Source of the DNA: Psammoneis japonica
Lineage: Eukaryota
DNA: 36,278 nt
Assembly: GCA_008632985.1 (NCBI GenBank)
Contig: QPGO01000377.1
Location: 1 to 36,278, forward strand
Direction of reading: 5' to 3'
How positions within the stretch are numbered: the first letter of the stretch is position 1; each line of letters begins with the position of its first letter. The notes below the pieces were generated by a model that worked only from the letters and a program-made list of their open reading frames with translations, had not been told where the DNA came from and searched no databases. The translations under genes and the position numbers were made by a program. Shown here piece by piece: positions 1 to 36,278 of the stretch.

Positions 1-1500
1 GTGACTCAGCTTCTCCACGGGACAGTGTGGCAAGTTGTGCGTGGTGAAGGTCCCCATGACCACCAAGGCCAGGATGTTGCAGCATGCCAGGAAGGAGTCA
101 TCAGGGTCATTGCCAACACCATCTGTGTGCACCAGGCTTTAAGGCAGCACCACACACTCTTGTCAATGCAGCATGCAAACTTGAGAAGGAAGGATTTGTC
201 GTGTTGCAACATGCTGTCACAGTTGCCCTCATTGTCAGCTGCATGAGCAAGGATGGCATGCAGGTTGACAACAATGGGGCTGTTGTCTCCCAGCACCACC
301 AAATGCTGCCAAATGCAGCAAAAGGTGGTGATCATCTTGGCCAGCATGTTGACATTGCATGGGATGAGAAGGATGACCTTTGCAGCCTTGGTGATGTTGG
401 CATCTGAGAGGCCTGTTCCTTCTTTGGTTTTCAGGTGGAAAGACATGATGTCCTGGGGGTTGGAGCCCAGCATCTTTTCTGGGAAGCACAGGCAAAGACA
501 ATGCAAGCCTCAGGGAAGTCAGTCATTGTCTGCCACAGTTTCCCTGGACATGGTGCCTGGCATGTGGACAGTGGGAGGCTGATGTTGCACTTGTGCATGT
601 TGTTGAGCACATGATCCATCTGCTGTTTGACTGCAGCACTTGAAGACTGGTCCAGCAGTTCAAAGCAGGTCACCACTGCTGGTTCTTTCCATTCAGCCAC
701 AAAATTGCCATCAGCGTTGACTGTCCCCAGTGGCACAGAGGCTAAGAAGCATTGAGGATCATGCCCCAAACCCAAGCCAAAACAATCTTGTTGAACTTGT
801 TCCCAGAGAACTTGGGACCAGCCACACTTCACTGTGTTCTTCCACCAAGTTCTTGAACAAAAGGGTGAGAGCCTGGCCAAATTGCTGAAAGGCAGCCTCC
901 AGTGCCAATGCTGTGCCAGATGGGGATGTGGCCATGCCAGCAGTGGTGGCATTGTTGCCAGCAGGGAGGCCTCCTCCCTGTGGTTGCAGAGGATGCCCAA
1001 CTCACAGAGTGTTGAGTGCAGTGCCTTTTATCTTCTGTAGAACTTGGATGGCCAGGTGACAGAGGCTTCTTTCGGTGTCCTTGGCATTGGCTTTGACAAT
1101 GGCCCCAGCTAAAAAATGTGGGATGGTGATGGTGCGGCACATGGTGCAGGCTTCAGTGGCTTCCTGAGGTGCGGTTGGCAACTTGATGTGTCTGCTGATG
1201 ACCTTGCTAATTCGAATGTAGTCCAGCAATCCGGAACTGCCACAGGCGTGTCATGGTCAACACACTGGAAGCACGAGTTGGTGGGCAGTGTGACTGGCAT
1301 TGTTGCATGAGTGCCGTGTTGACTGTTGGGGGGGCCTTGAGGTCAACTTGCAGCTAATGGACAAGCTTCACATTCCCTGGGGTGCTGAGGATAAGTCCCA
1401 CCAAGTCTCTGGACACCAACATCTCTGCATGGCATCATGCCTCGGCAGAGAGGTCATTGTTAAAGAACGAGGCAAAACACTCTGCGGCCTCCATGGGATG
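1..1500 (-). pseudogene. Degenerate TE-associated ORF (gag/ORF1-like relic), running off the left edge
   Basis: Minus-strand ORF fragments (1002-1229, 431-1000, 6-506) read as protein-like segments such as VLGDNSPIVVNL..ILAHAADNEGNCDSMLQHDKSFLLKFACCIDKSV, broken by stops and frameshifts. Strong CpG/TpA depletion like the other repeats. Family not identifiable with certainty. Confidence 0.35.
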
Positions 1501-1687
1501 CATGTAAAAAAAATCACACCATCCATGGGTCTGACAAAGCCATTGGCGTTGCAACAACGAGAGGCTGCAACAAGAATGGCTAGTCGAGACAAGAGCTCGC
1601 TGCTAGCTGCTATCCTCGCTCCAACTTCGACGCCAACCAAGCAAGTGCGGTGGGCGATTGATCTCTCCTCGCTCACGCAGTAGGTTC

Positions 1688-1850
1688 TACCGGTGCCGGT
1701 AGACTCTTAGGTATCTCACGCGCCTCGCTACCGTACGTACTACAGTATTACCGTTATGTACCGGCATGTCTTCACACACTCTAGCACACCCCAAACCTGC
1801 CGCACCTACTGCTGTTCCACCTCCCACTTGTTCCCGCGTACCGTAGTACT
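1688..1850. promoter_or_regulatory. Putative promoter of the cis-prenyltransferase with TACNGTA motif cluster
   Basis: TACCGTA 1729-1735, TACAGTA 1741-1747, TACCGTA 1839-1845, plus inverted repeat CTACCGG-TG-CCGGTAG near 1687-1702, directly upstream of the gene. Confidence 0.4.
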
Positions 1851-1872
1851 TACAATATGGTAGCGATTAAAG

Positions 1873-3196
1873 ATGATTAGTCATATACTTAGCGTATTGG
1901 GTTCACCCGAAGTTGACCTAGAATCGCCGGATGGTTTGGTCGATTTGGTTACGCCAGTTGACAACTCAAGCAATCGCCTTACTGAAGTCCTTTGGCCGGA
2001 TTGTCAAGTTGAACCAGCCCTCCATTGTCGCACAATATGGATGATTATTTTGACCGGCGCTAAATCGATGATCGAGCAACTTCGACAGTTGTACGATGAT
2101 AATCCATCACTGTGTGCATTGTTTGTGGGAATTTCTATTGGGTTTATTGTTGGACGTGCATGGGAAAACAGGCACAATCTGAGATCCCGTGCAGAGGAAG
2201 CCATTTTCAACTCACAACTTGCGTCACTAGTCGTGGCGATGCTTTGCCGAGTGCCCAATATTATCTCAGAAAGAAGTAACCTGGACAACGTAGAAATAGC
2301 GGAATATGACAACAGCTCGGACGACTGTATTCAAGAGAATAGAGTGACGATCACAGCTACCCCAAAACATGTCGCCGTCATTATGGACGGAAATCGACGC
2401 TATGGTCGGGCCAGATATGGAAATGTGGCCAAGGTTGGTTAACTCGTGCAAAGATGCAAGACGAACAGCCGCTCCTTTTCTTACCGCAGCCTGATAAAAT
2501 CTGTTTCATAGGGACATCTTGATGGTGCAAAAACTCTCGTGGATTTTGCTGAATGGTGCACCGAAGAGGGGATTGAAGTGTTAACTGTTTATGCATTCTC
2601 AACAGAGAATTGGAATCGAGATCCCTCAGAAATAGCGTCGCTAATGTCACTTTTTCGTGTATACTGCGAGGAATTACTTGTTAAGGCTAAACAGAGAAAC
2701 ATCCGATTGTGTGTCTTGTCGACGGAAACTGAAAGGGTGAGTGAATGATCCTTGTATTCCAGTTGCTATGTCTCTAGTCTTAACTCTATTGTTACAGATA
2801 CCTCTAGATGTAATGGAAGGGCTGAAGCGGATGACGAAAGAGACGGAGCATTGTGATGGAGGATTGACAATGAATATCTGTCTTAGTTATGGTGGACGAG
2901 GCGAGATTGTGAATGTTTGCAAGCAACTAGCTTCTGAGGTACTTGACGGCACATTACAGGTCGACTGCATCTCTGAAAAGGATGTACGGGACCGGTTATT
3001 GACATCTCACTTTTCGGATCCTGATGTGGTGATTCGTACGTCTGGTGAATTCCGTCTAAGCAACTTCCTACTGTGGCAGTCTGCATACTCGGAGCTTTTT
3101 TTTATCCCGAAGCAGTGGCCTCAACTGAAGAAAGAAGATTTGATGTCTGTCATTCATACCTATTCTAAGGGGCGTCGAAGGCGATTCGGAAAGTAG
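1873..3196 (+). CDS. cis-prenyltransferase (undecaprenyl/dehydrodolichyl diphosphate synthase family); 3 exons: 1873 (or 2041/2068)-2433, 2512-2736, 2798-3196
   Basis: All family motifs present: PKHVAVIMDGNRRYG, GH.DG, LTVYAFSTENWNR, LSYGGRGEI, DPDVVIRTSGEFRLSNFLLWQSAYSEL and C-terminal RRFGK (RxG). GT-AG introns 2434-2511 and 2737-2797 join the three ORFs in frame. Hydrophobic N-terminal segment (LCALFVGISIGFIVG). Start codon uncertain. Confidence 0.93.
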
Positions 3197-3532
3197 TGAT
3201 GCTATTCGTTGGTGGATGACTTCGTTGGCCGTGGCGTCTGCTTCACCCGGGCAATGTTTTCCAGGACATCAGAAGCGTTAACCTTGAGAAGAACGACTTC
3301 TGCTGGTAGACTTGGTTGTCTCAGTCCTGATACCTGTTTCTACTCGACGTCCTTATCGCTGGCGACCGAGTATGGCACAGGGGAAGACAATCAGACGACG
3401 TCGTCCGCGGACCGAATATTAGAACATATATGCTCGTAGTTGAAAGAATATGTAGTAGTTCCACCTAAAACAATGACACCATTCGAGTGAAGAAGTTATT
3501 CCACCGATGCCGACGGCACGCTATTCGAATAA

Positions 3533-6196
3533 TTACCCCGTGGAAGAGGAACGAGATGCAGACATGCTAACAGCAGCGGTGCCAAGCATTTGACGAAGCC
3601 AACCAGCAATTCGGTCCCTGCGGCCTCCTTTTGAAACGCCTCCCCAAAGCACCCCCATTCCAACAGCTACAGCAATGCTTACGCTAACAAGCCCTCCGAG
3701 CCAAAGCATTCTTTTCTTCTTCATTGCTGCTTCTCGTCTCCTCCGCTCTGCAAGCGGTATTGACCGTAACTTTTCCACCCCAACTTCCTCGATTACAGAT
3801 CGCGCCAGATGGCGGAGCACCTGACTGCGAGATAGTTTCGCAGGAGAATTTTCCGTGTCAAGCGACATATCCGAAATAGAAACAAGCAGAGGCGGTTCCA
3901 GATCAGACTTAACACAGTGCTGCGCTGCTGCGTGGCTCACAGACGAAGAGGTTCCATCGTCTTCGTCTTTGTGTTTTTCATCACTAGTGCCGATCTTCGT
4001 GGTTCCTGCGTCCTTTACTCCAACAAAAACTCTTGGAATCGAGTCTTTCAGCAGTGAAGTCTCAGCGCTTTTTGCATATAGGAAACTCTTCAAGTCTCTA
4101 CAGTCAAAAGCCAGAACCACGGAGTCAAAGTCATGATTGTTCAGACCCAACATATGCGCAGAGCCGATGACTCCATGGTCATCAGACAGTAATGGTTCGC
4201 CTCCAGGAATCTCAGTAAATATCATATGGACAACAACTTCTTCATGCAAACAGTCCACACTGCCAACTTTAGCCTCAAGCTTCCGACGCAACCTCACGGA
4301 GGACACGCCCGTCTCTGGTTTGGGTGTATTCGAAGAACTAGATGCCGCTGCTTTCGAGGTCTCAGACACTTTGAGGCGGCACAGCGCATTAATTAACGCG
4401 GTCTTTCCGGAGCTCTGGTTGCCGATCACTAAGATCCGGGCCTCACGAGAACACAGGGCTTCCGATACGTCTCTCTGAATCCGCGACGATAACGACCCGC
4501 GTTTCGATAGTTTTTTCGTTATTCGCGTTGCATCCTCAATATGTCCGAGACGATACAATTCAACACGTGTAGTAGATGGGCAAATGGAGGCTATCATATG
4601 CCAATGCCCCATCCATTCTGAAAAAGACATCGGACTAGACACTAGCAAAGCGTCTTCGTGTAAGCTGGAAACATCAACCGATGGTAAAGAAGCAGCGCTG
4701 CATATTGTGATACCAGAAGCTGAGAGCGACGACGAAAGGCCGATTGCATCATTGGAAGCCTCACTTCTTTCAAGTCCAAGTCGAGGTATCGAGAAGCAAC
4801 CCTCAAAAATGGTGGGAGCGCGGACTGGATGCCACGGTGGAAGCGAAGGCTCTGGAACTATTGAAAATATTGCTCGAACGTCCCCAAAAGACAAGAAGCC
4901 ATCACTGTCTGAATCAAACTGGTGAAAAATTGACGCAAGAAAATGCCTGGCAGACGGCGAGAGCCGCCAATTCTTTGCATCTTTGCCATCCAACGAATGA
5001 GTCAAAGACAAGGGTATTTGTAGGTTCAGTTGGTCATCATATCCAAAGTAGCGCAAGGCTCTCCACGGAGATTCCAGACGATTTTGCGTAATGAAAACTT
5101 CGAAAATCGCCAAGAAACCAGCCACTGTGAACTTTCCATCCTGTACAACAGCCTCCTCAGAAGTGTTGTTTCGTGATACAACTTTCTTCCAGCCGGTGAA
5201 GTCTCGTTCAACCAACCTCACAGGGAATGCCTGACACTGAAATTCATCTAACTCATCGTTATTTAACAGCCCATCATTGTCTCGATCATACATTCGAAAT
5301 ATGCGAGTCAACGCGCGACGACAATCCACCGTAAGCAGTGCAGTTGACAGATCATACAGAGGAGATATAGGAAAGATCACCGCATGTTGTGCTTTACGGA
5401 AAACCTCGTCAATGTGTAGGAGGTTCTTTGCGCTACACTTTATCCATTGCAGTACAAACTTGAACCGTTGCAGCAGGGAATTTATTTTCTGTCGAGAACG
5501 CAACAGAGTCTGCTCATCTGTGATTCCAGCACTACTGGAAGGTCGAAAGAGATCCATCTTATTGCCTGCCACGATGACTGGCAGCTATTCAATAAAAGAA
5601 ACTATAAGCCAATAGAGCGAAAACATGGAACCCTAAGCAGCTCAGACGTACCTCTCCATTGTAGCTACGTTCAATCAACGGAAGCCAATGATTTTCCAGA
5701 CGGTAGAATGTCTCGACACGATCAAGGTCGTACACGAGAACAATTGAGTCAACATGTTCAATGCCTGCGACAACACCGCTTGATGTGTTGTACCCGGGCA
5801 AAGCGGTGTCAGCCGTAGTAGTTTTCTGAACAAGCGAAGAGAGTGAGCTGGATGAATCAGCGGGGGGAGGTAACGACATGGCCGTCACGGCAGAAATAAG
5901 AGCAGCATCTCCTCCCTGAGAATCGACGATGGTTGTGATACAAGGGGAGTCGGGCTCGGGGGGCAACCGCACGTGAGTCATGATTCCGGGGACCCCCTCC
6001 GAGAAATGCCTCGAAACATAAGTGGAGATCAAAGAAGATTTTCCGACGCCCTCTAAGAAAGAACAAAATCACATGAGAACGCTGAAGTCGGTGGGCAATA
6101 CCACGACGCACCGAGCTCACCATCTCCTAGGACCAGCACAGTGATGGATTTCCGGCTGTCAGGGTCGTTGCCGACACCACCTGTGGAATTATTCAT
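3533..6196 (-). CDS. MIRO: Mitochondrial Rho GTPase Miro (RHOT/Gem1 family); 3 exons: 6196-6121, 6052-5652, 5584-3533; ~842 aa
   Basis: Splicing restores the P-loop ITVLVLGDEGVGKSSLISTYV. Also VLVYD...WLPLI, AGNKMDL and CSAK; EF-hands DRDNDGLLNNDE and DSDSDGFLSFGD; ESPWRALRYFGYDD linker; second GTPase GNQSSGKT; C-terminal transmembrane anchor (LWLGGLVSVSIAVAVGMGVLW). GT-AG introns 6120-6053 and 5651-5585. Confidence 0.94.
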
Positions 6197-6368
6197 TCTA
6201 GTTTTGACTGCTCCGCCTGCAGAACTATGCTCTCTACTCCCTACTAGAGTAGTAGCTAGAGAGTAGAGAACAGTGCGTTGCACCTTCAACTTCCATACAC
6301 GGTTGTCCCCGCGTAAAGAAGGCACGCACGCACGGCGGTATTTTACGAAACATTTTATGGCCTCTCTC

Positions 6369-6455
6369 TACAGTAGTACATAACCTTACTACGGTACCAT
6401 ACGGTAGCTACTGTACCACGGCCGGCCGGCTCCTGTTTATCCTAAAATTACCGTA
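6369..6455. promoter_or_regulatory. Putative Miro promoter with TACNGTA motif cluster
   Basis: TACAGTA 6369, TACGGTA 6390 and 6400, TACTGTA 6409, TACCGTA 6449, all 170-260 bp upstream of the Miro ATG. Confidence 0.4.
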
Positions 6456-8209
6456 GCATTTGAATAAGGTTTTATGGTTTTTTAATACAAAATAGATTTA
6501 AAATGTCACATCTCAAACTTTCATCATGGTTTGGCATTGTTTCTGCCCCATGCCGGTAGAGTGCAAGACAGCTGAAACAGCATCAAAATGGATTTATCTT
6601 CAAATTTCTTAAGGAGTGAACAGAGCAGCATGAAATGTGGTGGTTGCCATCTGACATGTCATCAAAGCACGGCCATTTGCTGTTGTCTTGATGTGGCTGA
6701 CTTCAGGGGCTGCACAATGTCAAGAAGACACAACATCCACAGTGATTGCAATGCACTGTGCTGTGTGGAGGACAGAGAATGCACAGTGCCAACAGATCTT
6801 TGATTTGTCTCAGACAAATGTTTTGTGTTTTCTACTATGACACAACCTTCACTGCACCAAAAACGAATCAATGGCTGAATTTTTTGTGCTAAAAAATTGA
6901 CTTCACAAAAAGCCTCACTCCAATGCCACAGCAATTGTGGGATAAATGTGGGGATAACCCCATTAAGGTGGGCCAGTTGCTCTCTATTTAGTGTGAATTT
7001 GGCCCAAATCATGGCTCATGATTTTCTGCCAAAAAGTTTTGCCACACTTGCAACACAGCAACCATGGCAACTTTGGATGATCCAGGTGAGTGCAAGAATG
7101 GAGGGGGGCCAACTCTTGATCATTTTACATCCCTTGTGCATCAAAGGTCAGATGCACATTAAAAGTTGGTGGATGCTCTGCTGCATTTTGGAGAATGAAT
7201 GGTGCGCATGCCAACTTGCACCACGATGACTCATCTGCATCACACTCATCCTCTGTTGCTTTTCATTTTCTCACAGAGGAGCGCACGGAGGCAAGGCAAA
7301 GAAATGCCACAACAAACCTCAAGACACAAGACAAAGAGTCTCAACAGAGTTGTGGCAGGGTGAGAACATCTGAGAAGAAGACCTCAGTGCTGTTGGTTTG
7401 CTGCCAGCCAACCTTTTGCAACATGTCCACATTGTGCTCATGCTGTGTTGCTTTTCTTTTTTGTCACACTCAGGAAAGGCAAAAACATGCCACAAAATGA
7501 TGAAAACACAAGATGAAAGACAGACTTGTCAAGTGTTGATGTTTCCAAGGTCCACAAATGGAGCAGTCACTGCTCAGAGCATTTTTTAACAACCCAATTC
7601 AAGATTTTTTGCCACATGCAGCATGAGATTCAGAGAGCTCTGCACAGGTTCCAGAAGGACATCATTGACACTTGTGTGAAGAGCTTCTCACTGCTGGATG
7701 CTGCACTCTTGCTTGTTTGCTTGGCAAATGGATGGCATTCAAAGTCATGTTGATGTGCAGTGTGTTGCTCACTTTGCACATCTTCACAAATTCTTTTCTC
7801 CAGGATTGCCAAAAATGTGACACAAGATTCACAATGGTGTGGGAGAGGCCAGGACAGCAACAACCATGCAATGCTTCTCCAGTTGCCTGGTGCCACTACA
7901 TTCATGGTGTAAAAATGTGTGTGATGCTTTTCTTGTTGAGGCCAGTGGTCTTGTCAAATCTGCCCCACCTGTCAGTGAATCACAATGCTTCCATGCAGTT
8001 GTGCTTTCCCTTCAAAACTGCCTCTGTTGAGACCTCTGTGATGAGGAGGCAAAAGGTGCATCTCTTACACTCTTGGAAGATGTGGGTGGCAGTTGATTTG
8101 CCACCATACCTGCTTCTTAGGAAGCCACTCCAGCAGCAAACACAGCAATGCATTTTCTCAGCTTTTGCACTCAGCCATGTTGATCCACTCAGTTGTCATT
8201 GCATAAGAA

Positions 8210-8850
8210 ATTGCACACATTGACTTGTCTTCAAATCACAAACAAGAGCAACAATGCTGTCCCATCACAAATTGTTTTCTTCTCATTTCCTCATGAGCCA
8301 CATGGGTTGCAGTGTGCTCACAATGCCATGAAGGATTCACTTGTTCAAATGTTGTTGGCATGTGACAAAGAGAAGCTGACATGCCAAAGTGTGCCACTCA
8401 ATGATGGGATTTGGATTTAGGGCATGAGGTGATTTCTTCTTCACAGACACTCATCCTCTGATCTGAAATCATGAGCTGATGCGGGCAAAACATGGGCTGA
8501 AAAAGTTGGGGATGACCCCCCTCAAGGCAGATTGCACACATTTAACTTGTCTTCAAATCACAAACAAGAGCAACAATGCTGTCTTGTCACAAATCATTTT
8601 CTTCTCATTTCCTCATGAGCCACATGGGTTGCAAAGTGTGCTTGCAATGCCATGAAGGATTCACTTGTTCAAATGTTGGCATGTGACAAAGAGAAGCTGA
8701 CATGCCAATGTGTGCCACTCAATGATGAAATTGGATTTTGGGCATGAGGTGATTTCTTCTTCACAGACGCTCATCCTCTGATCTGAAATCATGAGCTGAT
8801 GTGGGCAAAACATGAGCTGAAAAAGTTGGGGATGACCCCCCTCAAGGCAG
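8210..8850 (+). repeat. Tandem duplication, ~320 bp x2, within decayed TE-like sequence
   Basis: 8210-8530 and 8531-8850 both start ATTGCACACATT and end CTCAAGGCAG; many of the differences are CA<->TG or CG->CA/TG. Confidence 0.95.
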
Positions 8851-9479
8851 CCATGTGCCACAAATTAAATGCCACAAGGCTGTGCTTGGTTTCTTGTTGG
8901 TGCAGGGCTGATTGTTGAGAAGATGGCAACTCCTCTGGCATGCCAGATGGTGGTGTGGATTTCCATGCTGCAAGTTGTCTGGTTGCATTCACCAGATTCT
9001 GGCCCATCTGGATGGCTTTCATGATTTTTGTCAGTTGTGTTTTGTGAAAAGCATTTGACCAAATGCTGCATTGCCTTTCATCAGTGCAGAGTCTCCACTT
9101 GCACTCTGTCTGAGGTGTCATCCTGAGAAGACATCCAGGTGATGCACCAAAAGATGCATGAAACACTGTGCACATTCAACCAATCATTGAAGTGACAAAC
9201 CATTTTACGCTTCTTTGTGGGAAGTGGGAACACCCAAGCTAAAGCAACCACACCTCCAACTCTGATGCCATCAGAGCATCATCAAGTTTGCTTGTCACAC
9301 CCATTTTTGTTGAGCACTCTCCACTGGCTCTGCCAGCAGTTTTGTTGAGCCCCCAGCATTTAATTGTTGCCACAGATCATTTTGTGGATATGCCACACAT
9401 GCCACCATCTCAGGCACTGCTCCTCACCCTGTGGCCCTCCTGAGACCCAAGACAGCTCTCCATTGACAGCTCCGAGCAA

Positions 9480-10320
9480 CCTGAATGACATGGTGAACAT
9501 TCCCAAGGGTACTCAGCATCTGATCATTGAGCCATTTGCTCCATGGCCCTGATGTTTGCTGCTCTGCAATGTCCAACATGGACTCATGCGAGCCTCCTGC
9601 CCCCAAGCATGGTGGATTGGCAATGACAGGGTCCTCTGATTGTGTGGCCTGGACTAGAAGCAAGCCCCAGGCTGACTGGTCTGGTCTCAACCCTCCTGCT
9701 GCCACTGCACTGTCATCAACCAACCAACAACAACACTCTCATCATGCCAGCACCACCCAAAAGAGCAAGGCCTGTCACACTGTGGTTCTTGCCACCCATT
9801 TTGCCAAGCAAGGAGACCTGCCAACATTTGAGAGGAATGCAATGAATCATCTAAATGACTGTGGAACAAATGCCATCATGCTTGTCTCCCAGATCCCAAG
9901 AACCTGAACACTGTGAGATGCTGTTTGGCCAGACACTTGAAGTGTGCCAAGACAAGCACCACCACCCTGATTGCCCCTCATCATCTCAACTGTGAATCCT
10001 GTCCTCATGCTGACAACAAAAATGCTGTTGCTTCCCAACAGCATCACTGGATCTGGATCTGATCAGCAAGCTTGATTTTGAGGTTGAAGACACCAACTCA
10101 ATCCCTCAGGTCTGGATGGCATTCATCATGGCTCTTTGCAGTCCATCCATTGAGTGCTTCAACAAGCTCAAAAAGGATGTTAAAAAGTGCAGCCTGCCCC
10201 AGCATCCTGGATGGGACCTGTTCTTGCTCTCCAAGGACTTGAAGACCAACACACAAAAGAGCCAGACACAACTGGCCAGTGCAAACATCATGCACTATGT
10301 CGAGGGGTCATGCTGGTGAA
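9480..10320 (+). mobile_element. Ty1/Copia-type gag relic
   Basis: Fragments PKHGGL..CVAWTRSKPQADWSGL, DLPTFERNAMNHLNDCG..I and SIECFNKLKKDVKKCSLPQHPGWDLFLLSKDL resemble diatom Copia (CoDi-like) gag. Heavily frameshifted; recognised by eye only. Confidence 0.4.
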
Positions 10321-10499
10321 AACAATGACATCACATTTGCAATGTCAGAACATCTGATCTAGTTTGTCTGCATCACATCTGAATTCTCAATGGGCAGTTG
10401 TGCTGTCCAGCATTGCATTTTCACGGCTCGGCCCTTCCACAAAATCTGACGTTGCACAATTGGATGTGACATAGAATCATCATGCAATGACTGGCAATG

Positions 10500-13400
10500 C
10501 TGCACTGTTTTACTGGTCATCGGATGACACTGTTTGTTGCTGCTGCTGCCAAATTCTGCACCATCTGCTGCAGCACCAGATTCCATTCATGCAACATCAC
10601 ACTTCCATCATCTTTTTTGTTTCTTCTGGAGATGCTCCCTGTCTGCAACTGTTGGTCACTGCAAGGAATGCAATGTGCCACCCCGCAGCACCCATTGTTT
10701 TTCACATCACACATGCAACCCGCTGCATGTTTTGCAAGCTTTGCATTTGAAACCAACAAGCTCCTGGGATGTCTCACACTGTTTGAAGTGTGATAACTTG
10801 GTGTGGTTGTGCACCTTGCACTCCATGTAGCATGTGATTCTTCACCTGTCCTTTGGGTTGGTGCAGCCAAAGCACGGTGTTTTTTGTTGTCCAACTGCAA
10901 TGAGCATGTCTTGTGGCACTTGTTGCCACAGTTGACACAAGGTGTTGCTCCATTCTCCAATGTTTCCTTGCATGCGCAGCATGTTCATTACTCCTGTTCT
11001 TGGTCAGTGTCCTTTTCAGCCTCTTCCTCTTCAACTCTTTACCAACACTCCTCCACCAACTCTTTGCCAATGTTTTCTTCTGGCTCCCACATTTTTTGGT
11101 TTGTGACCCAAAGTACGAGATGCTTGTTCTGGCGCTTCCTGCATCTGAGCAATGCCTTGACTGACCGTTGATCCTCCTCAAGTTCCTCCAGCTTGTTGCC
11201 TGTTTCATTGGTGGCTCTTTCCTTGGTGGCATTTGCATCGTCACCTGTTTTGTCAGTGGCATTCGACAGTTGTGTGTCATTGTCTTTGCTCATTTTGCCA
11301 TTTGATTTTTTCTTGCCGGTGCCACTGCCTACATTAATTGTGTTTGCTTTCTCACAAGTCCCTTCTTTACTTTTTTTGTTCGTCATTTGCTTTTTGGATC
11401 CCTTCCCTTTCTTGGAGCTCTTCTTGTTTCCCTTCTTTCTCTTCTTCTCCCTTGCTTTCACAGCCAGCAACCCCCGCCCAACAGTGCCCTCCATGATCAT
11501 GTTGTTGAACTGTCTCCTTTCTGCCACGATGTAGTTGACTGTTGCAGTTGGATTCTTTTGGATGTTCTGTGAAGAGTTGGTTGAGTTCCTCTTTGTTAAA
11601 CAAGTGGTCGGGTCCCTGCTCTTCTTTGGTTTCTTCTGAGTCGGTGCCTTCATTTGTTGTGTGGTCTCCCATTGCATTCTTCTTTCCCCGTGTCAATTCT
11701 GCCCTTGCTTCCTTTGTTGCCTGTGAAACTTGTTCAAATTCTGGTCAGAGAAGGACACGACAAGACAAAAACTGCATGGCACACTCACCTCTTGAATGTC
11801 ATGCTGCATCTCTGCCTGCCTTGTTTCTGGTTCTCTGTTTCAAAGCAAATCCTGGTGTTGACCTTGATCCTCCTTTCTGTCCATGTTTTCAGCATGGTCC
11901 CCTGTGCCTCCAACACCTGCTTCCTCCCACGCCCATGCTCTCTCCAACCCTTGGTCATCAGCACTCCCAGAAAATGATCCTGTCTCATGTTCCACACCCT
12001 CGCTGTCACTGTCATTGATTTCTGTTGGAACTGTGATTGAATCTCAGTGTGCCACCCCATCCGTTTTGGTGTTGCCATTGTTTCTTCTGGCTTGATCACT
12101 GTTCCAACATTGGTGTGCTGTCCAGTCGTTGTTTGCAGGATGACTTGATGTTGGAACAGTGTTTGCATCTCTGGGTGCTGCCCACTTGTTGTGTGCAGGA
12201 CCATGCAGTGTTGGAACAGTGTTCAAATCTCGGCGTGCTGTCCAGTCGTTGTTGGCAGGACCCTGCAGTGTTGGAATGGTGTTTGAATCTTGGTGCACTG
12301 TCCAGCAGTTGTTTGTCAGACAACTTGGTGTTGGAACATTGGTTGAATCTTGGGGCACTGTCCACTCCTTCTCAGTGGGATGACTCACTCTTGGAGTGGT
12401 GTTTGAGTCTTGGCATGCCATCTGCTCCTTGGCAGGGTAACCCAGTCCTCCACTGGCAATCCGCAGTTTCAATCTGTCACTGCCAAAGTCCAAGGCCTCT
12501 TCTACCTGTCTTGCAGCATTTGCTTCAAAAATGACTGTCTTGAACTGGCCAAATTTGATGCCACCGTCCTTGCAATGTGGCATCTTTGGCAGAATGGTGC
12601 AGTCTACATTGTGCTCTCTTGGCAACCTTGAAACATGCTTTGGTGACTTCATGACCATTTTCTCAAAGTGGAAAACTGCAACAGTTCTCCTTTCTAGGGT
12701 CATGTCAACCCATTTGGTGCTGTTCCTGATGCTGAGGCAGTGTCCACAACAGTGGGTTTTCAGAGAATCATTCAGTTCCCTTGTCTTGCGTGTCTTTTCT
12801 GCTGCAACAATTTTCGTGCCACAACTGTGCTTCTTTCTGTGGGGAACAAAGCCATCTGAATGCTTGTAGCCATGTTCCCTCCAAGTGACTTTCTCCATGT
12901 TCAACAACCAATCGGATGTGGAAGGCAGCACTCCATCCCACCCACATTGGTCTCTCGGCTGTCCATTTTGCGGCATCTCAGAACTTGCTCTCATTTTCTC
13001 TCATGCCACAAGCTGCTGACACCACCAACAGCATTGCCTCAATGTTGTTAATGGCATCCTTCTTTATCTTCTTCATGAAAGAGTCATGCTTCTTCTTGAC
13101 AGATTCCCTGTCAGTCTCGTCAGCCACCTTTGTGGAGCTTGCTCCATGGCATTTCTTGACAAGATGAGTGATGTGATCTTCCATTGCTGCCTTGCTTTGT
13201 ATGTTGTCATGGTCAAACAGCAGAGTGATGCTGTGGTCTGTTTTTCCTCTCTGAACATCCAGTGCCTCTTGATGGCAACCTTGCCATTGCTGCTGTTTCC
13301 TCCAAAGGTGCTCGTGATGTCCCAGAGAGCCCGTGCCATGGTTGCCAGACTCATTTTGTTCCTTCTTGTGGGTGCAACAGCAACATCTCCAACGTGCTCT

Positions 13401-14300
13401 CAAAAACTGTGTTGTTGTGTTGCATTTTGGCTTGGCTGAAACTTTGTCATTTTGCTGGGATTTCAAATCTTTGCTGTTGCCTCCTGCACATTCCAGAAAC
13501 ATCATTGTCATTTTTTGACATCCATTTCGAATTGTGTTCTTATTTGGGATGCAATGTTTTCAATGAATCCAATTTTGAACAATTGCAATTGCCGTCCATT
13601 TAAAGTTGGATAACTTTTGAAATTTGTGTTTGTTTTTGGCACAGTGCACCGCAATTCACATGATGACATCACATGCACAAAGTCAGATGACACCTGTGCT
13701 ATCCATTCAACAGCACAGCAGTACAAGCGTCCTTCTGTGGTGTGACATCACCAATGCAAAGTCAGAATTTCTCTGATTTTTGTATGCATTTGCGTCTCCC
13801 TTGATGCACGTCAAAAATGGGAAGTCAGATTTTTTGTTGCTGTGCACTTTACAACTGCGAATTGCATGGGTTGTGAACACACAATGTTGAGAGCAACAAC
13901 AAGCAAAAATGCCAACAATGACTTGGCTGTGTCCACAATGAAATTTAAATTCATCCTAAAAAATCTAGCAGGCATGGAATCATAAGACTTGCACATCAAA
14001 GATGGAGTGCACATCCTTGGAGACATTAGCAAGTTGATGCTGAGTGCAAGAAAGAATGGGAGTTCCCATTCACCATCAGAGGCTTGTCATGTGAGGAAAA
14101 GACTATACCTGCACTGTGCATCCTTCCAGCATGGCCTTGTTAAAAATGTTCGAACACCACAATGGTGAAGTCACACACTGCAACAAAACAAATGATGCCA
14201 TGGGCAACTTGGTTTGCAAGGACAACTTGGTTTTTCTTTTGTGGGGTGGAGACGAAGATTACATCCTTGACCACCCTGATGTCCCATGAACCTGCCATTT
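10500..14300 (-). mobile_element. Degenerate DDE transposase gene (Sola2-like) with C-terminal chromodomain and PHD finger
   Basis: Relic motifs in order on the minus strand: (Q)DEFKFHCGHSQV ~13930-13960; FLECAGG ~13480-13500; HGTG.WD...FGG...IKR ~13270-13345; RKKHS...THCCGHCL ~12735-12845; 20-aa repeats; Lys-rich linker; chromodomain VKALLRCRKRQNKHLVLWVTNQKMWEPEENIGKELVEE ~11045-11165; PHD-like CCAC...CVNCGNKCHKTC...CFGC ~10860-10985. Confidence 0.45.
12100..12425. repeat. 60-bp minisatellite (~5.5 copies) encoding 20-aa repeats on the minus strand
   Basis: Period-60 units TTGGAAYRGTGTTYRAATCTYGGYGYRCTGTCCAGYMGTTGTT...; they translate as WT..xDxNTxPT...ANN in ORF 12044-12994. Confidence 0.9.
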
Positions 14301-15770
14301 CAAAAGTGCCGAATTAGTTAGAGTTGAAGCATCAACCATTCATGGCTGAAGAATGGGCACACATGAGACCTGTGGCATGGTGGGTCCGAGACTGTGGCAA
14401 TGACCTTGTCCCTGATAAAGACCAAGAAGTCAAGGACCGTCTGTGTGGCAATGTCAAGGACCATCTGTGCGGCAATGAACCCAACAACCTAGCCTGAGTT
14501 GCTTGATTGTAAGATTAATTTGTACAGTTCTTTACACTAATGGGTTTAGCAAAATCTGACCACAAAGCACCAATGGGGGAGTGGGGCTGGTGGACACCAA
14601 ATTGAGGTGACAACTTGTCTTCACAGACAACCCCGGTTGTTGGGAAGGCTGTGGTTTGTGCAGCAGAATCACTGGCCATTCGACGCAAACTGTAAATTAA
14701 CAATTATCAACTGCTTCATTGGTTGGGAAGGTTAGCCACATCTTTGTCCAAAATTGCAAGGACAAAATGGGTGTACCGTCCCTCTCCAGAAAAATCAATC
14801 TGGTCATCAAACAATCTTGTTGCATGACACACACACCCAACAAATTGTTTCAAATGCTCTTGATGTAGTCGCTCTTTCTGGAACACATCATCCTCCCCCA
14901 CAAACAGATCCATGGTCCAGCAGTTGATTACTTCTGGAATCAAATCAAAGAGCTCCATCTCTCTGCAATGGAATGAATGTGATCTCAATGCTGGATGAAC
15001 TCCACATTGGAACAATTCCACTAACTTCTTTGCTTCAAAAAGGATGCCATTGATGTCCATGACTAGTCCATGACAAGTGCCCAGGAGGAAGGTCTCCTTG
15101 GTCTTGACAAGCTTCACAAGGGGGCTGCATGCCCCATTGTTGTCCATGCCACATGTGGGCAAGCCAGATCTTGACTTGCACCCAATGTCTTGGATGTCAT
15201 CCTTGCTGAAGACCAACTGCCACTTGTCCCCCAACAAACTAGCAATGCAATGATCCCCAATGCACTTCTCTGCACTGTGTCATTGATGAGGACAGTGTGT
15301 TCTGCCTTGCCTTGAGGCTCGGCATCCAAAAATTTGCCAACAGTCTTTTGTCTTTGTCGCTTCATGGGCTCACAACTTCACATTTGTGTGCAACTCTCTA
15401 ATCATCATGGATGGAGAACATCTTTGTAATGGTGAACACTTGCTTCTGTTGTCTCCTCACTCCACCCGGCCATGTCTTCATGGACTTCTGACATTGTCTT
15501 GTGCCTGCAATGCCAGAGCTGCCTCCAAAGGCCCAAGTCTGGTGGGTGCCCCCAATGAGACAGTGGTGCATAGTCAGAGTCTTCTTCCTTCATCACCACG
15601 AGATCATCCAACACATGTTGTAGTTGGCAATGTCAAGCCATGCTTGGCCAACCGCACTTGCATTGTGGCCCTCACGGTGATTGCCCTGTGAGTTTCCGTG
15701 AGGGGCCACATTCCTGTTGGAATTGTTGCCTTTAAAAAGAGACACTGAGACATTCAATGTAAACAGTTCA

Positions 15771-15972
15771 GCAAAGTGATCCAGTTTTTGGGCCATTTCC
15801 TTCCCAACCAATTCCTTCACAAACTCCCATTGTTGTCTCAAACGTTCCTGCGTGCCAACATGCAAATTAAAGCAAAGTGATCCAGTTTTTGGGCCATTTG
15901 CTTTCCAACCAATTCCTTTGCAAACTCCCATTGTTTTTTCAAACGTTCCGGCATGCCAACATGCAAATTAGA
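15771..15972 (+). repeat. Tandem duplication, 101 bp x2
   Basis: GCAAAGTGATCCAGTTTTTGGGCCATTT... begins at 15771 and 15872. Confidence 0.95.
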
Positions 15973-16188
15973 GGACTTGTGTCCATGGCACATGATGATC
16001 TGGGGTCATTCTGACGACGTAAAAGTGCGTGGATTCCCAAGAGAGATTCGAAAGTCCTCGGAAAGTTGCAGCTGTTGGCCTTGTTGCATGCCTTTGCACT
16101 TTTAGGAGCATAACCCCAAGACTCACTGAGCACACTGTGCAATGGATCCACCTTTTTGTCTTTGAAATGCTGGTGAAGATGTGGCAGC

Positions 16189-16336
16189 AAAAAAAGACAG
16201 ATCTAAATTTAAAGTGCTATCACTCCTTTGCCAGCTATGCCGGCACTGGCTGACCCACACCCCCAGCACACAGTTAAGTGTGGCAGGAGCTTGCACGGGA
16301 TTAGCCGGAATTGGTGTCACCAGAAGGTGACACCCC
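16189..16336 (-). ncRNA. Conserved structured 3'-terminal RNA module, copy in the SINE-like element
   Basis: 24-nt perfect identity (16214-16237 vs 31220-31243) within a ~150-nt homology. Stems GGUGUCACC/GGUGACACC, CCACAC/GUGUGG and CUCCU-GCC/GGC-AA-AGGAG. Ends in a U-run. Confidence 0.55.
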
Positions 16337-16518
16337 ACCAAGATAACTGAAAAGGACTGATTCACATGAGGGATTTATTGCATGCTTGTTGATGACAGCC
16401 ACAGAAGGCACACCACAACTGCAACAGACAATTGCGTTCGGATAGGTTCTTAAAATAGTCCACAAAAGGAGCCTTGAAGGTAAGACGAGCAGGTCATCAG
16501 AGAAAATATTCATGGCAT

Positions 16519-16933
16519 GTAGAAACAATAATGTGTCTTTCATAGAAAAGCCGATGGGAGCAGCAAACCAAAGACAATCAAATGGCACCACAGGATGACT
16601 CGCATTCTTGCCGAAAAGGGCCGCAACAGAAGCAGCAGCACATTCACCACAAAGAGTGAAGTACTTGATTGCACGGTAGAGAAAAAGAATGCTGAAGACC
16701 GATTGGCAAGAAGTGACAGGTAAATTGTCAGTGGTAACACGTAGAAACAACACCAGATCTTGCGTAGAAGAACCGATGGGAGTAGCAAATTGACGACAAT
16801 CAAATGACTCCGAAGGACAACTGACATTCTTGCTGAAACGGGCCGCAACAGAATTAGCACTTGCACCACAAAGAGTGAAGGACTGGATTGCACGGTAAGG
16901 AAAGGAAGTAGCATTGAAGACCAATTGGCAAGG
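16519..16933. repeat. Internal diverged tandem repeat (~222 bp x2) of the SINE-like element
   Basis: GTAGAAACAA...CCGATGGGAG...GGGCCGCAACAGAA...CACCACAAAGAGTGAAG...TGAAGACC.ATTGGCAAG begins at 16519 and 16741. Confidence 0.9.
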
Positions 16934-16965
16934 ATAAAAGTAGGCCAGAGAAGTGACATGTAGAT

Positions 16966-17216
16966 TCATCGTGGGACCCCACAAATACGGAGGGACCCGC
17001 AACCCGGAAATGTGTAGAGTTCTACGTGAATGTATGGGGACTGTTCACGTAGGTTTTGTACCAGAGCTATCTCGCGAACTAGGCGTTTTTTCGGATTTTT
17101 GTCGTAGAAACTGTACCAGTTTTGCGTATGTAGGCTACATGTTTCAGTACCACATACAAAAATTCGCGTAGAGCTCTACAGGAGGGTCCCTCCGTATTTG
17201 TGGGGTCTCACGATGA
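16966..17216. mobile_element. 251-bp MITE with 33-bp TIRs and 4-bp TSD (AGAT)
   Basis: TIR TCATCGTGRGACCCCACAAATACGGAGGGACCC with 1 mismatch. AGAT at 16962-16965 and 17217-17220. Empty site CATGT-AGAT-CGTCAGC in the paralog at 23086-23101. Subterminal inverted repeat TGTAGAGYTCTACGYGAAT. Confidence 0.95.
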
Positions 17217-18784
17217 AGATCGTCAGCAGCATCTGCGGATCCGCGTAGAATTTGTACTAGAACCTGTGTAGAAAATTTTCTGAGACAACAGAAAATTACG
17301 AGAAATAACAACCAGCATACGAACCAACAGGCCGCAACACTCGTCGTTTTCCACTGATGAACTTTGCTCATCATGCTGTAATGAGGATGTACCATTGGTA
17401 AACGGGGACAAAATGGGCTTGTTGGAGCCAAAACAACACCGTCTGAGAATGGCAACATCAGCACGAGAACTCGCGTAGTAGAAACACACGCAGGAGGTTG
17501 CTAGTGGGAGCTTACGTAAAAGAGTGAAGATGTGGCAGCAGTTTTCCCATAAGATCATAAAGGCAGTAAGTGGCAGGCATTTCTCCATCTATCATCATTT
17601 TGGTGGCAGTAAACAGACAAATGGGCAAGGTTGGATCAGCTTGGTCAGGTTCACAGTCACTCTCTCTTCAACGGCAGATAACTGGAATCCCACGTAAGCT
17701 TTCATTTTGAATGAAACAGTTGAATTTGTCATTGCTGTGGTGACCCTGCATTGCTTTTTTCAACCACCATGCAATGTGGACACTTGTTTCAGGCTTTTCA
17801 AGTCTGATGACACAGGCAACCATTTTGGGTCCTGCAAAACAAGATTTGTTTAATGCACTTGTTGTTAACTCTGTCAATTTCCTTCAGTGCAATGAGTTTC
17901 ATCCCACCCATGGATAAGTCAGTTGGCATTGCAAAGCTGCTCCAGAATTGCCTGTTTTTTCCTTTGTAATTCGTTCGTGGATACCCTGCCAGGGTTTGCC
18001 AGGCATTTCTGAAGGACATGGACGGTCCTTTCCTCCATGGAAGTGAAAGTGTCGTCACAATCAGAGCACAAAAAATGTTGGCATTGTTACCTTCTGGGGA
18101 GCACGGCAGAGGCACCCTTGGCTTGATCACGGATGGGTCCATGTTGGAGTGCCCATCATCAAACAAGACATGGGCATTTATTGTGGCATTGTCGATGTCA
18201 GCAAACTTTCTTTTGCGGAGAGTAGATGGGCGTAGCTGGTGGGATTTGGAGAAGAAACATTGTGGGTAACTATCCGCTTCATTGTTCAATGTGGTTTTGT
18301 GAGACTCTTGCAGACCCAATTGCCACTGGGCAAGGCAGTGGCTGAAATGCCAAATCCTGCAGGGTCAAGTGGCTTGCTTTGTTTTGGATGAGAATGCATG
18401 TTTTGGGTTTTTATTGCATTCGTGGAAGGGAATTTTCTCTGCAACTTAATGAACCTAATCTGAGTAACATTGCCCAAGGTAGAGAGGTCAGAAGTAAGTC
18501 AGCCAAGTGGAACACCAATTTTGGCAAGAACGCCATTTGACATGATTTCCCAGCTCAGGAATTCCTTGAACGATTCGGTGTTGTCATTGTCCGAGCAATG
18601 ACGCTTCCACAGATCAGTGCCAGCAAACAATTAAACCTCCAATGCATCCTCGTGGGTGACATGCAACCAATGGCATTAGACTTTGGAAAGATGTTTTCGA
18701 AGACACATGTTGCTGTGGATAGAGTGAGACAGTGGACCATGGCGACTCAGGAAAGGGTTTTGGCTTGTGGTCAGCCAGGAGAAG

Positions 18785-18801
18785 GAGAGAGAGAGAGAGA
18801 G
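18785..18801 (+). repeat. (GA)n microsatellite
   Basis: About eight consecutive GA units. Confidence 0.85.
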
Positions 18802-20481
18802 CAATGTTGGCAGTTGAGTTGTCCAGGGAATCTGTTGTTGGTGACAATGGAGGAGGACTGTCAAGGGCAGGTTGCGATGACACATCTGAACTAACGTCAG
18901 GGACATTGGCAACAACCGGTAGTTCGGGAGACTGTTCTGGAGTCAGTGTTGAGCTGTGGGAGCAGTCATCACAGGCTGGCAAAGAGCATTCTGGTGAAAT
19001 GCCAGTGTCTGCAGAATCAGCTTGAAGTTTGGGAGTGTGCTCTGGAGTCATTGGCATGGCAGGAGGGCTGTTGGAGTCAGCTTGGAATTTGGGAGTGTGC
19101 TCTGGAGTTGTTGGTGTTGGCATGCCGGCATGGCTGTCATGAGAAAAGTTGCCAACGTCTGGGGCCAGCACTTCTTGACAATGCAAAGGGGAGTTGTTCA
19201 TGTTGTCCAAAGGAACAGGGGGATTCTTTTTCCAACATTTAGAAGCACAAAAATCAGTGCAAGCAGCATCAATGCCATTAGGAATGGCTGCATTTTTTCC
19301 AAATAATGCACCACCCGACAAGCCACACGAGCGTCTTCAACACATTGTGGATGCTGCCACCACCGCGAGGTGCCAGATGTTGCAATTGCAAAATCTCACT
19401 TGAATTTTTCCTGTTTGATTCTCAATCAATGCTTGCGGTGATGCTTTGCATTGTGAGCTTCTTTGCCTTTGTGACACGTTGCGATGGAGTCCCTGCATGC
19501 AAAGGACAGTTCTCATGTTTGACATTTCCATTGGACTTCTCAGAGCAAAGGACTTTTCCTGTCTTTTTGTTCTCACAGCATTTCTTTTGAGATTTGTTGT
19601 TGCACAGATGTTTGTCCTCATCCTCAAGAGCAGCAATTTCCTCTAGCATTAGAGGAGGACAATCGCATGCATCATTTAAAAAATCAGTGATTTTTTCTGG
19701 CATTGGAGAAGGAGAATCGTGTGGCCTCTTGAAGTGCTCAGATTCAGAAACATCTTTGAACATTGTGGCCTGGATGCCTGCCGTTTGGACAGACCGTGAA
19801 TTTCCAAAGCCTGAGCAAAGAGATGGCCTTGGGTGGGAGGAGCCATTGTGAAAACAAAAAATGGAGGTGAAAGTGCATTGCAATCAAAGTGTGCACTGTT
19901 GGCAAGGTGTGAACTGTCACAAAAAAACAGACACAATGAGCATGAAGAGCAACGGTGTGTGTGTGGAAATGACAATGGAACAAAACGGTGCAGTTATGAA
20001 ACACAGGGGATTCTGACCTTACATCATGACGTATCACTGTCAAGCAAGAATCTGACAAGGCGGTCATGATGTCATCTCATGATGTTTCACCATGTGGCAA
20101 GAATCTGACATGGCATGTTGAAATGGGGGAGAAGTGATCGCCAAGTGCCTGGGTTTCATTGCAATCAACAAGCCATGAAAACTCTCATCTACAATGAGGG
20201 CATGCCAATCTAAATGTCCAGACAGGAACACAACAAAACATGGCTGTTAATTTAAAAAAGTCTTGTGTGACATGGTCAAGAAGTGGAGGGACATCAACAC
20301 AAGGGAGGTTCCGGGGCAAAGTCACTTGAGGTGGTGCACACCTAACATGGAAACCCAACACGAGGGACTCCCTTGAGATTGAGTCCCTTGCCATGGAAAA
20401 AACACCCTCAAGCTGTGCAAAGTCTGGTGAAACCCACATCCTGTGTGTCCCAAACAACTGTTGTTCTTTTGACAAAAATGA

Positions 20482-20941
20482 CATAAGCAGTGATCACCTC
20501 CATTTTGTGGGGAAAAACCGTTAAATAATTTAGTGGATGGATGTGTTTCAATGATCATATCTCTCCCTCAAACACCATCATCCGAATAAACCCTCAGTGT
20601 CTTACCCCCCTTTGATGTATGAGGAATTCGCTTCTGCTGTTCCTTTTCTCCAAAAATGCAATTTTTGAGACCATTAAATAATTTAGTGGACACATGTTTC
20701 AATGATCATATTTCTCCCTCAAACACTGTCATCCGAACAAACCCTCAGTGTCTTACCCCCCTTTTGACACACAAGAAATTTGCTTCTGCTGTTCCTTTTC
20801 TTTGAAAATGTGATTTGAGAAAAAAGCCGTATGTTCGGATGACAGTGTTTGAGGGAGAGATACTTTGATCATTGAAACACATCTATCCACTAAATTATTT
20901 AACGGTTTTTTCCCACATAATGGAGGTGATTACTGCTTATG
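20482..20941. mobile_element. 460-bp foldback/MITE with ~105-bp TIRs and an internal 153-bp tandem duplication
   Basis: CATAAGCAGTGATCACCTCCATT...CATCCGAA (20482-20585) is the reverse complement of ~20834-20941. 20518-20670 is duplicated at 20671-20820. TA dinucleotides at both ends are compatible with a TA target duplication. Confidence 0.9.
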
Positions 20942-21049
20942 GGATCTGATCAGCCCATGGTGCCAGTCAGTTTATAATTCTATTGTTGTAGCATTCATGC
21001 CATGTTAGTTGGCACAGCATGTAGAATGCATGTGGACCACCTCTCAAAA

Positions 21050-22260
21050 GTCAAATTCTGCAAATTTTCTCTCAGATCTTTGATGAATCTCCTCTTAAAT
21101 GGGTCCATGTGGAATTTCAACACATTGTCACATTGCAGATGGCAGCTGTTCCTTCAGACAAAGATTTACTGTGGCAAGCTTGCAGTGTGAACTTGGCTGT
21201 TCAGCATCAGTGCCTGTTGTGAATGAAGGATTCCAGTCAATTGAGACATCACAATTGTGGAGTCTGATGCTGACATTGCCAAAATGGTAAAGTGCATGGC
21301 ATCTTAATGTGGAAGGTTGAGTTGTTGTTTCAGATTGAAAGGATACAGGCTTCTTTGGTGTGATGGGTTCATGATCTTCAGCATCATGGAAACAAATCAG
21401 TGTGGCTGCAGATGCCACAAAGGACATTCTGGCCATCACCAGTCAGCCCAATCTTGTCAAAAAGGAAAGTGCAACTGCAATTGTCAACAACTTGGCAAAA
21501 TTTGAGCCTGCTAATTATTACTTGCATGAAGATGCATTCTTGGATCTGTTGTTGCAAAAGTTGGGAGCACAAAAGGCACCTTTGCATCATGCTGTTTGCA
21601 CTGCTGATGCACCAGATGAATTTGTTGCTCATGATGAGCATCACATGCATGAGTTGCCATTGGAAGGATTGGCACTCAGGGAAGACAATCATCAGGTTCA
21701 TTGCACATTGAAAGAGGATTTGGTTAATGCCCCTGGATGGGCTTGGATTTCTGAGTTCAATGCAGCATGATGCATTTTGGTCTTGGGACAACCATTGCAA
21801 TGGTGGCAAAGGAGAACTCAATGAGTGCACTGCTCTGGCAAAAAGCATCACCAAACAGTTCATCACATCAATGAGAGGGTGCATCCATTTGAGACTCTTG
21901 CAGAGAAACTTACAAAGTCATTTGTAACTCTTGTGTCCCAACTGGAAATGTTTCAAACATCAGAGGAGGTTGAAGCTTTGTAGAACTGAATCCAGACTGT
22001 TGACCCCAAACTTGTAGATTGCAAGGCCATCATCAGTGAGATGCATGGAAGAGATTTTGCAGGAGCATGTGTGTGTTTCTCATCCCAAGTGTCTTGCTTG
22101 CATGGTGGAGCACAACTGGAAACTCATCATTTTTTCAGAGAAAGATTTCAGAGACAAGCCGAGGTAGACCTGGTCATGTTGGACAATGTGGAGGATGATT
22201 CTATGGAAGTGGCAGAGGTGGTTGAGGAGCTGGAAGAGATGGTGGGTCTGATCCAACCAA
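21050..22260 (+). mobile_element. Ty1/Copia-type gag relic
   Basis: APLHHAV...PDEF...HELPLEGLALREDNHQVHCTLKEDLVNAPGWAWISEF, then DH.NG.GE and HGRDF...FSSQV; matches the PL.G..F..DN..V...LK...GW.WI...HY.G pattern of Copia gag. Many expected Tyr appear as His or Cys. Confidence 0.6.
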
Positions 22261-22652
22261 TCCATTTCAGCAAGCAAGTGGGAATGTCTGTTGTGTGATG
22301 GGCTTGTTGACAGAAATTGAAGATGACTGGGTGGAAGAAAGCAATAACTCCTTACTGCTGTCTAAATAGCAGATATGAGTCTCCGTGCAGAGACCGTTAC
22401 AGGAGCCGAAAGACTGGCGTTGTGATGTTGGTGCTACTGTTGTTATTCTTGTGAGCCGAGTGGCTCGAAAGCAAACTACATCACGTGACGCACGCGGAAC
22501 TAAGAGCACACATAATTGTGTGTGATAAACTAAAATCCTGTTCAAATCCTGTCACTTGTGTTCATGCACTGCAAGCTCATGATGGGGATGAACAACACTG
22601 GATGAGGACATGGCGGGGGTTGGTTTGGTGGTCATGGCAATGGGGGCACCAA

Positions 22653-22928
22653 CTCCTCACAGATTAACTTGGTCCTGTCACAGATTAACTTTTTTTATGG
22701 AATCTTGCTCAGTCACACCGCTGCCTTTAATCATCCCAAACTGGATGTTTGCTAAAAGTCTCACTCCCTGGCCCCTAACCTAAACCCTAAACCCTAACCC
22801 TGACCATGCAAAACTGTTTTTTCTAAATGCTGGGATGTAGAAGAGTCACAAATTCGTGTATGTTGTTTTAGTCATGGATTCCTATTTTTGGCTTAATCTG
22901 TGACAGGCACAAATTAATCTGTCAGGGG
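22653..22928. mobile_element. ~275-bp MITE-like element with bipartite TIRs and internal telomere-like repeats
   Basis: Left CCTCACAGATTAACTTGGTCCTGTCACAGATTAA is inversely repeated as TTAATCTGTGACAGGCACAAATTAATCTGTCAGG. CCCTAA/CCCTAAA units at 22773-22803. Confidence 0.75.
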
Positions 22929-22939
22929 TATTTTTTCTC

Positions 22940-23400
22940 CCAAGGACAACTAACATTCTTGCTGAAAAGGGCCGCAACAGAAGCAGCACTTTCACCACAA
23001 AGAGTGAAGGACTTGATTGCACAGTGAGGAAAAGAAGCAGTGTTGAAGACTGATTGGCAAGGATAAAAGCAGTCTGGAGATGTGACATGTAGATCGTCAG
23101 CAGCATCTGCGGATCCACGTAGAATTTGTACTAGAACCTGTGTAGAATATTTTCTGGACAACAGAAAATTAGGAGAAATAACAACCAGCATACGAACCAA
23201 CAGGCCGCGACACTCGTCGTTGTCCACTGATGAACATTGCTCATCATGCTGTAATAAGGATGTACGATTGGTAAACGTGGACAGAATGGGTTTGTTGGAG
23301 CCAAATCAACACCGTCTGAGAAAGGCGACATCATCAGTGCAAGAAGGTATGTAGAAACCCACGTAGAAGCTGAGGGCGTGTAGCTCCTGACATCAAAAAG
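22940..23400 (-). mobile_element. Truncated second copy (5' portion) of the SINE-like element
   Basis: Aligns with 16811-16965 plus 17221-17523 without the MITE. Homology ends near the same terminus as the full copy. Confidence 0.9.
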
Positions 23401-25749
23401 TGTGTCTTGCATCACAGAAAACAGATGAACAACTGGCACAACACAGTTTTGAAATGATGCCCCATTGACTCAATGTTCATTGTGATGATGGTTGCATGCC
23501 ACAGCAGCCCTGTCTCGCAAAAAGTGCACTCGCATCTACATCTTGCATGGGGTGAGCCCATGTGTCATGCAGCAGGACTCATCACTCATGGTGGCAACCA
23601 TGACTGAGTGAGTTGTTGCAGTTTCTGCAAGGGAGGATGGATGAAGGCCAGGCATTGCATTAAAAATGACATTTTGACAACAACAGTTTCAATTTTTGGT
23701 TGCAATAAAAAAGATTCCATCACAATTGTCTCATGGAGCAGGTGCAATTTAAGGCACCATGCAAACCAAGGCACACTTCCATTGGCCTGACCCACACACT
23801 GCAGTGCTCGCTGGTCTTGAAGTGGGTCTGCAGCAAGGAAGCACAACACAACAATGGTTGGACCAAACACAAGGGGCAACGTGGTTACACGACATCACTG
23901 TGGTGCGATGGCACAGTGGGAAGCCCCATTGGCGCTTTTTTTTGACGAGCTATGAGCTCCACTAAATTTTCATGAGCTTGGGTTAAACTGTGTGCCATGA
24001 ATGTGGCACTAAGCCTGTGGGAGACAGTCGCATCAACAACAAAATGGAAGATAAAACATTTTTGACAACACTAAACACTTTTAAAACAATTGTGGCTAAA
24101 CCAGTCTAGACCACTCATCACAACAAGATGGAATGGCACACCCAAGTTCACTGCAACTCCCCTCATGCCATTGCCATTGACTTCACCACCATCTGCTGCA
24201 CCTTGCACCAGAGTGCACCACCACTTTGACACCTCTTGGACCACTTCTTTGGTTGCAGTGTCACCTGATTCCAAAGACTGGATCTTTGCTTTCAGCTTTG
24301 AAGCTCAGTCATGATCCTTTTTGCTTTTGTCAGGGGGCTGGCCTCTGCTCATGCAACCACAACAAAAACAACATGGTGCACAAGCCCTGCTTGTGTGCAG
24401 TTTTTTGATGTCACCATTCTTCTCACTGTAACTCTTTGCCTTTGTGGCTGGAAGCAGCTCTGGTGGCTTGGCTCTCATTTCTTCCTTCTTGTTTGCATCT
24501 TCCAAGTGTCATGCATTCCAGCCAGCTGCTCTCAACCTCTTGCCACATGGGAAGCAAACAACTCCAACCAGCTCTTAAGTTTGGTCTGTTCATGTGGTTT
24601 GTTCACAATTCCAGATTGAACCCCCATCATTCTGTGTTGAAATGATGTGCTGCCATTTTGATGCTTGACCTTGCTGCTCCAGCATCTTTTTTCACCTCTC
24701 TCAATGTCATGTCATTGGTGGCAGGACCGCAATCTTTTCTCTTGAATGTTGCCCAAGTCTGTGCCAAGATGTGTGGAAGGCTCACAAGATGCATTGCCAC
24801 TGCACTTGTTGTCTTGATGAAAATTAACCACATGCACAAAGAGATCTTCACCTCTGCCTCTTAATTTGTCTGGAACAAGCTTGAGCCAATGTGAGAGGCT
24901 GTAGCTTTTGCACCCTTCACTGCCTTGTGTGCTGCCACAACTTTTGGGTTATCAGTGGCACACAATGTTTGAGAAGAAGTGAGTCACAAAAGAGAGCTTT
25001 GCCTTCTTTGCATCTTCCTGTGTTTTGGGAAGCTTCAAAGGTGGTGCCATGATTGATCTTTGAAGGGAAAGGAGTGTGCCAAATCTTGGTGGTGTCCTGC
25101 ACAGAAATCAGCATTGTTTCCATGTGTGACACAAAATTGCCTTAATGGGAGACATTGGTCCTGTCATCAGTCATGAAATGTTTTTCGAGGGACAGAAAAT
25201 GACAACATGGAATTTCAGAGTGGGATGGCACATGTCAAAACTTAAAAGCGGAGCTTGTCCAAGGCACATGAGTTGCCAGTCACCAATGGTTTTCCTCTTT
25301 CCTCACCACTTTTCAATTCACCATGGGGGAGCAGCTCACAATCTAGATGATTGCCCACTTTTCACACTGCTCTACATTGAAGTGGTGCTTTGACACATCA
25401 TTTGAACTCATTTGCATCAACCATGACTAATCTCCCACCAAGCAAACTTGTCTCATGAATCCTCTGTCCAAGACATTCACCCCAGAGAAGTGTGCATCAC
25501 ACACCCATGGTTGCATCACTTTTGCATCCTGCCAAGCCATCACCACTGAGGTGGGCAATGCTGAATGCTGCCTCACATTCAACATCAACAAACGCACTGC
25601 AGCCAACCCATCCAGATTGTCCCCCACTGACCTCAACACAATGGTCATTTTGACCTGTTCCACCAGCCACCAGTGTCATCCTTGACATCCAAGCTAAAGA
25701 GCATGAGACCATTGGCAAAAGATCTCTCAAACAACCAGCAAATTTGCAG

Positions 25750-26520
25750 GCACTGTTCTTGACAGATTGCCAATGGCAAGAGCAATGAGCTAAAGAGCTC
25801 CTTGCAAACTGGTGACAGTGGACAACACTTGTGCTGGTGGAAGAAAGACTGAGAGAAGCAGATCTCAGAGAGATCTGCTCATCTGTCTAGGTCTGATCAT
25901 CATCCATGCCCTTGGTGTGCTGACACCCTCCCCTGATGATCTGTGATGTCTTGCGAGACAAAGCAGGTCACAAAGAAAGAAAAAATGCAACAGCATGCCA
26001 TGCCCACCACAAAAACAACCTTGCCAATGAAAAGGTGCCACACAGCAAAATTGACAATGCAAGAAATGGTCAAGCTCAACACGCACAGCAAAGAAACCTC
26101 ACCAGGCAATGACATGTCCACAAAGTCTCTAACAGCAGCAGGGCACATGGGCTGATCTATTGAAGTCTTCAACAAAAAATTCAAAAGCAATTTCCAACAA
26201 ATCTTGTGGATCAATTGAGTTTTGAACCAAAGAACAATAATTTTGTCAATCCACAAACACAATCAAAATCAAAGGGACATTCTGGTGAGTCACAAAATTC
26301 AACATGGCATGTGATGCATAAAAAATGAAGTGACAGCAGTCCACCAGACAAAACCATGCTTGTGCCACATTGTGTTTTGTCCCTGAAAAACACAGTGGAC
26401 AAACAAAGTGCATCATAAAAGTGCTCAACTTTAGAACAACATTGATGTGTTGCAGGCAAGCATTGAATGACCTGTGAAAAAAAATCACCATAGAAAGCAT
26501 CTTGGAAGAATCTTGAACAC
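25750..26520 (+). mobile_element. Merlin/ISXO2 (IS1595-family)-like transposase relic
   Basis: Degenerate motifs in order: VTVDNTCAGGRK (cf. VExDETYxGG.K) ~25811, VSNSSRAHGL (cf. SD.WRAY..L) ~26124, NFVNPQT..TIKIKGTFW (cf. NFV.P.T..TN.IEG.W) ~26238-26285. Several deviations fit CG/TA decay. Confidence 0.4.
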
Positions 26521-27099
26521 TTCACAGCCTTGTGTCGTCTGGTGGGGCAATAATCTGACATCACGCGCAAACTTGCATGTGACATTTTTGCCCGTCATGT
26601 CTGAATTTTTTTAAATTTAATTTAAAATTTTTTGCACGCTGTGTCAGAAATCTTACTTGTGATGTAAGTTTTCTTGTCATGTGTTGCAAGAAAATTTAAG
26701 TGTAACATCCATGCGGAGAACGTTACCAACGTTTTCAAGTGTAACACTCGTTCACTTTTCACCATGCGACAATTTACCTTCGGACTAGTCCCTGATTCAC
26801 ATTGCTTTCAAACCGTTCTTTAAATCTAATAAGCACACGGACAATGTTCCCAACATTTTACAGTGCAACACTTGGACGCTTTTCACCGTGTGAAATATTT
26901 CTTCCCGGTCAACAGCCCGACTCACATTCCATAATGTTGCAGCTGCCAAACTGATTTGATTTTTTTGGTTAATGCCTTTGCTATCGTCATTGTGTGCCAC
27001 ATGCTAGCAAACGTTGCTGCCATGCCGCCCGCATGCTCGTTGTGTCCTTGCTCGCTTCTGTGGGTTATTGTTCACTCTGCCTCCTCGAGAACCCGTTTG

Positions 27100-28104
27100 T
27101 GTCGAAGCGCTGTTGTCGGTTACTGTTACTTCTGGAGTCTCTTCCTCTTCGCTCCCCTGTTCGTCGTTCCTTCCTGTTGCCTCCTCCTTGCTGTTGCTCC
27201 AATCTGTTTTCGGAGCTGCCCATCCCCTCATGTTGTCCTTCTTTTTCTTCTTTCTTTTCTTGCTACGTGCGCTTTCCAATTTTTTTTATCTGCAGGTACT
27301 GCGCATCGACTCTGCTGTAATCCGTTCTCTCCTTTGCCACCGCATCATAGAGTTTGTTGTACTTGTCGATCCCACTCTGGTTCCATCCTTGATTTCACTT
27401 TGTGCCTTTCCCCATGAAATTGTACTTTGGGGCCACCGGCTGGGTTGGTTGTTGTGCCCCTCCATTTTGTTTGAATTGCTCTTCAAAATCTCTGCCACTG
27501 ATGTGGCGGCGTTGTAGTAGTAGTTGTCATACATCAGCCTGGCAAAAGCTTCCATACTTGTTGTTAGCCAATCGCTGACACCTTGGCTGTCCACTGTTTT
27601 AAAGTGTTCTGTTCCTGCCGCTAGGGAGCAACAATTTTCCAAGAACCAGAAGTGCGTTTGAGGCAACGCTCTGCCCTTTTTGATGTCTTTGATGCTTGGT
27701 ATTCCGTCGTATCTAGCCATTTCTGAGCAAGAATCAATTTGTGAGAACACTGCCCCATCTCATCCACGCACAGCCTGAACAGCACTTGCCGTCCATCTTC
27801 TTTCTAAACACCTCCTGCCTGTTGTTTCTTCTCCTGTTTAGTCTTTTCCTCACCTTCTCCTCGTTCTCTTCCCACCAAACCGCAGAGTCACTTGCGTCCA
27901 CATTGAGGTGTTTGCAAACCTTTTTCTGCATTTTGCTCCCGAAAGCCAACTTGACCTCATCGTGTATCACGAACTTTGTCTTGGGGTACACAGCCGCCGT
28001 AACACAGTCAGTTATCTGCTGTCCATAAACTTTCTCCTCGCCGCCTCCGAGCTGACGACCGACATTCCCGCAATCTCCACATTGTGTGATCCTGTCTCTG
28101 CCAT
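27100..28104 (-). pseudogene. TE accessory gene of unknown function with one intron (27789-27723), frameshifted
   Basis: YPKTKF...WWEENEEKVRKRLNRRRNN joins in frame through a 67-bp intron (donor GCAAGT, CTCAC branch-like site, CAG acceptor) to EMARYDG...WLTTSMEAFARLMYDNY. After a frameshift comes PKY...GWNQSGIDKYNKLYDAV. Motif set recalled from diatom repeat-associated ORFs. Confidence 0.6.
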
Positions 28105-28760
28105 GTCATGGGTGCTAACTGCAATGAAGGACACAAGATCAGCGTAAGCTGGCCAACCCGTTTGTGCAATGTTGCCGCAACGCACGTACCTGATGAATCA
28201 TTTCGTACCGACATGTTTGCTCACCCACTCCAACGTTTTTGTGTCAACGAAATTCCTCCCTCGGACCGAACCTAGTCCTGCAGTGCACGCCTGCCAGCAT
28301 GCCTGTTTGTCATTCTTAAAAAAACTCCCTCTCTTTGAATGCCAAAATTTTCAAATCACTCATTGTTAAACATCAATTGATGAATTTTTCATTGCTTTTG
28401 AATGGCCGTTCTTGTTGTTTGCATCCTCACATTATCCGTTCACTATGTTTTGCATGCTCCGCACGAAGAACAATGGCACTCCCAACTGTTGTTAGCTAGA
28501 ATTTTCAAATCGCCATCTAATTTTATTTTTTGGGCGTAATTTTCATAGATGAAAGGGCTGTAGTCCGAACACATCTTTTTGCATTTTTAGTTGGACTGCG
28601 ACATCTCGCTTTGCCGTCTGGGTCCCCATGCTCTTAGCCGTCCCCTGTTCGTCACCCGCAACTAACAGAGCATCGTTTCACATTGCTTTTAAAATTTTCA
28701 TGATTTGGTTGTCTAGTTTCTGTTAAAACTTTCTAGGAAATTAGGCTCATCTCTTTACCC

Positions 28761-29862
28761 TCACTCCTCATCCAGTCTTGCTCTCACCCTTCTGTCTTCC
28801 TCCATGACACCAGCTTCTTCTCTTGCAGTTTCATAAGATTCGTACAGGCGCTCCGCAATTTGGTGCAATCCACTGATATGACCCTCTCTGGATGCGTGCA
28901 CTCCTGCACAGAATACCCTCATTCCCAAGAGTGTATTTTGGTACAATGCCAAGTCTCCACTCACTAGAGGTGGGCAACATCCCTCTGCGAAAGGCCAGGG
29001 GATGTCTGCACCAGCATCGTGTTCGTCAAGATAAACCACGTCCAACCTGGTGTCTTCTCGTACAGTCACCGTATCCTCTCTGACAGGTGGCAGAGCACAC
29101 ATGATATGTGGGAACCGGCAATCTATGTCATTTTTTTGGCAAGCCACCACGATCGCACTAGGGTTTTGCATTGTAAGGTGAACCGTTGTCTCCACTTCAA
29201 AGTCAACCAAATCTAGCGTCAAAGTCACTTTGTCCATGTACGTGTCACAAAAGATTCTGTTGTTTTGTACCCACCCCTTCAAAAATGGTGGTTGCAAGCT
29301 GTACCTGCGCAACCTGTCACCTCCCACATGTCCCACTGTGACATAATAATTGAATGCCCAAGAGTCGACGTACGTTCTGCTTTTATCCAGTTTTTTTATG
29401 CAAGCTGAACATCTGGAATTCTCCCCCAATGTGGTCTGTTTGCAACTGTTGCATTAGCCTTGTAATCCATTTTTGCCTCATCAAAGTGTGTCTGGGATCG
29501 CCCAAGTCGCGTCTCTGCATTTGCAATGCATCGTCTTGCTCCACTGTTTCTCGCAAAGCATTGAGCACGTGTGGCCTCAACAGTTTGTGAACCAAATCCA
29601 TTTTCAATATCATTTTGCAGCTGAGGTAGGAAAACACTCATTCCAGGACACCCTTTGTCGATGCAACGCATCCAAGGCTACCCATTGTGTGGTGCTGTTT
29701 GCAATTTGAACACAACATGTTCGATGTCAGCCCCGTGTATTTGTTGATGTTGTTTGCTGATGCACAGATCGGGGATTGTGATGGGTTTGGCTGCTGCGTG
29801 GGCAGTTCTCTGCACAGTCACCAAATCTCAAAATTTCATAAGTGGGGCAACAGGCCGTGCAT
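28761..29862 (-). pseudogene. F-box-like protein pseudogene
   Basis: Reading from ATG at 29862 through three TGA codons (consistent with CGA->TGA) gives GVLE(R)VFSYLSCKMILKMDLVHKLLR, an F-box-like motif. A frameshift leads into the 222-aa ORF 29429-28761. Confidence 0.45.
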
Positions 29863-30286
29863 TCTCTCTCTTGAAATTTTTAGCATTTTATTAAATGAAA
29901 TGATTAAAGATTGCATCTTTTATATATCTTATGTCCTTGAAAGAGATAAAGAAATTTTAATGCTCTTTAGAAATGCTGCGACATGGATTTCCCATATTTA
30001 AGACACAACTCTAAACACTATTGCCAAAATAGTGATGATATTTTGTGCCATTGTACAGATTTATGATGCAATTTTTCACACTATTACCAAAATAGGTAAG
30101 ACATTTTGTACAATTCAATTTTCATTCCTGTGGACATTTGCACTAACATGACATGTAGTCCCATGTGATGCTCCTCACACTAAAGCACTGTGGTCACAAT
30201 GTAACACATAAACTTCACAACTGTGTAGTCGTGGGGCATCTCAAGGTTATACCATCACCTTGTCGCAACATCCATAATCACCTTCC

Positions 30287-31195
30287 ATGTCGTTGTTATA
30301 CTCCACCTTCCACGTTGTGTCTCGTCTCCCTCCAATTCCGATAGGACTCGATCGCAAAAACAACAAAATCTCTCGGCAATGTGCGCATTTCCAACCAGGT
30401 CAGTGTGTGAGCAAGAGGACTTTGACACACAAGAAGGTCTCTTCTATGGGATTATCTCCAACACACATCAATCATTTGTCCGTACTCTCGACACGGATGG
30501 ATTTCTCAACACACTTCCTGCTGGCCAAGCTTTGGTAATCCGGCCAAGACCGCTTTATGACTGTTCAGTGGTTTACAATGACAAACATCTGTCCTCCACA
30601 TTGAGGGAGGTGGCAGAGGAATTGTCAGTGCAGACAGCCAGATGCAGAGATGCTGATGCTAGGAGAAAATCTCTTGCCTGGAAAAGAAAGCACCAACACC
30701 ACGCCAGTGTCCAGGAAAGTAGCGTATCCACTGATGGGATTGGCTGTGCTTCTGTTGGTCCCGGTGTGGAGGTGCTTTCCATCGAATCACAGAAGGAAAT
30801 GTCAGCAGAGTTTCAATTGTACTTAAGCAGATTCGGACAGTCAAAGTCGATCCATCCATCGTTGTTTGGCACTTCAAGCATGGAAGACCTACAACTATCC
30901 AACCAAGGACAATGACATTACCACTTCCATTTAAAAAAGTGATTGTGAAGCACCTGTTTTCGGTGCCGTCAACACCATCCAACAATTGCCAGAAGGAGCA
31001 GGTGTAGACGTTTGTTGGGACAAGCCACTCTTTGCTGACCAAGCGGAGTTGGACCACCACAGTTTTGGAATGTGCGATGACTTAACAGATGCTGCCAAAA
31101 CACCCACTACTGAGAATGTCGCTGTCGACAATAATGTGTTGGTCATTGGCATTGTTTTTGGTGATGAGACCACCGACGTCTCTGCCAAGGAATGC
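30287..31195 (+). pseudogene. Frameshifted ORF with possible Tudor/SH3-like N-terminal barrel, truncated by the LINE
   Basis: ORFs 30287-30538, 30379-30915 and 30986 onward join through frameshifts. The FQPGQCV...LFYGIISN...VRTLDTDG pattern suggests a small beta-barrel. The last frame runs into the LINE terminus at 31196. Confidence 0.35.
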
Positions 31196-31341
31196 AAAAA
31201 AACCAAATCTATGTTTGCAGTGCTATCACTCCTTTGCCAGCTAAGCCGGCGCCGGCTAACCCACACTTCCAGTGCACCATTACGTGTGGCAGAAGCTCAT
31301 TGGGATCAGCCGGACGGGGCGTCACAGTGAGATGACGCCCA
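31196..31341 (-). ncRNA. Conserved structured 3'-terminal RNA module of the LINE
   Basis: Hairpin GGGCGUCA/UGACGCCC, then CCGGCUGAUCCC...CUUCUGCCACAC...GUGUGGGUUAGCCGGCGCCGGCUUAGCUGGCAAAGGAGUGAUAGCAC...U7. Homologous to 16189-16336. Confidence 0.55.
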
Positions 31342-34300
31342 TCCAAAGTAGCAAGCGATGGAGCAAGTGCCACGAAGTGCTTCACGCTTCACCTTCTTTA
31401 GGCTTTCTTTTAGATGTGGTTTTACCACAGCAACCCAATTCATAATCAGTAATGTAGAGTGGGAAATGTGATTGTCAACTGAATCCAGCAGCACCTCTCT
31501 GTCTTTAGCCAAGTGATCCTGTCATTTGTTGTAAATGGCCGTGAGCTCAGCTTCTGCCTGATGGCGTAAAGATGATTTCCTCGAATCTGAGTCGTGACCA
31601 TGAACCTCTTTATTGTGTTCTTCCCACAGTTCCCACCAGGACTTCCAAATGTGAGTTCCTGTCTGTACTCCCCAAACAGGAGGGGGTTGATTCTCTTTCC
31701 TATATTTCTCCAACAGACCCGTCTCATGAAGATGTATCTCCTGAAACACATTCCAAAGGGTGGAGCACCATCCATTGAAAACTTGTCGCCATCCTATCTC
31801 TGACTGGGCTTTCCACAGCGTTCTCAGCATCGGGGTAATGTCAGATTCATACTGCATCTCACCTCTTGGCCATGTTTCAAGTGAAGTCAGCAGCAGATCG
31901 CTTAGAGGTGGCATTGTGTCAATTTTGTCACAGTATTTTCGTAAGCCCTGTAGGAATTTGCAATGCCAGGCCTCATTGGCAGGACACCGTAAAACATGGT
32001 CTCAATCCTCCATAGGGCATTCGCACGTAAGGCAATGTTGTGGCGGTACAGGGTTGTACCGATGAGCAATCTTGTTTGTTGTAAGGAGCTTGTGGATGAG
32101 TTTAACCATTGAGACATGTTTCTTGGAGTGCCTGCACACCAATGTTGCATGGACCTTCCAGTCGATCTTTTCTGTGATAGATTCATCCCAATCATTTCTT
32201 TCCCGAACATATGATGCTAAGAGAGCGGGAGCCGTAGCGGCACATCTGACTGTGTGGATTTCATTCCTGCAGTGACCGTTCCATCAGTGAGGCACAGGTG
32301 TGATTGGCCAATGGGGAAAGGGAAGCACCTCGGTTGTGTCTGAGTCATATTGTCCCTGGCATCATCCTGCCAACTTGTCTGCACGTACGTTGACTTGTCC
32401 ACTCAGTGGGAGGGTCTCAACTGGAGCCTGTCTATCCTGGTGTCCTTTTACCCAAGCTATGGACAGAGCTTGCCCGGGGGAAGAAGGATTTAGAGCCTGA
32501 GAAATGGCTTCAGGCATTAAGTGTATTTCATTGATGACATTCCAATTGGATGAAAGAACATTGGCATCGTGCTGTCGTAGATAAAAGTCTCGGTCGGAAT
32601 GCTCCTGTGCCGACGGATCAATGGAAGGACGGCTATAAGACAATCTAGAAAGGACTTGGACCAAGGCCTTGTTATCACACCAGTTGTCGACACCTTCTTC
32701 ATATGTTGACATCTTGCAGAACTCAATCAAACGATAGATGAACCAAATCAGGGAAAGAAAACCATACGCCTTGGCTCAATAGGATGATGGCGAACGACCA
32801 AACACCTGACCAGCACAATCCACTGAGGGTCTGCCATTGAATGTAATAGTCCATCCGAAGGTGGCGTCATGATGAAGTACGGATCTGTCACTCCCCGCCA
32901 CGAGGCGACTTGATACAAAATAGTCCACTAGTTCATAAAGGGAATGTGGAAATCAATGTCTGAAAAGAGAGAGGACTCCCAGGGAGGCAATGCTTGTGAG
33001 CGGTCTGCGAATAGGTCGGGTAAGGGTGGAGTTGTTTCAACCGAGAGTTTCGGGTGATGAGGAATGTATTTCCATCTGCCATCTTCTATGGAGACAATCT
33101 CAATGGGGAATGATGAGTCAGAGGGGGAGGGAACCATTTCGATTTGGTGAATCAACGTAGCGATAGTGTCCTGGACCGGAAAAATGTCAAATCCTGATGG
33201 AGATCAAACGTATAAGTATGACTCTTCGGGAGACCAATGCGCTGAACATTGCATCCTCATTTTGGAAGGGGGCACTAGCCAGTCTCCTAAGGGAGCTTTC
33301 AGATGAACTGAGTCTTGATGGCACAACAATCCACATAACCGTATCCAAGGATTTTATGCATGGTGGCAAGGTTTAATCTGTTCGACGTTGTTGAGGGTAC
33401 CAACACTGCTAAGGTACGTAGGATCACCATAAACTTTGGACTCATCTAAGAAGCATCCGTCCGCCAGAGTGATATCCGAGACTGTCAGGACCCGAAGATG
33501 CAAGCGGCAATAGTTGATCCATTGGATCTCTCTAGAAGAGAATGCTTGTGACTCCAGAGCAACATCCATTAAAAACTGATTGTTGACTCTTTGCAAGGGG
33601 AGGACACCGTCTTGGGATAATGTAATGTATCCTCCAATGTGCTGTAGAAATGACCGAACGGATGCAAACCACAGCGACTCATTATGTGGATGAGGAGCAT
33701 TGACATCTCTGAGGAAGCTAACCCCCGTGCCTAGATGCAGCTGATTCCATGCAATGGCAATGTGAACCACGGCGCATGGTTGGTCGTCTTGTGTAAGATG
33801 CTGTGCACCTCGAGAATGTTTCAACAGCTGTTGCATTTGGGCAATGCCCTGCTCAACATCGAAGCATCGAAATCCACCGCCACCGCAAGATTGCAGGCTG
33901 TATAGAATCAGACGCTTAGCATTCCTGTTGTAACTGCATTTGGCAAACACAACTCTCATAGCACGTTGCTGCATTTGTTTCAACACTTTGGAAGCGAAGT
34001 GAGAGTTAGCGAGAACAAAAGACATCGACGGCAAACAGCACGCATGGCAGCATCTTCATGATTCGGTCCGGTCTAGAGGGACAGCCCGAATGAATAATGC
34101 TCCTCCATCACTCTTGGCTTGGAGCACTTGTTGCTGTTTCTTTAACGTCCTGGCTGGGGAAGGGCAGTGTCCCAGTGTTTTATGTGGAGCAAAGGGGGAC
34201 AGCTGCTTGCCATGTCTGGAAGTGGAGCGATCGGCTGAGAAAATTTCCACTGACACATCCTGATTATACGGTCGGAGGCTCGGTTTGCCAAATTCTGAGA

Positions 34301-36278
34301 AGTCCCAATCTACTGCATGAAAAGAACACTTGGGTAGTTCTAGTTCATGTCCACTTGCGTGGAGCAAGTCGCACCAGAGTTGGTTATCGTGCTGCAATTT
34401 GGGAGCTAAATCTTCTGCAGAAGGCTGAGGAGATGCCCTGATGTCATTCACTTGCTTGGACGTGTCGTCTACACATCCTCTTGTGTAGATGTTGAGCTGA
34501 TGACACCTATCTGGTGATTCGAAGAATGCGCCATTAGCCTTGGAGTCAAAGATATCAAACAGAATGCTGCATAAATTGTTCCAGTAAAAAGGGGAGTTGT
34601 CACTGCCTTGACCAGCAATGTAGATGGGGAATTCTGCATTGTGTGAGTGCGATTCCTCAGAGAGACCTAGCAAGGTGAGCAACCAGTAGCTAGGGTTCAT
34701 CGTCGGAGATGCTCAATCAGTAGAGCCCTAGCTTCAGTCAATCCGGACGTGGACTACTCGCTGTCAAGAATAAGATCTGCCATGATGGCATTGCCTTCAT
34801 ACCCCAGGTCTATCGACAAAGGAGGAACGGTCAGAGGAGTGCCGTGAGCCTGTCCAAAATGGTTTTGATTCCGTGCTGTCAGGGCTGCTGTGACATCTTG
34901 TGGAGCATCTGTTGTTTCCCAGTTTTCACATTTCTTGGGATCCTCTAGAGGATGAGCCGGGACCTGTACTTTGCTGACACTGGAACCATCCTTGTCTTCA
35001 AATGCATTGATTTTTCGGAATGCTCGAACCATCTCTTCTGCACATTGTATGTTCCAAAGAATCTTTGCCTCTTCAGTCGCTGCCTTGGCACCCTCTAAAT
35101 CTCCAGTTCTGCGATCCGAGCGTCACGTTCGCGTTCACAGTGATGTAGACTGTCGCGAGCAACTTTTTTACATTCGGACTGGGCACATTGGAGAGCATTC
35201 TGACATTCCTCCACAGCAGTCAGGAGAAGGAACGACTCCTTTAATTTGCATTTTTTGTGAACAATTGATTCCACAAAGGTAGTCCTGTTTTTAAACATGG
35301 AAAGAAGGCAAGACAGAATGAAGACTTTGCCATGCAGGTCTACGAGTTTTTGAGACCACTCTGGTTCATGATAACGCCTGCAGTGTTTTGCTGCTGAGAT
35401 ACAAAATTGTGTTATATCGCAGTCCAACCTTTCTGCAAGGGCATGGTCCGGCTCCTCTGATGCAAGGAGAGCTGCACTTCTATCTAACACATTTTGACCA
35501 TTGAGCATTGGACCGATGGCTTCGAGACAAGTCGTGACATGCTTCGGTGACTTTGCGAGGAGGGTTTGATGGGAGGGGCGAGGGAGCTCTGCGGAAGAAT
35601 TGCCAAACAACAGCTCTGTATCAAAGTCCACACAGCAGGTGCGGTGGTCCAAGGAAATTCTATATCTGGAGGATTCGCACCCACATGTTGTGACAGCGTG
35701 GAGAGCTCCTGAGGTGGCAAGGACATAATCAAGTTGACGGGATCTGTGGAAATAGGCAGCGAACTCAAGGTCCTGTATTTTGTTGTGCATCACGTTGGAA
35801 AGCTTGAATCGCATTGCTGAGCGGGCCAGTGAGTCAGTGTCATTTCGAAAATCAGTGTTAAAGTCACCAAACAAAACAACTTCCTGATTATGATCATCCA
35901 GGAATGTTTTCAATGTCCGGAAGAGATCATGACAAAACGCATGACGTGGCTCCAGTCTTGCTCGACCTTGCTGGTGCAATGAGTTAACTTGCTGGGCGTA
36001 GGCTGTAGTTTTACCTGTGGTGGAGGAATTGTTAGAGCACACATGGCAGCACGAGATAAACATGACTTGTTTCCCTTGTTTGCCATCAAACATTTGTGTG
36101 GACCATCTTCCCAGTGGATCTAGCATCTTGGTGTGGTGGCGAGAAGCAACTGAATTGCATGACATGATTGCAGTGCCACCAGGCTTGTGTGGAGTTGTAA
36201 AGGGGATGGATGATGCCAAGAAGGTGACCCGGCCGTGGTGGAGGGTGTTTTGGATGACAGAGCGGCAAGGTTGTGCAA
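31196..36278 (-). mobile_element. Non-LTR retrotransposon (APE endonuclease + RT + RNase H + C-terminal Cys/His motif; Ambal-like), degenerate, 5' part beyond the window
   Basis: APE: PGGTAI, DPLGRWS, LFGDFN, QLDYVL, LDHR (35095-36219). RT: GQGSDNSP, GCVDDT, LELPKC, KTLG (34056-34700), then GGGGFR. RNase H: GSD.SV..TFGW, S(YR)A.AYG, WCDNKALV, WVKGHQD, NVRADKLA (~32360-32910). CLTC...E..DHVLRCP near 31980-32035. Stop at 31306, then a short 3' UTR. Confidence 0.92.

What the first reader, a model, noticed from the sequence alone, without database searches (positions are those of the whole stretch)
6560..26600. Repeat-restricted double dinucleotide decay: both CpG and TpA converge on TpG/CpA
Seen: the TE DNA is saturated with TG/CA and poor in both CG and TA, whereas the gene island (~1550-6500) and younger inserts keep both. 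Duplicates suggest the direction. Three copies of the foldback arm read GGA-TA (right TIR), GGA-TG (~20537) and GGA-CA (~20690). GATGTATGAG vs GACACACAAG implies ancestral GACGTACGAG. CACGGTAAG/GAAGTAG/AAAGTAG (16881-16943) correspond to CACAGTGAG/GAAGCAG/AAAGCAG (23020-23072). Expected Tyr codons appear as His or Cys in the gag, chromodomain and Merlin relics. Known: CpG loss follows 5mC deamination; fungal RIP creates TpA rather than removing it. Inference: a second, repeat-targeted T:A->C:G process at TpA (base modification, deamination or biased repair), possibly an unrecognised genome-defence mutator.
Basis: partly seen in the sequence, partly recalled or inferred. Interest (0 to 1): 0.78.

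Follow-up and report, generated by a model that had tools for sequence, protein, structure and literature searches.

The report
Silent diatom DNA loses CpG and TpA
In the gene-poor, repeat-rich DNA of this diatom both CpG and TpA have been almost completely converted into TpG/CpA, which points to a second, TpA-specific mutation process, not found in print here, working alongside ordinary methyl-CpG decay.

Summary
In 6560-26600, CpG and TpA observed/expected (O/E) are 0.23 and 0.22, and as low as 0.02-0.1 per kb. TpG and CpA are 1.72 and 1.71. The gene island, including its non-coding parts, keeps CpG about 1.0 and TpA 0.7-1.5. The two depletions track each other along the window (Spearman 0.82).

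I polarised substitutions in a LINE-like retroelement copy (31318-36276, minus strand) against at least 10 outgroup proteins per codon. A:T>G:C transitions hit 12 of 62 TpA opportunities but 2 of 250 elsewhere. G:C>A:T hit 15.5 of 55 CpG opportunities but 3.3 of 320 elsewhere. The reverse changes (TG/CA>TA) were 0 of 111. The hot motif is RTA/TAY; TTAA is spared. The same test on 59 related loci from other organisms gave a low background, including copies that have lost only CpG.

Its supporting details do not. The duplicate pair it cited is not directional. No gag, chromodomain or Merlin relics were found. Much of the most depleted DNA is single-copy at 80% identity. The mechanism is unknown: biased T:G mismatch handling, or a dedicated base-modifying enzyme. 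Ten literature searches (of 14 attempts) found no report of this.

The parts
1..1400 (.). strongly CpG- and TpA-depleted block left of the gene island
   Evidence: 1-1550: CG 0.15, TA 0.12, TG 1.76, CA 1.96. (CG+TA) share of YpR steps is 0.02-0.06 per 400 bp.
1600..6400 (.). gene island that keeps CpG and TpA: cis-prenyltransferase (+ strand, about 1864-3196) and a Miro-type GTPase (- strand, 3533-6367)
   Evidence: CG 1.01, TA 0.71. Pfam Prenyltransf E 6e-19 and 8e-37. Miro ORF best hits are diatom proteins at 44-62% identity. Non-coding pieces have CG 0.92-1.28 and TA 0.84-1.51.
6500..16300 (.). most depleted block; mostly single-copy at >=80% identity
   Evidence: (CG+TA)/YpR is 0.01-0.20. 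In 7201-10400 there are 10 CG, 20 TA, 366 TG and 386 CA. Depth is 38-53 for 11001-15002, and X1 contigs match with 0 differences.
8210..8850 (+). tandem duplication, 2 x 320 bp, inside the depleted block
   Evidence: TRF period 320, 93% matches. Differences include 3 CA|TG double differences. Identity is 97% after purine/pyrimidine recoding.
16400..17600 (.). less depleted, high-copy insert
   Evidence: CG 0.52-0.88, TA 0.49-0.67. Depth is about 2300-2400 against a single-copy depth of about 37.
17600..22300 (.). depleted block, mostly single-copy, containing a foldback element
   Evidence: (CG+TA)/YpR is 0.04-0.21. Depth is 37-57 except at the foldback bin.
20482..20941 (.). foldback element with 76-nt inverted arms and an internal direct copy
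   Evidence: Arms 95% complementary. The 148-bp direct pair is 84.6% identical in ACGT but 98.0% after R/Y recoding, with 6 CA|TG double differences. Depth is 795.
22400..23500 (.). very high-copy repeat with intermediate depletion; related to 16500-17500
   Evidence: Depth up to 24123. Pairs 16808-16965/22937-23094 and 17213-17496/23087-23369.
23600..26400 (.). depleted block
   Evidence: (CG+TA)/YpR is 0.03-0.13. Depth is 134-220, but 1194 in bin 25675-26341.
26400..31300 (.). repeated DNA with intermediate depletion
   Evidence: CG 0.5-0.8, TA 0.3-0.55. Depth is 776-1669 up to 28999.
31318..36276 (-). near full-length but broken copy of a LINE-like retroelement (endonuclease plus divergent reverse transcriptase), running off the window end; used to polarise substitutions
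   Evidence: tblastn with 153 family proteins covers 31318-36276 only. It aligns to residues about 100-1930 of P0128, across frame breaks. Pfam is weak: Exo_endo_phos in the window ORF; RVT_1 and zf-RVT below threshold in relatives.

Best explanation
SHOWN. The window comes from a diatom. Outside a 4.8-kb gene island its DNA has undergone two transition processes at DNA level that run in parallel, and both end in TpG/CpA. One is CpG>TpG/CpA. The other is TpA>TpG/CpA, of similar strength, with the preferred motif RTA>RCA (equally, TAY>TGY). TTAA is almost spared. The loss appears stochastic site by site, with no clustering and no periodicity. It is roughly strand-symmetric at large scale and reaches more than 90% in the oldest DNA.

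INFERRED. The CpG arm is ordinary deamination of 5-methylcytosine in methylated, silenced DNA. For the TpA arm my best guess is a side effect of how T:G mismatches are handled in that same chromatin. In this model an activity that resolves G:T mispairs towards G:C, there to undo 5mC deamination, also acts on replication-error G:T mispairs when the T lies in R-T-A, and so fixes T>C. It would be recruited to methylated DNA, or left unopposed where normal strand-directed mismatch repair is weak. TpG>CpG 'corrections' would stay invisible, because the new CpG decays again. TpA>CpA is irreversible, so TpA drains away.

I put about 0.85 on the phenomenon being real and directional. I put about 0.35-0.4 on this class of mechanism, and the confidence figure below refers to the mechanism.
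For: Composition and mass balance: CG and TA fall together, TG and CA rise by the same amount, other dinucleotides barely move, and GC content is 0.456 versus 0.478.

Polarisation against outgroups: of 362 conserved codons, 292 are kept, 55 differ by one step and 15 by several. A:T>G:C hits TpA 12/62 versus 2/250 elsewhere (Fisher 1e-7). G:C>A:T hits CpG 15.5/55 versus 3.3/320 elsewhere (5e-12). Reverse changes: G>A at TG 0/59, C>T at CA 0/52, T>C at TG 0/51, A>G at CA 0/46. Tyr is kept in 6/15 columns versus 286/347 for other residues (p 4e-4); the losses are Y>C 5, Y>H 3, Y>F 1. Other thresholds give the same picture (15/95 versus 6/333; 5/31 versus 1/152).

Method control: of 60 loci with at least 100 conserved codons, the window copy ranks 1st for TpA rate (0.194; the other 59 pooled give 93.8/3418 = 0.027). 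It ranks 2nd for CpG rate. L079 shows CpG decay (0.33) without TpA decay (0.028).

Most family members in the 80 metagenome loci have CG about 1.0 and TA 0.6-0.75, so low TA is not native to the family.

Flank preference was found twice, independently. Survivors in 17.9 kb of old DNA: ATAT 0.03, ATAC/GTAT 0.06, GTAC 0.07, against TTAA 0.42. Polarised events by the 5' neighbour of the mutated T: A 5/30, G 9/26, C 0/19, T 1/21 (RTA 14/56 versus YTA 1/40, p 0.003).

DNA level rather than RNA level: TG is 1.72 and CA 1.71 over 20 kb. Both T>C (4/30) and A>G (8/32) occur on the coding strand. Foldback and tandem copies differ almost only by transitions (84.6% to 98.0% identity after R/Y recoding).

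A rate bound from the oldest 3.2 kb: (TG+CA)/(2xTA) = 18.8.

Precedent for the mechanism class: very-short-patch repair, which counters 5mC deamination, is held to eliminate CTAG in E. coli and Salmonella (passages of PMC5337935). Repair of T/G and U/G mispairs is mutagenic for flanking DNA (abstract of PMC3999860).
Against: The mechanism is not tested at all. No methylation data, no proteome and no whole genome were available. Vertebrates and plants have T:G glycosylases and methylated repeats, yet to my knowledge show no such TpA loss, so something specific to this lineage is needed. CG-only decay in other organisms' copies of the same family (L071, L072, L079) makes the same point. An efficient T:G>C:G activity should also slow CpG decay, yet CpG decay here is extreme.

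The polarised sample is one element, with 12 TpA events, and lies outside the coordinates of the finding. Some of its changes could be fixed differences of the local subfamily rather than decay after insertion. The fit of ln(TA) to ln(CG) and the fit to CG itself are equally good (r2 0.60 each), so coupling to CpG events is neither shown nor excluded. Bin 25675-26341 is strongly depleted yet has depth 1194, which does not fit a simple 'older means more decayed' picture. Run X1 may be the sample the window was assembled from, and its platform is not on record.
Confidence: 0.38

Rival explanations
1. A dedicated base-modifying enzyme is targeted to silenced DNA and acts on TpA. It could oxidise thymine (TET/JBP type: 5hmU or 5fU, which can pair with G) or deaminate adenine in DNA (TadA/ADAT-like: A>I, read as G). 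TpA erosion would then be the mutational footprint of a second mark or defence mutator.
For: The dinucleotide and flank specificity is sharp (RTA/TAY), which looks more like enzyme recognition than general polymerase error. TpA is palindromic like CpG, so both strands can carry the mark. The process is lineage-specific, since other organisms' copies show CG-only decay. From memory, not from a call: base J and dinoflagellate 5hmU sit preferentially at T followed by A, and tRNA A34 deaminases always act on U-A.
Against: No modification or enzyme data exist. A search for diatom plus 5-hydroxymethyluracil returned only dinoflagellate papers. 5hmU itself is weakly mutagenic, and no natural nuclear dsDNA adenine deaminase is known to me. 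The tight quantitative tracking with CpG loss (rho 0.82) would need separate explanation.
Confidence: 0.28
2. Error-prone patch synthesis is triggered by 5mC deamination, by non-canonical mismatch repair or long-patch BER using a Pol-eta-like polymerase, as in the A/T phase of antibody hypermutation. Each repaired T:G would seed A>G errors at nearby TA.
For: It explains the co-location and proportionality with CpG decay. ncMMR makes most A/T mutations around deaminated C, and WA is a hotspot motif (passages of PMC6423074).
Against: WA includes AA, but A>G at AA is 1/34 against 8/32 at TA. The AA and TT O/E rise rather than fall (1.04 to 1.19). Survivors show no clustering. TpA loss would have to stop once CpG is exhausted, yet ATAT reaches 0.03.
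Confidence: 0.12
3. A-to-I editing of retroelement RNA before reverse transcription, so that hypermutated copies are inserted already changed.
For: On the coding strand of the polarised element, A>G at TA (8/32) exceeds T>C (4/30). A clade of metagenome copies shows only sense-strand A>G at TA.
Against: T>C occurs too. TG and CA are equal over 20 kb. A foldback element, tandem repeats and single-copy DNA are depleted alike. CpG loss is not explained. The metagenome clade shares the same columns, so that signal is inherited rather than independent.
Confidence: 0.04
4. Artefact or trivial composition: modified bases miscalled during sequencing, or repeats that were natively poor in TA with only CpG decay acting on them.
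For: The platform of X1 is not on record, and X1 may be the source sample.
Against: Six X1 contigs of 966-3628 bases, at k-mer depth about 32-37, match the depleted stretches with 0 differences. Outgroup polarisation shows that TA was ancestral. Most relatives of the family have TA 0.6-0.75.
Confidence: 0.04

Closest known systems
Methyl-CpG decay (5-methylcytosine deamination in silenced repeats)
   Same: CpG-specific G:C>A:T transitions giving TpG/CpA. Confined to non-genic DNA. Appears to progress with the age of the DNA. One arm of what is seen here is very probably exactly this.
   Different: It does not touch TpA. Copies of the same retroelement family in other organisms show CpG loss with TpA intact (L079, L071, L072).
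Fungal repeat-induced point mutation (RIP)
   Same: Hypermutation by transitions, specific to a dinucleotide context, in repeated or silent DNA while genes are spared.
   Different: RIP turns CpA into TpA and enriches TpA. Here C>T at CpA is 0/52 and TpA is destroyed. GC content hardly falls (0.456 against 0.478). No dependence on duplication was shown.
Very-short-patch (Vsr) repair and CTAG scarcity in enterobacteria
   Same: A system that corrects T:G to C:G in order to counter 5mC deamination is held to erode a TA-containing word into CCAG/CTGG, that is TA>CA/TG (PMC5337935 passages; that paper cites Bhagwat and McClelland 1992).
   Different: It is bacterial, tied to CTWGG, and genome-wide. 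Here the motif is RTA, the effect is regional, and no enzyme has been identified.
A/T phase of somatic hypermutation (ncMMR plus Pol eta, WA motif)
   Same: C deamination leads secondarily to A:T mutations nearby, and TA is a hot context (PMC6423074 passages).
   Different: AA is not hit here, and transitions to G:C are nearly exclusive. The setting is germline-scale genome evolution in a protist.
Mismatch-repair-deficiency mutation spectra (recalled from memory; no call)
   Same: As I recall, they combine raised CpG>TpG with T>C peaks at ATA-type contexts.
   Different: The recalled spectra are not nearly as TpA-exclusive (here 12/62 versus 2/250), and they are not regional to this degree.

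Membership tests
5mCpG deamination decay | G:C>A:T transitions concentrated at CpG, polarised | tested here: met
   15.5/55 at CpG versus 3.3/320 elsewhere.
5mCpG deamination decay | the affected DNA is cytosine-methylated | not testable with these tools
   No methylation data. Diatom TE methylation is known only from the literature (PMC9998398: title and start of abstract in the search listing, and term-search passages).
Fungal RIP | C>T at CpA creating TpA; raised TpA/ApT | tested here: not met
   C>T at CA is 0/52. TA O/E is 0.22 with AT at 0.90.
Fungal RIP | acts on duplicated sequence only | tested here: inconclusive
   The most depleted DNA is single-copy at >=80% today, but it may once have been repeated.
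RNA-editing hypermutation of retroelements (ADAR/ADAT type) | A>G on the sense strand only, and only in retro-copied DNA | tested here: not met
   T>C 4/30 beside A>G 8/32. TG 1.72 equals CA 1.71. Foldback and tandem repeats are affected.
SHM-type ncMMR/Pol eta mutagenesis | WA hotspot (both TA and AA) | tested here: not met
   AA 1/34 versus TA 8/32. AA O/E is not lowered.
SHM-type ncMMR/Pol eta mutagenesis | A:T mutations depend on nearby C deamination | tested here: inconclusive
   The coupled and independent decay models fit equally (r2 0.60 each).
VSP-like T:G>C:G biased correction | net T>C at T followed by A, products CA/TG, no reverse flux | tested here: met
   12/62 forward versus 0/111 reverse.
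VSP-like T:G>C:G biased correction | a T:G-specific endonuclease or glycosylase is present and acts in this chromatin | not testable with these tools
   No genome or proteome is held.
LINE-like (non-LTR) retrotransposon, for 31318-36276 | endonuclease (EEP) domain followed by reverse transcriptase in one long ORF | tested here: inconclusive
   EEP is weak in the window copy (E 0.004) and clear in relatives. RVT_1 and zf-RVT are only below Pfam's cut-off in 1 of 4 relatives each. No PDB match.

The most novel reading that the evidence does not exclude
Diatoms of this lineage carry a chromatin-targeted enzyme that chemically modifies T or A within RTA/TAY in silenced DNA. This would be a second, TpA-based mark or defence mutator parallel to CpG methylation, and the near-total erosion of TpA would be its evolutionary footprint.
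Probability: 0.27. Interest if true: 0.92.

Novelty: new variant of a known kind. Interest (0 to 1): 0.77.

Why it matters
Context-specific hypermutation of silent DNA is known as C>T only: CpG decay and RIP. A regional A:T>G:C process at TpA of equal strength would be a new mutational signature in eukaryotes.

It has practical consequences. It removes TAA and TAG stops and Tyr codons from dead genes, so decayed DNA is full of long false ORFs rich in Cys, His, Gln and Trp. It keeps GC content constant, so GC- or RIP-index-based scans miss it. It also makes old repeats unrecognisable faster than CpG decay alone.

The footprint can be read from sequence alone. Surveying diatom and other algal genomes for joint CG/TA loss, and correlating it with gene presence (T:G glycosylases or Vsr-like nucleases, TET/JBP, deaminases), would make the mechanism directly testable.

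Tried and rejected
1. Pfam on ORFs: 104 of 104 ORFs >=90 aa outside the gene island, and 150 of 184 ORFs of 55-89 aa (the last 34, from 29386 onward, were not scanned). Nothing was found in 6400-29587 apart from a sub-threshold Rft-1 match.
2. Six-frame read-through with X at stops for Pfam.
3. Whole genome: none is held.
4. Read laying showed only 40 of 1330 variant rows, too few for a context test. No RNA holder was listed.
5. In-window duplicates for direction: not directional.
6. Purine/pyrimidine-recoded self-BLAST to find ancient repeats: none beyond those already known.
7. tblastx of 1-31300 against the 80 metagenome loci: 0 hits.
8. Atlas look-up of ORF 14719-15279: best score 0.83, uninformative.
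9. Last word-index homologue search, with ORF 28764-29453: no hit.
10. Coupled versus independent decay fit: undecided.
11. Nucleosome-scale periodicity or clustering of surviving CG/TA: none in 26600-36278.
12. Apparent sense-strand A>G at TA in metagenome loci L057, L058, L067 and L069: rejected as independent evidence because the same columns recur.
13. Earlier notes of this scan: nothing on this genome or topic.
14. Literature: 10 full-text searches ran and 4 further attempts were rejected for term format. None found a report of joint CpG/TpA erosion in diatom or other repeats. PMC9998398 does not contain 'TpA', 'deamination' or 'CpG depletion'.


Full report
WHAT THE WINDOW IS. The 683-aa ORF at 3533-5584 (minus strand) is a Miro-type GTPase. 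Its named best relatives are all diatoms (Nitzschia, Seminavis, Pseudo-nitzschia, Cylindrotheca, Amphora) at 44-62% identity. Next to it lies a cis-prenyltransferase gene (Pfam Prenyltransf). No whole genome is held. One public run, X1, holds 97% of the sampled words of 3000-12999 and may be the source sample.

THE OBSERVATION. Dinucleotide observed/expected (O/E) ratios are as follows.
- 6560-26600: CG 0.23, TA 0.22, TG 1.72, CA 1.71.
- Gene island 1550-6500: CG 1.01, TA 0.71, TG 1.10, CA 1.09.
- 1-1550: CG 0.15, TA 0.12.
- After 26600: CG 0.60, TA 0.47.

Single 1-kb windows reach CG 0.02 and TA 0.07. Against shuffles, CG is 238 versus 1039+-25 and TA is 332 versus 1488+-27. There are no TG/CA microsatellites. 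The mean O/E of the four YpR dinucleotides is the same in genes and in depleted DNA (0.98 versus 0.97). AT does not co-vary with the loss, GC, AA and GG do so only weakly (rho -0.24 to -0.46), and GC content changes little (0.478 versus 0.456). So what CG and TA lost is what TG and CA gained.

Over 72 500-bp windows, CG and TA O/E correlate with rho 0.82, or 0.76 without the gene island. The map at 400-bp resolution shows sharp edges at about 1400-1600 and 6400-6800. It also shows two less depleted inserts (16400-17600 and 22400-23500) and an intermediate right-hand third. Non-coding pieces of the gene island keep both dinucleotides (CG 0.92-1.28, TA 0.84-1.51).

IS IT REPEAT DNA? Only partly shown. 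I laid the contigs of X1 on 9000-28999 at >=80% likeness. Single-copy depth is about 37. Bins 11001-15002, 17671-19671 and 21006-21672 stay at 37-53, so they are unique at this stringency. Bins 15670-17670 (768-2381), 20339-21005 (795), 21673-23673 (up to 24123, roughly 650 copies) and 25675-28999 (776-1669) are repeated. Six contigs of 966-3628 bases match the depleted stretches without a single difference, so the depletion is in the reads' assembly too.

Pfam found no TE domain in 104 of 104 ORFs >=90 aa, or in 150 of 184 ORFs of 55-89 aa. A self-comparison after recoding to purine/pyrimidine, which is blind to transitions, found no further ancient repeats. It did raise the identity of the known pairs sharply (84.6% to 98.0%; 76.9% to 91.1%), so those copies differ almost only by transitions.

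DUPLICATES. Nine pairwise alignments, some sharing a copy, give these counts: 19 CA|TG double differences, 14 CG|CA, 9 CG|TG, 10 CA|TA, 8 TG|TA, 34 other transitions and 57 transversions. The CA|TG class is the signature of an ancestral CG or TA that went one way in one copy and the other way in the other. But pairs cannot say which ancestor it was. The quoted strings are real, but the directional inference from them is not.

POLARISATION. The ORF 35098-36276 (minus strand) had four distant homologues. A profile search then found 8936 relatives, many of about 1900-2000 aa. tblastn of 153 of them covers 31318-36276 and nothing else in the window. That stretch is a near full-length, frame-broken copy of a LINE-like element: an EEP endonuclease, with RVT_1 and zf-RVT only weakly detected in relatives.

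For every window codon I collected the residues that at least 10 homologues align to it. I kept codons with at least 60% consensus, 362 in all. Of these, 292 are kept, 55 differ by one step and 15 by several. I classified the single-step changes by type and neighbour, and normalised by the number of non-synonymous opportunities. The results:
- A:T>G:C at TpA 12/62, elsewhere 2/250 (Fisher 1e-7).
- G:C>A:T at CpG 15.5/55, elsewhere 3.3/320 (5e-12).
- Reverse steps are absent: G>A at TG 0/59, C>T at CA 0/52, T>C at TG 0/51, A>G at CA 0/46.
- Conserved Tyr is kept in 6 of 15 columns (Y>C 5, Y>H 3, Y>F 1), against 286 of 347 for other residues (p 4e-4).
- Looser and stricter consensus thresholds agree (15/95 versus 6/333; 5/31 versus 1/152).

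CONTROLS. A scan of metagenome contigs gave 80 loci of the same family. Most have CG about 1.0 and TA 0.6-0.75. A few have CG-only loss (L071 0.47/0.89, L072 0.47/0.83, L079 0.48/0.81), and a few have both low (L058 0.50/0.34, L069 0.45/0.38). The same codon test was run on the 60 loci with at least 100 conserved codons. The window copy ranks first for TpA rate (0.194; the other 59 pooled give 93.8/3418 = 0.027) and second for CpG rate. L079 has CpG 0.33 with TpA 0.028. So the method does not manufacture a TpA signal, CpG decay does not entail TpA decay, and low TA is not native to the family. The apparent sense-strand A>G at TA in L057, L058, L067 and L069 recurs at the same columns (74, 158, 567, 791). 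It is inherited and not independent. The window's 12 events sit at their own columns.

FLANKING MOTIF. In 17.9 kb of the most depleted DNA, surviving TA by strand-symmetric tetranucleotide is: ATAT 0.03, ATAC/GTAT 0.06, GTAC 0.07, ATAG/CTAT 0.09, CTAG 0.16, ATAA/TTAT 0.17, CTAC/GTAG 0.17, GTAA/TTAC 0.21, CTAA/TTAG 0.25, TTAA 0.42. The gene-island values are 1.05, 0.67, 0.86, 0.57, 0.80, 0.61, 1.04, 0.64, 0.44 and 0.46. The pattern is additive per strand in the base 5' of T, in the order A >= G > C >> T. The polarised events say the same: the 5' neighbour of the mutated T is A 5/30, G 9/26, C 0/19, T 1/21 (RTA 14/56 versus YTA 1/40, p 0.003). All CpG contexts are depleted alike (0.10-0.21).

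KINETICS. TA loss runs at roughly 0.7-0.9 of CpG loss on a log scale. A model in which TA loss depends on the remaining CpG fits as well as independent decay (r2 0.60 each). Surviving CG/TA sites in 26600-36278 are neither clustered nor periodic, which argues for site-by-site stochastic decay rather than bursts. In 7201-10400 the counts (10 CG, 20 TA, 366 TG, 386 CA) imply that TA>TG/CA is at least about 19 times faster than the reverse step.

MECHANISM. What is shown: a strand-symmetric T:A>C:G transition at RTA/TAY, most simply read as acting on the DNA itself, beside CpG decay and confined to DNA outside the gene island. What is inferred: the CpG arm is 5mC deamination.

For the TpA arm I rank the candidates as follows.
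(i) G:T-to-G:C-biased mismatch handling in methylated, mismatch-repair-poor chromatin, about 0.38. Precedent: very-short-patch repair is held to eliminate CTAG (PMC5337935, passages), and repair of T/G mispairs is mutagenic nearby, though there through APOBEC at TpC (PMC3999860, abstract).
(ii) A dedicated thymine- or adenine-modifying enzyme, about 0.28.
(iii) Pol-eta-type error-prone patch filling as in antibody hypermutation (PMC6423074, passages), about 0.12. This is weakened because AA is not hit.
(iv) RNA editing before retrotransposition, about 0.04.
(v) Artefact or native composition, about 0.04.

None of these could be tested without methylation data or a proteome.

NOVELTY. Ten full-text searches ran. 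None found a report of joint CpG/TpA erosion in diatom or other eukaryotic repeats. The diatom DNMT paper PMC9998398 contains none of 'TpA', 'deamination' or 'CpG depletion'. Subscription-only papers are not covered.

LIMITS. This is one window. There is one polarised element, with 12 TpA events, and it lies just outside the stated coordinates. 'Repeat-restricted' is shown only as 'not in the gene island'. One depleted bin (25675-26341) has high depth and remains unexplained.

Noticed in passing
31318-36276 (-), and P0128-P0275: The retroelement belongs to a large family: 8936 profile hits, many with ORFs of about 1900-2000 aa. In four relatives scanned, Pfam recognises the N-terminal EEP endonuclease (three of the four above its cut-off), while RVT_1 and zf-RVT stay below threshold, and there is no PDB sequence match. 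It looks like a poorly described LINE-like clade of diatoms and other protists.
   Followed up: partly
22340-23006: Summed contig depth is 24123 against about 37 for single copy. This would be a repeat of several hundred copies, related to 16500-17500.
   Followed up: no
25675-26341: The bin is strongly depleted (CG 0.06, TA 0.14) yet has depth 1194 at >=80% likeness. Either an already eroded sequence was amplified, or a family has evolved to be CG/TA-poor. Unexplained.
   Followed up: no
6800-26350: Because TAA and TAG are nearly gone, the decayed DNA is full of long stop-free frames (up to 318 aa). They have almost no Tyr (0-3 per ORF) and many Cys and His (4-16 each), which is a trap for gene callers.
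   Followed up: partly
12110-12364: A 60-bp tandem repeat (4.2 copies, 76% matches) lies inside the 318-aa frame 12047-13000 (-). The surrounding 11-13 kb has strong AT skew (-0.43) and GC skew (-0.23).
   Followed up: no
L057, L058, L067, L069 (metagenome loci): This is a clade of related elements from other organisms, with CG 0.43-0.55, TA 0.34-0.41 and TG above CA on the coding strand. They share A>G changes at TA in the same columns. It may be a second lineage with the same footprint, fixed in an active subfamily.
   Followed up: partly
L071, L072, L073, L079, L029: Copies of the same family with CpG loss only (CG 0.47-0.58, TA 0.81-0.89). They serve as natural negative controls and suggest that the TpA process is lineage-specific.
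   Followed up: partly
1864-6367: A cis-prenyltransferase gene (+ strand, apparently in several exons) and a Miro GTPase gene (- strand) lie 3' end to 3' end. Their 336-bp spacer (3197-3532) has CG O/E 1.28.
   Followed up: no
9000-28999 versus X1 contigs: Of 1328 places where other contigs differ from the window, 978 (74%) are transitions. Places where the window has A or T and the others G or C number 562, against 416 for the opposite. Only 40 rows were visible, so no context test was possible.
   Followed up: partly

What the first reader, a model, noticed from the sequence alone, without database searches (positions are those of the whole stretch)
16173..17540. Candidate LINE/SINE-like partnership: a 1.1-kb non-coding retroelement carrying the 3' end of an Ambal-like LINE
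Seen: 16190-17523 is bounded by a perfect 17-bp direct repeat (GTGAAGATGTGGCAGCA), and removing it restores the host reading frame (DLMGKLLPHLHQHFK). Its last ~150 nt match the LINE 3' end at 31196-31340, with a stop codon at the same position (TCC GGC TAA vs TCC GGC TGA). The rest is unrelated to the LINE sequence present here and contains a 222-bp internal tandem repeat. A second, diverged copy (22940-23400) begins at about the same 5' position, suggesting a defined family rather than a 5'-truncated LINE. I see no convincing tRNA-type A/B boxes. Known: long variable TSDs mark target-primed reverse transcription, and SINEs of stringent LINEs share the partner's 3' tail. Inference: a non-autonomous family mobilised in trans by Ambal-like RT; I am not aware of one being described, but cannot check.
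Basis: partly seen in the sequence, partly recalled or inferred. Interest (0 to 1): 0.85.

Follow-up and report, generated by a model that had tools for sequence, protein, structure and literature searches.

The report
LINE-tailed hitch-hiker retroposon in diatom
A 1.1-kb non-coding mobile element in a diatom-like genome ends in the same structured tail as a neighbouring LINE retrotransposon and most likely spreads by borrowing that LINE's copying enzyme, a well-known strategy that I could not find documented for diatoms.

Summary
Window 16190-17523 (minus strand, 1334 bp) is an insertion flanked by an exact 17-bp target duplication (2 matches in the window, 0.01 expected). It holds a nested 247-bp MITE. 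Its last ~150 nt match the 3' end of the degenerate APE-RT-RNase H LINE at 31196-36278 (114 of 150 positions), and similarity stops abruptly upstream.

The body has no protein homologue, no small-RNA head and no coding constraint. Contigs of one DNA run of the same organism cover the element at 27-157 times the flank depth. They show sharp edges, unlike flanks beyond the 3' terminus, and variable numbers of the 222-bp unit.

The shared tail is a module found in at least 13 of 17 metagenomic LINE relatives. It has two helices with compensatory changes, an AGYGAYAGC box, a TAGAT box and a T-rich end.

Verdict: a non-autonomous, LINE-dependent retroposon family, but not a SINE in the strict sense.

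- The "Ambal" label could not be tested.
- The "host reading frame" lies in TpA-depleted dead repeat DNA.
- Whether the body derives from the LINE's 5' region is open.

Unchecked notes of this scan describe similar ~1-kb retroposons in other diatom genomes.

The parts
16173..16189 (.). Target-site duplication, copy at the element's 3' side
   Evidence: Exact 17-mer. 2 matches in the window against 0.01 expected.
17524..17540 (.). Target-site duplication, copy at the element's 5' side
   Evidence: family D6.
16190..17523 (-). Non-autonomous retroposon, copy 1 (1334 bp; 1087 bp without the nested MITE)
   Evidence: Bounded by the TSD. Contig depth is 972-5665 inside against 36-37 outside. No protein homologue.
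16190..16340 (-). LINE-derived 3' module: last ~12 codons, stop codon, ~105-nt 3' UTR and T-rich end
   Evidence: 114 of 150 positions identical to 31196-31340. Covariance model R1 hit at 16184-16265, 60.6 bits, E 1.8e-11.
16301..16303 (-). TAA stop codon aligned with the LINE ORF's TGA
16516..16959 (-). Two tandem units of 222 bp; unit number varies among family copies
   Evidence: spacing 222, 77-80% alike. Contig joints skip 228 or go back 232.
16966..17212 (.). Nested MITE, a secondary insertion
   Evidence: 34-nt inverted ends, 97% complementary. Absent from copy 2. Contig joints skip it. TA observed/expected 1.1.
17213..17523 (-). 5' part of the element; the first ~65 nt are poorly conserved
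   Evidence: 93.5% alike to copy 2 over 17213-17460, then about 60%. Depth falls from ~5600 to ~1050.
22937..23402 (-). Copy 2 of the family: same 5' end, no MITE, 3' part missing
   Evidence: No R1 hit here.
31196..36278 (-). Degenerate LINE (APE, RT, RNase H, C-terminal region), cut by the window end at its 5' side
   Evidence: P0001 residues 52-1895 map colinearly, with residues 582-794 missing. Weak Exo_endo_phos hit. Several stops and frame changes.
31196..31340 (-). LINE 3' module: end of the ORF, 3' UTR and T7 end
   Evidence: R1 hit at 31191-31271, 54.1 bits, E 6.5e-10.

Best explanation
Window 16190-17523 (minus strand) is one copy of a high-copy, non-coding, non-autonomous non-LTR retroposon family of a diatom-like genome.

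Its 3' ~150 nt are the 3' module of a resident LINE lineage with endonuclease, reverse transcriptase and RNase H. The module comprises the last codons, the stop, a two-helix 3' UTR, an AGYGAYAGC box, a TAGAT box and a U-rich end.

Inferred mechanism:
1. A transcript of the element is bound through this module by the LINE's protein, supplied in trans.
2. The endonuclease nicks the target.
3. The freed 3' end (...GCAGCA on the plus strand) primes reverse transcription on the U-rich RNA end.
4. A second nick 17 nt away gives the 17-bp duplication.

The body (about 940 nt, with a variable number of 222-bp units) does not derive from the LINE coding sequence seen here. Whether it derives from the LINE's unseen 5' region is open.

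Shown: the insertion, the TSD, the shared module, the family and its 3' terminus. Inferred: trans-mobilisation, the transcription mode and the nick positions.
For: - The TSD is exact and non-random.
- The tail is homologous to the window LINE.
- The same module sits at the 3' end of at least 13 of 17 inspected metagenomic LINE relatives that share only 31-50% protein identity with P0001.
- A model built from 9 tails finds 4 untrained LINE tails, and in the window it finds only the element and the LINE.
- Helices: 89.1% of 110 cells pair, against 40-60% in slid controls, and 6 of 14 pairs show changes on both sides. On 13 tails, 91.5% of 141 cells pair and 7 of 12 pairs show such changes.
- Family: 760 contigs of run X1 lie on the stretch. 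Depth is 972-5665 in the element against 36-37 in the flanks. 16 contigs end their likeness at 16189/16191 with unlike flanks (agreement 0.45-0.46). Joints remove or add a 222-bp unit and skip the MITE.
- Copy 2 shares the 5' end.
- The body has no hit: 0 hits among proteins of similar length, 0 of 1.84 billion representatives, 0 for the 5' part among longer proteins. Against the window, all six frames hit only the tail. Nothing was found against 34 LINE loci.
- There is no small-RNA head, and the element strand has 13 internal runs of four or more T.
Against: - Only two copies were seen as sequence. The family evidence is a summary of contigs from a run that is probably the window's own sample, so it shows copy number in this genome and is not independent confirmation.
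- The tail is only 76-80% identical to the window LINE: 36 mismatches, of which 8 are of the TA/CG to TG/CA kind. This LINE copy is therefore a relative of the partner, not the partner.
- The first ~65 nt are poorly shared, so the 5' terminus is less well defined than the 3' one.
- A frame ending at the LINE's stop is open over most of the MITE-less element, with one internal stop. This could be the relic of a coding origin.
Confidence: 0.8

Rival explanations
1. Internally deleted LINE derivative of the RIME/NARTc/SIDE type. The body would be the partner LINE's own 5' UTR and N-terminal region, joined to its last ~150 nt. This is a special case of the best explanation and differs only in where the body comes from.
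For: The frame that ends at the LINE's stop codon is open from the 5' end with one internal stop. In copy 2 it runs uninterrupted across the spot where copy 1 has that stop. Of the 4 small indels listed within this frame, 3 are of 3 nt and 1 of 1 nt. Relatives carry 95-180 codons upstream of the endonuclease domain, so there is a poorly conserved N-terminal region that could have been the source.
Against: There is no similarity of any frame to P0001 or to the 34 relatives' loci. No coding constraint is seen: dN/dS in that frame is 1.94 and 0.68. Relatives show no long tandem units upstream of the ORF. The test proper cannot be made, because the LINE's 5' end lies beyond position 36278.
Confidence: 0.3
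2. A plain 5'-truncated copy of a diverged sister LINE subfamily.
For: It has the same strand logic, the same stop-codon position and an open frame upstream of that stop.
Against: The ~315 codons upstream of the stop show no similarity to the C-terminal regions of the window LINE, P0001 or 34 relatives, which include a zf-RVT motif. Similarity to the LINE ends abruptly ~35 nt upstream of the stop. Two copies share one 5' end. Depth is roughly flat over the body, with no visible 3'-to-5' decline. A 222-bp unit is repeated in variable number.
Confidence: 0.04
3. A protein-coding hitch-hiker: the long frame ending at the LINE's stop encodes a real protein needed for, or exploiting, retrotransposition.
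For: The frame is 247 codons in the window (237 in the MITE-less sequence), and the longest open frame is reached by 2 of 2000 shuffles of the MITE-less element.
Against: With one tandem unit collapsed the frame is 173 codons, and 48 of 2000 shuffles reach that. The strand is A-poor and TpA-depleted, which removes stops. dN/dS is 1.94 and 0.68. There are 0 homologues. The atlas recognition score is 884 and its best score 0.78, values typical of non-proteins.
Confidence: 0.04
4. Not a retroposon: a DNA transposon, a segmental duplication or a chance repeat.
For: None beyond the presence of a MITE inside it.
Against: The element itself has no terminal inverted repeats. It has a 17-bp TSD. One end is a LINE 3' module scored at E 1.8e-11 by a model trained mostly on other organisms' LINEs.
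Confidence: 0.02

Closest known systems
SINEs that share the 3' tail of a 'stringent' partner LINE (for example UnaSINE1 with UnaL2, or CR1- and RTE-tailed SINEs; recalled, not read here). Repbase treats SINEs as composite non-autonomous partners of non-LTR elements (PMC5753468, passages read).
   Same: A non-autonomous body joined to the partner LINE's 3' end. A structured tail presumably recognised by the reverse transcriptase. A variable-length TSD. High copy number.
   Different: There is no tRNA, 7SL, 5S or snRNA head. The element is 1.09 kb long. It has 13 internal T runs that should stop RNA polymerase III. It has an internal 222-bp variable tandem array.
SVA of hominids (a composite, VNTR-bearing, L1-dependent retroposon; recalled)
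   Same: About 1 kb or more, non-coding, no polymerase III head, an internal tandem array whose unit number varies between copies, and mobilised by a LINE.
   Different: SVA relies on a poly(A) tail and the relaxed L1 enzyme. This element carries the LINE's own structured, U-ended tail. Its parts have no identified sources.
RIME/ingi, NARTc/L1Tc and R2 SIDEs (internally deleted derivatives that keep both LINE ends; recalled, and named in scan notes)
   Same: Non-coding, of similar size, with the partner's 3' end.
   Different: Sharing of the 5' end with the LINE is their defining feature. It could not be tested here.
Putative SINEs of Phaeodactylum tricornutum (13 copies found by automated annotation; PMC5859163, passages read)
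   Same: Non-LTR non-autonomous elements reported in a diatom.
   Different: In the passages I read they have no partner LINE, shared tail, TSD or family structure described, and the copies are very short (1,454 bp in total). The present family has all four features.

Membership tests
SINE (strict sense) | 5' head derived from a tRNA, 7SL, 5S or snRNA gene, with an internal polymerase III promoter | tested here: not met
   0 tRNA genes. No Rfam match near gathering score over 15900-17800. 13 internal runs of four or more T on the element strand.
SINE (strict sense) | Short length (usually under ~700 bp) | tested here: not met
   1087 bp without the MITE.
LINE-dependent non-autonomous retroposon (broad sense) | 3' end shared with an autonomous LINE | tested here: met
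   Model R1 scores the element at 60.6 bits.
LINE-dependent non-autonomous retroposon (broad sense) | Target-site duplication flanking the whole element | tested here: met
   17 bp, exact.
LINE-dependent non-autonomous retroposon (broad sense) | No reverse transcriptase or other coding capacity of its own | tested here: met
LINE-dependent non-autonomous retroposon (broad sense) | Multi-copy family with shared termini at different genomic sites | tested here: met
   The 3' terminus is met: 16 contigs stop at 16189/16191 with unlike flanks, and depth is 27-157 times that of the flanks. The 5' terminus is shown by only 2 copies.
LINE-dependent non-autonomous retroposon (broad sense) | Mobilisation in trans by the LINE protein | not testable with these tools
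   Needs a retrotransposition assay.
Internally deleted LINE derivatives (RIME, NARTc, SIDE) | 5' end identical to the partner LINE's 5' end | not testable with these tools
   The window LINE is cut at 36278 inside its endonuclease domain. No genome is held.
SVA-like composite retroposon | Internal tandem array with variable unit number | tested here: met
   Two units here. Contig joints skip 228 nt or go back 232 nt.
Ambal clade (for the LINE) | Reverse transcriptase groups with Ambal reference elements in a phylogeny | not testable with these tools
   No reference sequences are at hand and the defining paper is not held. What was established: the domain order endonuclease, RT, RNase H-like motif, zf-RVT; relatives are commonest in Bacillariophyta; and LINE/Ambal is annotated in a diatom genome (PMC12803021, passages read).

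The most novel reading that the evidence does not exclude
A diatom LINE lineage (possibly Ambal) recognises a structured 3' module that ends in U rather than A. An unrelated ~1-kb non-coding RNA with a variable 222-bp array has captured this module. The result would be the first documented LINE-dependent, SVA-like hitch-hiker family in diatoms, present at roughly 80 copy-equivalents. The conserved helices and boxes give a ready-made map for testing stringent tail recognition in this clade.
Probability: 0.45. Interest if true: 0.55.

Novelty: new member of a known kind. Interest (0 to 1): 0.45.

Why it matters
Diatom repeat annotation is dominated by LTR elements. In the papers I could read, LINEs and their dependants are barely characterised: one automated list of 13 'putative SINEs', and RepeatMasker labels such as LINE/Ambal.

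This finding gives three things:
- a concrete LINE and hitch-hiker pair, with a defined TSD;
- a high-copy family;
- a 3' recognition module conserved, with compensatory base changes, across LINE relatives from several metagenomes.

It should improve repeat libraries for diatom genomes. It offers insertion markers for strain comparison. It also provides a testable model of how this LINE clade chooses its template. Conceptually it is an expected kind of element, not a new principle.

Tried and rejected
**Searches that gave nothing**
- No whole genome is held for the window, so copies, ends and TSDs could not be collected as sequence.
- A look-up of earlier scan notes by sequence found nothing.
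- Sequencing runs: 3 DNA runs of one sample were listed, and no RNA holder was listed.
- An exact-pattern scan of metagenome contigs for the 22-nt tail box gave 0 hits.
- blastn and tblastn of the element against the 34 LINE loci gave nothing beyond chance.
- A search for TSDs around 12 metagenomic LINEs found only 9-10-nt matches in 4 of them, which is inconclusive.
- TRF on the 34 loci found 5 arrays of period 30 or more. None is a long unit array upstream of an ORF.
- P0001 against PDB sequences gave 0 hits.
- RNAalifold on the raw 15-tail MAFFT alignment gave only the 4-pair closing helix. MFE folds of single tails were not significant (z -0.05 to -1.5 for 5 of 6, and -3.4 for L014).

**Readings considered and rejected**
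- Coding reading of the 247-codon frame: rejected.
- A weak blastp match of a non-ORF frame to P0001 193-274 (24% over 88 residues, E 0.007, filters off): judged compositional.
- Model R1's extra hit at L009 9257-9330 was checked as a possible hitch-hiker. It is the tail of a second LINE.

**Literature**
- The paper that defines Ambal is not held.
- Five full-text searches found no description of a LINE-partnered non-autonomous element in diatoms.
- Repbase and Dfam could not be consulted, so an existing library entry cannot be excluded.
Full report
**1. What is at the coordinates**

The 17-mer GTGAAGATGTGGCAGCA stands at 16173-16189 and again at 17524-17540. These are the only two matches in the window, even allowing two mismatches. 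The mean expected by chance is 0.01, and 0 of 100 shuffles gave two. The neighbouring bases differ on both sides. The repeat is therefore exactly 17 bp and encloses 1334 bp.

The LINE at the right end of the window is read on the minus strand, and its tail matches 16190-16309 in the same orientation. The insert therefore lies on the minus strand: its 5' end is at 17523 and its 3' end at 16190. It ends in ...GATCTGTC followed by six T, and the duplication begins with a further T.

A 247-bp MITE with 34-nt inverted ends (97% complementary) sits at 16966-17212. It is missing from the second copy. Without it the element is 1087 bp.

**2. The tail**

blastn aligns 16190-16309 with 31196-31314 at 80.2% over 121 columns, E 1.6e-19 within the window. 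In a MAFFT alignment 114 of 150 aligned positions are identical over the element's last 151 nt. Further upstream only 29 of 58 agree, with 39 gap columns. The similarity thus ends abruptly about 35 nt upstream of the aligned stop codons (TCCGGCTAA in the element, TCCGGCTGA in the LINE).

In the LINE copy the frame that ends at this TGA is the continuation of the C-terminal ORF through one premature TGA. The shared stop is therefore the LINE's real ORF end.

Of the 36 mismatches, 23 are transitions and 8 are of the TA/CG versus TG/CA kind. The tails are really diverged, and the window LINE is a relative of the presumed partner rather than the partner itself.

**3. The LINE**

The translated pieces gave only a weak Exo_endo_phos hit in Pfam. 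A search with the RT piece found one long relative, P0001: 1950 aa, E 3.5e-33, 37% identity. P0001 carries Exo_endo_phos and zf-RVT, and RVT_1 only below threshold.

P0001 residues 52-1895 map colinearly on 36261-31345, but residues 582-794 have no counterpart. The window copy is therefore internally deleted. It is also broken by stops and frame changes, and its RT motif reads CVDD where P0001 has FVDD.

An RNase H-like stretch (VKGHQD ... NVRADKLAG) aligns with P0001. P0001 has no sequence match in the PDB. Its nearest atlas clusters are eukaryotic, commonest in Bacillariophyta.

The name Ambal could not be tested:
- the defining paper is not held;
- Repbase lists Ambal as one of 32 non-LTR clades (PMC5753468, passages read);
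- a diatom genome paper reports a high share of LINE/Ambal (PMC12803021, passages read).

**4. The tail is a clade-wide module**

An alignment of P0001 with the window RT piece was used to scan metagenome contigs. Of 132 pattern matches, 34 loci encode relatives.

I inspected the sequence after the ORF stop in 17 of these loci. At least 13 show the same layout as the two window tails:
- a first hairpin;
- a short closing helix around a second hairpin;
- a box AGYGAYAGC(R);
- an A-rich stretch with (A/T)TAGAT;
- a T-rich end, as T runs, (TTG)n, (TTATT)n or (GCTATT)n.

In L003 and L024 I saw none of this. L002 has a possible variant. L006 is cut off.

In six paralogous copies from one assembly, likeness stops right after the T-rich end. 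This marks it as the element's terminus.

On an unfitted MAFFT alignment of 9 tails, my two-helix structure pairs 89.1% of 110 cells, against 40.0-60.4% when the partners are slid by 1-3 columns. 6 of 14 pairs change on both sides. The covariation score is 0.379 against 0.243 in shuffles, and 1 of 500 shuffles reaches it. One pair of the closing helix is C-G in all 7 metagenomic tails and U-A in both window tails.

A covariance model of these 9 tails (73 positions, 12 pairs) was run over 260,680 bases, the window plus the 34 loci. It gave 13 matches at E up to 1:
- the 9 training tails, with the element at 60.6 bits and the window LINE at 54.1 bits;
- 4 untrained LINE tails, two in L009, one in L008 and one in L001.

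One of the L009 hits belongs to a second LINE that lies tail to tail with the first. On the fitted 13-tail alignment 91.5% of 141 cells pair and 7 of 12 pairs change on both sides.

Caveats: the structure was derived from these sequences, and the second alignment is fitted to the model.

Single-sequence folds show that the first hairpin is kept in both window tails, with one U-A to C-G exchange.

**5. The body**

The minus strand has a 247-codon frame (16304-17044) that ends at the shared stop. In the MITE-less sequence that frame runs from the 5' end with one internal stop. I do not take it for a gene, for these reasons:
- The strand is A-poor and TpA-depleted.
- With one tandem unit collapsed the longest frame is 173 codons, a length reached by 48 of 2000 dinucleotide shuffles.
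- dN/dS in that frame is 1.94 between the two units and 0.68 between the copies (small samples).
- There are 0 hits among proteins of similar length and 0 of 1.84 billion representatives without length limits.
- There are 0 hits for the 5' part among longer proteins.
- The atlas values are typical of non-proteins.

All six frames of the element match the rest of the window only at the LINE tail. They match nothing convincing in P0001 and nothing in the 34 loci.

No tRNA gene and no Rfam family near threshold lies in the element. Its strand has 13 internal runs of four or more T. It is therefore not a polymerase III SINE.

**6. The family**

In the window a second copy (22937-23402) aligns with 16808-16965 (87%) and 17213-17460 (93.5%), and more weakly up to the same 5' end. 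It lacks the 3' part and has no model hit. Its break lies 8 nt from a small inverted-repeat element.

Logan contigs of three runs of one sample were laid on 16000-17720 at 80% likeness. This is probably the sample the window came from.
- 760 contigs of X1 lie on the stretch. Their likeness classes are 81 at 99% or more, 118 at 95-99%, 292 at 90-95% and 269 below 90%.
- Summed depth is 35.9 in the three left flank bins and 36.9 in the three right ones. It is 972-5665 in the element bins and rises within one 58-nt bin at the 3' end. The tool warns that summed depth is not a copy number, so I read it only as 'tens of copies or more'.
- 7 contigs lose likeness at 16189 and 9 at 16191, with unlike flanks (agreement 0.46 and 0.45). 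That is a shared 3' terminus at different sites.
- Joints skip 228 nt or go back 232 nt, so copies have one unit fewer or one more. Others join across the MITE site.
- 6 contigs leave the element at 16260 for a common sequence that resembles the window LINE's first hairpin. LINE-type tails therefore also occur several times.

Against a sharp 5' end: depth falls from about 5600 to 1056 in 17450-17507 and to 96 in the next bin. The first ~65 nt are only about 60% alike between the two copies.

**7. The setting**

Notes of this scan describe a TpA-erasing hypermutation of repeats in this diatom-like genome. I checked the window. TA observed/expected values are:

| Region | TA observed/expected |
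|---|---|
| Left flank | 0.17 |
| Right flank | 0.29 |
| Most of 7-26 kb | about 0.1 |
| Element | 0.56-0.69 |
| LINE | 0.47 |
| MITE | 1.1 |

The 'host reading frame' restored by removing the insert is open for 125 codons. It lies, however, in such depleted DNA, where TAA and TAG are rare, and the flanking frames have no Pfam match. It is not evidence of a gene.

The order of events suggested is: island, then element, then MITE.

At 13 of the 36 listed sites (of the 40 shown; 174 more were not shown) this copy keeps a TpA where most family contigs read TG or CA.

**8. Mechanism (inferred)**

1. A transcript of a source copy, probably made by polymerase II or by read-through, carries the LINE 3' module.
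2. The LINE protein made from an intact LINE binds that module, as in stringent LINE and SINE pairs.
3. The endonuclease nicks the plus strand after ...GCAGCA.
4. That end primes on the U-rich RNA end, with one A:U of possible microhomology.
5. The second nick, 17 nt away, yields the duplication.

**9. Comparison and novelty**

The element works like a SINE with a LINE tail but fails the SINE definition on two counts, head and length. The variable tandem array and its size recall SVA. If the body proves to be the LINE's 5' region, it would be a RIME/NARTc/SIDE-type derivative.

In five full-text searches I found no LINE-partnered non-autonomous element described for diatoms. What I did find:
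- 13 'putative SINE' copies from an automated annotation of Phaeodactylum (PMC5859163, passages read);
- RTE-like LINEs in two diatoms (PMC2806351, one passage read).

Repbase and Dfam were not available. Unchecked notes of this scan report comparable ~1-1.7-kb non-coding retroposons in other diatom genomes.

I rate it a new member of a known kind, of moderate interest.

Noticed in passing
window 16966-17212: Nested 247-bp MITE with 34-nt inverted ends (97% complementary). Its TA observed/expected is 1.1, so it is unmutated and probably young. Its own contigs reach high depth in another run (219 in X3). The TSD is ambiguous, 2-3 bp (GA or AGA).
   Followed up: partly
window 7000-26000 and the flanks 15000-16189 and 17524-18700: A large island almost free of TpA and CpG (TA observed/expected 0.04-0.3), next to normal genes at 1-6 kb. 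At 13 of 36 listed sites the element copy keeps TpA where most family contigs read TG or CA. This agrees with the TpA-erasing hypermutation noted elsewhere in this genome.
   Followed up: partly
window 31196-36278: The LINE copy is dead. The equivalents of P0001 residues 582-794 (the N-terminal part of the RT) are missing. There are several stops and frame changes. The RT motif reads CVDD.
   Followed up: partly
window 22652-22929: A small element with inverted ends (22652-22688 and 22893-22929) holds telomere-like CCCTAA repeats at about 22765-22805. It lies 8 nt from the point where copy 2 of the retroposon breaks off.
   Followed up: no
window 17459-17523 and 23334-23402: The first ~65 nt of the two copies are only about 60% alike, although the next 250 nt are 93.5% alike. 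Family contig depth drops about five-fold there. This could be a variable head, subfamilies, or 5' additions.
   Followed up: partly
window 15770-15971: A tandem repeat of 101 bp, two units, 91-92% alike, inside the TpA-depleted flank.
   Followed up: no
window 2741-3193 (+) and 3536-6068 (-): Ordinary genes at the left of the window: an exon of an undecaprenyl diphosphate synthase family gene (Pfam E 7.6e-37), and a Miro-like GTPase with EF hands and EF_assoc_2.
   Followed up: no
L009 9105-9190 (+) and 9257-9330 (-): In one metagenome contig two LINEs of different subfamilies lie tail to tail, 67 nt apart. Both carry the 3' module.
   Followed up: yes
L001, L011, L022, L014 (3' ends): Relatives of the LINE end in short T-rich tandem repeats, (TTATT)n, (GCTATT)n or (TTCA)n-like, instead of a plain T run. 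This suggests slippage of the reverse transcriptase at the template end.
   Followed up: no

Follow-up and report, generated by a model that had tools for sequence, protein, structure and literature searches.

Tails shared between LINEs and their parasites are classic evidence that a reverse transcriptase (RT) recognises its template by RNA structure. To our knowledge, most documented cases of such sharing come from animals and plants. Elements of the UnaL2/ZfL2 type terminate in a short tandem repeat, and the 3' UTR of R2 has a multi-helix fold. As described in an excerpt of PMC4176376, the ORF2 protein of stringent-type LINEs binds a stem-loop of the 3' tail, and partner non-autonomous elements share this tail. 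The pairs named in excerpts of two sources are UnaL2/UnaSINE1 of the eel and ZfL2-1/ZfL2-2 of the zebrafish (PMC4176376, PMC1636434). The RT of R2, according to the same excerpt, requires the R2 3' UTR (PMC4176376), and an excerpt of PMC8825457 includes both simple repeats and poly T among the tails of SINEs. Our literature search turned up no paper that deals with the tails of diatom LINEs or SINEs; RTE-like non-LTR elements are mentioned for T. pseudonana in an excerpt of PMC2806351.

We analysed a 36,278-nt stretch of DNA from Psammoneis japonica (contig QPGO01000377.1; hereafter the window), in which one structured module occurs twice on the minus strand: at the 3' end of a LINE (copy B, LINE B) and at the 3' end of an unrelated, non-autonomous element (copy A, element A). 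We consider it probable that the module is a 3' tail of the stringent LINE type, which would serve as the signal for RT recognition and for the initiation of target-primed reverse transcription with a start in the U-run, and which element A would have borrowed. The whole module is ~150 nt long, of which the 3' UTR makes up ~100 nt, and in copy B it is built as follows:

31196..31346, minus strand: module copy B, running from the final ~13 codons of the LINE ORF through its stop codon and a structured 3' UTR to a T-run (184 bits with the covariance model built from the two copies)
31317..31340, minus strand: hairpin H0 (GGGCGUCA / UGACGCCC), inside the last ORF codons; folds in both copies
31306..31308, minus strand: ORF stop codon TGA, in the 5' strand of the basal helix (CCGGCUGAUCC)
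31252..31313, minus strand: long irregular arm, present in the MFE folds of both copies and in the consensus fold
Within the long arm: basal helix, CCGGCU.. with ..AGCCGG
Within the long arm: middle helix H2, GCUUCUG with UGGAAGU in copy B (GCUYCUG with UGGRRGU over both copies)
Within the long arm: H3, a short apical hairpin with a variable loop
31236..31250, minus strand: hairpin H4, GCCGGC-UUA-GCUGGC in copy B (GCCGGC-WUA-GCUGGC over both copies)
31219..31243, minus strand: block of 25 nt identical in the two copies, covering the 3' strand of H4, an AAAGG linker and H5
31219-31230, minus strand: small hairpin H5, AGUG-AUAG-CACU
31196..31218, minus strand: A/U-rich linker leading into a run of 7 T (31202-31196), with which the element ends

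The two copies, 31346..31190 (B) and 16341..16183 (A), both on the minus strand, were aligned with ~77% identity (alignment A3). A repeat search within the window gave 81% identity between 16190-16291 and 31196-31297, and blastn of the window against itself gave 76.9% over 156 nt between 16187-16341 and 31194-31346 (E 1e-24). Beyond the limits of the module, the loci of A and B do not align, either upstream or downstream. The covariance model built from the pair found just copies A and B and no third place in the 36-kb window, the next best hit scoring 12.8 bits. Thus, two otherwise unrelated elements do share the module, as the preliminary description of this DNA had stated, and the identical block that it had given as 24 nt is 25 nt long (TAGCTGGCAAAGGAGTGATAGCACT; 31243..31219 in copy B and 16237..16213 in copy A, minus strand, A3). 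A run of 7 T closes both copies. The stop codon occupies the same column in both, within CCGGCTRA, as TGA in copy B (31308-31306) and as TAA in copy A (16303-16301), and therefore lies, as had also been claimed, inside the strand formerly drawn as P1a, which belongs to our basal helix.

A single 1-nt indel, at column 47 of A3, separates the copies. In the one frame that is open in both, differences are spread 7/7/5 over the codon positions, with 4 synonymous against 11 non-synonymous codons, which rules out conservation of the module at the protein level and bears out the earlier argument from the indel; over the final 13 codons of the upstream ORFs, the differences are 6/4/3 by codon position, with 2 synonymous and 7 non-synonymous codons. 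Exact and near-exact pattern scans for further copies of the module found none in viral contigs, none and then two chance matches in metagenome contigs, and two chance matches but nothing real in prokaryote genome contigs. A protein search with a spurious ORF that spans the module returned no candidate.

Upstream of copy B lies the body of the LINE:

31345..36278, minus strand: body of LINE B, a dead copy with its 5' end and its TSD (target-site duplication) beyond the window; it encodes an endonuclease of the APE type, RNase H, a zinc finger and, of the RT, the C-terminal half

With P0006, a metagenome LINE protein of 2050 aa, tblastn matched residues 152-682 to 36261..34700 and residues 894-1995 to 34712..31345. 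From this match over 36261..31345 it follows that copy B forms the end of a LINE that has endonuclease, RT, RNase H and zinc-finger domains. We call this LINE copy dead because ~210 N-terminal residues of the RT are absent from it and because it has an in-frame stop at 34056-34058. The homology at the protein level ends at '...YFG', directly before H0, and the ORF runs for 12 more codons to the TGA in CCGGCUGA; the tail, with the ORF stop at 31308-31306 and the end of the element at 31196, is found at the extreme 3' end of this endonuclease/RT element.

Other searches dealt with the affiliation of this LINE. In the degenerate ORFs upstream of copy B, Exo_endo_phos was matched with E 0.004, under the Pfam cut-off. 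A 218-aa ORF (34059-34712) led in a protein search to one metagenome protein cluster, through P0001 (1950 aa, 37% identity, E 3.5e-33), a cluster-mate of P0006 that has Exo_endo_phos and zf-RVT in Pfam. As we read its sequence, P0001 also appears to carry RT-like motifs and an RNase H-like 'VKGHQDD...DADSLAG'. The full-length relatives, P0001-P0009, are single ORFs of 1950-2050 aa from metagenomes, in which Pfam at E up to 0.01 detected just Exo_endo_phos and zf-RVT and no RT. Searching the sequences of the PDB with P0001 produced no relevant match, no relatives of the P0001 locus were found among viral contigs, and a protein search with the C-terminal ORF of the LINE found none. The ESM Atlas neighbours of the RT part of P0001 are eukaryotic, with Bacillariophyta the commonest, and one cluster has RVT_1 on 27% of its members. 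The LINE lineage appears to be very divergent, and we take its link to diatoms, suggested by these neighbours, as a lead only.

Copy A belongs to an element of a different kind, with the following parts:

16190..16341, minus strand: module copy A (189 bits with the covariance model)
16190..17523, minus strand: element A, non-autonomous, 1334 nt, bounded by a putative target-site duplication (TSD) and with the module and its T-run at the 3' end
16173..16189, minus strand: 3' copy of the putative TSD, 17 nt, TGCTGCCACATCTTCAC, adjoining the T-run and starting at its last T
17524..17540, minus strand: 5' copy of the putative TSD, 17 nt, exact

We read the 17-nt repeat as a TSD, which would bound a 1334-nt element inserted by target-primed reverse transcription; by our arithmetic, an exact match of 17 nt has a probability of ~5e-7 by chance. 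Homology to LINE proteins was not found in 16190-17523 (tblastn with P0006), so that the same tail is present on a TSD-flanked element without RT, of which one example was examined. ARAGORN found no tRNA genes in element A, and Rfam on 16100-17650 at E up to 10 gave no relevant match and no head of the tRNA, 5S or 7SL type. Lacking a recognisable Pol III head, element A is not a canonical SINE. For the 219-aa part of its ORF that the window encodes, no homologue was found among 1.84 billion representative proteins. The TSD of A encloses the module and the T-run, and the ORF of the LINE ends inside the module; we therefore rejected the idea that the module is an insertion target shared by the two elements. 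Also set aside were a tRNA-like origin of the module, no tRNA having been found, and a Helitron-like 3' hairpin, seen by eye, whose GC palindrome GCCGGCGCCGGC is not kept in copy A.

The body of element A has a history of its own. When a MITE-like insertion of 251 nt (16966-17216) is omitted, its ORF (16304-17523, minus strand) has ~330 codons and ends at the TAA of the module. The insertion is absent from the paralogue at 23087-23110, has 34-nt terminal inverted repeats (16965-16998 versus 17217-17184, 97%) and is flanked by repeated ATCT; together with one repeat it amounts to 255 nt, and the ORF is kept in frame. The ORF also contains a tandem duplication of 74 codons (16516-16710 and 16738-16932, 78%). 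A second copy of the 5' ~450 nt of element A, here called A' (22937-23400, minus strand; match 23369..22937, 87-90% identity), starts at about the same 5' position as A, has a 1-nt deletion and does not carry the module. A' breaks off at 22937, at the start of a stretch enclosed by inverted repeats (22652-22688 versus 22929-22893, 86%); an interstitial telomere-like run, GGTTAGGGTTTAGGGTTTAGGTTAGGGG, lies in that stretch at ~22770-22805 on the minus strand. Elsewhere, the window has tandem repeats at 8210-8850 (2 x ~321 nt, 93%), 12094-12413 (5 x 60 nt), 15770-15973 (2 x 101 nt, 91%) and 20482-20941 (2 x ~152 nt, plus an inverted copy at 20834-20941).

The abundance of the module was assessed with the contigs of one DNA run, 226 of which aligned to 30950-31650 at a likeness of at least 80%; two other runs, X2 and X3, yielded no aligned contigs. 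Depth was summed over contigs, and is thus not a copy number but a sign of a multi-copy core alone. It reached 4737, 8394 and 6941 in the core bins (31214-31285), against 217-700 in the bins of the 3' flank, 337-1444 in those of the LINE body and 37 for the one near-identical contig, a pile-up of about 10-fold or more on 31214-31285. The core, that is the last ~90 nt, is strongly multi-copy and more abundant than either body. At position 31225, in the loop of H5, the majority letter in the aligned contigs differs. Beyond 31196 (n=11) and 31197 (n=6), contigs pass into unlike and mutually disagreeing sequence (agreement 0.43-0.49), and this divergence at the end of the T-run resembles insertion junctions. 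Another group of contigs follows the module as far as 31219, beyond which its A/T-rich linker is a different one and its T-run is longer. Moreover, at least three groups of 8-12 contigs each diverge upstream of 31272-31278, with loose ends that retain GGCAG, the complement of CUGCC; the agreement with their consensus is 0.57-0.67, a hint that several subfamilies with different apical loops share the tail. The DNA beyond the 3' end of LINE B (30981-31196) is itself repeated, in several contigs of ~81-88% that stop at 31192 or 31196. LINE B thus seems to have inserted into a further repeat; the contigs in question are possibly empty-site paralogues.

Folded alone, each copy gives the same nested series, consisting of H0, the long arm (basal helix, H2 and apical hairpin), H4 and H5. 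On A3, 73 of the 74 cells of this nested model are paired, with three one-sided changes and two compensatory pairs, one in H0 (C-G to U-A, columns 10-27) and one in H2 (U-A to C-G, columns 55-80). For two sequences, the covariation measures observed are not significant, being reached by 139 of 500 shuffles. The consensus fold has an energy of -46.8 kcal/mol, the 300 column-shuffled alignments one of -26.4 +/- 3.6 (0/300 as low; z = -5.6), and without H0 it is -32.8 against -20.9 +/- 3.4 (2/300 as low). These were mononucleotide shuffles, in which dinucleotide content is not kept. A structure conservation index of 0.77-0.81 was obtained, and the sequences taken singly gave weak z-scores (-1.6 and -1.5) for the region that follows H0. 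Differences between the copies occur in 8 of 74 paired columns versus 27 of 71 unpaired ones (Fisher p = 1e-4), although this test is biased, the structure having come from the very sequences compared. Among the variable places listed in the module, all six (31225, 31279, 31283, 31298, 31326 and 31327) lie in unpaired columns. H2 is rich in G-U pairs. All six pairs of H4 are invariant between the copies and hence speak neither for nor against this helix. Measured by its consensus energy against the column shuffles, the fold common to the two copies is better than chance.

This fold differs from the one proposed before. The upstream hairpin, which was said to be kept with different sequence, is in fact the same hairpin in the same register (H0): six of the eight stem pairs claimed are identical in both copies, one is the compensatory C-G to U-A pair, and the outermost is broken in copy A. 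The former model of helices P1, P2 and P3 pairs 59 of 62 cells, and its sole compensatory change is that in H0. In copy A, two breaks interrupt P1 as it was drawn. Nor did the proposal of two exclusive folds survive the comparison, for the alternative pairing of P1b with the downstream strand exists in copy B only (14/20 cells), both substitutions in copy A breaking it. For the crossing helix P2, pairing is possible in both copies (up to 10 pairs with a 2-nt bulge), but a conserved bulged helix of at least 10 pairs is found in 27% of 300 column shuffles and P2 shows no compensatory change.

Three functions had been offered for the module, namely an RT-recognition element, a translation-coupled switch and a self-cleaving RNA; we found no support for the latter two. 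The RT-recognition element fits, because copy B ends a LINE, copy A a TSD-flanked element of non-LINE type, and because the two copies share a fold and have a multi-copy core. From these observations, and from the 3' boundary, we infer that the RT binds the fold and that reverse transcription starts in the U-run. In the mechanism that we propose, the cis-acting 3' end of the LINE would consist of the last codons, the stop codon, the ~100-nt 3' UTR of nested hairpins, the A/U-rich linker and the oligo-U. The folded tail would be recognised, most likely by the endonuclease-RT protein of the LINE; target-primed reverse transcription would begin at the U-run, in the manner of stringent-type LINEs, and any RNA bearing the tail could be copied into the genome. 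Recognition of the tail would explain why the unrelated, enzyme-less element A carries it, why A has a TSD, and why the ~90-nt core is commoner than the body of the LINE.

Some of the evidence is awkward for this proposal and would also suit an account by descent only, in which element A is a chimeric retrocopy formed by a template switch from the LINE tail, and the likeness of the copies reflects origin and uneven decay, no fold being recognised. The covariation is reached by 139 of the 500 shuffles and so is not significant for two sequences; element A has no recognisable head of the Pol III type and its ORF is an orphan, and the second copy of its body (23369..22937) lacks the module. Element A may thus be a one-off chimeric retrocopy rather than a tail-dependent family. 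Yet the core is far commoner than either body, and the at least three contig groups that keep GGCAG suggest many subfamilies sharing the tail; moreover, substitutions avoid the stems, the common fold is much stabler than those of shuffled alignments, and A and A' begin at about the same 5' position, as members of one family would. We therefore regard an origin by descent only as unlikely. The oligo-U terminus, atypical of LINEs, likewise speaks against a LINE tail. Another explanation takes the T-run for a Pol III terminator and the core for an RNA gene with an internal promoter or for a SINE transcription unit. Seven T do follow a compact, structured and highly repeated core of ~90 nt, and SINE tails of poly T exist (PMC8825457, excerpt). 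An origin in a Pol III small RNA is nevertheless highly improbable: no tRNA was found, nor any Rfam match at E up to 10 to tRNA, 5S, 7SL, U6 or another family, Pol III promoters are situated in the 5' head and not, like the module, at the 3' end of an element, and the ORF of the LINE extends into the module.

Two further alternatives turn on the crossing helix. In one, P2a (CUYCUGCC) would pair across the arm with GGCAAAGGAG, and a terminating ribosome would refold the tail so that the protein loads in cis. The complementarity in both copies (10 pairs and a 2-nt bulge), the location of the 3' strand of P2 within the 25-nt invariant block, the stop codon in the basal helix of both copies and the G-U-rich nature of H2, the nested competitor, are all in keeping with such a pseudoknot or switch. 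It is, however, very unlikely, given that helices of the size of P2 occur in 27% of the 300 shuffles, that P2 has one one-sided and zero compensatory changes and excludes H4 and H5, and that the pairing of the alternative three-way fold is disrupted in copy A. The nested model is also lower in nearest-neighbour energy, with -47.5 (B) and -44.5 (A) kcal/mol against -33.8 (B) and -18.1 (A) for H0, P1 and P3 together, to which P2 adds -4.8 and -7.7. We give equally little credence to its most specific form, in which the invariant GGCAAAGGAG would pair either locally (H4/H5) or with CUYCUGCC, and a ribosome at the stop codon would melt the basal helix, giving a pseudoknot bound by the nascent protein. 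If true, this termination-coupled switch would account mechanistically for the cis-preference of a stringent LINE whose primer site is oligo-U. The other alternative, a self-cleaving ribozyme, HDV-like or other, that would process the RNA of the element, we find barely credible. In its favour there is the impression, recorded in the preliminary description, of the strand order of an HDV-type nested double pseudoknot, and nothing else. HDV-like ribozymes cleave at their own 5' edge, and here the tail would be cut off the element. Those of R2 and L1Tc are placed at the 5' end in excerpts of PMC3774820 and PMC3185411. The crossing helix is not above chance, and Rfam 15 gave no match at the gathering score over the whole window; at E up to 10, the regions near both copies gave noise only (isrA, E 6.8; ZEB2_AS1_1 on the opposite strand, E 0.82). 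Membership of the described ribozyme families, the HDV-like ones included, is thereby removed.

If the module is a LINE tail, as we think probable, the same logic of a shared tail would operate in a very divergent LINE lineage. A well-bounded RNA of ~150 nt with a natural partner would provide material for questions of template recognition, of the oligo-U terminus and of the stop codon in a helix, and the module could be a practical annotation marker for an abundant repeat family. The arrangement of a LINE tail shared with a partner is well known, and this is not a new kind of system. What is unusual is the oligo-U terminus for a LINE, the stop codon within the basal helix, common to the LINE and its parasite, and the large tail of several hairpins.

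These features can be set against those of the described systems. With the HDV-like ribozymes of R2 and L1Tc, the module has in common that it is a structured RNA of a non-LTR retrotransposon; it differs from them in lying at the 3' rather than the 5' end, in having no Rfam match and in a crossing helix at chance level. Like the SINEs with poly T tails, element A is non-autonomous, ends in a T-run and has a TSD, but it is 1334 nt long and has no tRNA-, 5S- or 7SL-type head. The comparison with R2 concerns the architecture of the tail. Both have a structured, multi-helix 3' UTR longer than 100 nt, which serves in R2, and is proposed here to serve, as the signal for RT recognition and initiation, with no need of poly(A). 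However, R2 has a restriction-like endonuclease and a site in the 28S rDNA, whereas the endonuclease here is of the APE type and the one insertion that could be resolved lies outside rDNA; R2 also has no relation to the module by sequence or in Rfam.

The closest counterparts are the UnaL2 and ZfL2 systems. Unlike their tails, for which the excerpts describe a single stem-loop, the module is ~150 nt long with five helical elements. Its terminus is a U-run, its basal helix encloses the stop codon, and the partner is a 1.3-kb element without a Pol III head. The LINE is very divergent, with an RT missed by Pfam at E up to 0.01. In other respects the likeness is close: as in UnaL2/UnaSINE1 and ZfL2-1/ZfL2-2, the tail is located at the extreme 3' end of a LINE and also on an unrelated non-autonomous element, and, as in those systems, it combines stem-loops, here predicted ones, with a short repetitive terminus, and the mobilised copy is flanked by a TSD.
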